Source of the DNA: Lepidodermella squamata
Taxonomy: Eukaryota; Animalia; Gastrotricha
Length of the DNA: 64,000 nt
Reading direction: 5' to 3'
Assembly (NCBI GenBank): GCA_047495785.1
Contig: JBLDXI010000003.1
Span: 682,001 to 746,000, forward strand
This document shows, one piece after another, positions 1 to 64,000 of the stretch. Position numbers and translations under genes: made by a program. The notes under the pieces are model-generated. The model was given only the letters and a program-made list of their open reading frames with translations, did not search any database and was not told the origin of the DNA. Within the stretch, counting starts at the first letter, position 1, and each line of letters begins with the position of its first letter.

Positions 1-626
1 CGTATTCCACCGACACAGCGTAAATTTTGACCGTGCGGGGGATTTTGGCGAAGGATCAAATCACGCTGAAAGATCTGGATGAATCGGAATGAGGCGAACG
101 GAAGAAAGGCGACCTATAATGAGCAGGTGGAACGTTGGGTCGAGCGAATGGAGGAGATTCTTCGTCTTTATTGTCGTGATATCAATATCTCAGTCAGCAA
201 CAGCGCAGATATGCGGCAATTTTTTACCGGCGTTCAACTCCAAACGGTAGCAAACTTGGAACTTGGCCGAAGGACACCTACCACGTCCTTATGTGCATCA
301 GCGTCGGCGTGTTTGTTTGATAAGCCGGCGCTGATGCACGTAAGAGTTGGTGTTTACATCGATTATGTACAACAGCCGATTTAGCGGCGAACTGTACGGT
401 CATAAAGATACAACCAAGAAGCGAAAGGTTGCAACTTTGCAGAAATTGGGTAGAGAAGCTCGGATTGAACAAATCGAGCAGCTTTTGGATAACAACGAAA
501 TGGATCGAATAATGCAAATCAATGACCGATTTCCCGTGATGGAGTGCACTCGATATCACAGCATTATTAGCATTCTTTCGTTTCTCCGGTATTATTCAAC
601 GGAAGAAGGGAGAATTTAATTTCATC

Positions 627-760
627 TGTGACTATGAAATTCCCGTCGTCCTCCTAACAGATCGTGGGACCAATGTGGACTCGGTCCTAATTCGAGATTT
701 CTGTGCTTATCTGGGTATCCAGAAAATCCGCACTGGGCGTTTTTCGCCAACCGGCAACCG
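627..760 (+). mobile_element. Gypsy/Ty3-type LTR retrotransposon integrase fragment (degenerate)
   Basis: Translates as ...LLTDRGTNVDSVLIRDFCAYLGIQKIRTGRFSPTGN, matching the rve core pattern SD.GT.F.S.....C..LGI.K.RT..Y.P..NG. No long ORF. Confidence 0.7.
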
Positions 761-1235
761 CAGCGACATGCTCAAATCTTCCCCAACGTCGCCAAAGGAA
801 ATAAAAGTCGAAGAAAACAGGAGCGCTGAAGCTGAATACACTCTCGTTTTTCGGTATTGTGATGCTTCCGAAATTGAAGTGGATTTGAACATGGAATGGG
901 AACAGAGCGTTTTATAGTGACGTGATCTTACCTACCTACACCACTTTTCCCCGTACGTTTCGACATTCTACCTGTGAACGGGACCCTTAGCCTTGAGTCT
1001 TGGGCAATGTTCCATGTCAGTTACATCAGTTGCTTCCGTTTCGCGCCCCCGGATCACCCCACTGCCGGTCTGGCGCCGAAAAAATTAGTTGTGAAATGAA
1101 CACCCTTTTCTAAGGGCATACTGTTGCTTTGTATTGAAACTATTGACCCGAGGATATAGAAATAACATACTTCAGGCCGAGGTTCCGTCTCGGACTTCAA
1201 TTCAACTGTGACAAGCGACTTGAGAAGCGACTTGG

Positions 1236-1406
1236 GCGAGCCTTGAACCTTTGAGCTTTGAGCCAGAACCCTGAGGCCTGAAATTCAAGTAACGTTTGTT
1301 GATTATGGCTAATTATTGTGCTTTATACACGACAGACATTTTGGCGAGCCTTGAACCTTTGAGCCTTTAAGCCTTTGAGCCCTTGAGTATTCAGCCTTGA
1401 GCCTTG
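1236..1406 (+). repeat. Short GAGCCTT-based tandem/dispersed repeat
   Basis: GGCGAGCCTTGAACCTTTGAGC occurs at about 1235 and 1343, with further (G)AGCCTT(T)GA units around it. Confidence 0.6.
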
Positions 1407-1894
1407 GTCATCCTATGAAGCCCTGGTGGCCTTCACCCTTCACGCCATGTAAGCCTTTTGCAAAATCCTCTGTTATTAATCCTTTGTCCCCTTCGAACCT
1501 CACACGTCGAGCTGCGCCTTGGCACCTTCCACTACCGTCATTCAGCCGAATGTCTACCGAGAAACGTATGGCAACTCGCGAAATCCCGCCGGTGAGCTGC
1601 GTTCGAATTTGGCATATTGGTTCGGTCTGTTGGACGGGTCGCATGGCAAGATAGGGAAGCTTTCTATTTCAATGATGACAGTAATGACAGTTTGACGAGG
1701 ATTATTTCCAATTAAAACCAATTTTATGTGAAAAACTCCTTTTTTCATTTATTCTCGCGAGGAGTGGGTTAAATTGTCACAGAAATGACGAATTTGATGT
1801 CTAAAATTTTGTCCGAAGACATTTACCATGTCTCATCGACACTGCTTCTTCTTATTCGCTAAGGCGCGCTGCTCAAAACTTGACGAATTTAAAA

Positions 1895-2260
1895 GCTATG
1901 ACAGCGTCGATGACCCGGCCAAATCGACTATTTTCCCGCCGGAATTTCTAAACGCGTAAAGCCCGTCATTGCTGCCACCTCATCTTCTCCGACTCAAGTG
2001 ATACTACCGCGAAACCTAAACCTTTTACATTGGTCTTTGCAATGGTACCAGAATGGTCGTCACTGCCCTACATCGAAACACCATACAATGTGAGATTCCT
2101 ACCGGCTCCTTCCGAGGCAAGCAAGTCTTCATACCAAGAATCGAGTTGACCACGGATGAGAGCTCAGAAATCATTGCTATGCGGCGCCGCCACTTCCCTG
2201 TGCGGCTGGCTTGAGCACTGACCATCACTAAAAGCCAGGGACAGTCTTTGGACGCCGTCA
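1895..2260 (+). mobile_element. Helitron PIF1-type helicase C-terminal fragment (pseudogenised)
   Basis: Reads DSVDD..FPPEFLN..PPHLLRLK / RNLN..GLCNGTR..IPRIEL..RRHFPVRLA*ALTITKSQGQSL, diagnostic of the Helitron RepHel helicase. Stops and indels present. Confidence 0.85.
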
Positions 2261-2532
2261 GGTATAGGTTCCCACATATTGAATAGATTGTTTATACACA
2301 AAATTCGGCTAAATGGGAGCTACAATGCCTGAATGTATAAATTACAGACCTCTAGCTGACTGTTAGAAAGAGACATAAAGCTTTTTCGAAACTTACAGAA
2401 TGTTGCTTTTCACTGAATTCCGATTGATTTGCATCGATAAAAGTTAATAACTGAACTAAACAGAGAAAATTCAATTAATCGGAGAATATATATCAGAGAT
2501 TATTTGAGCATTGGTTTAGTATTTTGGCAGTG

Positions 2533-5500
2533 CTAATCGGTCAACCGCTTCACCATACACTTTGCCAAGCTGCGGTGACCCATTTGCATGGCAACCTCGA
2601 TCGGAGTACAGCCCTTTTTGTTCTTCAGCTTCACCAAATCAGGTTGCCTCTCGAGCAGAAATTCAGCTACGTCTTCATCTCCATCATCGCGAGCTGTCAA
2701 ATGCAACAAGGTGTTCCCATCCTGGTCACATTGCGCCAAATCAACGCCATTGTCAACAAGCAGCTTGGCACATTTCGCACTTTTAATGCACAGAAAGAAT
2801 GGCTCGCAAACTTTCACATCGGCTTTGAACTCTTCTACGAGCAATTTAGCATAGTCATACAGATCGTGGGCACAGGCAAACATCAGAGGTGTATGTCCAG
2901 TGTCATCTTTTTCGTTGAGCAAATCGGGACATTTTGTAAGCACAAATTTAACCGCATCGACGCTCAACTTTTTATTCAATAGAGAGGTGAACAGAGATCG
3001 ACCGCTTTCTGGCACAATCCCGCGTAATTTAGCTCCTTTTTCGACCAAATACTCGGCGATCGCAATGAGGCCGAATTCCAGGGCGAGATAAACGGGTGAT
3101 TGATCGGCGAAATCAATATCGGAGCCGCATTCCTCAACAAGACATTTCACAACTTCTAGAGCCTTCCTATCAGCAATAGCGTAATTCAATGGAAAGCCAT
3201 GTTCAGACGGTTCAATCGAATCTGGTTGTAGTTTGGCGATGTGAGTGATAATTTCCACATTACCGCCCGCAATTGCGTCGAAAATCATGCGACGTTTATT
3301 AGGTTTTCCTGTTGAGACGCCAGCCTCAATAAGGTACTCAAAAACGTCCTTTTGACCAAAATGGCACGCGATAATGATAGCGGTTTCGCCCTGATTATTT
3401 TCGAATTCAAGACTCATTTTACGACTTTCGAGCAAGAATTTGACCAAATCGAGGTTACCACGCTCAACCACGTTGAGTAACAGATTGTTGCCCTTGTTAT
3501 CGATTTCACTTTCAAGATCAGCATCGCATTCATCGATGAAGAATTTCGCCATTTCAACACTGTCGGCGTGAAGAATGGCCGATTTTCCGTCGGGACATTT
3601 TCGATTCAACTTCGCCCCGTAGGTGTGGATCAAAAGTCGAGCCATCTCGACAGCTGAAGCAGATTTACATCCAGCAGCTTCCATCAGAAGGGTTCGGCGT
3701 TTTCTATCGCCGAGGTTTCTATGATTGGCGAGCATTAGCCGACAATCATCTTTTACATTTTTTCGACTAAACAAATTTGTCAGCGTTTCGAGGTCTCCAC
3801 TTTGAGCTGCATCATGGAGGAGCTTGAGATCACGTGCAATCTAAGAGTATAAACAACATAGTTATCAAATGCTATAAATACAAATTGACAAAAAAATTGA
3901 AATGGTGGCTGGTGGTTCGAAGGAATTTAGTTGGGAGGCACCTGGCAGCCAGTACCGGCGCAATCATGCTGCGTCTTCAAAAGGAAAACCCGGAATACCA
4001 AGTTCTGACCCTGTGCTATAAGATCGGAGTTCGTCTTTTGAAGACGATGTCTACGAAGGCGCAGCTCTTCGGCTGCTTGATATAAGAACCTCCATTCGGT
4101 TAATTAACCGTTTCCGTGAAATTTTCCCGGGCTATACTCGACGGCAATCAGCTCGAGACATTCCTGCTGCTCGTCCCCCGTCTGCTTGACTACACGACGC
4201 CAAAGAATTATTGGCGTAATATAAAAATCCTTCACTTCGAAGTTTCTACGCTTAACAATACATGCAAGCTCTCACGTCTTCATTTTAGCCCGTCGGTCTA
4301 CACTTTTCAAGATATCTGAAGATTAGTAATTGCCTTGCTGAAGTGATCAAATATAATAACCAAATGCGCCTATATCGTTATATTTTAAGCAGAAAAGATT
4401 GCAGACGTCGGCAAAACTGGTGTCGCCTTCAATTTCCCGAAAGGGACCAGTCAGTTTAGCTTGATTAAGCCCGGATTCTTAGCTATCACTGAGGGTTGAT
4501 TTACCCAAATTAATCCTGTATGCAGAATGATTGTATTATTGTTTCTATTACAGGGCAGATGAGTGACATCGCCAATAGCCTGGACAAATTTTGTGGAGCA
4601 AATGGGAAACTGCATGTCAAAAAAGGAGCAGGAGGAAGATTTAGCTACAGCCGTGAAAAATTTGACGACCCAGGATGGCGACCTGAGTCGGCAAATGCAA
4701 GGCGACGAACGCCCGCATCGACGTGACGAACGCCGCGACAAATGCCCGCCTTGACGCGCTTGGTAGCCGTCTCAATAATGTGGAGAATGCAATTGCATTA
4801 ATTACTGCTCCTCCCCAGGTATGGTCGCAATTTTTTGCATCTGCTCAATTCTTACACACACACACTCATAATTTCAGGTTTTTCCAAAAATAATTCAACT
4901 ACGACGTCGACGACATTATTAATAACTTCGTGTTTTACAGAGTAAGTTACAGAGTAAAATTACCGATGATTGTGTTTTTGTCCCCTCTTTAGCGGGACTC
5001 GCGAACCGAGTCCGGTTCAGACAACTTTCACTGTATACGCGTATATGCTACTGTATACCTTGTTCTCCGCCTTACAATTATGTACTAGACTTCGGCCTTG
5101 AGCAGCAAGTAGCCAATTACGAACGACCTGCACTCAGTTTTCCAAACGATTCCCCGTGCCGTAGTTCCGTTGTTGAGTCGGCCCAATCTAATCGTACGGA
5201 CAACTTTATTGTTGTCAACTCGTACTGAGTACTAAACTTAATTGCATTGCCTTGTTCTCGTTTCTTCTCTTTAAGCATTTTATTTGTTGAACCAAAAGGC
5301 CTAAGGATTATCCCAAGCAGCAAGCCATGAAGCAATGCTGAACAATTGGTAATTGATTGGCAATTGTCGTAGAAATTGGTAATCTATTATAAATTGGGGT
5401 ACTAATTAAGTGGCAATTAAGTAGCAATTTTTTAGCTGTAAAACAGGTAGTGATGCATCGGTCATTCCATGAGTTTTTGCGGCATTTTTCGAGGAAACCA

Positions 5501-7058
5501 AGCTGAGAATACTAATTCGCCCGCATCAGCCGCACAGAAACGTTATGCGCCGTGTCTGAAACCTAACACGAGTTCGGCGGCGATGTCAGTTGTGTCCCGG
5601 CCCCCTGCGTCAAGCCCGCCGTCGACTTCGAATTCAGATTTCACTTCCGATTCCGCTTCTACCTCAGCTTCGTCCACGCCTCGTCCTCGTTAGGTTGGAC
5701 TGGAATGATGCGAATATTATTTTCCCTCGGTTTGTGAGCATAAGCATGAATCAGCTATCTCAGTATAAAATCGCAAAAATAAGACTTATTAGCACCAGAG
5801 CCCGAATACATTTTTTTACTCGCCCGTGTTTCCCAGCTCGCCCGCGTAGAAGTTGTTTAGATAAAAAATCGTTTTCGGACCGCCCGCACAGCCCGGATTT
5901 TTTTTATTCACGTCGCCCGTAATGCCCGACCCGCCGCCCGGAAGAAAAAGCCAGGGAATAAAAAATGTACACGCGCCCGCATAGCCCAGATTTTTTTATT
6001 GCTCGCCCGTATTATCCGCCGGATCTCCCCGGGCGCAGTGGGGAATAACAAAAACACCCTTGATGATAGTTATCTGCTGAAATTCCGTACTTTAATCAAT
6101 ACTAGCGCCCGCATTTACAAGGCTTTACAAATGCTAGATAACATTTCTCATTAAATTGAAGAAACAAACCTTGAGATTCGTCAAATCAGCTGTTTCGATT
6201 TTTTCATTCGTCAGGGCGTCCATCTATTTTGAAATTAAGGGTAACAAATTCGTCCTAATAAATGTGCCAACCTTGTCATGAATAATCCCAGTCGCGTTCA
6301 GCATATCGCTAACTTCACGAGCGGAGCAATAGAGAGCAGATTTTTCCATAAGGTTATCGAGGTCACCTTCAAACCTGCCCATCTCAGCTCGTAATTCCTT
6401 GAGATTTTCTGTCTCGGCTTTCAGCTCACCCTCGATCTTTACAAGACGATCTTCGAGCTGGAATTAGCAATTAAGATTTCAAGTGACTTGAGCATATTTT
6501 TAGAGACTTACCCCACAAGCAATAAAGCTCAGTTCCAATTTCATCATTTTGAGATGCGGGACCAAGCACGCAGGACAGAAGACGACGTGGCAATGCGGGC
6601 ATCGTGTCGCCGCAGACGATGACACCAATACTGGGACATGTTGGCAGCCCTCGCCAACAAATTTGCTTCCAATTTCAGTTCGGCAACGTTTCGCCGGAAC
6701 AGGATCGATGTCTAGAGCTGCTATAACTTGTTGAACAGCGTAGTTCGACAGCTGACCTAGACTGTCTTTTTTGACGCTCGGTTGAGACTTGCGGCATTCC
6801 GGACATGCGAAATCGGCCGTAGAAGCTTCGCAGATCGACCTGACACATGCCTCGCAAAACGTATGGTTGCATAGGGGTAGAACTATCGGCTCACGGTAAA
6901 TATTAAGACAAATCGGGCACGTGAGAGCCTGGAAATCAATTATGAAAATCAATTTTTCAAACATGATTATAGCAACCCACCGAAACTATCTCGCCATCAA
7001 TTGTCACCTCGTGATGCGCTGGAACATGCTGAGACTTGTCGAGGTTTTTCTGCGCCAT
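2533..7058 (-). CDS. TRIM-like RING / B-box-like / coiled-coil / ankyrin-repeat protein, copy 1 (about 680 aa)
   Basis: Exons 7058-6981, 6928-6512, 6457-6272, 6223-6170, 3840-2533. All introns GT-AG and phase 0, frame open throughout. RING CPIC..CNHTFCEAC..CPEC; CQH..CPHC..CPAC..H; helical exon; many ankyrin repeats (GETAIIIAC, GHTPLMFAC, GNTLLHL). The last intron is 2.3 kb. Confidence 0.82.
5820..6040. repeat. CGCCCG-motif repeat cluster inside the TRIM-ANK1 intron (likely DNA-transposon subterminal repeats)
   Basis: Repeated CGCCCG units, and a duplicated block cgcccgca(c/t)agccc(g/a)gattttttt(t)att at about 5881 and 5974. Confidence 0.45.
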
Positions 7059-7549
7059 TTCGACTCAGTTTTACAATGGTCGTAAGAGCTGCCTAAAGAA
7101 ATAATTGTTACATATCATCAGTGTATATGAATCCTTCAATTCCCAAGCATGAGCGAAGATTTGAAAATAAGATTAAGTCTCCAAGAAGCCCCTTCATAGG
7201 AACTACCCGCCCCTTTTTTGTTTCATATTTGTTCAGCTTTTTAACGCCAGTAATTTGTTAGGACTGGCGACTAAATATATTTTTCAGCTCAATGATTTAA
7301 ACCCCGAGTTTTTCGTCTGCTTCTGGATCACTGTATCGGCAGTGTCGTTATCACTTTCCGGAGAACCGTGAGAATACCGAGCAATTCGTCTAGGTGATTG
7401 TTAAAAAACGATGCAGAAGAACTAATCAGAAGGTAGTTTGGTCTTTTGGTACGAACATTCTTAGGCTCCGTCATGGCAACTGATTTTAAAAAAGATCTTC
7501 ATCTTTTGCAACAGATTCAGTCGAATCTTCATTGATAGGCCTTCCCTGC

Positions 7550-8440
7550 TGGCAGCCGAGGTCACCCACGATGGCTCTTTCGGCAAACAAGATTGCTAAA
7601 AAAGCCGAATGGGTATTCATGGACCACCATCGCAATTCATGCAAATCTTCACGCTTCACGCAGAAACCGAGCCGGATCTGATCAAGCTAATCCTATAGGG
7701 GATGGCACTGGCCCAAAGAAAAGGTCAAATACTTGAAGTCTGGCAAGTTTGATGTCGAAAGCATTGCTGAGACATTTGGCATCGACTGGTGAGCTGCCAC
7801 GAAAGATCTCCGGCCCTGGAAAGATGGACAAGAACCTCATGCCTCACGCATAGACTCTACCCTTGAAAAATGATTGCCAAGCTCAATCGGTCCAGCTAAC
7901 GCATGTACCGGCTATCCTGTTGATTGAAATGGGCCTGTTCGCGACTACCGATTTCTCAGACGTATTCTCAATCAAACCAAGCAGGTCCGCCACGGAATCC
8001 AGGTCATGTCAAAATTCAAATTCAAATTTGATGACGCGAAACGCCGCATTAGACTTTGACGTACATTGGACATCGACATGGCGATCTTGACAGTGGCGTA
8101 CCTAGCAACGGCCACCAGAACTGTTTGAATGACTATCACTGATTACTTTCCGCCTATAATTTACGCCTAATCCTCCTATTAGTGCGTTGATTAAAACTTT
8201 AACTGTTAGCTCAATGAACTTCATAGTTCATGCATTGGTAAGAAGAACTTGTGGCACGTTCAGGTCGTCACCACCGCAATTCATGCAAATCTTAACGTGT
8301 CACGAAGAAACCGAGCGAGGTCTCATTCAGCCGCTGGTTTACGGTCTGCTCACTCGAAAAATCGGCGACTGTACGAATGGTTCTTCCGGGCTCCGATTGC
8401 AAACTCAAGAACTTTTGCCTTCAGCCACGCTGTACCTAAT
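7550..8440 (+). mobile_element. MULE (Mutator-like) transposase remnants
   Basis: Two related fragments: ..PPSQFMQIFTLHAETE (about 7620) and GTFRSSPPQFMQILTCHEETERGLIQPLVYGLLTRK (about 8250). Both match the MULE DGTF...FxQLxTIH...PxxYxLL pattern. Confidence 0.65.
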
Positions 8441-8702
8441 ATCTACGACGCGATGGGACGAGCGGTTTAAAGCTGTGAAACTGTGATTCGACCCTGTTTC
8501 CGTCTTTGATGCACCGGACGAACCAGCTTGAATTTCGCTAGAATCTTAAATAATTTCTAAATATAAACAAATATATAATGGTGTGAATTTTGACATTGAG
8601 TACATTCATTGAGTAAATAGGTATAATAATAAATATTGCCGGAATTTCTTCGATATGATAACAATGGAGTATATAATATAAATGTTTTCTTCCAGCCTGC
8701 CA

Positions 8703-11027
8703 TCATTCAGATTGACTGGCAAGAATCGCATTGAGTAAAGCTTTCGCGACTTCCTCCTTCTTCAGTTTGATAGCGAAATCCAACGGCGAAAAACCGGTAT
8801 TATTCCGAGCAGTAAGCAAAACCGGCGATTTTCGAGCAATAAATGTGATGAGTTCCACTGTTTCAGCAGCAGGAACGTCCGAACAAACAGACAAGTGTAG
8901 AACAGAACTGCCATTATTGTCCTTCGAGCACAGATCAGCGCCGTTCTCAACTAGGATCTCAGCACATTCTGCAGAATCAAAACACGACAGAATTGGCGAC
9001 CTGTGATGAACATCGGCCTTGAATTCTTCAATCAGGCACTTGACGAGATCAGGAAAGTCGCAGGCACACGCGTAATGGAGTGCAGTCTCGCCTTTTGAAG
9101 TTTTCTTACGCAACAAGTCAGGGCAGTGCTGCAAAATAAGGCGAACTGGTTCGATAGATCCAATCTCACAGCAAATCAACTGCAGCAGGTTGAGACTTTC
9201 CGAAGCATGCTTAAACTCAGCTTTCAAGTCAGCCCCCTTTTCAATCAAATACTTGGCCACTTCCATTGACTGTTGAAAACACGCTGCGGCAAGTGGAGTG
9301 TAGCCAGACCGATCCCGAGCTTCAATGTCAGCATGGCAATCTTCAACCAGAAATCGAATAACTTCCATAGCTTTCTCAACTCCAAGCTCGTCATCGGCGG
9401 ATGCAGAAATAGCACGAGTCAATGGAGTGGACTCGCGTTGGTCAGACGCGGCGGTATTCAACAGATCTGGGCACACTTCAAGGACGAACTTGATAACTTC
9501 CAGATTCCCTCCGCGAACAGCTTCCTTCAGCAGTGTATTTCCGTTACATCTCGCACTGAAATCTGCTCCTTTTCCGTGGAAATACCGCAAAATTTCGACA
9601 TGCCCATGCTTTGCAGCTTTGAAAACGCCGAAAACTACGCTTTCCTTTGGCGAGTCCACGGCGACATTCTTCTCTTCAACTATATATTTGATCAAGTCAA
9701 AGCATCCTCTTTTCGCAGCTTTCGTGACAATCGTATCGCCATAGTCATTTTTGCAGTTGAGCAGTTTAGGATCACATTCTTCTAGGAAGAACCTCGCCAT
9801 CTCAGGTGTTCTGACAAAGTGAATTGCTTGAGCACTCGACCGATATCGATTGGTAGCGTACAGATCAGCCTGGTTTTCTTTGATTAGAAAACGAGCGAAA
9901 TCAACCGCCTTGGGATCAAGACTAGCTGCCACTTGCATTAGCAAAGTTTTGCGCCATTTACTCGGCACATCGCGGTGGTTAGCCATGTAGATCTTAGCGC
10001 TTTTTGACAAGGATTTTCGGCCGAAAAGTTTGTACAATGCTTCGAAGTTGTCCTCTTCAGCGGCTTGGTGCATTTTCATCAAATCGTAGGGCAATTCACG
10101 ACTCAAATCCGCGATTCGCACAGTTTCATCGAAATTTCGATTTATATCAACCTATCAACAACTCGAACTTGCTGTTTCATAACATTCAAAAACACTCACC
10201 AAAAGGAAATGGCATTCCAAGGAAAATGTATAAATCTGCATCAACTTCGCCCCGCCGTGATACAACGAAGAAAAATCGAGTTGTGATATGTCAACCTTCC
10301 TTTCGTTCAATCTTTGCCGCATAATTGCAGCCCGAGTTTTAAGTTCTTTCAACCTCTCAACATTATTAGCCTTCAACGTCTCCAGCTTCAACTCAAACAT
10401 TTCATTCTGGTCACAGATCTAAGTTATAACTAAATGTGAAAGATTTTCTTTACGCTCGAAGATCGTTCTCACCCCACTTTCAATAATGTCAAGTTCCAGC
10501 AGAAGGATTTCACAGTGAGAGACCCAGCAAACAGAACAAAACCTTTGGCTGCAATGGTCGCAAAGCGTTGCGCTATTCGGTGCAGTGAAAAATGGAACAT
10601 GCAAGCAGTGTTCGCCCAGTTCTTTCTCGTGCCACAGATAAGTGAGATCATCCGGAGCTTGTTTAGCTACTTTGTACATCAAATTGAAGCGAGGATCGTC
10701 ACCATAAAGCGCACTAACGCAACGCTTGAGAGCGAAATTCGTCCGATATTTGTAATTTGGCGCGTCGACCTCGGGTTGAACCGACTCGCATAGAACGATG
10801 GGACACGTAAAGGGCTTTGAACGCTCTTTTCCCATGCATGATTTGCAAATTGTGTGGTTGCATCGGGGAAGAATAATGGGGTCCATGCTAGTTTTCTCAC
10901 AAACTTCGCAATGCAGGGCCTGAAATGACACGTTGAACAATTGGAATGGAAAAAAATCTGTCCCAATTACCCAAGTCAATTGGCCATCCAAATACAGCTT
11001 TTGCGCTACTGGAGGTAACGATTCCAT
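8703..11027 (-). CDS. TRIM-like RING / B-box-like / coiled-coil / ankyrin-repeat protein, copy 2 (about 723 aa)
   Basis: Exons 11027-10971, 10919-10473, 10418-10200, 10151-8703. Introns of 51, 54 and 48 nt, all GT-AG and phase 0. These join track ORFs 10419-11027, 10155-10400 and 8703-10121 into one frame. Confidence 0.88.
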
Positions 11028-12489
11028 GCCCGAAAAAAAAGATTATTCTAAAGCCTAGAACAAAAATGTAAAAATGTTGACTGTAAAGCGACAAAATTTC
11101 AGCCATCATAAAATGAGAAATTGTTTGAGATCATTGCGATATTCGTGATACAAATTCAGCAGCTTTCGTCAAATATTTGCACAATTGGTCAGATGCTGGC
11201 GGCAAGCTTTGCTGGGCTTAGGGCTTTGGGGGTTCGAAAATGTGTTCGGTCGATATCGCCGATCATCTAAATTTTGAAAACATTTGGTGAATGTAGAAAG
11301 TTATTCAATATTTCATAATTTTGAGAGCCAGAAAATCGGAATCGAACGGAATGGGAAATCTCACATCGGAAGTAATCTCAACTTGAAGCGTGTGATGCTA
11401 TCACCTGAAGATTTTCGCAAATACTTGATCATGATACAGATCACATTGCAATGGTTTTGTTCAGCGTTGAACCCAGCGTTAGGTGAACCACGACTAAACT
11501 CTCTCGAACAAACCTCTACATCGATTCTGGTCGTCGTTCTTATTTTTTTCCTGCCGGATACAAGAATCAGAATTATGACTGATACCAATTCCGCCGTCTC
11601 ATTGCCTATGTGCTCGTGATGTAAGAGAAAACACGCGTACAGCAACTTGATTGTCGGCACACCAGAGCACGCGCCTGCAGTGTCGAACCTCCCGGCGTTG
11701 CATGCTCATTTCTCCGAACTCAACAAGGCTGCCAAATTGGCCAAAGAAAAAGAGCACGCCGAATAGCTCTCTTCTCAGCTTGAAGCAAAGTCTGACTTCA
11801 ATGCCATGAGTCAACTGTGCTTGATCCATGATCACATAGCAAAACAATTCATGCTACTTCTACTTCTGCGTCAACGTTTAGCCTTTTGCCCATGATCAAA
11901 GAAACTAAAAAGCGCATCAAAAAGTTTAAAAACGTTAACTGTCCGAGCGTCACTCTCATCCTTTTGGAAAAGCTGGAGGATACTTGTTATAACTACCATT
12001 CAATCGTTGTGAAGCATATTTCCCCTGGCGATGTCGAAGTTATTGAGCGAAGGCGAGACAGGTGGGCTGACAGCGTTGTTGACACTATGAAGCAGAGGTT
12101 TCAGTCGAGCAAAACCCTTCTCAACAACCTAACAAATTATTGGGTCAAAGCTGCCCCAAGGATGAGTATGGCCTAGATACTCACGGTGAGTGATTCCGTA
12201 TCTTGCTGTATCTTGCCAGCTATTCCGGCTGGGAGACAGACGTTAACAGACAGACAGATACTCAGAGATCTAAGCTCATGGAAGCGCACTCCAAGCGCAA
12301 GTTGAGCCAGAGACTGGTCATCCCCCTACGGCTGACTGTGTGCGTAAGATTTCAGAGCGAATGTGATCCGCTCAAGTGCTTATAAACAGGTGATACCCAA
12401 CTGACAACATTCAATTCATTTAGCCTAACATTTATATCAATCGAGTCTATTGTTGCCGCTTATTTCCAAGTACGAATCGACGAACCCGG

Positions 12490-12760
12490 TCACGGGATTA
12501 TGATTTTAGCGACCGACGCCAAGCTGCTTCGGCTGAGCAAATCCACACGCATTCATGTAGACGGAACCTTTGAGATAGTTCCCTTGTTTGATCAACTGCG
12601 GACAATTCACCATGAAGAGAAAGGTCTTGGTCAACCTGATGCCTTTGTTCTTTCAACTGACATGACTAGTGATATCTACGAACAAATTCTCGCAGTTGTT
12701 CTGGAGCACATCGAGCGCATTCAAAATCGACTTCGAGAGCCGTCTTTTTCACGTGCTTAG
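12490..12760 (+). mobile_element. MULE transposase fragment
   Basis: IHVDGTFEIVPLFDQLRTIH..PDAFVLS..IYEQIL carries the DGTF motif typical of MULE transposases. Confidence 0.75.
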
Positions 12761-13299
12761 AAAGCTGGTAACTTGAAAAGTCGATCTTCGACACTGCCGG
12801 GACCAGGGCAACACTGGTTTGTTTCCAGTAACGTCAGCAGCCGGGTCGAAGTCTATGAATCGCTTTTTGGGGCATTCTCAAAGCAGTCTCAAGATGCAAA
12901 ACGCCAGTTACACGACCGCTATGCCATTCACGTCGTTCACGAAAACACGAGTTGCGGTTCATGCCTTGTTCGCAACAGTCTAATTCCGACGATTGTGGCC
13001 TCTTCCCGGCATTAAAGAACGAGAACGGGTGAAACGTGGGCGGCACGCGGAAACAAGAAGTGTGCGCATTAATTATGCTAAATAAACGAATACCACAATT
13101 TTGAGATGAATTCGAAATAAATCTATGTTCTGATGTTTTCACTAACAGTAACAGAAGTACAGAGAGTCGCATTTTTATACTCTAACGCTTATTTAAGCTC
13201 GTTCGCGGTTGCTAATTCTGCAGTTTTAAATCACATGTACGAATAGCCAAAAACGCGTACATATTTATGTACGAATAGCGCCACTCTATTTTAACCAGA

Positions 13300-14557
13300 T
13301 TAATCAAATTAACATTCCATAAATCGATTCCAAACATTAACAAGTCCAAACATTTAGGCGATTATTACTAAAGAAGCCTATCTTGAGGCTGAGAAAAACT
13401 ATGCCAATTCGGTCAAGGCTTCCAGACTAGAGTTTGAGAAAAACTTGGCAGCTGAAAACAACCCGTCGATATTGTTCAAGTATATTAATTCTAGAATCAA
13501 GGCTCTCAATAATCGCCTACCGCTACTCGTTCACAATGGAGTTGACGTTACTGATGATTGATGATGCATCGAAAGCGGAAATATTTCGTGAGACTTTCGA
13601 AAAAAAATTTCGTACTCCTACTCATGCGTATACGAAGGATTATAAAATTGTAAACGACAGTCTTCAAAATATTGTTTTCAACGTCGATCTTGTTACTAGT
13701 CAATTGCGTTCGCTAAAAAACAGTTTCGGCTATGGCTTCGAGTTGCGCGTATCCCTTAACATTCATCTATATTGCTTCATTCTGTCTGAGTTCTGTTCCT
13801 TCCATTTGGAAGTGGTATTTTCTTCGACTAGGGCATCGTCGCTTTTCATACGATTCACTGTCGATTGTGTACGAGACCTAGGTGTTCAAGTGGATAGCGA
13901 GCTATCTTTCGAGACTCATTGTTGTTTACTAAAAAGGTGCAATAATTTGATTGGTTGTATTCTCAAATCTTTAAAAAGCAGGAATCTTCGTTTGAAAGCC
14001 TATAAAACCTATGTTTTACCACTACTCGACTATGCGTCCTCGGTTTATAATCCTTTCCATCTCGGGATTATTGATGATCTGGAGTCAATTCAGCGAAAAT
14101 TTTTAATGAAATTGTCGAATTACGAATCATCTGATTATAATTTTCTACTTAAAAAATTTGATTTGTTGTCTTTGGAACAGCGCCGATTCACTAAAGATAT
14201 TGTTTTCACTGACAAATTCTATCATAATCTTGTTGACGCTAAATTTTCAGATTTATTTACGCCTTCTAGCAACAAATATGCTCCTCTTCATCGCATTCGT
14301 CAATCTGAATGCCATTTGAACTGCAGAAAATATTCCCTTGACAGACGAATTGTTAATGTTTGGAATACTTTCAACATCGAAAATGTTCATTCTAGCCTAA
14401 ATTCATTTAAAAAATTTCTTATGAATATTGATATTGATAAACGTCTTTTGTCGTCAGTGAGGCGCCGTAATACGTGAAAAATTATCTTTCTTTTTCTGTT
14501 TTACTGTTTGCTACAATCGCAAGTGCGATAATTGCAAGTCAAATATAAATAAATAAA
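13300..14557 (+). mobile_element. CR1-clade LINE, internally deleted, with 3' end
   Basis: RT C-terminal motifs DLGVQVDSELSFETH, YKTYVLPLLDYASSVYNP, LESIQRKF and LLSLEQRR. An upstream piece reads NP..LFKYINSR..DDASKAEIF. Ends in a hairpin plus (AAAT)n tail. Confidence 0.8.
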
Positions 14558-14851
14558 TTCTTAGCAGGAAGTCAAAATCGCGAAAAATATATAATTTCAA
14601 GTCAGGAATTTTCTAGCCGATTCATCCGATGAGGTTCCACTCGAAAAATCATTTAACTTATCGATGTTTTATGGGGAAAACTGCTATTTTAAATTATCTA
14701 TTAATCCGAGATAAAGCACTGGTAAGAAAAAATGAAAACCCATTTGTTACCTCATCTCGAGTTTTGATCGGCCGCTTACAGTCAAATTTTTATAACGATT
14801 CCTAAAACAAAATTAATTAATATAACTTAATTTAATGAAATCATAACAAGA

Positions 14852-17523
14852 TCAAGCTGTCAAGCTCGCTATTATCAGCAGTTTCTCCATTTGGAAATTA
14901 TTTCTCGCCCTTGCAACCTCAACAGGAGTAAGATTGTCATGATTCCTCACTTTCAGTAGGGCTGGTTGCTTATCGATCAAGTATTTAATGACTTGTTCAG
15001 TCTCCTCATAACCATAATTGCGTTCCGCAAATAAATGCAAGATGGTGTCACCATTGGCACTGCACTTCTCGAGATGCGCCCCGCTTTCAGCCAATAATTT
15101 TGCGCTTTCGAGATTACAGCTGAGAAGTGGCGAGTTGTGATTGACGTCAGCTTTGAAGTCTTCAATTAACATCTTGCACAGCTGATGTGAGTGAGCCGCT
15201 ACTCCAAGAGGAGTGATACCATCGTGTGAATCGTCTGCCTCCCTTTCCAATAAATCGGGCTGATGCTTCAAAACGAATCGAATCGCATCCGTGTCGAATT
15301 TAGTGTACGAGCATAGTTGATGCAATATTGTATAGCCACGATTGAGCCTTAACAAATCTGCCCCCTTTTCTATCAAGTATTCGGCAATTTCGAAGCAGCT
15401 TCTAAGCAGAGCGCATAGCGTCGGGCTACTTCTAAGGTCAGTGCCCTGATTGACATCAACGCCACAATCTTCAACGAGACACCTTACTACTGACAACGCT
15501 TCTTCTTCGTCATTAGAGTAATACTTTGTATCAATGGCGGACATCAAAGGCGTTAGGCCATATTCGAATACGACGTTAACCCACTGCGGTCGCAATGTAG
15601 CGAGGTAAGTGATGATATTCAAGTTACAGCCATTTACTGCCGCATCGAAGGTCAGCCCGTTCAACGCGTCGAGATTCGCCCCGTTCTCGATGAGGTAGTA
15701 GAATATCTCCAGGCAAGCCTTAACGGCTGCCAGCATCAAGGCAGTATGACCATTATCATTCGGAAAATTAACGTCAACGTGCCGCTCTTCGACCAAATGT
15801 TTCACAAGTTCAAGCTTTCTATCAACTACCATTATGCTTAAAAGATTCCAACCCTTTGGCCTGCCAGTTTCATACAAGAGCTTAGGATCGCATTCGTCGA
15901 GGAAAAAGTCCAGCATTTCAGCAGTTTCCGAGTAGTGAATAGCCATCACGTTGTTGTCATCTCTTCCGTAAATATCGGCACCCTGCTCTTTGACCAAAAA
16001 ACGGGCTAACTCTACCGCAGATTTCGATTTGTTTTGAGCTACTCCGGCCAACAAAAGATGGTGAGCGGTATATCGCGAGTCGGCATGGTTTGCTAGGAAA
16101 CGTCGGCAGGCTTTGGACAACGATTTTCTCTCAAATATCCGCTTCACTGTCTCGAGGTCATTGTCTAACGCAGCGTCGTGGAGAATCTTGAAATCGGAGG
16201 CAATCTAACACAAGATAATGTATTGACTTCAAGCATGTTTTAGTCGTTAATAAAATAATACCTTTGGAACCTTGGTTTTTATTTCTTTGATTCGAAGCTT
16301 GACCAAACTTGAAATCTTTAATTTGGCTCATACAACCATGTTTTGAAGTATTGGAATTTCGTTACCTTTGCATCAATCTCACAGGCAAGCCGCAGGACCT
16401 CGGCAAAATACTCAGCACAGCCATACAGCTCTGATTCTGCATTCATTTCGGCCAATTTCGCTTGGAAAGTTCTCATGTAAACAGGCAGATCTTTAGCAAT
16501 AGTCCTCAGCCCATTGCAGGTCTCCGAATCCGCATCGGCTTCTTCCAGGCGAGATTCCAGTGCTTCTGAAGCTTTCGAAAAACGATCTTCAAACTATAAA
16601 AACGATATACAGGGAAAGTTACTAAATCGCTCAACTACTAGGCTTGGTCCGAACAAATGAACCTCCAAAGTAATGTTTACGGTCTAATCTGAAAGCTATA
16701 AACAGGTGTCGAAACCGGTCAAATTTTTTGGGTCCGCAGTCCTGTTCAGACATGATAAATACATTTGCACAGGATTCGCAGAAAAATGCAAGCACCTGCG
16801 TAACAGGAGCCAACTCATGAAATTTTAGAATACTTATGCCAATTCCGGATCTAGCCATTTAATGCAATTATTCATATGGAATATTATAAATTTCACTCTC
16901 GAAAATAACACAACTTTGTAAAATCCTTAAAGTTACTTTGGCCTGGCGTGGTGAATTTAGAAAGTCAATTTATATATATATAGATAAACTAACCCCGCTT
17001 GCAATACAGTTTACCTCCAGCTTGAGCATCACGAGATGGGCAACTAGACAGGGTGGGCAGAACCTGTTCTCACAATGGGTACAAAAAGTTGCCGAAGAGG
17101 GGCTGACCATAGATGGGATATGAAGGCACATCTCGCCGATCACATTTCTAACTGATTGGCATTTCAGTCTATTCACCAATTGATTCGAGCGTTCGTCGCC
17201 TTCGCATACAATAGCGTCAAGAGTTCGCTGCATTACAAAATTCGTCATCGAATTTACTGTATCTTTCGTTACAGAAGGCTGCGGTTCACGGCATTCTGGG
17301 CATGAAAACCTTTCACTGGATTTGCATATTCGAACGACGCATTCTTTACAATAGGTATGCCTACATTCTGGAAGAATAACTGGCTTTCGAAAGATGCTCA
17401 GGCAAACCGAACAAGTTAACGCCTGTGTATAATAGAGACAATTAACGATACCAGAGCAAATTTTCCAACGTATACGGATATTATTTCGCCGTCAAATGTC
17501 AGCATCTTACTGCCGGCCATCAT
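14852..17523 (-). CDS. TRIM-like RING / B-box-like / coiled-coil / ankyrin-repeat protein, copy 3 (about 703 aa)
   Basis: Exons 17523-17476, 17422-16994, 16593-16366, 16315-16262, 16204-14852, all phase 0. The 54-nt exon 4 has the same length as in copy 1, although its acceptor is a weaker AAG. RING CSVC..CRHTYCKEC..CPEC. Confidence 0.82.
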
Positions 17524-18227
17524 ATATTTAGTCAAAATCTAGAAGAAAAAGAATGTATACCATAGTTATTCAGTCACGCGTAGTGAATTTGGAATTTACG
17601 ACTTACGACTGATGATATAGTTTCCATTTAGAATCGTCATACCGTAGTTACTGAAATACTAACCCGGGGTTATACAAAAATGATACCTCGAAAATAAGGG
17701 AAAGTATTAGCTTGTTCGTTTAATAGCTGAAAATTAAGAATCATTAGGAACGCTACAACAAAAAATATCGCTAATCGCAGATTATTAAATATCTTCAGCC
17801 ATTTTTCGTTTTTAAATACCGTTCCGCGCGTCTTTCGCACGTGCCGTAGTAGCCTATTCGACTATTCGAGATAGGACTATATGCACCGACGGAATTAAAT
17901 TTACCTAGGCTTCTAAACGAGGGTGGGCTTATATTTCGGTAACCACGGTATTTTGCGTTTGCTAAAATTGTAATTTCACAATCCGATCTCGGAATGAAAC
18001 ACTTCGAGGACGACGAAATGAAAAAATCCTGATAATATTTGTTAGCAATAAAAATCCTCATTGTTATAGACTTATCAAAAAATAAGAGGCGAAAGAAAAA
18101 TGTTGAATACTTTATTCTGAATTGGAACCTATAATCTTTTAACTGTTTTATAAATTGAAATAAGGCTAGAAAGAATAGAAGCAATACAATCAAGAGGCAT
18201 GTTAGTTCAAGTTACATGATAACGTGT

Positions 18228-19553
18228 TCAATTACTATCGCCGAAATATGGCAAAGATATGTACGACTCGATTCCGCATCTATTGACACCCTTTCGAATC
18301 TTGCCGTAGCCGTTGTAGCCCCACGTCTTGCCCCATGAGTTGCGGATGATCCAGTAATCCTCATTTGTCGTCGGGTCCGTACCATAGCCAACCAACGTGA
18401 CTGCGTGATTGATTTTTGTTGAGCAATCCCTATCGTCCCAAACACCTTCCTTGTAGGCTTCAAACTTATCGGAACCTGCGTCCATACCGACATCAACTGG
18501 TCCGTATTGCAGCGCATTTACCATTCGCTCAGCCATGGAGCTTTGGGGAACCAGGATGATATTATTGAGCGTTTCCGCGCCTTTAATCCAGTAAAATCCG
18601 GTGATGTTGATGGCGACGGCCTTAGTGCTATCCAATTGACACCCGTTGGTGTCTGACATTGTGTAAGCGTAGTCCTCAGCCTTCGCAAACACCTTGTTTC
18701 TGCGATAGTAGGTAGCGCCGTTCAAAAAGGTCCCACCGTTGCAACCGTTGTTGTTGCCAACTCCTTTGGAGCAGTCGACAAGTTGCTGCTCGGACATCGA
18801 AATAGGCGCAGCCTTGTTCTTGATTGCTAGCCTTGACTCGACAACGGCAGTCGTTGCGAAGGAGTAGCAGGATCCACATTTCCTTTGATTCTTAATCGGT
18901 GTCAGGTAGCCTTTGCTACGCCAGTCGAGAACCGTACCGGGCATGACGACTGCATCTTCTTCGGATACTGTTTGGGAAGGCACATTGTTGTAATTCGTGT
19001 CCACTGCGGCATAGGAGTTGAGAGGCCGACTTGTTACGGCTTCTCGAATAACATCTCTCCCCTTCTTGCCCGATGGAACCGGCAAGCAAGTTCGAGCACC
19101 AATTTGATCGTCGTGCTGAAGCTCAATAAAGCAGACTTCGCAGCTATCACTACTTGAACATGTTGTTGACATACGGAAGTTGACACCCCGCTTGCGACGG
19201 CGTTGACTTCCTTCGGTTTCAATCTCCACAGGATCTTCATCCGGCAATGCGCCACGCAAGTTCTTCTTCTTCCATTCTGAGGATTTCGAACTGTATTCGT
19301 TGAGACCATACTTGACATCAGGGTCATCGGTGTTGTTAGCATTCCATTTGTCAATGTCTTCGAGCTCCTCGAGCAGTTCTTCCTCTTCCTCGTCATCAGC
19401 CGCTTCGTCGTCGAAGTTTTTATTGTACTGTTTCTTGAAATCAACCCAGCGATGATCATCTGGAGTGCCAGGCTGCTTGAGGCCACGCCCGCTGGCAGCT
19501 ACGACCACTAGCAGGCATGATAATGCGATGATAGCCAACAAGTAATTCCTCAT
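18228..19553 (-). CDS. Papain-family (C1A) cathepsin L-like cysteine protease, secreted, intronless, copy 1
   Basis: Signal peptide, I29-like prodomain, mature DWRSKG start, QRKCGSCYSF (catalytic Cys), NHAV (His), RNSWG (Asn). Confidence 0.95.
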   Translation of the reverse strand: MRNYLLAIIALSCLLVVVAASGRGLKQPGTPDDHRWVDFKKQYNKNFDDEAADDEEEEELLEELEDIDKWNANNTDDPDVKYGLNEYSSKSSEWKKKNLRGALPDEDPVEIETEGSQRRRKRGVNFRMSTTCSSSDSCEVCFIELQHDDQIGARTCLPVPSGKKGRDVIREAVTSRPLNSYAAVDTNYNNVPSQTVSEEDAVVMPGTVLDWRSKGYLTPIKNQRKCGSCYSFATTAVVESRLAIKNKAAPISMSEQQLVDCSKGVGNNNGCNGGTFLNGATYYRRNKVFAKAEDYAYTMSDTNGCQLDSTKAVAINITGFYWIKGAETLNNIILVPQSSMAERMVNALQYGPVDVGMDAGSDKFEAYKEGVWDDRDCSTKINHAVTLVGYGTDPTTNEDYWIIRNSWGKTWGYNGYGKIRKGVNRCGIESYISLPYFGDSN

Positions 19554-21091
19554 GTTTATAAACGATGTTTTAGGAAAATAGCCACGACGTCGCCTTTTAT
19601 ATAGAGCGGCTACGATGCCTAGGTATTTCAGGTATTTCGCCTAGGTATTTAGCTGCCATCCTACAGATCACGACTCAAACTTTTTCTCTCAAGAAAAGCA
19701 TTTTTTCATACTTTCGTGGATTATCATGAAGGCCATCGCTGCCTGGAGCTCTTCGTGAATCCGTTATTTTCTTAATGGAGAAAGTGTAATGTGCAGGTCT
19801 ACCGAGTTGACGTTGAAGGCATCCATCTTGGCAACGGTTTTTTCTGAGCAGTCAATATGGCATAATGCACAACGCTCACGTTAAGTGCATTCGCATTAAG
19901 GAATTCAGAAGAGAGCATGTGAAGGAATTTAACGATGAAAATTCTGAGACCAATTTACTAATTCCGCTGAATTTAGCTCCAAAGTTATAAAGTATCAATT
20001 GGTAATTTACAAACAAGTTATTTCCACTTCATCAGATGGTGTGATCCAGGAATTTTTCTTAAGATTAACATGAACATTATAGGTGTAAAGTTCGCCGAAA
20101 CTAGCCACTTAATTTCTTCGATCTCGATCTCGGTAGCAAACAATTTCAATGTACCATGAGATACAGGTCGAGTTCCGACTAGAAAAAGATTAGAGGCGTA
20201 GAAGAAATTATACTGCTGCTAACATGTGATCTGAATCAATAATCAAAAGATGAATCATTGCACGTGGCGATTACGATAGGTTAGATTGATATCTCTGCCT
20301 TCCCGAAAATTAGCAATTTAAAGATTGGTCAGACCATGGAATCACGAAGTTAGGCGCAACTTCCAGCTTATTCATTATATTATAGCTTATTCCAGCTTAT
20401 TTCGAACCAAAACACGTTTTTTAGAGTAAATATCGAGGTAAATATATGTCAGAGAAAAACAGATTTAAAACAGCTTTAAATCTAAATCTAGGAAGTTTGG
20501 ATAATTTTTCGAATTATCGCTCGCGTCCAATACTATTCGACTGAATACCGACTGAAATGCGGTTAAGAATCCGCTATGTAGAAAGATTTAATAAATTCTT
20601 GGAAAACCAGATACTAATTTAGTGATATTTTATAGCTTGGACGTAGAATTTCGGAATTTTCAGCATATTTTCCCACCTTGAAAAACGATATGATTTGGAA
20701 ACATTCTCTAGGGGTTCGCAGCCTGGTAAGAATTTCCGATTTTTGGCTCGCCAAGGGTTAGGCGTTGAGAAGCCCTGGGCTAGAATGAGAATAAAGTTGA
20801 AAGTTGAAATAAAGCAAATTACACACAAATTCAACTACTCTTGAAGCCTGAAAACTTGCTCGGAATTCTCTTTAACTTACCTGCCATTTATCTGTTTATA
20901 TTTGTTTTTATTTGTTCCACCATTTATCGAATTCTCTAAAGAATAGAAAGGATCGAATGGTTCGATGAAGTCATAAAATATTTACCGGCGTAAATCACCA
21001 TAAATGAAAATCAATTCCACTTCAACCCCTTGAGAGACAAATATTTCATTCAATATGGTGTAACTTTTTCCGATTCCATACAAGCATTTCA

Positions 21092-22101
21092 ATGGGGAAC
21101 GCCAATTGCAAAGCCTTCCTTTTTGATAGTCTACTACCTGTAGCTTATCCTACTTATGAGGAGCTTCAACTGACGATAGCGTTGGATAAATTCGATGAGA
21201 CTAGGCTCAATTTACTCTTGAATGTACTCAAAGAGCTCAACAAAGAGCTCGACGAATTGTATGACGGATATTTCAATTTGCACCACGAACTATTTCGACC
21301 TCTACGAGACATAATGATTACCTGTCAAAGTTTTCTTTCTTACCTTGTTCGACTGAGCAGTGAAGCCTTCTCTATTGAGAAAGAACAAAGGTTTGGTCCT
21401 GAAAGTCATGAAATACCCGCGATATAAAGATTCAATTTATAACCAGGATTGAAATTATTCAGCGGTGTTTGGAGTGCCAAGTTCACCTTGCCGGACTGTT
21501 AGGACTGGTCGAGTTCAAAATGCGCAACACTTGCGAAGAAATGGTAGATTTCCTCGCCAAGGTCAAAGCAGTTTTTTCAGCCTACTATAAATTCATATAT
21601 CCCGTCGAAACATACGGACGAATCGATCTTGTCGGGCTGAAATGCGCCTTGTTAGCCGAAAGAGGTCATTCAACCCAGTCGTCTGATAATGACTGCCTCC
21701 TGATCGAACAATCCTTTCAGCTGTCTGCTTGTTCTACTATAGCTCTGCGAAGTTTGCAGAGAACAGCATCAGTTTCTGTTGAGGAAATAGACTTGAAGCC
21801 TCGGAATTTTGTTCGAGAAAATCGAGTTAACATTGGAAGTAATTGGTCTCGTCTGCCACTGTTGCCGGTAACATCTAGCAAGCCTAAGATTTCGAATTAC
21901 GCAGACTCTCTGATGAGGTATCGAAAACGGGACTCTTCGAGTAACGAATACAACAAGCTGCCTTTACTATTTGAAAGCCGCAAGATACCCCAGTTAAGCC
22001 TGCCGAAAATGCGAGTTCGAATCGATGATCCTCAACTTCTTGGAACTTCGCGGCGGCAGCTGAATCAATACGCAAAAAACTGGACTTCGTGGGACGAATA
22101 G
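21092..22101 (+). CDS. Uncharacterised helical protein (about 317 aa) with possible N-myristoylation
   Basis: Exons 21092-21390 and 21447-22101 joined by a 56-nt GT-AG phase-2 intron that fuses two track ORFs in frame. Starts MGNANCK. Confidence 0.6.
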
Positions 22102-22701
22102 TTCTTTAAACTTCATTTACTCAGTAATTGGTTTCCATCAATATTACTCGCGTCTAGAACGCCATTCAATTCTCTTGTGTTAAATTAGAAATGGGGAAAA
22201 TCTCGAGAAACAAATAAAAACTCTTAATGGCGTCAGTTGTAACCGTTGAGTACGTTTTTTGCCTCAGCTTGAAGCATTATGTGTAGGTACCTAGTGCTTA
22301 TTCTCTGCGTATTATAGCAAAGAACTAAACAGCATGCACGATTCAGGCTGAGCAGTATTACCTCGACTACAACGAAATGTCAACATTTCCAAGTTGAATT
22401 CTAATTTTACTCATGAACATTTCTTCTTTATTTCTCCTCTCAGCAGCCCAGATAAATTATATGACATAATAGGATACTGATGAAACCAACCCTGGACCAT
22501 AGGCACGCTAGATAATTTTGATTGTGCCACAGATAAACCACAACATACATGCAGTGGTATAATCCGAATGAGAATTAGTAGAGCGAACTCAAAGGTCAAG
22601 CTAGTGCGGATTTTGAGTAGCCAAGATATCCCAACGTCTGAAATTGAGAATATCTCTATCTTGTGTGTATTTATTATTAAAAATCTCATCCGTGTAGAAA
22701 C

Positions 22702-22951
22702 ATGTTTATCGAGATCATCGCTGGTATCGTTTGCATTTTTGCGGTTCAATTTTAGCATTTTACTGCTATCAGCAGTTCATCTACTATCGAGATTACGTGT
22801 TGCTTACCTGGGGAAGGCTTTTCAGGACATACTCCTGAGCACTGGCTACAGAAATCTCCCGGCATACGCTGACGTGATAACAAGACATTTGGATCGCAAA
22901 AAGTCGAGCGCGCAAAATGGCAAATTCTACGGCTATTACATGGGATCAACA
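22702..22951 (+). pseudogene. Truncated, frameshifted duplicate of the 5' end of the adjacent cytochrome P450
   Basis: Begins ATGTTTATCGAGAT like 23134 and shares GGCAAATTCTACGGCTATTACATGGGATCAAC with 23341-23372. Indels break the frame. Confidence 0.85.
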
Positions 22952-23133
22952 CAGGCCTCGATTCGGGGTTATAAACTGCAGTCAGTAATCCTTTTTTGAA
23001 AGCCCCATGCATTGCATAAATGAAGGTCTGATTCGGTGAATAGGCCAATAAACAAATAACTATTTAAAAAAAATGTGCCATTCCCTTTCAACGCGAAGAT
23101 CTTAAATACAGCTTTCTATTCAGTGTAGAAGAA

Positions 23134-24758
23134 ATGTTTATCGAGATTATTGCTAGTGTCGTCAGCATTTTTGGCGGCTCAATTTTCGCATTTTACTGCT
23201 ATCGAAAATTCATCTGCTTTCGAACTTTCAAACGCGAGGGCTTACCTGGTCCAACCCCGCACTGGCTACTCGGAAATTTACCGGCATTTGCCGATGTGAA
23301 AACAAGACATTTGGTACACAACAAATGGAGCAAACAGTACGGCAAATTCTACGGCTATTACATGGGATCAACGCCATGTTTCGCCGTCAGCGATCCAAGA
23401 CTAGCAGAAATTGCGCTCGTCAAGTTGTTTAGTGAGCTACCGTCCAGAAATCCGCCGCCAACTGTCGATCCAGATTCAGATAAAGAACCGTTGTCTATTG
23501 CAAACGCTAGAGGCCCCCGCTGGAAACGACTGCGAGTGATTTGCAGTGCAATATTTTCGTCAGGCAAAATGCGAGCTATGCCATCTTTGATGATGAAGCC
23601 TCAGATAGAATTCCTTAAATTGCTAGCAGAAAAAGCTGCTAAAACCGAGGCATTCGACATTTATCCATCATACAAACTATTGACACTGGATATGATCGCC
23701 GAAACGACTCTGGGTCTTGAACTTAACTCAATCGCGACCAGTGGCAAGCAGGAGAACGTAGTGTTAAACATTTTAAACGACATTTTCAATAGCATGGCCT
23801 CACGATCGTTGTTGTTTCAAATCGGAATAGTATTTCCTGAGCTCAAAACAATAATCGGACCACTGGAACGCATGAGAAGCAAGTTCTTCCAGTCTGGAAT
23901 GTCCTATCACAGTAAGAAATTGGAAAATCTCATGGAACAAGTTATTATTGAGCGGAGAAATAGTGGAAAAACTGATAAGATGGACTTTCTGCAATTAATG
24001 CTTCAACTTGAGGAATCGGTCGCAGATCCGGCTGAATTGGACGGACATAAGGGGTTAACTGTTCAAGAAATTACCGGGCAAGCCAACACCTTCTTAGGAG
24101 CTGGATACGAGGTTAGTCCTAATGGTCTTGAAAGTTCTTGTATTAATGCGAACAACTATTGATATTGCAGAGCTCAAGCACTACACTGGCCTTCGTAACC
24201 CATTTCCTAGCGAATGATTCTAGAGTCCAAGACAAGCTGATCGAAGAGATTGATTACTATTTTTCAGATCCGGATAAAGTACCAGATTACGAAAACGTTG
24301 CTCCACTGAAATACTTGGATGCAGTGATAAATGAGACGCTGCGCATTATTCCGGTAGGCCATGCTACGAATCGAGTCGCCGTGAAGAACACCGAGATTGA
24401 AGGAGTGCGGATAAGCAAAGGCGATGTAATTATGATTGACATCTGGACTATCCACCGCGACGAAGAGCAATGGGGCCCTGTTGATGTCGAGAAATTTTAC
24501 CCCGAGCGATTTCTCGAAGATTACCCTACTACAGCTAACCGGCATCCGGGCGCTTTGCTAACATTCAGTAACGGGCCAAGGATGTGCATAGGAAAGCGAT
24601 TTGCCATGCTGGAAATCAAGATGACTTTCATCAATATTCTTCGGAAATATCGAATAGTGAAAACGAAGGAGACAGGCGATGAACCCAATATTATTGCGAC
24701 TCTGTTGGTAAAGCCAGCAAATGGAGTCTATATAAAGCTCGAAAAACGAAAAATATGA
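23134..24758 (+). CDS. Cytochrome P450, clan 3 (CYP3A/CYP13-like), about 521 aa
   Basis: Exons 23134-24111 and 24171-24758. N-terminal anchor plus PGP, WKRLR, I-helix AGYE|SSST, ETLR, PERF, and heme motif FSNGPRMCIG. Confidence 0.93.
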
Positions 24759-24951
24759 AATTTCTATCAAGGAAAACTGGTAATGTAATATCCTGGAAGT
24801 TTTTTGAAACCTTACGGGCATTTATCAAACATAAATAGCTTTTTTTGATACGCATGAGGAATGAGGACTATGAATTGTTGAAAACAATGTCAAAACTGAT
24901 TACTCACTAAACTATTATTTACTGTGCGGTCCAGCAAACTAACCCCTGTCT

Positions 24952-26650
24952 TTAAGATAAAATAAAAATACACGCTTTTATTTGACAAACCTGAAGAGGG
25001 CGAAATGCCTGATTGAGCTTTCTCAAATATTCGATCTAAATTGAGAACATTAATGAGTGCGTATTGAGAAGTCGCGAAAAATGGTTATTCTAACCTCTCC
25101 ATTGATATGGCGAGCCAATTCTGTCAAAACTTTGGTGTAGTCGTTAGCACAGTCGTTAGCACAGCAAACAAGTTCAGAAGATTCCATCAACTTGGCTAGT
25201 TTGTTGTTGAAGCGCTCAAACTTCCGCGGCAACTTCAGTGCGGTTTTACGAAGTCGAGCCACTTCCTCCTCGGTAAAATCGACACCGTTCTCCTCGAGTC
25301 GCCAATCGAGTTTACCCAACGCATTAGCAAGACGGCTGTCAAACTGCAAGATGAAAGAAAGGGTATGGTTAGGCATGTTATGAAATGATAAATCGTCAAC
25401 GAAAATGATCGAAAGTAAAAACAAATACTTAATACGATGAAGACAGGGTTCTTAGGGGAAAGTGATCACATCATCCCAGCTGACGTTCTCATCGGAAGGC
25501 CAGCTAGCAAAGTTCACCTTAACATTCAGGCTAACTTTTTAGTAATCATCACCATCAGCATCACTTTGGGATGGCGAAGGTTTCTACATCAACGAAATTT
25601 CGCAGAATCTACTTTACTCAATGATAATGACCCTCATCTGTCAGAATTTCTATTTTCAGTCAGAATTCGAGGCTTTTGCTGAATTATCGGGGATGTTCAA
25701 AAACCTTTCATGATTTATTCACCAAACAATTGGCGGCGACGAATTCTGGAACCTCAAGTCCACTGCAATTCTTTGTTCAATTCTTCATAATTCTTCGTAA
25801 AAGGAATTGGTCAAGAAAAAATCGAAGAAAGTCTTCTCAGAAAATGTTGTTACGTTTGAAAATTAGTGTTTTAATATCTGCATTAATTTTAATAGACCTA
25901 CCACGATCGGCACTAGAACGCTGCGTATTGGCATGGTGGTTCGCCAACTTCAGGCACGTGCATAAATCTCAAAAACTTTTTAGGGTTTTTAGGTTTTAGC
26001 TGTTAGATTAGTCACTTCAAGGTGAAACAAGAATTTATCGCAATTCAAAAGCCCAGATACTGACCTCGATGGACATCACGCTTATTTCGGCTTCCAAAAT
26101 TGAAAGATGCACAGCATGGCATGGTGCGCAGAACCGCTGGTCACAATGCGAGCATAGCGTAGCTGAAGCTGCAGAAACAAAACAAGGCACATGCTGACAT
26201 CGCCAATCCGGGTTGTTGCCAGAGGTATCGCATTTCAACCGTTTCTCGCCAATTTCATAATTTACAGCTTCCCCCTTGCGATCAACGACGACTAAGGTAT
26301 CAATACAACGCTTCATCGCAAAATTAGTCTTATTGCGCGGGTTGCTAAGAGTCTCGTCAGGCTGAATTCGGCGACAATCCGGGTAAGTAAAGACGTCATT
26401 CCCAGCACCCATATCTGATTGAATACCCTTTTTACAAAAGGTGTGATAACAGGATGGCAGAATGGCTGGATCGTCGAGAATTCGCGAACACCTTGCACAG
26501 TGAAGAGACTACTAAAACACGCAATTAATAATAATAATAAATAATAAATGCGCAAAATAATACCGATATGAGCTCGCCCTCAATGATCAGGGGTTGACTC
26601 GAAATGACCACATCGGCGCCGTGTTTCCGCTCACAGGTCGAAGAGGTCAT
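24952..26650 (-). pseudogene. TRIM-ANK family copy 4: degenerate RING, B-box-like and coiled coil, no adjacent ankyrin exon (pseudogene or truncated/decoy form)
   Basis: Exons 26650-26564, 26508-26065, 25343-25095, 25035-24991 are in frame. RING ligands lost (CKKG, YPDC). Donor CAG|GTTTGT at 24990 has no following ANK exon, and read-through stops at 24952. Confidence 0.72.
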
Positions 26651-26843
26651 TAAAACCGAACCCTAATGTAAACGAATGCTTAACTGTACTATATTTAAAA
26701 TCTATCAATTAGAAATAATTCCAGAATCTGAAATCATTCATTAAATAGAAATAGACCTAATGAAACAAGGAACCAAAATTGTTTTTCAAGAAAGATATTT
26801 GATGATTTTTGTAATTAGCCCAAAATTGGCTGAGATAGAAAAT

Positions 26844-29205
26844 TCATGAAGAAACCAGCTTCGCAGCAAAAAGTTTCGCGAGACCAAATTGATTATTTTC
26901 AATTGCTAATTCAACGGGTGACAAGCCATTTTTGTCTTTCATTTTGAGCAGCCTAGGTTCTCGTTCGATAAACCAATTCACGGTTGTCGCCAAAATCTCG
27001 TCCATGTCCCATTTATCCATAATAATAAAATGCAGCACGTTGTAGCCACACACTTCATCGCAATCAGTCAGTTTTGCGCCATTTCTCAGCAGAATTTCTG
27101 CAGATTCAATGCAATTTCGGCAGTCGAGAATCGGGGAAAGGTGGTTCAGGTCGGCCTTAAACTCCTCCACAAGAATCCTAAGTAATAGCAGCTGCTCGTG
27201 GATACACGCGAATTGAAGCGGTGTTTTGACGTCATCTTTAGCTTCCCTTTCCAACAATTCAGGACATTTTTTCAATAGAAACCGAACAGCATCAGCATTC
27301 TTATCAAAACAAATTTTGTGTAGCAGAGTTATCTGAGATTCTTCATAGGTTTGTAGCAGATTAGCGCCTTTTTTTATCAGGTATTTAGCTATTTTTATTT
27401 GGTTGGAACGCAACGCAACACTGAGCGCATCGGAATCGCCAGCCATTGCATTAACATCTGCACCGCATTCTTCGACAAGGCAACGGACAATGTGTAAACG
27501 AGATTCCTGGCTGAGTTCGGAATCGCATTTCTCAGGCGAATCGACGGCTAGAATCAGTGGAGTGAATTTTTCACCCTCTGGGACTGTGTTAACGAGCTGG
27601 GGATTCAGTTTTCCGATACGAGCGATTAAAGCCGTATTGCCACTACATATTGCTGCGCAAAAAATAGAACCTTTGCATTCGTTGAGATCCGCCCCGGCTT
27701 CGTAAAGACACTCGAACACATCCAAGTGACCAGCGCGAACTGCGTGGTAAAGAGGCGTATGCCCATCACCGGCCATGAATGCAATGTTCGTTTTCCGCTC
27801 TTCGACTAAATATTTGATCACGTCTAAATTACCCTGTTTGACTTGGGTCACGAGTATACTTCGGTCAATGGACTCGATGTCCTCAAAGTTCATTCGACAT
27901 TCATCGAAGAAAAATTTCATCATTTCAAGTGTTCCGGCGTAATGAATCGCGAGTAATCCATGATCATCTGCGCTGTAAATATTCGCGCCTTGCTCATTCA
28001 CCAGGTATCGGGCCACTTCAACGGCATCAGGGGATTCACTCAAGGCAACACTCATCAGCAAAGTTTTATGCGTTTCGTCACGCGAACTGACGTAATTCGC
28101 CAGGTGACGGCGCATTCCTTTGGTTAGCGAATCTCTTTCAAATATCCGCTTCACCTTTCCCAACTTGCCTGTGATCGCAGCTTTGTTTAGGGCTAAGACA
28201 TCTTTGCAAAACTTCGGCCTTCCCAACTCATCAGCAGTGATAGATTCGGCAGATGGAAGTTTATGCTCCTTCAAACTTTCAATCTAAAATTGCAATAGGA
28301 AAATTCAAAGTAAATGCTGAAATTCAACATTCAACTAGCAATACCAAGCCATCTATAAAGTGAGCAAGGTCGAGAACATCCAAGTAATCGCGCAAGCAGC
28401 TAAATAATTCGATGGATTGTATCAGCTCGGAGTACTTCTCTTTAAAAGTTTCAAGCCTACGCGGTAGCTTTTTCGCCATTTTTCGAAGTTGGGCTATTTC
28501 ATGTTCGCTAAGGTCGATAGATTTGTCTGCGAACCGCTGGTCGAGTTGAGCTGAAGCCTTGGCCAGGCGTGAGTCAAACTACGTTAAACAAATTGTGATT
28601 TGCGTGCTTTCATAAAGCGAAGAAAAAGTGACATTACCCCACTAGCAATAATGCCGATTTCAATTTTCAAAACGGAGAGATGCACCGCTAAACAGGGTGG
28701 GCAAAAACGATGATCGCAGTGTGAACATAACGTAGCCGAGGATGCTGAGACCAAAACAGGCACGTGCTGACATTGATGACCCAAATTGTTTCTTACGGGC
28801 ATGCATTTTAAAGGTTTATCGTCGCCTTCATCTTCGTTATCGACGGCAATTAGCGAGTCGACTGTGCGTTTTAGGGCGAAATTCGTCATTTCGCTGAGGC
28901 TTTCCGAAGTCAGGGCGGGTTGGAGTTCGCGACACTCAGGACAGGTAATCGCGTCCTTCCTAGCATTCATAACAAGTTGAATGCAACTTTTGCAGAATGA
29001 GTGATTGCATGTGGGTAAAATGATAGGGTCAACGTAGATCCGCAGGCATATCGAGCAATGAAGAGACTGGGGGAGAAAAATAATTTTTTTAACCTGACGA
29101 TTTGATGCTCTTGTTTACCGAAATCAGCTCACCATCCACGGCCATTGATTGGCTCGAGAGTACCACATCAGGGCCATTTTTTCGAGTCCGGAAATTATTG
29201 GACAT
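26844..29205 (-). CDS. TRIM-like RING / B-box-like / coiled-coil / ankyrin-repeat protein, copy 5 (about 729 aa)
   Basis: Exons 29205-29119, 29066-28638, 28578-28345, 28283-26844. Introns of 52, 59 and 61 nt, GT-AG, phase 0. RING CSIC..CNHSFCKSC..CPEC. Confidence 0.88.
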
Positions 29206-29859
29206 TAAATATCGTGAATATTCTAAACAGAATGGGGTGAAAACAAGATTCAAGGAATAAAATTGGAATAGCACAAATGGGGCAGTATCCTGGACAGCTG
29301 GCGAAGTTGTTTTCAAGGGCATCTACAATAATTGAGTTTTACCGTGAAAATCATGACATTCGTGAATTTATCGATGAGCAGTAATGAACGAAGAACTGCC
29401 AAGTTCTCTCGATGGTTATAATGGGATTCAGCCGAGGACTATGACAAGGAACACTAAAAAGATATGCGAAAATATCAAAATAACGTAGATTCAGCAAAGA
29501 ACGCTCTCGGTAATATGAAAACATAATACAGGCTCAATATTTGAGGTAACGTAATCGAATTGTTTGTCAAAGATCGAGCGTAACCACTCCACAAAATATG
29601 AATCCAACAGTTGGAAACCAAGCAGAAACCGAAGAACCCCGAATCTCCAGCTAGGATGTAGCAGGAGATTTCATGTAATCCTGGCAAATCAAGCAAATTG
29701 GCAAATTTTAAGAATTACAAAACCCACGCGAGGAATTTTTGACTGTCATTTCATAACACAATTATCTTTCAAAATTCATCCACCTTCAGCTTCAATCGGC
29801 ATGCGAAATGCGAACAAACAAGCACACGTGGCAAGGCGCTACTAAAATTTCAACATGCC

Positions 29860-30082
29860 ACAATTCAAATGCACCGGGATGACGCGGTCGGCCTGCCATA
29901 TTCAGCTATCAGCAAACGGCATCACCAACAACCAGAGCACACGCGGGAAACCTTTGTTGAGGTAATTCAAAAAATTCAGGAAAAAAGTTCAAGCAAGAAA
30001 AAAGTTCGAGTCGTGCTAACGGGTAATGGCAATTCGAATTCCTGGCAAGGCCGAAACACGTAGGCGACTTGTTATATAAACC
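29860..30082 (+). promoter_or_regulatory. Conserved cathepsin upstream promoter block with TATA box
   Basis: TTCAA(A/C)TGCACCGG..TGAC(A/G)CGG and GTCGTGCTA...GCAA.TC.AATTCCTGGC recur upstream of copies 2, 3 (about 32243-32460) and 4 (about 36775-36992). A TATA-like TATATAAA lies at about 30073. Confidence 0.65.
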
Positions 30083-30144
30083 CTACACCAAACCCATACA
30101 TCATCATTCTAAAGCTTCTTGGCTAGTGAAAATTATTCATCATC

Positions 30145-31461
30145 ATGGCGAAGTTAATACTTTTAGTTATTGCAGCATCATGCTTGCTGGTAGTGGTAGC
30201 TGCTAGTGGACGTGGTCTCAAGCAGCCTGGCACTCCTGATGATCCTCGCTGGGTTGATTTCAAGAAACAGTACAATAAAAACTTCGACGACGAATCGGCT
30301 GATGATCAGGAAGAGGAAGAACTGCTCGAGGAGCTCGAAGACATTGACAAATGGAATGCTAACAATACCGATGACCCTGATGTCAAATATGGCCTTAACG
30401 AATTCAGCTCGAAATCAGCGGATTGGAAGAAGAAGAATCTATATGGCGCCGCGGAGGAAGCGGACCCTCAAGAAACTGAGACCGGAGGCAGCCAACGCAG
30501 GAAAAAACGCCAAATGGGCTACTCAATGTCAACATCATGCTCCGCTGAAAGCTGCAACTTCTGCTTCACGGAGACGCATCACGGTGATCAGATGGGTGGT
30601 GAAACCTGCGTACCGTTTCCGACTGGTAGCAACATGCGAGATGTTTTGCGACAGATTATTACAAGCCGGCCTCTCAACTCCTATGCAGCAGTGGATACGA
30701 ACTACAACAATGTGCCCCCTCAAACAGTATCCGCCGAAGACGCAGTCGTCATGCCAGGTACGATCCTCGACTGGCGCAGTAAAGGCTACATGACGCCGTC
30801 AAAGAATCAAAAGCAATGCGGGTCCTGCTACTCTTTTTCCACGACTGCCGTTTTCGAATCAAGACTAGCAATCAAGAACAAGGCTGCCCCTATTTCAATG
30901 TCCGAACAGCAACTTGTTGACTGCTCAAAGGGAATCGCGAACAACAATGGCTGCGGCGGCGGAAACTTACCGAACAGCGCTACCTATTACCGTAGAACCA
31001 AGGTGTTTGCGAAGGCTGAGGACTACGCTTATACAATGTCTGATACCAACGGGTGTCAATTCGATAGCAGCAAGGGCATTGCGCTGAATGTGACCGGATT
31101 TTACACCATAAAAGGCGTGGAAACGCCTAGGAGTGCCACACAAGTTCCTCTAAGTTCCATGGTTCAGAGAATGATAGATGCACTGCAATACGGACCAGTT
31201 GATATCGCCATAAATGGTGCTTCTGAAAAGTTCCAAGCCTACAAAGAAGGCGTTTGGGATGACAAGGAATGCCCAACGAACACCAATCACGCAGTAACTT
31301 TGGTTGGCTATGGTACGGATCCAACGACGAATGAAGAGTACTGGATCATCCGCAACTCATGGGGCACTACTTGGGGCTACAACGGCTACGGCAAGATTCG
31401 CAAGGGTGTCAATAGATGCGGAACCGAGCAGGAAATAGCTTTTCCATATTTCGGTAATTGA
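30145..31461 (+). CDS. Papain-family cathepsin L-like cysteine protease, copy 2
   Basis: Intronless, signal peptide, QKQCGSCYSF / NHAV / RNSWG catalytic motifs intact. Confidence 0.95.
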   Translation: MAKLILLVIAASCLLVVVAASGRGLKQPGTPDDPRWVDFKKQYNKNFDDESADDQEEEELLEELEDIDKWNANNTDDPDVKYGLNEFSSKSADWKKKNLYGAAEEADPQETETGGSQRRKKRQMGYSMSTSCSAESCNFCFTETHHGDQMGGETCVPFPTGSNMRDVLRQIITSRPLNSYAAVDTNYNNVPPQTVSAEDAVVMPGTILDWRSKGYMTPSKNQKQCGSCYSFSTTAVFESRLAIKNKAAPISMSEQQLVDCSKGIANNNGCGGGNLPNSATYYRRTKVFAKAEDYAYTMSDTNGCQFDSSKGIALNVTGFYTIKGVETPRSATQVPLSSMVQRMIDALQYGPVDIAINGASEKFQAYKEGVWDDKECPTNTNHAVTLVGYGTDPTTNEEYWIIRNSWGTTWGYNGYGKIRKGVNRCGTEQEIAFPYFGN

Positions 31462-32534
31462 TTATCACGCTTTATAATCGAAACTATATGATCTATGGAT
31501 TCATCCAAGCTTTTTGTTCTGTACTAGTACTACAACCGATAAGAACAGTGTGAGCTAAAAAAGAAATTAAACTCAATTGAAATAAGACTGAATGAAGATC
31601 GAAATAGCAATAAAAAATCACGAAATAACACCATTCATATCAAACTATTGTTTTCAACAGTGGGGCAATCAAGACTTATTTCTGATAAAGAATGTCTTTT
31701 AGCGGAACCAAATTTAAATTTTAAATTATGCTGATCAATCATAACATCATTGAAAGTATCATAACATCGAAAAGTGGTTTCAGGCCCATTGAAAATCCCA
31801 AGCCTTCTTTGGTTCCGCTGTAGTCAAAGTCTGCTACAGTGTGCTAAAAGTGAAATCCATTAAAACGCTGCAATAGCTATATCTGAAATTACAGGACGCA
31901 CTTTTGAAATAGAGCATGGACGGTTAACACTTGCTTCAATGTGCATAACACCGAGCTTTATGGAAGACATGTCCAAGCTTTTGCATTCTATTACTATCCA
32001 ACCATATTTGGTCTATCGAATTTAGTTTTTTCTAATAAAGCGATCCATTGTCTTGTTGTCTATAGAATGCTGTAAATTTTTCAACCTTTTCTGATTTCTG
32101 ATACAGCCATTGAGCAAGAGAATTGGAAATTTTCTTGGCACGTTTCTTTCAAAATGCTCTGGTTTTGGCCTAAACAAGCGCGTAAAAATAACACGCTCCA
32201 AAAACGCCTGAATAGATGATGCTATAACTGCCACATGTTCAAATTCAACTGCACCGGCTTGACACGGCTAGCACACCGTATTTTATTATAATAAATAGTA
32301 TTGGCGACAACCAGGGCCGGCATGCATGGGTGAACGCTCTATATTAACGATTCGAGAAACTGCAGGAGAAAAATTTCGCGCGCAAAAAGTCGTGCTACGG
32401 GGGATGGCAACTCCAATTCCTGGCAAGGCCGAAACACGTTGGCGACCTGTTATATTAACCTTGCAGCAAAAACATCCAACAGCATTCAACCTTCATTCTT
32501 TCTTGCCTTATGAGAGCTGTCAATTTCGTTTATC

Positions 32535-33851
32535 ATGACGAATTTTTTATTGTCATTTATCACAGCATCATGCCTGCTAGTGGTCGTGGCCGCGGGAGGA
32601 CGGGGCCTTAAGCAGCCTGGCACTCCCGATGATCCTCGCTGGGTTGATTTCAAGAAACAGTACAATAAAAACTTTGACAACGAAGACGCTGATGATCTAG
32701 AAGAGGAAGAGCTGCTCGAGGAGCTCGAAGACATTGACAAGTGGAATGCGAACAATACCGATGACCCTGATGTCAAGTATGGTCTTAACGAATTCAGCTC
32801 CAAATCTGATGAATGGAAAAACAAGAACTTATTTGGCGACTCCGAAGAGGAGAAGCCGACATTGACGACAGCTGAAGGTAGCCGGCGTAGAAAGAAGCGC
32901 GATCTCTCTTTCTCGATGTCAACATCTTGCAGCGCAACAGGCTGCACGCTTTGCGTCACTGAATTTCATTCGGGCGATCGAATAAGTGAAAAGTGTGTAC
33001 CATCTCCTCCGAACGCAGATGCTACAGCTATCGTCCGACAAATAGTGACGACCCGGCCCCTCAATTCCTACGCCGCGGTTGACACAAATTACAATAATGT
33101 GCCAGTACAAACAGTTTCTGCAGAAGATGCAGTCGTCATGCCAGGGACTATAATGGACTGGAGGAGCAAGGGCTATTTGACGCCGGGTAAAAATCAGCAA
33201 GAATGCGGCTCCTGCTATTCCTTTGCGACAACTGCTGTTTACGAGTCCAGATTGGCGATCAAAAACAAGGCTGCCCCGATTTCAATGTCTGAACAGCAGC
33301 AGGTAGATTGCTCAAAAGGAGTGGGTACCAACAAGGGATGCAACGGAGGCAGCTTGACGAGCAGTACCAGCTACTACCGCAAAACCAAGGCGTACGCGAA
33401 AGCTGAGGACTACCCATACACTATGACTGATAAGAATAACTGTCAGTTCGACAGTAGCAAGGGCGTTCCGATTAATGTAACAGGGTTTTACTGGGTGGAT
33501 GGAGCTGAAAACCCGAGCGGCACAAATGATATACCACAGAGCTCAATGGTTCAACGAATGATAGATGCACTCCAATATGGACCGTTCGACGTTGGTATGG
33601 ACGCAAGCTCCAAAAAGTATGGTGCCTACAAAGAAGGAGTGTGGGATGACAAGGAGTGCGCAACTAAGACGAATCACGCTGTTGTTTTGGTCGGCTACGG
33701 AACAGATCCAACGACCAATGAAGACTACTGGATTATCCGTAATTCCTGGGGCAAGACCTGGGGCTACAACGGTTATGGCAAGATTCGCAAGGGAGTCAAT
33801 CGATGCGGCATCGAATCCCGCATCTCTTTCCCGTATTTTGGCGATAATTGA
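32535..33851 (+). CDS. Papain-family cathepsin L-like cysteine protease, copy 3
   Basis: Intronless, signal peptide, QQECGSCYSF / NHAV / RNSWG intact. Confidence 0.95.
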   Translation: MTNFLLSFITASCLLVVVAAGGRGLKQPGTPDDPRWVDFKKQYNKNFDNEDADDLEEEELLEELEDIDKWNANNTDDPDVKYGLNEFSSKSDEWKNKNLFGDSEEEKPTLTTAEGSRRRKKRDLSFSMSTSCSATGCTLCVTEFHSGDRISEKCVPSPPNADATAIVRQIVTTRPLNSYAAVDTNYNNVPVQTVSAEDAVVMPGTIMDWRSKGYLTPGKNQQECGSCYSFATTAVYESRLAIKNKAAPISMSEQQQVDCSKGVGTNKGCNGGSLTSSTSYYRKTKAYAKAEDYPYTMTDKNNCQFDSSKGVPINVTGFYWVDGAENPSGTNDIPQSSMVQRMIDALQYGPFDVGMDASSKKYGAYKEGVWDDKECATKTNHAVVLVGYGTDPTTNEDYWIIRNSWGKTWGYNGYGKIRKGVNRCGIESRISFPYFGDN

Positions 33852-34475
33852 ACTTAAGATTGAACCCGAGAACTATCAAAATAACTGCATCTGTGGAGTG
33901 ATAGCTCACGTAGGCTAACAGATATTATTAGAGCAGATATCAAATAGTTGGGAATAAAAATGAAATAACTTCACCCCTGTCGATCAAGAAAAATAAGCGA
34001 TGATTTTCGCGGGTTAATGACGGAACAATTCCACACTGAAAAATTATTTCAATCCAAATTGCGTTCAACGCAGTTCCGAAAGCTTTACTGTTGCTAATAA
34101 CTACTCATAGTTATAGGGGCAAACTCATACGTCATTAGTGAGTATAACGTGTCAATAAATAAGCTGTTCTCCGCTTCTCATGTTATGAAACGGCATTAGT
34201 TTTCACACGGTGATCGAAGAGCTGCACATAAAACTGCTGTTTTGGCGGAAGCCAACAAAGTTTTTCCGTTTAAAAAACCAATCAAAGCAGCTCGCCAAAT
34301 CAGTTTCATTTTCTCCAGCCGTGCGTTCCTCGGACAGTTCAACTAATTAACCAATTAATTAGAGAATATTAATTATAACTCCGAAGATTTCTGCAGCTTT
34401 TTCATCGCAGTGCTGACTGAGATCGGCATAGCTTTAATCAAGACCACGTTACTAAAAATTACGAGGTGATATAAG

Positions 34476-34886
34476 CAGATCTTTGGGTTTGATTTCATTT
34501 GATTTTTGTCTCAAATCACTGACCCCGTTCAATCAATCAAAATCTATCAATATCCTACTTTCACAGAACTAAATCAATCAAATCAAATAGTAGATACCGA
34601 TAAATCACAGTAAATACGGCACATCAAGATTTTCACCTATCTAGGGGCTTTGAAAATTCAAAAATCGCCCGAATTCGAAACTACTGCCCCTCTCCAAAGT
34701 GAATTTCAAAAAAGGCGGGAAGATCGTCGCTTAGCGGCATCCGAGTTTCAAATATTTTGATTACATCGATCGCGGTAAATCAAAATCAATCAAATCAAAA
34801 GGTAGCCCCGAGTAAATCAATCGCATTATAAATCTAATTCACCAAAAATAGGGTCTGAATCAAATCCAATCAAATCCAAAGCACTG
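34476..34886. mobile_element. Non-autonomous hAT-like element / MITE
   Basis: Imperfect terminal inverted repeats of about 29 bp (CAGATCTTTGGGTTTGATTTCATTTGATT vs reverse complement CAGTGCTTTGGATTTGATTGGATTTGATT). Internal AAATCAATCAAATC repeats. Flanks gatataag/gataaaat match 6/8, consistent with a decayed 8-bp TSD. Confidence 0.65.
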
Positions 34887-37067
34887 GATAAAATGGCATT
34901 CTAGACCTTAAAGCCTTCAGGAACTCTTAGGTATTTCCAGAAATTGTAATTGCAACTTCATCGGCCAACTTCCCGGCTTAATAGAAAAAACTTCTACACT
35001 TCGGGTTGTCTCAGATTTATTGGAAAACCAACGAGGTCAAGGCTATTTGCCGAGCAATTCAAGTTTTTCAACCAAGACACGCATTATGTTCAAGCAACAA
35101 TGATCCCGTCATTCAAATCATCATTTTTCAAAGTTTCAGCCCTGCCGGAGAAACTCATTTCTCCTCATTTAAAGGTATACGCAATCCAGTCGTGGACGTC
35201 TTGAATTCGTTTCAGCAGAAAATGCTTATGTAAATTAAGAAGAATTCAAAGGATTATCAGAATCTCAGAAATGAGACACCTTCAGATCAACTATTAGATG
35301 GGAAATGCCACAACTTGAATACCAATCAGATAAAAATAAGGCTCAGTCAGATTTTTATATTTCCGTAAACGACAATAAATGCCGCATCCTGAATAAAGGC
35401 CGCACGCGAGTAATCGCCTGTTGTCTCTTATATTTATTTCCACTTTTCTAAATATTTCATTGCAGATTAATATATTTATGATCGTAGCTTTTCGATAACA
35501 TGAATTTATCCCGCGATTATGACAGCCATTAATTTAATTCAATCTAATTTAATTGGACCAAACTTCAAATTTTTAATAACAAATAATAAGCGGAAATCTC
35601 TCAACAAACCCTGCTTTAGAACCTTAATGTGAAGTTCGCTGAAACCTAGAGTCGATGCATCCATATTTTGTTTTAGAAAGATTCGGTCAGCTAAGGTACA
35701 ACAGGATACTTCGTGATGTGATGAATGCAACTTTTATCTGCTCGCAACACTTCAATCAAGTTTGTATAGAGGGCGCATTTTAGCTGTTTCGATCGAATCC
35801 CATTCTAACGAGATTACCTCACACTAGATCTATCGACTGGTGGCAAAGAAATCGTCATGGTCATGGAGTTACTGAAAACTGCGAGGCAATACAATTATTG
35901 GCCATACCTTTTCGGATGTTCCACATTCTTCATAGTCGTTGAAATGCTGGATATTTAAAATTATAAATTTCCTATACAGATTAGAGTAGCATGAAAAGCA
36001 TCAAATATAACAGAATAGCATAAGAAAATTTCTTGGATATCCAAGAGCGAGGTCACTCCTCATGGCGTTTATAAGACGAAAGACACATCATTTATAAATA
36101 CGTATTTCCATGAACATGATAGCATGATTTCACAATTAATCTCATCCTGTGTCATTTGGTACCAAATTTTTTAATTGTTACCCGAGAGCGATGAGATAAT
36201 CGAATAACGAATTATATAAGAACTACCTGAATCATAATCGCTTAAAACAAAGCATTGTCAAACTGTAGAAGCGACGACCTGATAACTAAAACTTACATCA
36301 CGGTGCATCGCTAGTCGAAAAAAATTGGAAATGGCCACTCATCAACTGATGCTTCAACGAGTCGAAACATTGTAGGCAGGAAATGATAAGCTCAGCATCT
36401 CTATATGATGAAAGTTTCCAGTAATAAAAAAACGCATGGCCTTTTGAGCAACTTTTTTAATTGAAATTTTAAATACAACCTCGTAAACACATGTTTCAAG
36501 CTACAGCCGAAGGTTAACCATTCTGTAATTATTCAATCATCTGGTCTATCGAATCAAGTTTTTCAATTAAGCCAATCTGCTGCATCGTTACAATGACTTA
36601 AACATTGTAGAATGCTGTACACAAGGAATTTCTGACGTGGAATTTTCGGACGTTTTTATGGCATAATTTTCTTTCGAAATACTTTCTTTCACATTTTTTA
36701 CAGCCACGAACAACGAAAATACACACTCAATAAACGCATGCGTAGATGATGCTATAATCTCTCACTTTCCATAATTCAAATGCACCGGCTTGACACGGCC
36801 AGCACGCCGCATTTTATTAAACGTCAATGCTGACAACTAGGGCACACATGGCAGGAATGCCAGATATTAAAAATCCAAGAAACCTCCAGGAAAAAATGCG
36901 AAGCACGAAAAAAACTCTCGGGTCGTGCTACAAGGGCTAGCAATTCGAATTCCTGGCGAAACAGAAGCATGCCGGCCGCTGGTTATTTAAACCCGGCATC
37001 AAAGCCATTTAACAACAGTCAAACGCCAAATTTTCTTGTCTCGTGAAAGCTGTCAATTTTGCTTACA

Positions 37068-38384
37068 ATGGCGAAATTTATATTGTCATTAATCGCAGCG
37101 TCATGCTTGCTTTTGGTTGCAGCTGCTAGTGGACGCGGTCTCAAGCAGCCTGGCACTCCTGATGATCCTCGCTGGGTTGATTTCAAGAAACAATACAATA
37201 AAAATTTTGACAACGAAGACGCTGATGACCAAGAAGAGGAAGAACTGCTCGAAGAACTCCAAGACATCGACAGCTGGAATGGTAACAACACCGATGACCC
37301 TGATGTCAAATATGGCCTCAACGAATTCAGCTCCAAATCGGATGAGTGGAAGCAGAAGAACTTATTTGGCGACTCGGAAGAGGACCCGCCGACATTAACG
37401 AAAGTTGAAGGTGACCAGCGTAGAAAGAAGCGAGAAATCCAATTCTCGTATTCGACATCGTGTCTGAACACTGACTGCACGCTTTGCATCTATGAATATC
37501 ATTCAGGCGAACAAGTGGGCGGGAAGAACTGTGTAAAAATCGCCTCGACGGTAGATGCGGATGCTTACATTCGTGACATGGTTACAAAGCGCCCTGTCAA
37601 TTCTTACCCACCGGCGGATAACAATTTCAACAACGTGCCTACTCAAACCGTCTCGGAAGAAGATGCTGTCGTCATGCCTGGCACGATAATGGACTGGCGA
37701 AGCAAGGGCTATTTGACCCCGATCAAAAATCAGCAACAATGCGGTTCCTGCTACTCTTTTTCAACAACTGCTGTTTACGAGTCAAGATTGGCCATCAAAA
37801 ACAGGGCTGCCCCGATTTCAATGTCGGAGCAGCAGCAGGTGGATTGCGCCAAAGGAGTAGGATCCAACAGAGGATGCAACGGAGGCAGCATGTCGAGCAG
37901 TACCAGCTACTACCGCAGAGCTAAGGCATTCGCAAAAGCTGAGGATTATCCTTACACAATGACTGATACCAACGGTTGTCAGTACGACAGCAGCAAGGGC
38001 GTTCCGATGAATGTAACTGGGTTTTTCTGGGTGAAAGGAGTTGATAACCCGACCAACACGATTGAGGTGGCGCAGAGCTCAATGGTCAGACGAATGATAG
38101 ATGCGCTCCAATACGGACCGATCGACGTTGGAATGGACGCTGCTTCTAAAAAGTTCAGTGCCTACAAGGAAGGAGTGTGGGACGACAAGGAATGCTCAAC
38201 CAAGACGAATCACGCTGTCGTTCTAGTCGGCTACGGAACAGATCCGACGACCAATGAAGACTACTGGATTATCCGTAATTCCTGGGGCAAGACATGGGGA
38301 TACAACGGTTATGGCAAGATTCGCAAGGGTGTCAATCGATGTGGCATTGAAACCAGCATCCAATTGCCCTATTTCGGCAATTAA
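37068..38384 (+). CDS. Papain-family cathepsin L-like cysteine protease, copy 4
   Basis: Intronless, ATG at 37068 (MAKFIL, aligned with paralogs), catalytic motifs intact. Confidence 0.95.
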   Translation: MAKFILSLIAASCLLLVAAASGRGLKQPGTPDDPRWVDFKKQYNKNFDNEDADDQEEEELLEELQDIDSWNGNNTDDPDVKYGLNEFSSKSDEWKQKNLFGDSEEDPPTLTKVEGDQRRKKREIQFSYSTSCLNTDCTLCIYEYHSGEQVGGKNCVKIASTVDADAYIRDMVTKRPVNSYPPADNNFNNVPTQTVSEEDAVVMPGTIMDWRSKGYLTPIKNQQQCGSCYSFSTTAVYESRLAIKNRAAPISMSEQQQVDCAKGVGSNRGCNGGSMSSSTSYYRRAKAFAKAEDYPYTMTDTNGCQYDSSKGVPMNVTGFFWVKGVDNPTNTIEVAQSSMVRRMIDALQYGPIDVGMDAASKKFSAYKEGVWDDKECSTKTNHAVVLVGYGTDPTTNEDYWIIRNSWGKTWGYNGYGKIRKGVNRCGIETSIQLPYFGN

Positions 38385-38715
38385 ATAACACGATTCAATG
38401 AAAGATGAGCTGAATAATTTATCCATTGTTAGCTCTCAAATGATAGCTGGAGCTAGCTGACAATATTATTTGAGCAAATACCAAATAAAGTTTTGAAATA
38501 TGAAAATATGATTTAATTGTCGTGATTACACATTTCAAAACAATAGCCACCAATGAAAAGCAGGTGATGTCTCCAGCGCTCCGGGTTTACGCAAAGAAAT
38601 CATAAAACAGGGTGAAAACTCCAAGCTCTATTATTGGGCGAGAGGTCTCAGCGTAAAAGTTTGTTTTTTGGCAAAATTTCGAAGACTCCGCAATAAAGCG
38701 GGGAGACGCCTTTAA

Positions 38716-38781
38716 TTGCTACCGATCGTTCGATCAATTGCAAGTCAAATAAATTAATTAATTAATTAAATAAATAAATAA
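38716..38781 (+). mobile_element. Extremely 5'-truncated CR1-type 3' end (hairpin plus AAAT tail)
   Basis: TTGCTAC-[hairpin]-AATTGCAAGTCAAATAAA... matches the 3' end of the CR1 copy at 14508-14557. Confidence 0.6.
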
Positions 38782-39552
38782 GCTATAAAAGACATCCCAA
38801 CTCCAGAAATGAGAGAAATTCCGATCAATTATTTCATCTGCAATGACTTCAATAAAAACCGGATGAATAGAGTTTAACTAGATGAAACTTCCGTATTCAG
38901 TTTACTTCAATTATATTCATTCTCTTTCATTGGATTATTTAACGGAAGAAATGCTCCGAAAGGAGAAAACGTATGCCCAATCTTATTGACACACACTACA
39001 AACACACTAATTGAACGCACAAGGCGCCAAGTTCAAGACAACTTATCATTTGATGTTATGTATAAGGTTCACGTCATTGAACTATGATGCGTCATTTGAA
39101 TTCCATAAGCTGAAGGAAAACTACAAATTTAGCCAAAACTTTTCTCGCTCCTGTTCAACGTAATAATTTTTCGTTTTTTGTTCGAGTGCTCATAGAATTG
39201 ATACGCGTACAGTGCCCTGTAATAATAACAATTTCAAGATGCCAACGTGAATGCTTTCAACCATAAACTAGCATGACCTGCTGACTACATTTTCTCCTGC
39301 AAGAAGAGTCACGAACTACGCTAGGCATTCGATGGCCTACTAGATAAGCCACGCAATAATAAAAAATTGCTTCGTTGATGAGAAAAAAGTTGATTCGTGA
39401 TGTGCAGGATGGCAGCTGAAATACCTGAAGTGGCGAGGGCTTAACAGCCGCTTGGTATAAAAGTCATTGGAGCAAACTCCATTCCAACGTCAGAAATAAT
39501 ACAGTTTCCTTCTGGGTCTATATCTAAACATCGAAGATTTCAAGTTTTAAAC

Positions 39553-40869
39553 ATGAGAATTTATCTATTGGCTATCGTCTCAGCATCATGCCTACTTGCC
39601 CTCGTAATGGCTAACGGCCGTGGTCTCAAGCAGCCTGGAACCCCCGACGATCCTCGTTGGGTTGATTTCAAGAAACAATTCAATAAAAACTACAACGACG
39701 AAGCGGCTGACGACGAGGAAGAGGAGGAACTGCTCGAAGAGCTCGAAGACATCGACAGCTGGAACGCTAACAACACCGATGACCCTGATGTCAAGTATGG
39801 TCTCAACGAATTCAGCTCCAAATCGGATGCGTGGAAGCAGAAGAACCTGTTTGGCGCTGCGGAAGACCCGAAGCCAACAGTGAGAAAGGCTGAAGGTGGT
39901 GGAAGCAGGAAGAAGCGAGATGTCAATTTTTCGTGGAGTACGAGCTCCGATGGCACGACCAGTACTGTTTGCATCACAGAAGAACATTCCGGTGATAAAA
40001 TGGGTGAACCCAAATGCTTAACAGTGCCCGACGGAACAAACGTTGAAGCTATTATTCGTGACATGGTTTCAAAACGTCCACTGAATTCCTATCCACCAGA
40101 GGACAACAATTTCAACAACGTGCCTACTCAAACCGTCTCGGAAGAAGATGCAGTCGTCATGCCTGGCACTTCAATGGACTGGAGAAGCAAGGGCTATTTG
40201 ACCCCGATTAAAAATCAGCAACAATGTGGTTCTTGCTACTCTTTTGCTACAACTGCAGTTTACGAGTCTAGATTGGCTATCAAAAACAAGGCTGCCCCAG
40301 TTTCAATGTCTGAGCAGCAGCAGGTGGATTGCTCACAAGGAATAGGTTCCAACAAAGGATGCAACGGAGGAAGCTTGACTAGCAGTACCACCTACTACCG
40401 CAGAACCAAGGCATACGTGAAAGCTGAGGATTACCCTTATACAATGTCCGATAGCAATGGTTGTCAGTTCGACAGCAGCAAGGGCGTTCCGTTGAACGTA
40501 ACAGGGTTTTACTGGATAATAGGAGCTGAAAACCCGAGCAGCATAAATGATGTACCACAGAGCTCAATGGTCCAACGAATGATAGATGCACTCCAATACG
40601 GACCGTTCTACGTTGCGATGGACGCAAACAAAAAGTTTGAAGCCTACAAGGAAGGAGTATGGGACGACAGAGAATGCATGACCAAGACGAATCACGCCGT
40701 CGTTCTAGTCGGCTACGGAACAGATCCGACGACCAATGAAGACTACTGGATTATCCGTAATTCCTGGGGCAAGACATGGGGCTACAACGGCTACGGCAAG
40801 GTTCGCAAGGGTATCAATCGTTGTGGCATCGAATCCCACATCTCTTTCCCATACTTCGGCAATAGCTAA
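39553..40869 (+). CDS. Papain-family cathepsin L-like cysteine protease, copy 5
   Basis: Intronless, signal peptide, catalytic motifs intact, TATAAAA at about 39457. Confidence 0.95.
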   Translation: MRIYLLAIVSASCLLALVMANGRGLKQPGTPDDPRWVDFKKQFNKNYNDEAADDEEEEELLEELEDIDSWNANNTDDPDVKYGLNEFSSKSDAWKQKNLFGAAEDPKPTVRKAEGGGSRKKRDVNFSWSTSSDGTTSTVCITEEHSGDKMGEPKCLTVPDGTNVEAIIRDMVSKRPLNSYPPEDNNFNNVPTQTVSEEDAVVMPGTSMDWRSKGYLTPIKNQQQCGSCYSFATTAVYESRLAIKNKAAPVSMSEQQQVDCSQGIGSNKGCNGGSLTSSTTYYRRTKAYVKAEDYPYTMSDSNGCQFDSSKGVPLNVTGFYWIIGAENPSSINDVPQSSMVQRMIDALQYGPFYVAMDANKKFEAYKEGVWDDRECMTKTNHAVVLVGYGTDPTTNEDYWIIRNSWGKTWGYNGYGKVRKGINRCGIESHISFPYFGNS

Positions 40870-42851
40870 TTGCAAACTATTGGTTATTGGACTACTAAAG
40901 TTCATTTTTACTATCCCAAACTAAATCGAAATGGAATTCAATAAAATAAATATACACTCTATGCATGAAGAAATTCGGAGTTTTTATTTTTATGTAATAA
41001 TGACAGCCTTGGTGTTATTAGAATTTGAGCCACTAAAATATTTCATCAACCCTTTCAGCCGGAATAGTCTTTTTATCAACAAGTGATGAGGTGGAGGCAA
41101 TCGCTTGATCAAGGAGAGGTAAAATTAAATGCTGTGCTCTGTTTTAAATTGGACACAGCCTCCGAGCTGCCCTCGACTTACGAGCTCTTGACAGATGGGC
41201 AAACTCAAACACGACTTATTCTAGTAAACCACAGCGTCAGACCAAATTATATAATTTAGGGGCCCCTGAGTAATATCCATCTTTCCATTGTTAGCAACCA
41301 GCGGTAAACAGGGTAGTCATTTAAAAACTAATTCTAGCCAATACGTGGTATTGTCGCAACCCAAGTAAACTGATTGAATCAGTGGTCCAAAATCAAGCCA
41401 GAGAGAATTGTCGGCTACATATTGGGAACCAATAGGAGGCCATTGTTCACAGGACAAAGGTGTCATATTAGCCGAAAATTCGCATAAAACCTTCAATAAA
41501 TTCGCACTTACTTTATCCTCGTCTTCTGGATCGGAGGTATCGAATCCGAGTGGATGATATTTTTATTGCGATGGCAGCCGTCGGAGAGTTCTACCTGCAA
41601 CTACTCAACATTGAGATGCAAGTCTTTGCATTTCAAAAGCAACTGCAAACATTTTTTCAGCATCCATACCTCTAAAATTCTCTAAAATAATTCACTATCG
41701 ACCATAGAATCAAGGAATTGTTGAAAACTATATCAATTTCGCTACATGTTCTACGTTCTCGAGCGTCATCTTGTCAAAAGAATCTGAGAATATGGAATTT
41801 ATCGCACATAATATAGTGTAGTATAGATATAATACTTATTAATGATTCAGCGGCAGGTTAAAAGAAAAATTTCACTGTAAAATTCAATTAAATAACCTGG
41901 TTTTTTCCGAATATTTGCCTTTCGGAAAAATCTCAATTAGATTAAAAAGCTTTCATTTTTCAAATGGCTTTTTATAGACAGTATCCAAACATTAAAATGC
42001 CTCCAAAAACAGAAAATATCCGCTTCAAAATTCGAATCATCAGCTGCCTGAAATACCATAAACCATAAACCATTATCTCATTTTCCGAGAATTAAATCCT
42101 AAAAAGCAAAAAAAATGAAGCAAAGCACCAATTATTTCCATGTCATTCTCTTTTATTCATTTTTCTTCTATTTCGATTTTTTCGCATTATATTGCACCTT
42201 CAGAACATTTAATTATGTCAAGTAATATTACATATATGAATTCAAGAGAAAGAGCAGCCAACATTAACGGGTATTGCGGTAAATGTCAAACGGTCAATTA
42301 ATTGCGTCTGCTTTAGACGCGGAATCAACCAGGCCAGTAATTTGTAGCTTTATCGATCACGCCGAATACAAATAATATTAAAATCCAATTTCACGCGTTA
42401 GAACTCGAAAGCTCTTTGGAAACAAAAATAAATTATATATATGTATCTTATTTCAGTGGAAGCTGATTCATAGTAGCGATGTCACCAATCAAGACAAAAA
42501 CAATAACCCAGATGCCATTTGGAGATATTAGATAAAGAATTTGTGTCCTCTGGAATTGAGTCACAACAATTGGTTTTCTTTTAAGAACAACCCCAAAGCA
42601 AAATGAATAAACCGAGATTCACAATACAATGCAGGAATGCGTCCCCTCAGTCGCCTACCAAAGCCGGCAGATTGCTGCCATAAAACGGCACAAATGATTA
42701 TTGTTAGTAGTTCCATAAATAATGATGATATTCGAAAGACTTTTTGTTGTTTTACTCCGAAGCATCATTTCAACACACTTTTTGTCAAACCATAATCAAG
42801 GTTTTCGACTCGGGACTGGTTATTAGAAATGAAACAAGAGAAAATATCAGA

Positions 42852-44389
42852 TCAAACATCCGATACATTATCGCGACCCTGGTAAGTTCTGAAACCAGAC
42901 CTTGAAACAGCAGCAGCTTGGAGGTCGGCGAACGAATACTCGCTAGGTAAAAGTGACCCGCTCCGGGATGATGATGGCTTCAAAAGCGGGGCCGGCCACC
43001 CAGATGGTGTATCAGCTTCGGGTGTGAATGAAGTATTGGGCGAATGGGAGAAGGGGAGTGAGCCGTTTTTGAAGCCATTGCGATCCGTGTCGTAGGCAGG
43101 GATTTTCATGACATCAGCATGCTGGGGCAAAGTTTCCTTCTTTTTGTATTCGTCATATTTTGCCTAGAGGATAGAAAAAGCGAGAAGATTAGCAAAATAA
43201 TTCCCACATCATGAACTAATGAGTAGACTTCGGTGCAGCGAACAACGATTTCAACTCGATTTCTCTTTACCTTCGTCTTCCACTATCAATAAATGTCTGT
43301 TCATTGACCATACAGTCTTCCCAACAATTTATATATGGCATATTAAATTACAGATGCAACTCACTTTATTGTAGAGGAAGACGCCAGTCAAAGCAAGAGA
43401 CATTCCAAAAATGTTCGAAGGCGTCACTGGATTACGTAGGACAACAATAGAAATGATGATGACAGCAACACGCTTGCTGGAATTTGTGACGGCGTAGCCC
43501 AGAGAACTCAGCATGGCAATCAATGAGAAAGCAATCTTATTCTGGAGAAAGTTGCACATGCCATCCATAAACAAGAAAAGCAGCGCACGAGGCCAAGCGA
43601 CTTTCGAATTCGGCTTCAAACGAAAAAGAAATTGAGCGTAATTCATTAAATAGAAAACGATGAACGTACATCGGCCACATCGGCAACAATTCTGAATAGA
43701 TCATAAAATATCCATACTGGAAGCGCCATTACCACAGCCAGCCGGGTGAGTAGGAGAAGCAGCCTCAAATGGTGAATGCCAGATTCTTTCAACACCTATT
43801 GTAAGACATAATTACAAACTGGTTTCGGCAAAGCAGTCGGTAAACGAACCTTTTTAGAATAAATATTTTGAATTGTGAATACTAATGTCGAAATGATTGC
43901 ACTGATGAAGCCGACCATGTCAAACGAGAGCTCAGTAGCTGATGCAACAACAACACCAGCGACAATAATGACAAGACTGGCATAAACTTGGGCAGTATGG
44001 TGTTCTTTCAGAACAAACCGCGATATCAGAACTGTGAAAAGAGGCAGAGTAGCTTTCACAGTGTGGGCGAATGAGACCGGAACTTTCCAAATGCTAACTC
44101 GTGCTGAGAATGTAGATATAAATTTGCCGAAGGCGAGTGGTACGATCCAGCGCAGGTAATAAGCGCGAGGAATTGTGTGATCATCACGAGGTATACCCCA
44201 AAAATACAGCATTGGTGGAAGATATGCCGCAATTGAGAACAACTGACACATGGCCACGGTTAGAGGAAAGGGCATGTTTGACAGCAACATCTTTTCTATC
44301 ACCCCACCAGTGGAGCTTATGGTGTACCAGAGAAGACATAGGCCGAGTACTTTGATGTGCAAAGGACTAAGCCAGCGTCGGAGCGGCAT
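42852..44389 (-). CDS. SLC35E1: Solute carrier family 35 member E1 homolog (nucleotide-sugar/triose-phosphate translocator family), about 408 aa
   Basis: Exons 44389-43850, 43795-43670, 43613-43365, 43163-42852. Motifs SIWKVPVSFAHTVKATLPLF, ATELSFD, QNIYSKKVLKESGIHHLRLL and YAVTNSSKR. Confidence 0.88.
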
Positions 44390-44759
44390 GACGAGTTAAT
44401 TCTCGCTGACTGACCGGAACCAAAACTCAGAGTGAGTATGACATACCAGCGACAAAAAAAACGAATTTATTATTAGCTATAACTCTAATGCATCAAATAT
44501 CAAAAAGCGTGATAAGACAGCATTCAAAACGCATGAAAGAAAGTCATCGATTGTTTGACCGCACCGGCAGGCGACATCTGGTAAAAATTACGCCGAAAAA
44601 GCCCAAAGCCCGATGAGCAGAATCTTCAAAACTTGGATGATGAAGAATCGAAAAATACAGTCAATATGAAATATTTGCAATAAAAAAAAATTCAGTGATT
44701 CAGAATTCAAGAGAGCCAGTTAGCGTTATACGTTATAACCGGCTACAAATCACCGCTCG

Positions 44760-46281
44760 ATGATGATGATGATAACGGCGTTCACACCCTCTAGGAGGAT
44801 TTTGCCGCCTTCGACGCGGAGGCACCAATACGAGCAGTCAATCTTCGCCATCCATTGCGGTCGCTGGCGAGATCACGTAGAATCGCTAAATCCACTTTGT
44901 TGGCTAGGTCTGGAGACCAGATCTTCTTCGCATAATTGTGGTCCTCGTGAATTGCAGTGAGATGTGCATGCGCTTCTCTCAGTTCTTTCGCGAGAACTTT
45001 CGGTAGGGTGGTTAAACCTCGACCAAGATGAGGTTGGCCGCCGGCTCGAAAGTACAGGTCCATCGCCATCTGTGCTGGTGTAGTCGCTGGTAGGCGGAGG
45101 ATATGGCCGAAGAGGCGCCATCTTCTTCTTCTGGCGGTCTCCGACGCTGGACTTGTACCGGTCTTTGAGTAGAGCTCAGCATTTGAGATGATCTCTGGGT
45201 AGTATATTCCTAGAGCCCGTCGCATCTGATTCCGATGGTGGGCATCCATTCTTTCGTCTTGATCTGCTGTCAGTCCTCTTGTTTCGCAGTTGTACATCAG
45301 GATCGAAAAGACTTTGCAGTTGTAGATCCGTATTTTGCGGTCCCAAGAGATGTTAGCTTTCCAGACCGATTTCAATTTGTCAAATGCGAATGAAGATAAC
45401 TGAATTCGATGATCTAGGTCCTCCTTGTCGCCTAGGAGGCTGCCGAGCTTCTTAACCATGCGCCAGGGCTCTTCGGTCCCGTTCAGGTTTCTGATGACTC
45501 TGGTTTTCTCTGTCTTGTTGACGTTCACTTGCAGGTTCCACTTCTTCAGACTATTAGCCGATATGGTTGTTGTAAATTAGCCGATATTGTTGGAGAGCAA
45601 GTAAAGTGGGCTCCCCCCGCATTCTTCGTCAGATTAGCGGATCTCTTCAACGAGATGGCCCGCACCAACGCCAACTGGGACTTAAACACTGCAAAACTAG
45701 TACTGCTTCAAAAACCGGGTAAACCGAAAGGCCCCATAAGCAACCTGAGACCCATTTTCCTGCTCAACGTATTCAGAAAAATGCTGTCAAGTGTTGTTCT
45801 TCAACGCATCAAACCTAAAATATCAAACTACCTGTCACGTTCGCAATGCGCATACACCGCAGGCAGATCGACGGGTGATGCGGTGTGGACACACAAATGG
45901 TTAACGGCGAGAATCATAAAATTCAAGGAACAATTCTTCATTCTTGGCATTGACCTTAGCAGCGCATTCGATACAATTGATCGCAGTAAGCTCCTCAAGA
46001 TTCTGGGCGAATTGATTGATGAAACGGATCTCAAAATTGTCGAACTTCTGCTCTCAAACACTACCCTCAACATCGGTTTCAACAAATGCATGAAAATCAT
46101 CAACACCTTCGTTGGCTCACCGCAAGGGGACGCTCTCAGCCCGGTACTCTTCATCGTTTACCTGGAAGCTGCCCTTCGAGAGCTCAGATGCATGACTCCT
46201 CACAATGAAAACATGCCTCGCGAGCTGATCTACGCAGACGATACGGACATGTTTGCCACCGACAAGGCTCAAGCCGACAGC
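44760..46281 (-). mobile_element. RTE-like non-LTR retrotransposon, 5'-truncated with 5' inversion, 12-bp TSD
   Basis: TSD AATCACCGCTCG at 44748-44759 and 46282-46293. (CAT)n tail on the minus strand at 44760-44773. The 3' RT half is on the minus strand (about 45575-44791). The upstream RT half (NLRPIFLL, DLSSAFD, GSPQGDALSP, YADD) is on the plus strand (about 45575-46281). Confidence 0.92.
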
Positions 46282-47150
46282 AATCACCGCTCGGCCAAAA
46301 AAAAATGAAAGCGCAAGATTCTGAGATTTCCCGGCATCATTAATTATTGACACTACATTGATTACAAACATTCAATTTGAACATTTTCATATTTAAAAAA
46401 TATGTTTTTAGTAAATGACAAAATATTTTAAAATTAATTAAATTTGATATCAGGGGTGAGTCTGTCAACTGCGACCGGCTCAAAGAGTCTCCGCTAAAAA
46501 TAGCGTCTTTCGTCATACGTTGAGACGCCTACGCCTCTCTTTTGCGACCTTCATAGGCAACATAGGCAATAAGATGCCCTTAGTCTTCGGATGTCTACGC
46601 GCAGGATTAAAGGTTCTTGCCAGGATAGATAAATATTGAATTGTGAGCGTTTTGGCGTAATTATTTGTGCAAAGCCAATTGCACAGGTGGTTTGAAAATC
46701 TGTAGTTGGTTTGCAATTCGTTATACGCTGTTTGCGCTATTCGGTTATCTGCTAGATCTATTTTTTTCATCAAATTGTTCTATTTTATGCAAACTGCATA
46801 CATCGTAATTGTTGAAATCATTTTTGAAATGCGCGAAGTGGGTCGTAGATGATAGAATGGATGATACATAATGATCATCCTGGTAGAGTTATTTGCAAAA
46901 ACTTCGATTCGAACATTGCTCTTTTAACTTTGCGTAGTTATGCACAGGCTATACAACTATAAAGCAAGCCTTGCATATCTATCATCAGCGCTAATCAAAT
47001 TGCCTTTAACTTTGTTATTATTCATAGTTGTTTATTTTTAGATTTAACTAGTTAAGGATGAATGTTGTTAATATTTCTTGAGGCACACTTCTCGCTACCT
47101 AAACTATCCGTTTCACACTGACTCATGTGACTTCGTAAGCTTACCTAGCA

Positions 47151-50100
47151 ATGTCTGACAACTCAAACCTCCCGATATCGCTTCTTCAAGGGGCGTACAA
47201 TTTAACCGATTGTAAGTTTTACCATAGTTTGGTAATTAAGTTGGTAATGTATTGACGTAATCTGATTTACAGTGCTGGGTGAACTTCCATTGGCTGAACC
47301 AGCGCCAGAATCGCTCTTCAATCAACAAATTATATTTGACCCTCACTTGGGAGACGATATGCGAAGAGTTTTACAAAGTGATGGGCGCAATGATGTTAAT
47401 CTTATCGGTCGGCTGTGCTTGTCACTCGGCCAGGTTGACTCCTCTCATGTCCAACCATTGGGACCGAATTCGGAAGGATTACCGCCAGAACAAGCTATGC
47501 CGCCATTGCTACGCTCTATCATTTCCGTTAACCCCAACGCCTTTCGAGGCCCACAATACCAGCCACAAACTCCGACGCAAATTTCGCCAACCCGGCGATT
47601 GCCAAGCCAAAGTTCTGTGCCAAATGTTGGTGAAAAGCAGCAGCAACAGCAGTTTTTTCAAGATCAAAACATAAAGGCTGAGAAAGAACGCATTGATATG
47701 CCAGGTTCTTCCTCAAAATCGCACCACGAAAGTTCTTCGGTTAAGAAAGAATCGAAAAAATCAGTTGAAGATGACGATGAAATTACAGTTATTCGTACGA
47801 AGAAAAAGAAAAAGAAAGAATTGGATCAACTCGAGCAGGATAATCGGAATTTAGCCAAGTACGACGCCCGTTATCCTGATCAATCGCACCGCCAACAGCA
47901 TCCAACTATTGATTCGGGTTTGACCGGTGACGAGTTCTTGGATGCGAAAATTGACAAATTTTCGGAGACTTTTGACAAGAAGCGATCTAAAAAAGATGAA
48001 ACGACCCATGCTCAACGCGATTCAGCCTCACTAAATGTGATGGCGGAGCAAGGTTTACCAGACTTATTGCCGAATGAAGAGAGCTCAATGGATTTTTTCG
48101 ATTCGGCATCTGCCTCAAATTTTGCCAATTCTTCAAACGCAGTTACAACCAAGGTGAAAAAGCGGAAACGTGACAAGGACGAAAATGAACGATTAACAGT
48201 TCGCCTTCAGTTGTCGTTAATTGGTGGAAATGACGAGTTGATTGAAAACGTGGTTTACCGAAATTTCGTGAATTTGATCGAGGATATTTTCCGGAATGTC
48301 GACGATGCTGACCTGCACGATTTCTTCAAGAAGCATGATGAGGACGCTGAAATTCCCGAAGAAGCTCTGATTTCCCGTGGACTTCTGACAGGTAAAGATT
48401 TGTTTTGAATTACAACAACCTGTTGATCAAATTTTCGATTTTCTTGTTAGAGCTTGTATCCGAATCTTCGAAATTGTGCGAACTCGGTGCAACTAGTCAC
48501 ATAGCAGCCGAAAATCTTTCCCGAATTCTGACAATCTTACAGTGGAACGTAAAACATGGCGCGAATCTGTTGTTAAACAAACCCAGCGACGATCAGGAGC
48601 AAAGTGAACATTTCGAGCGAGAAATGGCTTTATTTCGCGAAGTAGCCGCTCATCGGATCTTGCACTCTATCGATGCTTGTCTGGGTATTCTATACATTCT
48701 AACAGCCCGTGAATTGCCGAGGCAGCTTTACACCGACGAAGTTATCGATGCTGTAATAGCCTGCGTCCGTTTTCAGATGCATAACGTGATTTTCCCAGAA
48801 TTTGACCCGCTCTACCGGACAGATTCTGAGGGTAAAAGTTACGGAAATTTGAAGTCGAAACGGTCGAGGACTGGACATGTGAAGGATAAACTTGTTGTGA
48901 ATATCTATCAGAAGATCATGCTAACTGTCGATTTGTTGGCTAATCTAGTCACTATGCAAGATTTGGGCGATGAGTTATTGATTAAGCTAACTTCAATCGC
49001 TGTCTCGCCGTTTTTTGTCGAAAACATCTCTGAGCTTCAATTGGCGAGTTTGAGGCTTGTTGTTGCCATGTTCGCGAAACACGAGAGGATTCGTCAGTTT
49101 ATTCTGGACGATGTGCTGAGCTCATTAACGAAATTGCCCTCAACGAAGCGAAACTTAAGGTCTTACCGGTTGTGGAATCACAATGGGTCGATTCAAATGG
49201 TTACTGCACTGGTGCTTAACATTGTGCAATGCATGGCGAAACTGCCAGAAATTAGGGACGACAAAGCGATGGAAAGTTCTTCTCAGCAGTCCCAAGCCGA
49301 AAATTTGGTAAGGCTTCAATTTGATCAAGCAATTATCATTTATGACGAAATCACTTGAAAAATTGAAAGATGAAGCTGGAAATTTGGCGCAAATGCAGTT
49401 TTAGCTGGTTACCCTGGTTAAAAAAAATCACGCACATACCTTGCCACACTTCCAAGCTCACGTGTACAACATTCATCTTGGAAAGTGTATAATGAATTAC
49501 GACCAAACGAACGTCCAGCCCACGAATCTGAACGCGTGAAAAAGCTTAATTTCACACATGATTTCCCGGCATTTGTATGTCGGGTCAAATGTTTAAACCT
49601 ATCTCTGTGGGCGTTCTATTTCCATTCAGTCTCCAATCTAGGTCTTATACTCAACTTTAAAATCAGGACATTTTTGAGGAAATGAGCAACTCTCGCTATT
49701 GAGTACTCGCAATTGATAAAATTAATGTTCCAGTCTTTGTGAACAATTTTTATTTTATTTTACAGCCGCCTATCGATGATCCGAGCCAGGTGCTACAGAC
49801 TTCTTACGATTTGTCAAAGAAAACAGCGCTATTATTCATCACGGCGTTCTTCAAGAAGTGCACTCAAAAATCTGAAGATGACTACCGGCCGCTTTTTGAA
49901 AATTTCGTGCAAGACTTGCTCACAACAGCTCAACGGCCGGAATGGCCGGCCACCGATCTCATGCTCACACTGCTTGGTTCTATTCTCGTAAGTTATGACA
50001 GCTCTATCCGTGGAATTTGAATGCTCATAGCCAATAAAAATGCATTTTTGCTTCAAGTTTGGTAATCAAATTTGTAATAAATTTTGGCTGAGCCGAAATT

Positions 50101-53100
50101 CAATAAAGCAGAACAACATTTTGAAAAATACGCCGTCATTTTAAAGTTATGGTCAGGCCTTTGGATTTCCGTTATTAATAACGAAATTCCCAAAATTATA
50201 CATTTTAGTCTTCAATTAACTAAAAATATTGAAAAAGTTGGTTCCGCTGAAATGAGAACCCTTTCAATTTCCATTTAGAAGTAAATTTCTTATGATATTG
50301 TCATTTTTGCGAAAATAGCTCCAAGACATTTTGCTTCAAGTTCATTAAATTGACCCCGTTTTTTTTCATTTCAGATGCAACAATTCACGAACCGCAATTT
50401 GGATAATAACATTCGCGTCGCGGCCTTGGACTATTTCGGCCAGATAGCCGCTCGACTGCGACGTGATAGCATAAGCGCATCTATTCCAAAAGAAACCGTC
50501 GACTCAATTGTTGAACAGGTGAGTTGAATGAGAAACAAAAAAGCTTGTCAAAACGCGTAATAATTGTCTCTCGTAATTTACAGCTCAAAGATATGCATCC
50601 GGACTACGCTGCTGTAATGGAGGTAATTTATGATAACTTTTTTCTTAAAATTCTCTGCTTTTTCTCGTTTGTATTCCGACTTGTTCTCACGCTTTGTTTC
50701 CTCGCTAATTTTTCCATGTTTTTTCTTCTATGTTTGTTCGCCACCCATCCCAAAATTTAGAAGGAACATTGCGTTTTTCTTGAAAAATACGAGCAAGTGA
50801 AGACTGAAGAAGAAGATGCTGAAGAGCCTGTGCCAGCGAAAAGAACCCGCCGGTCGAAGAAACTGAAAAATATCAACAATGTGCCTGAAAAGAAGAAGAA
50901 AGTCACGACGATTTCTTACCGAAAAAAGGCAAAGTGTCCCTTTTGACCCAATTTCATTTTCTGTTTCTCGCGATGAAATGTTATAATTTTATATTAATTC
51001 CGATATTTATATTTTTAAGGTAACGGAAGCTGATGAAAATACCAAGGTGCTGCAACTGATGGAAAAGGCTTTCTCTTCGTTTTTACTCGACCAATCTCAA
51101 CTCGATCCAACATTGGCGGTGAGTCACTCTATTACTATGAATTGTTGAAATTATTTCCCCGTTTTCCTTAGTATGCTCGAAATTTCTGCATCTCACAATG
51201 GCACGCCGATGCGATAACCGACGCTGATCGGGCGTTGAAATTGCATCAAAACAACGTGAAACAGGGCCTTGAAACCACGACCACGGAACAAGAAATCAAC
51301 GATCGCTGTGAAGCGCAGAAAGCTTTCGTTAAACAGTTGATTGCCACGCAGCAAGCCATTGCGAAATCGTGCGCGAAATTGCCCGTTGTGTCTCACGAAA
51401 CTGCTTGTTTAATTTCGTCTTGGCTCGGAAAACAACGCTCATTTGCTCAAAGTTTCGAATTTTTTCTCAGCAATGTGAGACAAATTATTCTGATTTTTCT
51501 GGGTATTTTTTATTAATTTTTATAATTTCAGATTTTGAACCTGTTGAGTGAAACTACAATAGCAATACGTACTCGTGCCATGAAATCTCTCGCATCGGTT
51601 GTGGAATCTGATCCTTCAGTTTTGAATATTGTAATTTTTCATCGAATTTATTTTATTTTTTATTAAATTATTTTTTTGTCCAGGCGATTGTGAGAAAAGC
51701 TGTTCACGGTTGTCTCGGTGATAATTCAACGTCAGTTCGCGAGGCAGTTGTCGATTTGATCGGTCGTTTCATTCTACACAACGCCGATTTAACCCTGAAT
51801 TACTACCCGTTGCTGTGTGAACGAATCAACGATGTCGGCGTTTCCGTGCGAAAACGTGTGCTCAAACTGTTCAGAGACATTTGTCTCGAACAGCCTGATT
51901 TTCCGAAAATTGCCGACCTGTGTAAACAAATGATCACGCGCATTGGCGATGAAGAGAGCATCAAGGTAAAATTTGTATTCTATAATGAATAATCTATAAT
52001 TCTATAAAAATTGTAAATGATCGCCCAATTTAATTGGGATTATTGTTGAAAATTGGCTCGTGATGGCTTTTTCAGCTGTCAATCTAAGCCTTGCATTCGT
52101 AATTATATGGGCTCAATTAATTAACCATAAATGACTGATGAGGCAATTGGCTTGTAAAATCCGTGGTCGAATTTTCACGCTCTAGCTTGAAACGACCTGT
52201 CAAGTTAGCATCAACCACTATCCAGGTGATTTCATCCGTTGCATTAATTTTCATTGTCTTTTACGCTTTTCGATCACATCAAGTCCATGGCATGGATTCT
52301 ATTTTTAGAGCTTCAGTCGCGAATTTTTGTAGCATCCATTAAATTTCCGAATTAATTTCAGGAAATATTTTTATTTTAAATTAAGAATTTAAAAAATGCC
52401 ACCAATTATTAAAATTGTTTTACAATTCTAGAAATTGGTAACCGAAGCGTTTCAACACATGTGGTTTCAACCCCTCGACACCGTGAAGGAGCCTCATCGC
52501 CTGATTCGCAGGGTGACCAGTATCGTCGACGTGGTATCGGCGTGTCGCGAAATCGGCTACGAGTGGTTTCACCAGCTGCTCGAGGCCCTGCTCAAAAAAT
52601 CGGACGATTCAACGCAAATGACAACGATGGAAACGTCGAAGCAAATCGTCGACGGCCTCATGGAGCACACGGTTCGATGCGAAGAGGTCGATGCTGAAAG
52701 TCGAGCCTCTGCCTCGTCCAGTTCTACCCTGGTGGCTACCCTAACGGCGTTGTCGATTTTCTGCAAGGCCGCGCCGCATCTACTTGTGCCTCATGTTCAA
52801 TTGTTGCATCCCTACTTGAATATCAAATGCAGTGTAAGTAAAACTATAAAGCAATTCAAGCTATGGTCAAATTTTTCACAATTTACTTGAAGAATTGCTC
52901 GAAAAGAATCACTTTAAATGGTCTTTTAAGCCCGAATTAACCGTTTCACGGCCAAATTATTTTTCACCCAATCCCAAATATTTTGAATATTTTTGGCTGA
53001 TAATTGTACTAAAATGAAAGTAATGTGAAGGAAAGCGACAGAACGATTCGTAAGATTTGACTAATTTAGAAAAATTGCTCAGAGTTATCACTCCTAGCCA

Positions 53101-56100
53101 AAACATGTAAGCAAATAGTAATTTGCTATTCTCAGGTTTTTTGAGCGAATTTTTTTAGCTGCTAACCCACTTAAGATTTCCACTATTTGATAACTAACAC
53201 CTTCTCTTACATAAGTAATTTAGGTAGCAGATTTTTAATGTTTTTGCGTAATATTTTTTTCTTCAGTGGAAAATCTCAGGTGGATTTTTAGCTAAAAATT
53301 CAGACAAAGAAATCTTCGCAAATTCATTATCTTTAAAATGAATCATGATTCACTATGAATCATGAATTATACCGCAACTCATATTCACGTTCAAACAACT
53401 ATTTAGCTTAGAATTTAAACGATGGCTAAAACATTTAATATTTTTTCAACTTTTAGTAGAAAATTTTCGAAAAACTTGTTTTTTTAAACATTTTTTCCGG
53501 TCATGACTTCATTTCATTTTTAATTTATTTTTTAATTTTTATTTCCACAGACCCAAGGCGATTATTTTGTGATAATGAACACGTGCAAAATCGTCGAACT
53601 AGCCGTGCCGCTGATGGCCAACCCGAGTCAAGAATTTGTGCGGCAACTCGAAACCGACCTGCTAACAATCGCCTCGAAGCAAGGCATGGCAGTGCTGGAG
53701 TGCGCAGTCGCATGCCTCGGCGCAGTCGTCAACAAAGTGACACAACGCCACCAGGCTGTCATTCAATGCCTCGAAAAGCTCACAGCAGGACTCCACGCTT
53801 TTCTGACAAATCACCGTAAAAACCCAACAGCGGAAATCGCCCGGCCAATCAAGGCCTCACTACTTCGAAGTCTCTATCTCATCGGACTGCTGTGTAAAAA
53901 TTTTGATTTCGAAGCGTTGAGCTCGAATTCAGTGCGCGATACAATCCTTCAGTATTACATTTATTTCTGTATGATTGGCGACGAAGACATCAAACACAAG
54001 TCACTGATGGGCCTCGGATTCTTCTGCACTCGTTACTTCAACTGCTTATTAACTGATCAATTGAAAACGATGTACGTCAATTTTTTGAGCGAACCGAACG
54101 GCGGAAATCCGAAATTCAAAATCCAAGTGCTTCAAAACATTCTGAGTGGCCTTAAAGAGCAGGAAGCTAATCCGTTGGATGAAAATTCCGTTCAAAATCC
54201 CCAGAATTTGGCGGATCAAAACAACGAAATTGCCGACCAGCAGCAGCAGCAGCAGCATCAAAACCCGCATCACCAGGACGATTTGAAGGAAATGTTTGAC
54301 ATTCAGTCCGGGCTAGCGTCAAATGTCACCCAGACGTACCTCGGCCACATTTTACAGGCCTATTTCGATGCGAATGTCGACGTGAGAACCGCGGCGGCTG
54401 ATGTTATTGTCCTAATTGTTGCCCACGGGTTGATCCACCCTGCGAAATGTGTGCCTTATCTCATCGCAGGTACGACTGACCCCAACTCGAATATTCGAAC
54501 GAGGGCCGAGCAGCGGTTGAAAGACATCGAAAAGCGGTATCCGAACTTTATTTCCATGAAGGCGCTTCAGGGCGCGAGGAAGTCGTTTGAACTGCAGCAG
54601 ATTCTTCAGCAAAACGGGACTGGCGAGCCGATTCGAGGCATTTTTTCGTTTGTTAACAAGGACGATACGACTTTCAGCGATCAAAGCCCGGCAACCCTAG
54701 CCGCGATTTACAACCTATTGCGGTCGAATAAACAACATCGAAGGGCCTTCATAAATTCGGCGGTTAAACTTTTCGACGAATCGAGTGGCGCTTCGTTGGG
54801 TGAATTGGTGTATCTCGCGGATAACATTGTGTATCTGCCGTATGGAACGCTGGACGAGGTGCTGCAGACGATTTTTCAAATTGAGCAGCACATTTCGATA
54901 GCTGGGACGAACTTGATCCAGGCCGTGAAAGATTTGTGTCAAAGCCACGATTTTTACCAACAGCAGCAGCAACAAATGGATTACAATAGCGGTCTGCCTG
55001 AAGATGAGGAGGAATTTTTTCAGACTTCACACCTGATTAGTAAGTCTTCAATACTTTGTCATTGAATTTTCATGTTTTGATTTTTAAATTAAATTAAATC
55101 ATCGATTTAAGCCTTGGGACTTTAAATCAATTAGGTGTTTGTGGCACGTTCCACTTGATGGACTAATCGGGTGACAAATCGACCAAGCAAATCTCTTAAG
55201 CCAACAGGTGTCGGAGGATTAAGGTCAGTGAAGCGTCGAAATGTTGCTCTAATCCATCATCTGTCATATGAGACTTGTGTTGGAAAAAAATCAGGTGGCT
55301 GGATACGCTTTTTGATTGCGTGGCTGAGTGAATCATTGATTTCATTAGGTTTCCCCACACATTTAGTTCTGTTATAGTTTATAGTGTCGTAGGGCGAAGA
55401 ATGCGAATGTTTAACCTTCGTAAAAGGATAGCTTTTGCACCTCTGTTCTGCTGCTTGGTAGCCTTATTTCAAATTTTGAAGGGGCTTAAAACTGGAAATA
55501 CGAAACTAAGACCCTTTTAATGAGCAGTTTTTTTATTATTTTCAATGGGATTTCGAGGCGGAAATGATGCCACATACCAAATATTTTATTGTTATTTGCT
55601 TTATAGCTATAAGAAATTCGACGAAATTCGATTTTTCAGGCTGAACATTCACATTTTTGTTGAATCGTTTTACTAATTTAATTGTTAAGTTTTTCAGGTT
55701 TTTTACTTACTTTAGGCGAATAATTTTGCGAAAATTTATATAGTCATATTATCTCTTGAAGAACAATTTAATCGATGCGTATTCAGTTATGCACAGTGTA
55801 CATCCATATGTGATTACATTTATTCTATTTGTTTCATTACGAAATCTATTGGGAATTGTTGGGTGGAAAGCGTAATATTAGGCCTTGATTTATTTATGTT
55901 TTTTATGGAATTTTTCTCTCGCAGACATTCTACCCGCTGATCTGAGCCAAGTGCATTCTCTAGTCACAACAACCGCTCAAAACTGTTTGCTGCTGCTGCA
56001 CGCTAAAACCGCCCTGAAGGAAGAATACGGCCTCACGGATGCAAAAGTTCGCCAATACGTTGCGACTTGCAACAACAAAGCCGCTCAAAAATTGTACGAA

Positions 56101-56577
56101 AAACCACCGCCCCGCCGCCAGCCGGTTCGCTACCAACCGAATCAATTGGAAACCGTTCGAACCGGGCCACCGCCCTGCCCGCAGATGGGCGATATCAGAG
56201 GCCGGCAAGCGTTAGTCGCCGAACTGGTTCAATTCAAACAGCTAGTCGATAGTTTGGACCAGGACGCCATTGCAGCAGCGGTTAACGACTCGATCGAGGG
56301 TGAGGAAGGCCTGGAAGGGCTTGATTCCGACCCTGAGTTGGACGAGGAGGGCAACCCGATTGAGAAGCCGAAGAAAAAACCAGCTGGTAAGCCGACCCCG
56401 TCGAAAAAGGGCCGTGGCCGAGGCCGGCCGTCGAAATCCGGCCCGAAATCGGCGTCAAAATCGTCGAAGAAAAAATCGAAATCCGCCCACATCGAAAGCG
56501 ACTATGAAGACGAGGCTGACGACTGGGCCGAGTTGGCTGATCTTGGCGATCCGGATGACGAAGATTTCAGGCCTTGA
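47151..56577 (+). CDS. NIPBL: Nipped-B-like cohesin loader (Scc2/NIPBL), about 1980 aa
   Basis: Exons 47151-47211, 47273-48391, 48451-49307, 49766-49987, 50375-50518, 50584-50622, (50761-50928), 51020-51118, 51172-51474, 51532-51630, 51684-51965, 52432-52833, 53551-55039, 55925-56577. Motifs IQMVTALVL, DYRPLFENFVQDLL..PEWPA, SVREAVVDLIG, DVGVSVRKRV and GLIHP..CVPYLIA..TD. Confidence 0.93.
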
Positions 56578-57335
56578 TGCGATAAAATGATGTTTGTTTT
56601 GTCTAAAATCTGGATGCATTTCCATATGGCAATTTCTCACGTGCTATTTCACCTTTAAATGCCTCGAAAAATTATAAATTAATAATACTGACGATCCATG
56701 TCTTTTTCTGTCAAAACAACTAAAACCTGTCGATATGCGGTATAATAGTATGGTCTAGTTTTGCTCTTCTTTCTTCTTCATCTCTTGCGGAACCTGTGAT
56801 TGTCGAGTGGCAAAGTAAAATAATACATCGATTTTTTTGTTATACCATTTGTTATACGTAACGTCTTATTCGTCTCGTTAATATTGTACCTTAATATTAT
56901 TCGAATTGAAATATTATTATAACTATTATTATTCGTCAAAAATCTTATTGAACCCCGTTTCTTCTCTTATTCTCGCTGTGAGTGTGTTTGTTATACATTT
57001 TTTCATTTCTTCGCGCCGATATTTCGACGTTTTTTGAACTCTATATATGTGTGAATTTTTTGCCGTCGTCGCGTGGCTGGACACCACTTTTCAGGAGCCT
57101 TTTTGCTGTCGTGAAAATTTTTCATTACCTTGGCAAATATTAATTTCATTCTTTTCGGCAAAGAACTACTAAGAACAAACTAGATGATGATAATAACTAT
57201 TGATGATGCAAAAGTGAAAGAAATAGAAATATTGCAAATTAATTTCATTATTATTTTTTTATTTTTAGATTTTATTATTTACATTTTATACGAATTTGAT
57301 ACAGCTAAAAGACAACTACCGTGGATCTCGATCGC

Positions 57336-60300
57336 ATGGTGAGTATTTCTTAACGTTTTCCATGAAAATTCGAAGAATTTGATAGGTGTCTATCATTTTC
57401 AATCAACCGTAATAGCCCTGTTTCGAAGTCGCGTTCCTATTAATTTTTCCGCCTAATTCGATTTTTTTCGAATTTAGAGACAGGGAAATCAAGTTGTTTT
57501 TCTTTCAATAATTTTGCAAATATTTCGAAAAATATCTCCTAATTAACAAGATCAATTGAATTTTATATAAAAATACGGTGTAGAGATGGAAGAAGCCTGT
57601 ATTTCATAATTTCTGGTTTTTATTTCTTGAATCGCAAATGAATTTTTCCCTGAAATCAGATTATTTGAGGATTTTTCAGCTAAATGGCAATTATTTTTTC
57701 AGATGGCTCATTCGTCGCAAATGTTGTCGAGTTTAAGCTCGCTACTTCGCAACGACCCGCCAAACACCGCCCAACGCATTTCGTTCTCTGTGCGAGTTCG
57801 AAACGCGTCTCTGCCCGTTTCCAGCGAGAACATCGGCCTGCCGTGGATTCACGTCGATCTGCTACCATCTGGACCACTAGCCGAGACCCTCGGCTTCAGA
57901 TACCGGCCGTACTCGGTGTCACACGGACCAGCGTGGCGATTTCGCTCGAAATTGTGCCTCGACTCACAATTCGACGCGGCGCCCATCGATTCAGTTGACA
58001 CAGTTGAGGATATATATTTCCCAGTCGACATTGCGTCGATAAATTCGCTGGATTTGATCGGTTGCTTGTACTGCGTCGACAGCATTACGGCTGGCTATGC
58101 GCCTGTTGCTCAACACGCCATTGTAACAGCTCAAGCTGATGAAGACGTGTGTGGCGAGGACGATCAAATGCATAAAAAGGTATGAATGGGTTCAGATCAA
58201 AGTCAAACCTTACAGCTTGAATGTTAGGACCGGAAGAGTATAAGTAGCCTCTTTGAAAATTTGTTTACCAACCTCTTCAAATTGAATTGGAAATTAGATA
58301 ATATTAGAACTAATTCCGTATGTGGGTTTTTTGAAACGCTAATTTTTGCAAGTTTTCTGTCGGTGATGAACATTTTTTTCTGAATTTTTAGGTGAATCGT
58401 TTCACGCAATGGCAGCCATTGTGGACGCTGCGAATCGCCGGCAATTCTTCGGTTAAATTCGACTCGTTGAGTACAAATGCCGGGTCCAAGTTCTGCAAAA
58501 CGTGCGTCATTCCGCCGATAATGGCCAACTCTTCAGCCGCCAATCGGCCAATCAACGTGCTCAGATTCGCCATGAGTTCGTCTCGAAAAACCGCCCTGCT
58601 CGCAAATTTGCCGACGCAACCGACCAACTGCTGGGCCGGCGACTGCCTGCCGAGGGATACCAACGCCGTGATACCGGCGAAACGAGGTCGGATGTTGCGA
58701 CTTCGAGCTGCCAACGCCGATAACAGCAGCAGTGCCGAGGATAATTTGCCGTTGAATAAATTCAAGCGGAAAGTCCCGATAGCAGCTGCTTCGTCCAGTC
58801 AATCGACCAATGCGGTATGTTTTTCCTTTTTTTGTGCTATTTGGGCTTAAAAATAGCTTTGATCAAGTGAGACTCTCACTCACTTATCAATTTTTGAAAT
58901 TTTATTCTGATTATCACCCTTGTTTACTAGAGTTATACAGATAAGATTTGTGGACGGATTTTTTTCGGAATAATTTGTATTATGGGATAAATAATTTTCA
59001 TCCAACCTTTTTTACCGTTATAGCAATTCCAAATAATTTTATTTTGAAAATTTGAAATTCCAAATTCGAAGTACATAATTGCGGTACATATAAACTTTTG
59101 TTTTGAATTTTTCGAATATTTTTTAATATTTGTTACCAAATATCTGCTTGGAGCCAATTTTTTAATCAATATCTCGAGCGCTTTATTCTATAATTAACTT
59201 GGTTTTTTTTAATTATTTTTCAGTCTCTCGATGCGCTTCCAGCCGAGCTGATTCTGCTGATTTTGTCGAAAATAACCGGCGATCCGCATGAGAAGCTAAA
59301 AACAACCATGGCACTGAGTGGCGTGAATCGGCGCCTTCGAGCTATCTGCGCCGATCGGTCGCTGTTCAAACTCATCGATCTGAAGCCCGGCCACGCGAAT
59401 TCAGCGCGGATAAACTGCGAAACGCTGTCGTACCTCGAAAGCCGCAGTAGCGACCGAGCGGCGCTGCGAATTTCATGGCTGCCCAGCTTAGACATGCGGC
59501 GCAAGGTGAATTTCGAAAATCTGTCGTGCCTAATCGCTCAATCGTGCCCGCTGATCGACGACGAATTCCTGCGGCAACTCGGCCGCAACAACGCGCATAC
59601 CTTAGACACACTTGATCTCAGTTCGTGCTGGGCGATTTCTCGCCGCGGTTTCGGCCTGCTAGACACCCTGCGCAATCTACGGTGCCTCTCGCTAGCTAAC
59701 ACTTTGATTTCGCAAAAGACCCTCGAAATGTTGGTAGTGAGCCTGGGGTCGAAACTGCAGGTGTTGAATTTATCCGGCCTGCACGATGTCGTCAATATGG
59801 ACCGAGTCTGTGCGACCCTGGCTGATAACGCGGGCGGGCTAGTTGCTCTGGACCTGTCTAACGCGAATTGCCCGACCAGTTTAGGCTCGTGGGGTGTTGC
59901 GAAACTCGCGGATGGGTGCCGGCGAATTGAAGAGTTGGCGCTGTTGAACTGCGGCCTGGCAGCGTCGACGGTCGCTATGCAACTCGCGCCGTCGCGGTGG
60001 CCGCGTCTCAAGCGACTGGCTGTGCACATGAGTGATGTGGCTATGCTGGAGGCGTTTGCAGTCGAGGCTGCTCAATTGCCGTTGTTGGAACAATTCGCTG
60101 TTAGCTGCATACCACGAAATGGAGCTCCTATCTCGGTTGGTTTTTTCAATAAAATTTAGAAAAATTAACTATGCAACTGAAACCTTTGAGACCTCAAGGA
60201 ATATAATATTTCATGAATATGAAATCAGTTTTGAGCTGTTAACGCGAGTGAACAATTTTGAAAAGATTCTTGCGAAGATCGGAGGTTATTTTGGTACATT

Positions 60301-62307
60301 CGCAAAATTTAAGCCTCTAATTGCTACCTGAACGCAGAAAACTCGGCTCAAAATGTAGCTGAACTCCTGCTTTTTCATCGCTTGACTCCTCTCGCAATCG
60401 TTTGAACTCACGCTGTTGAACTAGTTTGACCCGCGAGTGCCTTAGGAACTCGACAATTTTGCCATTTAACTTCTCGAGCAGCGCATCAAAGGATGACACG
60501 ACCCGCTGCTTCTCGGTAACAGTCACGGCCCGCTTCTCCGTAATGCATTGGACTAGGCCGAATGATTGATTTTTTCTGGTCGCCAAAGCATTCTGTACCG
60601 CAGTTTTCGCACTTGCTGTCCCAGCATTCTTCCGCTTTCAAGTCATCGCCGTTGCACAGGATGCTTTCCCGTCCTGATGAGTGATATGGGTGTTTTCGAC
60701 TCCGGTGAATCTGATTTGACATCACATGGATGACCCGACTCTTCCTCGACCTAGTTTCGGACAATTATCTGTTGAAATGGGTGTCCAAATCACCTTGAAG
60801 GTCGCAGCGGAGCTCAATATGGGTGTTACGGCCTTCGCGATATCGTAGAATACATTTGTATTGGAGTCATTCTTGACCTATCATCACCTAACTTCTCCTC
60901 GCATGCCCTTGCAGTATTAGAACGTAGCGTAGCGAATGCTGTAAAGAACATAGTTTTCTTCAAAGCTTTGCGGCCGTGACTTGGAAGCATTACCGACAGA
61001 GCCTTTTGTAGATGAGCAGAGCAAAGAATGATCAGAATCAAAAAATTACTTGGGATTGTTTCGATTACATCTCCACCTTTCAAAGACTCGAATAACATAA
61101 TCAAGGTTCGTTTCAGCATCTGATCGTTGATAACGTTAAGCAATACGAGTGGTCAACTACAACTCCATACGGCAGAGAAATAGAGCCATAATGTGCCTAA
61201 CCAGCTCTCCGAAAGCCGAGAAAATACTGAAAAGCGACGGATCTTTGGTCCCAATGTCAGAACATTGGGTCCGTCTAAGACAGGCGAAAATGACACGGCG
61301 GTGATATAAGCGACTCTTTTTCCAGTCAACCAGGGGTTTTTCAGTGGCCGCATTGACAGTTTTCTCAGCTGCTAAAATTTGCTGCTGGGGCGAATTTTCG
61401 GGAGACCGTCGACGTCAAACGCTTTATGCATTTTAGGCAAAAAGTAAATGTATCGGTCGCGAGACGGTTCGAGGTCGAGACCGCGGAGCAGCTTGCGTTG
61501 CGCCGCGGTACCTGAGGCGTTGATTCGCTCGACCAGAGACTTCATCGATTCGAGCCCAGCGGTCTTCTGTGGCGTTGACGTAGTTGGCGGTCGACAGATA
61601 TTTCGTAGCCATCCGGTTGTAGTCTTCTTTCTTGAGGTAAACCAAGGCCGAGCCCTTGTCTGACTTCTTAAAAACGCCGTTCTTGCGGAGCGCCTTGAGC
61701 CTTCGCAGTTGCGGGTCGTCGTTGAGTGGGCCGATGCGGACGGTACGAGCTGGCTGCGCGTGGCGGATAACAACTTGGCCGTTGATGCCCACGATGGGCC
61801 CGATGAACCGTTTTGAAATAGGCACGGCGGGTACTTGCACGTCGTAGCCGTGGTCTGCGCGCGGTTGGACGGTGGCGTCTAAAAGATTAGAAATTGTTTG
61901 TAGTGAGGCATATTTTTCTTTTTTGGTGAAATTTATAATTTTTAGGCCCCGCTCGAGTGCCTGTTTCTCGGCGGGCGCCAAACTCCCTGTCAAATCAATG
62001 ACTGACGGCAGGCCATATCATTTGACTTCCATGACTTTTAATTTTTGAAAAACGAAAAAAAAATAAGAGTTACTATTAAATTGATGTTTTTTATTTTGAA
62101 TATTTGTACTTTGCATACGTTTCTATAAATCATTAATTTCTTTACAACTGGCAGGTTTTACATCGCATTCTGGCGTCATTCCCTGGCCTGCTCTACCTGA
62201 AGCTGCCGATCGAGTGGGCGCCGGCGTCCGAGTTCGAAGAATCTCGCCTGCAACTGGCGAATCTGCGCCGTTGCTACCCGAAATGTGCCATTCAGACGCA
62301 GCTGTGA
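57336..62307 (+). CDS. F-box/LRR-repeat protein with long N-terminal extension (FBXL4-like layout), about 655 aa
   Basis: Exons (57336-57338 ATG, tentative), 57703-58179, 58392-58814, 59224-60135, 62155-62307, all phase 0. F-box LDALPAELILLILSKI..VNRRLR followed by LRRs (LDTLDLSSC, LRCLSLANT, LQVLNLSG, LVALDLSN). Confidence 0.75.
60320..61150 (-). mobile_element. Degenerate DNA-transposon coding fragments within the F-box gene intron
   Basis: Broken frames with a Cys cluster (ECWDSKCENCG), FLRH..K..Q and a CxxH motif (LCSAHL) resembling transposases. Family not assignable. Confidence 0.4.
61375..62000 (-). mobile_element. Penelope-like element RT N-terminal fragment (intronic, frameshifted)
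   Basis: EKQALERGLK, FKKSDKGSALVYLKKEDY and YFLPKMHK..PKIRP match Penelope RT motifs (L.KGL.F, KADKG..V....DY, LPKIHK...RP). Confidence 0.78.
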
Positions 62308-62859
62308 TGATGACAACGTGAGCCATCATCTGAGCTGATCGTGACGAGACCACGTATATATAGAATCGAACAATCGCAATCGAAAGTCGTGAAACAAAAA
62401 AATGGGGAGAAAACGCACTTTCATTTCCTTTATGATGAAATATCAATTCTAATATATTGTGCATTTCTGATAGAAAAAATGATTATTATTCCTACTGCAT
62501 TTACGATTCCTTGTAATATATTATATTCTGTCTTTTTTCACTGTTTGCGTTTTTGGGGCTTCCTAATGTCGAGTGAAAAAACAATATTTAGGGAAGATGA
62601 AGAAAAAACCTTGAAAAAACCAGCTCAATTTTGCACAAAACGAAACAATATTCGTCTATTAATTGAACAATAATTCCCACTTGAGAAAGCAGGAATCATT
62701 TATCCGCTTTAAAATCTGGATACAATTTTATTCGAGTCGATATTTTCTCGGAGAAAAACTGACAAACAAACAAATCTTGTTGTGGCAAAACTGTAAATAA
62801 AGATTTTATTGAATTTTTCTATTTTTTTTAGAATTTTTGTTGTTTTTATTACTTGAAAC

Positions 62860-63598
62860 ATGGCGACTTTCGGCGTGTTGGACGACATGAAAAACGGCCT
62901 GCATTCAACTTTCGAGAAGATGCGCTACAAACTGCAGAAAAACGCGGCTAAAATGATGTCGTCCAATCACCACAACGGCAATAACTACGACCGTAGCAAC
63001 TCTAGTCCAGACTACGACGACGATAACAACAGCAACTACTACGCGCCGATTTCTCAGATCGAATCAAATCAAGACTACTCGCCGTCCGATATTGGCCTGC
63101 TGCCGTTGGAACGCGAATCCAGTTGTTTACAGGAGGTTCTAGAACGAAACGGCGCCATAGCCGAGGCGAGGAAAAGTCCTAAAAAATCATCGAATTTGCA
63201 ATTTGAAAACCAACTAGTCGACGCATTTCGCTCAAATTCCTTCTCAGTATCTAGCAATAATGCTAGTAAAATCAACGAATTTAACGTGAAAAAGCCTGTC
63301 GAGGCGTGCCTTGTTGATTTGAATGGCGAAACTGCGAATGGCCATCACCAGAATTTGTCCCTGCAGCGATCGCTGTCGCTATCGGCGGCTTCAGGGCAGA
63401 CTTCGTCGGATCTGCTCGATGTGTTCACTGCGTCGAGTGGCGGCGGCAACAGGCCGGCTGCCGATGCGTTGTCTTCCGTGTTTGATAGCAAGCAGGACGA
63501 AGGTTTTGCGTCGTCTTTCGCCTCGACTCTCAAGCCTGTTCAAGTCGGCTCTCTTCCAAACAACGAGCCGAGCAAAACTGATCCATTTGCTTCCATTT
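62860..63598 (+). CDS. First coding exon of an unassigned gene (disordered Ser/Asn-rich N-terminus, DLL and DPF motifs, possibly an endocytic accessory protein); continues beyond this exon
   Basis: Long ORF from ATG 62860 ending at a strong donor T|GTAAGT at 63599. Confidence 0.55.
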
Positions 63599-64000
63599 GT
63601 AAGTTTCATTTTTTTGCCACCCTCGAAGTTTCAATATCAAGTCAGAACAATTTGAGATTGAATATCCTATGGCAAAATTGATATTGTAACAACCCGGAAC
63701 AAATTTATTTGGAATCTCCTCTCAAACGTTTTTCAGTTGTTTTTTGCAGAGCAAAAATCGAACGCAATTTTTCCGATTTGAAATTTTTGAAAATCAGGAA
63801 CATAATCCCGACTAAAATGTACTACTAATCATCTAGAAAACGTTAACTAAGTCAATTTCTTCTGGTTGATTGAGGCGAAATCCGTTACCCGAGCTGACTT
63901 ATCAAACTTTGAAAATTGAAATTCCACCGCAGAAAATTGGAAATTTAGGCTGGTTCTTAAATTTTCGACTTTGCGAGGTGTCTTGAAACTAGGACATTCT

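Follow-up and report, generated by a model that had tools for sequence, protein, structure and literature searches.

Within a 64-kb stretch of the Lepidodermella squamata genome (hereafter the window), open reading frames with a RING domain repeatedly lie just upstream of open reading frames with ankyrin repeats on the minus strand. This raises the questions of whether each pair forms one gene or two neighbours and, if one, from where such a protein descends. We consider that loci A, C, D and E are probably single spliced genes for TRIM-like RING E3 ligases, in which a Thin-derived N-terminus is joined to ankyrins and which have been multiplied in tandem.

The window carries four intact minus-strand genes (A, C, D, E) and one truncated copy (B); no additional family copies were found in the 64 kb. 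Gene A (729 aa) starts with a short exon (29205–29119) which includes the start codon and ends with a conserved x-D-G-E-L/I-I/V-S motif. Exon 2 (29066–28638) encodes the C3HC4 RING, a post-RING helix, a linker, a zinc finger of Thin/NHL-1 type and the start of a long helix. It is followed by a helical, coiled-coil-like region (exon 3, 28578–28345) and by a linker and 13 ankyrin-type repeats (exon 4, 28283–26844). The other intact genes have RING and zinc finger in exons 1–2 (C, 17523–17476 and 17422–16994; D, 11027–10971 and 10919–10473; E, 7058–6981 and 6928–6512), then a helical region, which with its linker occupies two exons in C (16593–16366 and 16315–16262) and E (6457–6272 and 6223–6170, where it is short) and is divergent and confined to exon 3 in D (10418–10200). 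C and E share an extra 18-codon exon between the coiled-coil and ankyrin exons. The ankyrin exons lie at 16204–14852 (C, 703 aa in total), 10151–8703 (D, 723 aa) and 3840–2533 (E, 680 aa). Gene B (26650–24952; exons 26650–26564, 26508–26065, 25343–25095 and 25035–24952; 287 aa) has no ankyrin exon.

An exon-by-exon check found all 17 introns across A–E to lie in phase 0 with GT..AG ends, and internal stops are absent from every exon. These features uphold the sequence-only reading, in which a RING and an ankyrin reading frame were joined into one spliced gene of 680–729 aa at four loci; the proposed junctions (10200/10151, 28345/28283, 16262/16204 and 6170/3840) are all exact, and the order RING, B-box-like finger, helical region, ankyrins recurs in A, C, D and E. 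At A, C and D the junction introns are phase 0, of 48–61 nt, and include no polyadenylation hexamer. The last intron of E (6169–3841; GT..AG; 2329 nt) contains AATAAA/ATTAAA and is the least secure junction. Its ankyrin-exon acceptor falls at the same codon as that of gene C, and neither family fragments nor clear terminal repeats were found within it.

C3HC4-type RING models from Pfam score above cut-off in A, C and E (gene A exon 2: zf-C3HC4, E 1.4e-10) and below it in D and B. The predicted structure of gene A exon 2 (pLDDT 87) matches the RINGs of TRIM25, TRIM69, TRIM21 and TRIM2 with Z 9.5–11.3 (TRIM25, 11.3), and the best PDB sequence match of the RING query is TRIM2; judged from this model the RING is of TRIM type. 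All eight zinc ligands are present in A, C, D and E. The CxIC/CxVC and CPxCR motif predicted to face the E2 is intact in A, C and E, while the E2-facing residues of D are atypical (CPIVLCE). Gene B lacks two ligands (C28>G, C42>Y) and is predicted to be RING-dead.

Of the B-box-like element previously proposed, the finger is present and the canonical eight-ligand B-box is not: we find seven canonical ligands with B-box1-like spacing, the last His of PML B-box1, the best PDB match (E 0.06), being missing. Pfam zf-B_box gave no match in the window genes (best, ANCHR-like_BBOX, E about 0.05), and the finger model (pLDDT 83) returned mixed zinc-finger folds (AN1, Z 4.6; plant B-box COL2, Z 3.5; PML B1, E 3.7). 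Its C, H, C, C, C and H are nevertheless invariant in 33 sequences, among them mite Thin and the NHL-1 proteins of nematodes and Daphnia, and a family profile retrieves Thin/NHL-1 proteins sharing the CxHC-x4-C-x2-C-x3-H finger. On these alignments, what was called a "B-box" is the Thin/Abba/NHL-1 finger with its seven ligands and not a canonical B-box.

Helix is predicted from the finger through the exon end in the model of gene A exon 2. Heptad-like periodicity was detected in the helical region of A (p about 0.05), B (p 0.006) and C (p 0.008) and is not significant in D and E. This region is ~100–125 aa long in the window compared to ~170–190 aa in the relatives described below, with which it shares weak profile similarity (E 0.004); its profile similarity to that of Thin is not significant.

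All four long exons match Pfam Ank models (Ank_2, E 1e-34 to 1e-44). The arm comprises 13 ankyrin units with a three-repeat periodicity (lag-3 score 30 vs 20–23 for lags other than 3 and 6), and these C-terminal exons encode ankyrin arrays where Thin/NHL-1 has an NHL beta-propeller. Identity between paralogues is only 32–42% in the ankyrin exon and, at predicted binding-face positions, 12% compared to 47% on the exposed convex face (p 2e-8); such a variable binding face is consistent with varied targets. The window arms rank 1, 5, 7 and 12 of 140 and have the same repeat-class order, which points to, but does not prove, that the arm arose once for the two species. A word-indexed search with the ankyrin exon of A returned nothing but generic ankyrin proteins, and no RING was present in any of them. 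We rejected a toxin reading because the PDB latrotoxin matches are generic ankyrin stretches and a toxin domain is absent.

Run X1, in which the P450 intron is spliced out and cover is little or none upstream of A and over most of the B intron, is probably RNA. Its contigs extend over gene A's exons for the RING, the helical region and the ankyrins. The sole spliced junction (...LAREIDGK|IEYLRKL) crosses the intron homologous to 28345/28283 and maps to 25037/25151 in gene B; it comes from a paralogue, whose downstream exon was not seen. No single read or contig reaches from RING to ankyrins in a transcript of a window gene, and none is a direct junction read for gene A. Of the junction reads proposed earlier as a check, the one recovered thus shows a paralogue spliced after its coiled-coil exon. 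Joints between opposite strands, 28284/28444 among them, resemble library artefacts and were left out of the evidence.

Metagenome contigs that stem from two or more other animals (source records ERZ23486764, ERZ27332993 and SRR23086389) carry the same RING/zinc-finger exon, and the intron falls at the same codon as in the window genes, exactly 14 codons past the last finger His, in 22 of 23 matches, from partly overlapping contigs. In one relative species, helical region and ankyrins form a single uninterrupted exon in tandem arrays; the exon that follows is, for most copies in the arrays, a single ORF of 420–490 aa encoding both, so that the fusion exists there without an intron. In sample L018 the same finger, with its intron, is combined with NHL-type propellers; in sample L001 the finger lacks that intron and a Neuralized ORF lies downstream. 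The family had been regarded as lineage-specific. The five window copies do form one clade (98/94), in agreement with a tandem, species-specific expansion, but the architecture itself extends to these other animals.

A profile of the helix-plus-ankyrin ORF recovered metagenome family members and generic ankyrins only. None of the best 150 matches to the RING/finger profile has ankyrins in the same ORF, since gene calling on genomic DNA breaks the gene at the intron. Another RING/finger profile search was insensitive (3 matches), a JGI metagenome scan gave two unrelated RING genes, and the ESM Atlas gave no cluster combining RING and ankyrin.

Since the tree includes no outgroup TRIMs and its deep support is weak, the evidence for descent from Thin is the common finger together with the relatives that carry NHL. 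Like the window genes, Thin/Abba (Drosophila CG15105) and nematode NHL-1, of TRIM-NHL class VII, have an N-terminal C3HC4 RING and a finger (C-x1/2-[HC]...C-x-H-C-x4-C-x2-C-x3-H) which runs straight into the coiled-coil helix and is likewise missed by Pfam as a B-box. They differ in carrying a long low-complexity spacer and an NHL propeller where the window genes have 13 ankyrin repeats, in their longer helical region and in their first ligand pair (C-x2-C rather than C-x-H), and, unlike the window genes, they do not form multi-copy tandem arrays. Canonical TRIM/RBCC proteins (TRIM2/3, TRIM21, TRIM25) share the RING followed by a dimer helix (Z 9.5–11.3) and the order RING, zinc finger, helical region, variable C-terminal module; the window genes, in contrast, have a lone finger with B-box1-like spacing and no eight-ligand B-box, whereas a lone B-box is reported always to be of type 2 (PMC2533329). 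Fish finTRIM arrays resemble the family in their birth-and-death tandem expansion.

BARD1, Mind bomb, KEG and XBAT also combine RING and ankyrins. These ligases and XB3 are, like the window proteins, single chains whose ankyrin array is the likely binding module, but they are not known to have a B-box-like finger plus coiled coil between RING and ankyrins; moreover the RING of XB3 and Mind bomb is C-terminal, and BARD1 has few ankyrins together with BRCT domains. The XB3 family has been described as RING and ankyrin ligases (PMC3596331). The view that ankyrins stand outside the standard TRIM classes is borne out by three TRIM surveys, in which they do not figure among the C-terminal modules (PMC2533329, PMC3503706, PMC3137616; 0 mentions), and no RBCC-ankyrin match was found among the database proteins searched. 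The ankyrins most likely replaced NHL and not, as had been supposed, SPRY, because the N-terminus belongs with Thin/Abba/NHL-1 and the group-2 TRIMs, which bear SPRY, are reported not to occur in invertebrates (PMC2533329).

The N-terminal module, made up of the RING, the dimer helix behind it, the seven-ligand finger and the long helix, would thus descend from a Thin/Abba/NHL-1-type TRIM-NHL gene. In an ancestor of the group to which this animal belongs, this module would have been joined to an ankyrin array in place of the NHL propeller, with tandem multiplication occurring independently in different species. By analogy with TRIM biology, the helical region would dimerise the protein and the concave face of the ankyrin arm would bind a target; clustering would bring RINGs together, activating E2~ubiquitin and leading to target ubiquitination. 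Different paralogues may read different targets. Dimerisation, ligase activity and substrate binding are predicted properties of the window proteins.

What such ligases might recognise allows two readings, to each of which we give somewhat less than even chances. They may be intracellular immune receptors, sensor ligases comparable to TRIM5/TRIM21 whose ankyrins recognise proteins of pathogens or transposons and change under an arms race. Separate expansion of tandem arrays in two species, the divergence of the paralogues with a hypervariable concave face, and the broken copy B, as in birth-and-death families, favour this. However, a close paralogue shows 7 nonsynonymous vs 7 synonymous changes among the differences listed, and between-sample variation in the relative (10 nonsynonymous vs 16 synonymous codons) is mostly synonymous and consistent with purifying selection; neither comparison reveals a nonsynonymous excess. 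A variable concave face is also usual for any ankyrin family, and Thin/NHL-1 relatives work in muscle and protein turnover (PMC10453674). The genes could instead be housekeeping or developmental ligases diversified in substrate (protein quality control, muscle or cuticle turnover), extending the function of Thin, with local duplication setting their copy number. This accords with descent from Thin/Abba, a sarcomere-maintenance ligase (PMC10453674), with the purifying-selection signal and with the neighbouring cathepsins, whose tandem expansion indicates that duplication is common in the window; but the very low binding-face identity and repeated independent expansions exceed housekeeping needs.

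A bacterial endosymbiont or virus is an improbable source of the ankyrin arm, fused by horizontal transfer to a host TRIM N-terminus. Although the ankyrin exon is intronless and its best database matches are mostly metagenomic and bacterial ankyrin proteins, these are generic and mostly 21–31% identical, and long intronless exons are frequent in the window (cathepsins, P450); no donor was found, since the viral scan was empty and the prokaryote-genome matches were generic. That the RING/helix and ankyrin reading frames are separate neighbours joined by a gene-modelling artefact is very improbable: copy B without ankyrins, the 2.3-kb intron with hexamers required in E and the missing direct junction read for A would fit, but the relative's single helix-ankyrin exon, the short hexamer-free introns of A, C and D and the spliced paralogue junction speak against it.

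For the single-gene reading, ankyrin becomes a C-terminal module new to the TRIM classifications checked, and an N-terminus of the Thin/NHL-1 branch appears to have been reused with NHL, ankyrin and probably Neuralized ends in one animal group, independent tandem expansions accompanying this reuse. The proteins would amount to natural fusions, within one chain, of a RING ligase and a large repeat-protein binder, and it becomes testable whether a diversified invertebrate TRIM receptor system evolved without SPRY. More speculatively, and in our judgement doubtful, they would constitute an undescribed TRIM class, RBCC-ANK, derived from Thin/NHL-1 in a probably gastrotrich ancestor and forming a germ-line-encoded "DARPin-ligase" repertoire which ubiquitinates pathogen or selfish-element proteins; if true, tens of paralogues differing in their ankyrin binding faces would be intracellular receptors, and the repertoire would have arisen convergently with the PRY-SPRY TRIM arrays of vertebrates. 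As to its surroundings, the truncated gene B adjoins the 3′ end of a P450 gene.

Exon-by-exon checking of the five minus-strand family genes in the window, which lies in a small-intron genome (GC about 43%) and also holds P450, Nipped-B and cathepsin genes, shows A (729 aa), C (703), D (723) and E (680) to be intact. Gene B, which ends at 287 codons with no ankyrins, is missing two RING ligands and probably represents a copy in decay. Each of the 17 introns is bounded by GT..AG and in phase 0; the length is 48–61 nt in 14 of them. The intron before the RING and that lying 14 codons past the last zinc-finger His occupy identical positions in all five genes. The four junctions between coiled-coil and ankyrin exons proposed in the sequence-only reading (10200/10151, 28345/28283, 16262/16204 and 6170/3840) proved exact. 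Immediately before the RING, exon 1 of each gene ends (at 29119, 26564, 17476, 10971 and 6981 on the minus strand for A to E) with a conserved x-D-G-E/Q-L/I-I/V/T-S/W motif. No clear element was found in the 2.3-kb intron of gene E (3841–6169), which has short GC-rich direct repeats at 5811–6018 and patchy low-complexity stretches.

Are the RING and ankyrin ORFs parts of one gene? Run X1, a probable RNA run, behaves as RNA, since its contigs lack the P450 intron (24109/24169), and none lies upstream of A or over most of the long B intron. In gene A, the RING, helical and ankyrin exons are all covered. The suggested check for junction reads gave a mixed outcome: none of the contigs listed joins the exons across A's own last intron, but in a contig from a close paralogue the helical exon is fused without an intron to the next, reading ELVCCANDYIKVFELAREIDGK and then IEYLRKL; the intron removed corresponds by homology to A's 28345/28283. 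Comparative evidence for a single RING-ankyrin gene is stronger than these contigs. A profile built from the five window RING/finger exons matched single-exon fragments from other animals. Metagenome contigs L003–L007 (ENA assemblies ERZ27332993, ERZ27333047, ERZ23486764 and ERZ23486787; GC 36–37%) carry tandem arrays in which RING/finger ORFs alternate with ankyrin ORFs; L002 comes from a separate sample, SRR23086389. As in the window, a GT lies exactly 42 nt past the last His in 22 of 23 zinc-finger matches, from partly overlapping contigs. In most array copies a 49–72-nt intron is followed by a single ORF of 420–490 aa in which helical region and ankyrins lie together, so that their fusion there is independent of any splice model. 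The proposal of one spliced gene is thus upheld by the paralogue junction and these ORFs. For 23900–29800, X1 and a second run covering this DNA both include further copies about 88–90% identical to A's ankyrin exon and to the P450, and X1 additionally such copies of B's exons, so that closer paralogues or a duplicated segment lie elsewhere in the genome.

The RING and the helix following it gave a high-confidence model, whose best matches in a fold search are the RINGs of TRIM25, TRIM69, TRIM21 and TRIM2 (Z 9.5–11.3). The E2-facing CxIC/CxVC and CPxCR are kept in A, C and E; gene D is atypical. The second finger (C-x-H-x12-C-x-H-C-x4-C-x2-C-x3-H, with a helix directly after) had been called B-box-like. 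A zinc finger does lie between RING and helix, but a Pfam scan did not match it as a B-box, and it has no counterpart of the eighth ligand in PML B-box1, which is its top PDB match but not a significant one. Its confident model best matches mixed zinc fingers (AN1, Z 4.6; plant B-box COL2, Z 3.5; PML B1, E 3.7). The same finger, with an invariant CxHC, occurs in proteins named Thin (mite) and NHL-1 (nematode, Daphnia, wasp), whose C-termini are instead NHL repeats. These proteins likewise fall outside the canonical B-box definition, and the window proteins are therefore filed as TRIM-like, probably working like a TRIM.

That ankyrins replace SPRY, as first suggested, is made unlikely by this common finger, by NHL-ended relatives on metagenome contig L018 and by the reported absence of SPRY-type group-2 TRIMs from invertebrates (PMC2533329). 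We infer from sequence comparison that the ankyrin arm took the place of NHL. The tandem genes of L018 (7549–17006) combine the same RING and seven-ligand finger with divergent NHL-like propeller ends, with the intron at the same place in two of three. In the metagenome animal they make up a sister expansion. On L001 (4464–6499) the N-terminal module is contained in a single 460-aa ORF, after which comes a Neuralized (NHR) ORF; this possible RING-finger-CC-NHR gene has the same finger without the intron at that place. L008 (3764–9786) and L009 carry a RING-finger-CC-ankyrin gene whose helical region is of full length, directly downstream of a TRIM-NHL gene which we take to be Brat-like; the ankyrin-type gene may be a conserved founder copy.

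The window arm comprises 13 units: between an N-cap and a C-cap lie two repeats and then a three-repeat unit present three times (lag-3 similarity 30 vs 20–23 at lags apart from 3 and 6). Metagenome array members have about seven units in the same class order and, scored against the relatives' profile, window arms rank 1, 5, 7 and 12 of 140 ankyrin proteins, which suggests, without proving, a single origin. Database, viral and prokaryote-genome searches found no bacterial or viral donor. Ankyrin-exon paralogues are 32–42% identical. Positions equivalent to the randomised face of designed ankyrins, taken as the binding face, show 12% identity; for the exposed convex face the figure is 47% (p 2e-8). 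This would fit a different target for each paralogue; such variability is usual among ankyrin families, is due in part to loops and is no evidence of positive selection. Listed differences are seven nonsynonymous and seven synonymous for a close paralogue, and 10 nonsynonymous and 16 synonymous codons between samples of the array species.

Heptad-like periodicity is confined to A, B and C, and the helical region is about 60 residues shorter than that of relatives, whose profile it resembles weakly; similarity to Thin's is not significant. All five window copies group in a single clade (98/94) separate from the metagenome arrays, in a tree with weak deep branches and outgroup TRIMs left out; the expansions are hence independent. 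In TRIM ligases the coiled-coil dimerises, the C-terminal arm recognises the substrate and paired RINGs activate E2~ubiquitin, with TRIM32/Thin as precedent (PMC10453674). By analogy, the helical region would dimerise the protein, the ankyrin arm would bind substrate and RING dimers would activate E2~ubiquitin. The family is quite likely one of substrate-diversified RING ligases; if so, an immune receptor role is, on present evidence, about as probable as a housekeeping one. The claim that ankyrin lies outside the standard TRIM classes agrees with three surveys that nowhere mention it (PMC3503706, PMC2533329, PMC3137616). Literature searches of open-licence papers found no RBCC-ankyrin family, and sequence and profile database searches, with blind spots from length limits and word seeds, no full-length RING-ankyrin relative.

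Of the retroelement-like fragments at 13434–14477, 44791–46308 and 61433–61993, the second has a Pfam-confirmed RVT_1 domain (45529–46308); the other two, lacking an informative Pfam match, look LINE/Penelope-like by eye. Between cathepsin and P450, adjacent plus-strand ORFs of 111 and 210 aa (21092–22101), with no Pfam match, probably make up a single spliced orphan gene. The papain family is represented by five cathepsin L-like genes without introns (18228–19553, 30145–31461, 32535–33851, 37059–38384 and 39553–40869), in which a basic RRxKR-type site and a Cys-rich insert that varies separate the prodomain from the catalytic domain.

What the first reader, a model, noticed from the sequence alone, without database searches (positions are those of the whole stretch)
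30496..30680. Furin site plus hypervariable disulfide module inserted between prodomain and catalytic domain of all five cathepsins
After the I29-like prodomain each protease has R-(K/R)-K-R, then a roughly 55-aa segment (S-T-x-C-x4/5-C-x2-C-x2-E...C...R-x3-4-RP(L/V)NSY) and a conserved linker before DWRSKG. Ordinary cathepsin L has only a short linker here. The segment is the most variable part of proteins that are otherwise near-identical. Inference: convertase cleavage releases the inhibitor and leaves or liberates a small beta-rich disulfide domain that could serve as a targeting module or a separate bioactive peptide.
Basis: partly seen in the sequence, partly recalled or inferred. Interest (0 to 1): 0.78.

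Follow-up and report, generated by a model that had tools for sequence, protein, structure and literature searches.

The report
Cathepsins with convertase site and extra mini-domain
Five neighbouring genes of a small invertebrate encode cathepsin-L-type proteases whose inhibitory propeptide carries an extra ~79 residues found in no other public protein: a conserved furin-type cutting motif followed by a fast-evolving, disulfide-stapled mini-domain, which suggests a different way of switching these enzymes on, although no cleavage or expression could be tested.

Summary
The window has exactly five intact, intronless papain-family (C1A) genes. Each encodes a signal peptide, a degenerate I29 propeptide, an acidic disordered stretch, an invariant R-x-K-R motif, a 51-53 aa cysteine module, a very conserved 33-aa linker and a complete catalytic domain.

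- **Control set:** in 60 other C1A zymogens the same stretch is 31-70 aa (median 39) and never holds R-x-[KR]-R. Here it is 117-119 aa.
- **Variability:** the module is the most variable part, at 39% identity against 79-89% elsewhere. ML omega is 0.46 against 0.08-0.16, so constraint is relaxed and positive selection is not shown.
- **Fold:** AlphaFold gives the same three-strand-plus-helix fold within the zymogen and alone (pLDDT about 80).
- **Relatives:** none appeared in Pfam, PDB sequences or folds, the ESM Atlas, 1.84 billion protein representatives, or viral and metagenome contigs.

My best reading (0.5) is a lineage-specific propeptide insertion that puts activation under a furin-type convertase and leaves the module on the enzyme at least transiently. 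Release as a free peptide is less likely, because no downstream convertase site exists.

Earlier scan notes report the same motif plus insert in EGF-cathepsin genes elsewhere in this genome.

The parts
30145..31461 (+). Cathepsin gene g1, intronless CDS, 438 aa (the copy the finding points to)
   Evidence: ORF; Pfam I29 + Peptidase_C1; AF2 model matches procathepsin L/K/H
32535..33851 (+). Cathepsin gene g2, 438 aa
37068..38384 (+). Cathepsin gene g3, 438 aa from the ATG at 37068 (the mechanical ORF starts at a TTG at 37059)
39553..40869 (+). Cathepsin gene g4, 438 aa; the copy lacking Cys132 and Cys137
18228..19553 (-). Cathepsin gene g5 (minus strand), 441 aa
30208..30444 (+). g1 I29-like propeptide core (aa 22-100): helices 34-42, 50-72 and 92-98, very acidic (net -10), ERFNIN motif degenerate, G-x-N-x-F kept
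   Evidence: Pfam I29; DSSP; phmmer alignment to Fasciola procathepsin L1 propeptide 2-67; charge
30445..30495 (+). g1 variable acidic stretch (aa 101-117). Its first ~11 residues align with the arm that follows helix alpha3 in ordinary zymogens; which residues cross the active-site cleft is inferred
   Evidence: alignment occupancy; pLDDT 45-64
30496..30510 (+). g1 polybasic motif RRKKR (aa 118-122), candidate furin-type convertase site, cut predicted after R122
   Evidence: pLDDT below 50 over 109-123
32886..32900 (+). g2 polybasic motif RRKKR
37419..37433 (+). g3 polybasic motif RRKKR
39904..39918 (+). g4 polybasic motif SRKKR
19188..19202 (-). g5 polybasic motif RRRKR
30511..30666 (+). g1 variable module (aa 123-174): strands 124-132, 137-145 and 148-158, helix 164-174; Cys132, 137, 140, 155
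   Evidence: AF2 in context and alone; variability
32901..33053 (+). g2 variable module
37434..37589 (+). g3 variable module
39919..40074 (+). g4 variable module (two cysteines only)
19029..19187 (-). g5 variable module (one extra residue)
30667..30765 (+). g1 conserved linker (aa 175-207), omega 0.08. Its last ~20 residues align with the end of ordinary propeptides. Equivalents: g2 33054-33152, g3 37590-37688, g4 40075-40173, g5 18930-19028(-)
30766..31458 (+). g1 catalytic domain (aa 208-438) with Gln222, Cys228, His382, Asn404 and six disulfide cysteines
   Evidence: invariant columns; Pfam; phmmer to cathepsin L/V/K
30073..30080 (+). TATA box (TATATAAA) about 65 nt upstream of the g1 ATG. 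All five copies have a TATA element and a shared upstream block at the same place

Best explanation
Each gene encodes a secreted, catalytically complete cathepsin-L-type zymogen. Its propeptide has been lengthened at one point, between the arm that follows helix alpha3 and the last ~20 residues that lead into the mature N-terminus.

The added ~79 residues comprise:
- a disordered acidic stretch ending in an invariant R-x-K-R;
- a 52-aa module that folds by itself as three strands plus a helix, held by two disulfides (Cys132-Cys137 and Cys140-Cys155);
- the first part of a strongly conserved linker.

Proposed mechanism (inferred, not shown). A furin-type proprotein convertase cuts after R-x-K-R in the secretory pathway. 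This severs a complete I29 inhibitor (aa 22-122, the size of an ordinary whole propeptide) from module-linker-enzyme. Activation is then started by a convertase rather than only by acid autoprocessing. The I29 piece then dissociates or is degraded. The module and linker stay at the enzyme's N-terminus, at least transiently. They are later either kept as a paralogue-specific surface or trimmed autocatalytically within the conserved linker.

Shown here: the architecture, the conservation pattern, the predicted fold and the absence of relatives. Inferred: the cleavage, the order of events, the disulfide pairing and any role of the module.
For: Insert present in five of five copies. It keeps the reading frame, has only two one-codon indels and has omega below 1, so it is translated sequence under constraint.

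Motif:
- P4 R, P2 K and P1 R are invariant while the flanks are 39-43% identical.
- P1' is Q, D, E, D or G and P2' is M, L, I, V or V.
- There is one such motif per protein and none at this place in 60 other C1A zymogens.
- pLDDT is below 50 over 109-123.
- The bottom of the S2 pocket is Ile431, aligned to Ala214 of cathepsin L/V. Self-cleavage after K-R is therefore unlikely, and an outside protease is the simpler reading.

Module:
- The topology is the same within the zymogen (pLDDT 65-85) and alone (mean pLDDT 80).
- Core hydrophobic positions and S129, T130, C140, E143, C155 and R169 are kept while surface positions vary.
- Cys132 and Cys137 are lost together in g4, which fixes the pairing.

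Linker omega is 0.08, below the catalytic domain's 0.16.

Precedents: furin-activated MMPs with RRKR/RxKR in the prodomain (PMC3102199); papain-like SERA6, cut first by the subtilase SUB1 and then by itself (PMC8167364).
Against:
- I could not read the model's coordinates or PAE. Where the module sits relative to the active-site cleft is therefore unknown.
- The structure predictions rest on five sequences for the insert.
- I29 propeptides inhibit in trans, so a cut need not activate the enzyme.
- A polybasic patch could instead bind glycosaminoglycans.
- Omega of 0.46 fits plain relaxed constraint as well as a diversifying surface.
Confidence: 0.5

Rival explanations
1. Tolerated spacer. The insert is a fast-drifting loop with no role of its own, removed and discarded with the rest of the propeptide. 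The basic motif is just one of several places where the propeptide gets cut.
For: Lowest identity in the protein and omega 0.46, with no sign of omega above 1. No relatives or known fold.
Against: - The cysteine framework and hydrophobic core are conserved, and the module is confidently predicted to fold on its own.
- The insert is kept at the same length in five paralogues whose synonymous sites are saturated.
- The linker next to it is the most constrained part of the protein.
- Per unchecked scan notes, the same feature occurs in another cathepsin subfamily of this genome.
Confidence: 0.18
2. Second latency lock or folding helper. After the convertase cut, the module and linker still block or shape the active site. 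They co-evolve with each paralogue's substrate cleft and are removed only by a second, autocatalytic step.
For: - The linker is extremely conserved (omega 0.08).
- The substrate-pocket region around residues 260-280 also varies between paralogues.
- SERA6 is a precedent for a two-step activation, subtilase then self.
Against: No similarity to any known cysteine-protease inhibitor fold among the listed fold matches. Five sequences are too few to test co-variation. The position of the module in the model is not available.
Confidence: 0.14
3. Bifunctional precursor. The module is freed as a separate, hypervariable disulfide peptide, using the logic of conotoxin or antimicrobial-peptide precursors: conserved signal and pro region, basic site, then a variable Cys framework.
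For: The first 75 codons are 83-96% identical at nucleotide level, even between clades, while the module falls to 46-64%. A basic site lies directly before the module.
Against: - There is no convertase-type site after the module. The invariant Arg is followed by Pro and lacks a P4 Arg, and only two copies have K-R there.
- The module is covalently followed by a highly conserved linker and an intact enzyme.
- One copy has lost a disulfide.
Confidence: 0.08
4. The polybasic motif is a glycosaminoglycan-binding patch, not a convertase site. It tethers the zymogen to matrix or promotes surface-assisted autoactivation.
For: A run of four or five basic residues in an otherwise very acidic pro region. 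Glycosaminoglycans are known to modulate (pro)cathepsins (abstract of PMC12771359).
Against: The conservation pattern is position-specific, as for furin: P4, P2 and P1 are fixed while P3 and P5 are free. Consistent P1' and P2' residues follow. Charge alone would not require this.
Confidence: 0.08
5. The insert is not part of the protein (an unrecognised intron or annotation artefact).
For: None found. No RNA data were available.
Against: The frame is open in all five copies across about 230 nt at only 46-64% nucleotide identity. Indels occur only in whole codons, and omega is below 1.
Confidence: 0.02

Closest known systems
Procathepsin L-type zymogens (PDB 1CS8, 1CJL, 3QT4, 7PCK, 6CZK, 2O6X)
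   Same: Same overall fold (Foldseek E about 1e-24, TM 0.82-0.86 by target). Same I29 helices, G-x-N-x-F strand, catalytic Gln/Cys/His/Asn and three disulfides.
   Different: About 79 extra residues between helix alpha3 and the mature N-terminus, a convertase-type motif and an extra folded module. The ERFNIN motif is degenerate, with only the last Ile and Asn kept, and helix alpha2 is strongly acidic.
Furin-activated metalloprotease zymogens (MMP-11, MT-MMPs)
   Same: An RRKR/RxKR motif between the inhibitory prodomain and the enzyme lets a convertase activate the zymogen inside the secretory pathway (PMC3102199). This is the same logic proposed here.
   Different: A different protease clan and a different latency mechanism (cysteine switch). 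There is no extra module after the site. Cleavage is proven there and only inferred here.
Plasmodium SERA6, activated by the subtilase SUB1 and then by itself
   Same: A papain-like protease whose maturation is started by a subtilisin-family protease and finished autocatalytically (PMC3488066, PMC8167364).
   Different: SUB1 is not a furin-type convertase and its site is not polybasic. SERA architecture is unrelated to the insert here, and no sequence similarity was found.
Cathepsin H mini-chain
   Same: A piece of the propeptide's C-terminal part is retained on the mature enzyme and changes what it does (PMC6059440, abstract only).
   Different: My knowledge of cathepsin H, not taken from the abstract: the mini-chain is eight residues, disulfide-linked to the enzyme. 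Here the module has an even number of cysteines of its own and the catalytic domain has no spare cysteine, so no covalent tether is expected.
EGF-cathepsin genes elsewhere in this genome (scan notes s1-422038, s1-395161)
   Same: The notes describe a degenerate propeptide, a polybasic motif and a small Cys-containing insert of about 85 aa before a cathepsin-L-type domain.
   Different: Those genes carry EGF repeats in front. I could not read their sequences, so homology of the inserts is untested.
Conotoxin or antimicrobial-peptide precursors
   Same: A conserved signal and pro region, a basic site, then a hypervariable region with a conserved cysteine framework.
   Different: Here the variable module is followed by a conserved linker and a full enzyme, with no downstream processing site or stop.

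Membership tests
Peptidase family C1A (papain/cathepsin L-like) | Catalytic Gln19, Cys25, His159, Asn175 (papain numbering) | tested here: met
   Gln222, Cys228, His382 and Asn404 are invariant in the five copies and in the 65-sequence alignment
Peptidase family C1A (papain/cathepsin L-like) | Peptidase_C1 domain and papain fold | tested here: met
   Pfam PF00112 E 1e-57 to 1e-61; Foldseek to cathepsins L/V/K/S, TM about 0.9 by target
Peptidase family C1A (papain/cathepsin L-like) | Three conserved disulfides of the mature domain | tested here: met
   Cys225, 260, 270, 304, 376 and 425 are invariant or nearly so; the pairing itself was not tested
Cathepsin L-like subfamily (I29 propeptide) | I29 propeptide with ERFNIN and GNFD motifs | tested here: inconclusive
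   Pfam I29 is borderline, 21.4-26 bits against a cut-off of 24.4. Only the final Ile and Asn of ERFNIN are kept, and G-L-N-E-F-S-S replaces GxNxFxD. The fold still matches solved propeptides.
Cathepsin L-like subfamily (I29 propeptide) | Short arm (about 25-40 aa) from helix alpha3 to the mature N-terminus | tested here: not met
   117-119 aa here against a median of 39 (range 31-70) in 60 homologues
Furin-type proprotein-convertase substrates | R-x-K/R-R motif | tested here: met
   RKKR or RRKR in five of five copies at one alignment position
Furin-type proprotein-convertase substrates | Motif exposed, protein in the secretory pathway | tested here: inconclusive
   Prediction only. pLDDT is below 50 over 109-123. 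The hydrophobic N-terminal leader was judged by eye, and N-x-T sequons are conserved.
Furin-type proprotein-convertase substrates | Cleavage actually occurs at the motif | not testable with these tools
Known C1A subfamilies with extra modules or retained pro-pieces (cathepsin F cystatin-like region, cathepsin C exclusion domain, RD21 granulin, cathepsin H mini-chain) | Extra region recognisable as one of these domains | tested here: not met
   - No Pfam family on the insert.
- No PDB sequence match.
- No fold match above noise.
- hhalign against ordinary C1A zymogens gives probability 0.1%.
- 0 hits in 1.84 billion representatives.
Toxin/antimicrobial-peptide-type precursors | Variable Cys peptide bounded by processing sites or the C-terminus | tested here: not met
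   A site exists upstream only. Downstream there is R-P without a P4 Arg, then the conserved linker and the enzyme.

The most novel reading that the evidence does not exclude
After the convertase cut, the module stays on the active enzyme as a paralogue-specific recognition surface. This lineage would then have a family of extracellular cathepsins that are switched on by a convertase and aimed at different targets by a rapidly evolving N-terminal mini-domain of a fold and family not seen elsewhere. That would be a new mode of regulating and addressing papain-family proteases.
Probability: 0.18. Interest if true: 0.8.

Novelty: new variant of a known kind. Interest (0 to 1): 0.55.

Why it matters
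Papain-family cathepsins are, to my knowledge, generally activated by acid-driven autoprocessing or by other lysosomal proteases. I found no report of a cathepsin-L-type zymogen with a convertase motif and an added folded module inside the propeptide (literature searches).

If the cut occurs, these enzymes could be activated in the secretory pathway at neutral pH, as furin-activated metalloproteases are. That would change where and when a cathepsin can act.

The module is an orphan. It had no relative among 1.84 billion proteins and is confidently predicted to fold, so it is a candidate new small domain. The tandem family gives five natural variants for testing what it binds or blocks.

The finding also adds to a pattern noted by the scan: this genome has many elaborated cathepsins and furin-type motifs.

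Tried and rejected
- **Relatives of the insert.** All searches were blank:
  - word search on residues 95-210;
  - Pfam at E up to 10;
  - PDB sequences;
  - ESM Atlas features, best 0.83, within the noise range;
  - exhaustive profile search of 1.84 billion representatives, 0 hits;
  - viral contigs;
  - two metagenome scans, one with the insert profile and one with the full-length profile.
- **Exact-protein look-up.** Not on record.
- **Fold of the isolated module.** Foldseek against PDB gave a best E of 0.16. VIA-align against 48,161 chains gave a best Z of 4.5, below the usual background. Atlas TM of 0.6-0.7 was only to the first strand-strand-strand-helix of RNase-H-like and UvrC domains, a common arrangement and not a relationship.
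- **Internal duplication.** A phmmer by-product aligned part of the linker with cathepsin V residues 96-122 at 1 bit. hhalign of the insert profile against 58 ordinary C1A zymogens gave probability 0.1%. Rejected.
- **Positive selection.** NG86 and ML codon models give omega of 0.3-0.6 for the module, never above 1. Synonymous sites are saturated in most pairs, and five sequences are too few for site models. Not shown.
- **Docking of the module.** Model coordinates and PAE are not exposed, so this was not tested.
- **Genome paper.** The paper on Lepidodermella squamata, the organism named by earlier scan notes, does not mention cathepsins or proteases.
- **Unused search.** One homologous-protein search was left unused because the exhaustive search had already answered the question.

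Full report
**What is there**

The window is eukaryotic. It holds ankyrin-repeat genes, a cytochrome P450, a Nipped-B fragment and reverse-transcriptase remnants.

It contains exactly five full-length, intronless genes for papain-family proteases and no fragments (tblastn). They lie at 18228-19553(-), 30145-31461(+), 32535-33851(+), 37068-38384(+) and 39553-40869(+).

- **Domains:** all five have Pfam Peptidase_C1 (E 1e-57 to 1e-61) and a borderline I29 propeptide match of 21-26 bits against a cut-off of 24.4.
- **Catalytic residues:** Gln222, Cys228, His382, Asn404 and the six disulfide cysteines are invariant, so these look like active enzymes.
- **Promoters:** all five have a TATA element and a shared upstream block at the same distance from the ATG. 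This fits working genes.

**The observation**

Position 30496 is the first base of the R118 codon of the 30145 gene. The next fifteen bases encode RRKKR.

All five proteins share one layout (g1 numbering):

| Residues | Segment |
|---|---|
| 1-21 | leader |
| 22-100 | I29-like region |
| 101-117 | variable acidic stretch |
| 118-122 | basic motif |
| 123-174 | Cys-containing module |
| 175-207 | conserved linker |
| 208-438 | catalytic domain |

I tested the claim that ordinary cathepsin L has only a short linker against 60 other C1A zymogens from the word search.

- Their stretch from helix alpha3 to the DWR motif is 31-70 aa (median 39), and none holds R-x-[KR]-R there.
- The five genes here have 117-119 aa and one such motif each, at the same position.
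- In the joint alignment, the homologues' residues align to 101-111 and 186-207 and leave a gap over about 112-185.

The insertion therefore lies inside the C-terminal arm of the propeptide, after the part that follows helix alpha3.

- The 39553 copy begins the motif with Ser and lacks the first two cysteines.
- The proteins are 70-76% identical overall.
- The variable zone starts at residue 101.

**Variability**

The module is 39% identical on average, against 79-89% for the I29, linker and catalytic parts. It is the least conserved of all 367 windows of its size.

| Segment | ML codon omega | Tree length per codon |
|---|---|---|
| I29 | 0.11 | 1.3 |
| Module | 0.46 | 5.95 |
| Linker | 0.08 | 2.7 |
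| Catalytic domain | 0.16 | 2.2 |

The module is thus under relaxed constraint, not free drift, and I could not show positive selection. Synonymous sites are saturated in most pairs, and five sequences are too few for site models.

Nucleotide identity falls to 46-64% in the module. In the first 75 codons it is 83-96%, even between the two clades. In the linker, g2 groups with g1 rather than with g3 and g4. Both points suggest gene conversion around a module that stays diverse.

**The motif**

- **Conservation:** P4 Arg, P2 Lys and P1 Arg are invariant. P3 and P5 vary.
- **Flanks:** P1' is Gln, Asp, Glu, Asp or Gly, and P2' is Met, Leu, Ile, Val or Val. To my knowledge this pattern suits furin-type convertases.
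- **Accessibility:** the motif lies in the only long low-confidence stretch of the zymogen model, with pLDDT below 50 over 109-123.
- **Self-cleavage:** the residue at the bottom of the S2 pocket is Ile431, aligned to Ala214 of cathepsins L and V. The enzymes themselves are therefore poor candidates for cutting after Lys-Arg.

**The module**

AlphaFold2 on a 65-sequence alignment gave a zymogen model with mean pLDDT 83 that matches solved procathepsins L, K, H and S.

In it the insert forms strands 124-132, 137-145 and 148-158 and helix 164-174 (pLDDT 65-85). Folded alone from five sequences, the module gave the same topology at mean pLDDT 80.

Core hydrophobic positions and Ser129, Thr130, Cys140, Glu143, Cys155 and Arg169 are kept while surface positions vary. 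Cys132 and Cys137 are lost together in one copy, which keeps Cys140 and Cys155. This argues for the pairs 132-137 and 140-155 (inference).

The catalytic domain has no spare cysteine, so a covalent tether like the cathepsin H mini-chain is not expected.

**No relatives**

Every search for relatives of the insert was blank:

- word search of residues 95-210;
- Pfam;
- PDB sequences;
- Atlas features;
- an exhaustive profile search of 1.84 billion representatives, 0 hits at E up to 0.001;
- viral contigs and two metagenome scans.

Fold searches gave only background matches: Foldseek best E 0.16, VIA-align best Z 4.5, and Atlas TM 0.6-0.7 to a generic strand-strand-strand-helix unit.

A profile-profile comparison with ordinary C1A zymogens gave probability 0.1%. 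The insert is therefore not a recognisable duplicate of another part of the protein, nor a known pro-region.

The closest whole-protein relatives are only 35-41% identical, and only over the catalytic domain.

**Mechanism**

The piece from residue 22 to the motif is about 100 aa, the size of an ordinary whole propeptide. I therefore think a convertase cut after residue 122 severs a complete I29 inhibitor from module-linker-enzyme.

Activation would then be started in the secretory pathway, as in furin-activated metalloproteases (PMC3102199). A second, autocatalytic step could follow, as in SERA6 after SUB1 (PMC8167364).

Several things argue against free release of the module by convertases and for a role of the linker:

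- The module is not followed by a convertase site.
- The arginine at its end is followed by proline.
- The linker after it is the most constrained part of the protein.

Whether the module is kept as a recognition surface, acts as a second lock, or is simply discarded remains open. All processing steps are inferred.

**Limits**

- Model coordinates and PAE were not available to me.
- The organism is given in earlier scan notes as probably the gastrotrich Lepidodermella squamata. I did not test this. The published genome paper for that species does not mention cathepsins.
- The scan had already noted the same motif plus insert in EGF-cathepsin genes on other pieces of this genome. I could not compare those sequences.

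**Verdict**

This is a real, well-defined and apparently undescribed variant of the cathepsin-L zymogen. Interest is moderate to good, pending protein-level evidence.

Noticed in passing
window 30145-30370 and the same part of the other four genes: The first ~75 codons (leader and I29 start) are 83-96% identical at nucleotide level, even between the two paralogue clades. The catalytic domain is only 67-80% identical between clades. In the linker, g2 groups with g1 instead of g3 and g4. This suggests gene conversion or mosaic evolution within the array.
   Followed up: partly
window 29990-30080 and the equivalent upstream regions of the other four genes: All five genes share a conserved upstream block (about -120 to -80) ahead of a TATA box. 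It is a candidate common promoter element.
   Followed up: partly
window 2536-3774(-), 8706-10121(-), 14855-16147(-), 26844-28274(-): Four ankyrin-repeat genes flank and interleave the cathepsin array.
   Followed up: partly
window 26035-26412(-), 28584-28970(-): Two similar small ORFs (125 and 128 aa) share a Cys/His-rich motif and have no Pfam match. They lie on either side of the ankyrin gene at 26844-28274.
   Followed up: partly
window 23134-24758(+): A cytochrome P450 gene is split into two overlapping reading frames near 24159 (Pfam p450 positions 2-282 and 278-460). This is either a very short intron or a frameshift.
   Followed up: no
window 44791-46308: Retroelement remnants: an RVT_1 reverse-transcriptase ORF on the plus strand (45529-46308) abuts a minus-strand ORF with a weak DUF6451 match (44791-45528).
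   Followed up: no
window 32486-32959(-), 37019-37489(-), 39690-40064(-): Long antisense ORFs with poly-Ser runs overlap the start of the cathepsin genes. They are most simply the mirror image of the Glu-rich propeptide helix, not genes.
   Followed up: no
window 30931-30990 (g1 aa 263-282) and equivalents: The loop after the conserved Gly-Gly, which lines the S2/S3 substrate pockets in papain-family enzymes, differs between the five paralogues. They probably differ in substrate preference.
   Followed up: no
window 43329-44389(-), 53569-55065(+): A triose-phosphate-transporter-family gene (with an intron) and a Nipped-B C-terminal exon lie downstream of the array. Several long ORFs (47272-49358, 59263-60159, 62860-63681) have no Pfam match.
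   Followed up: no
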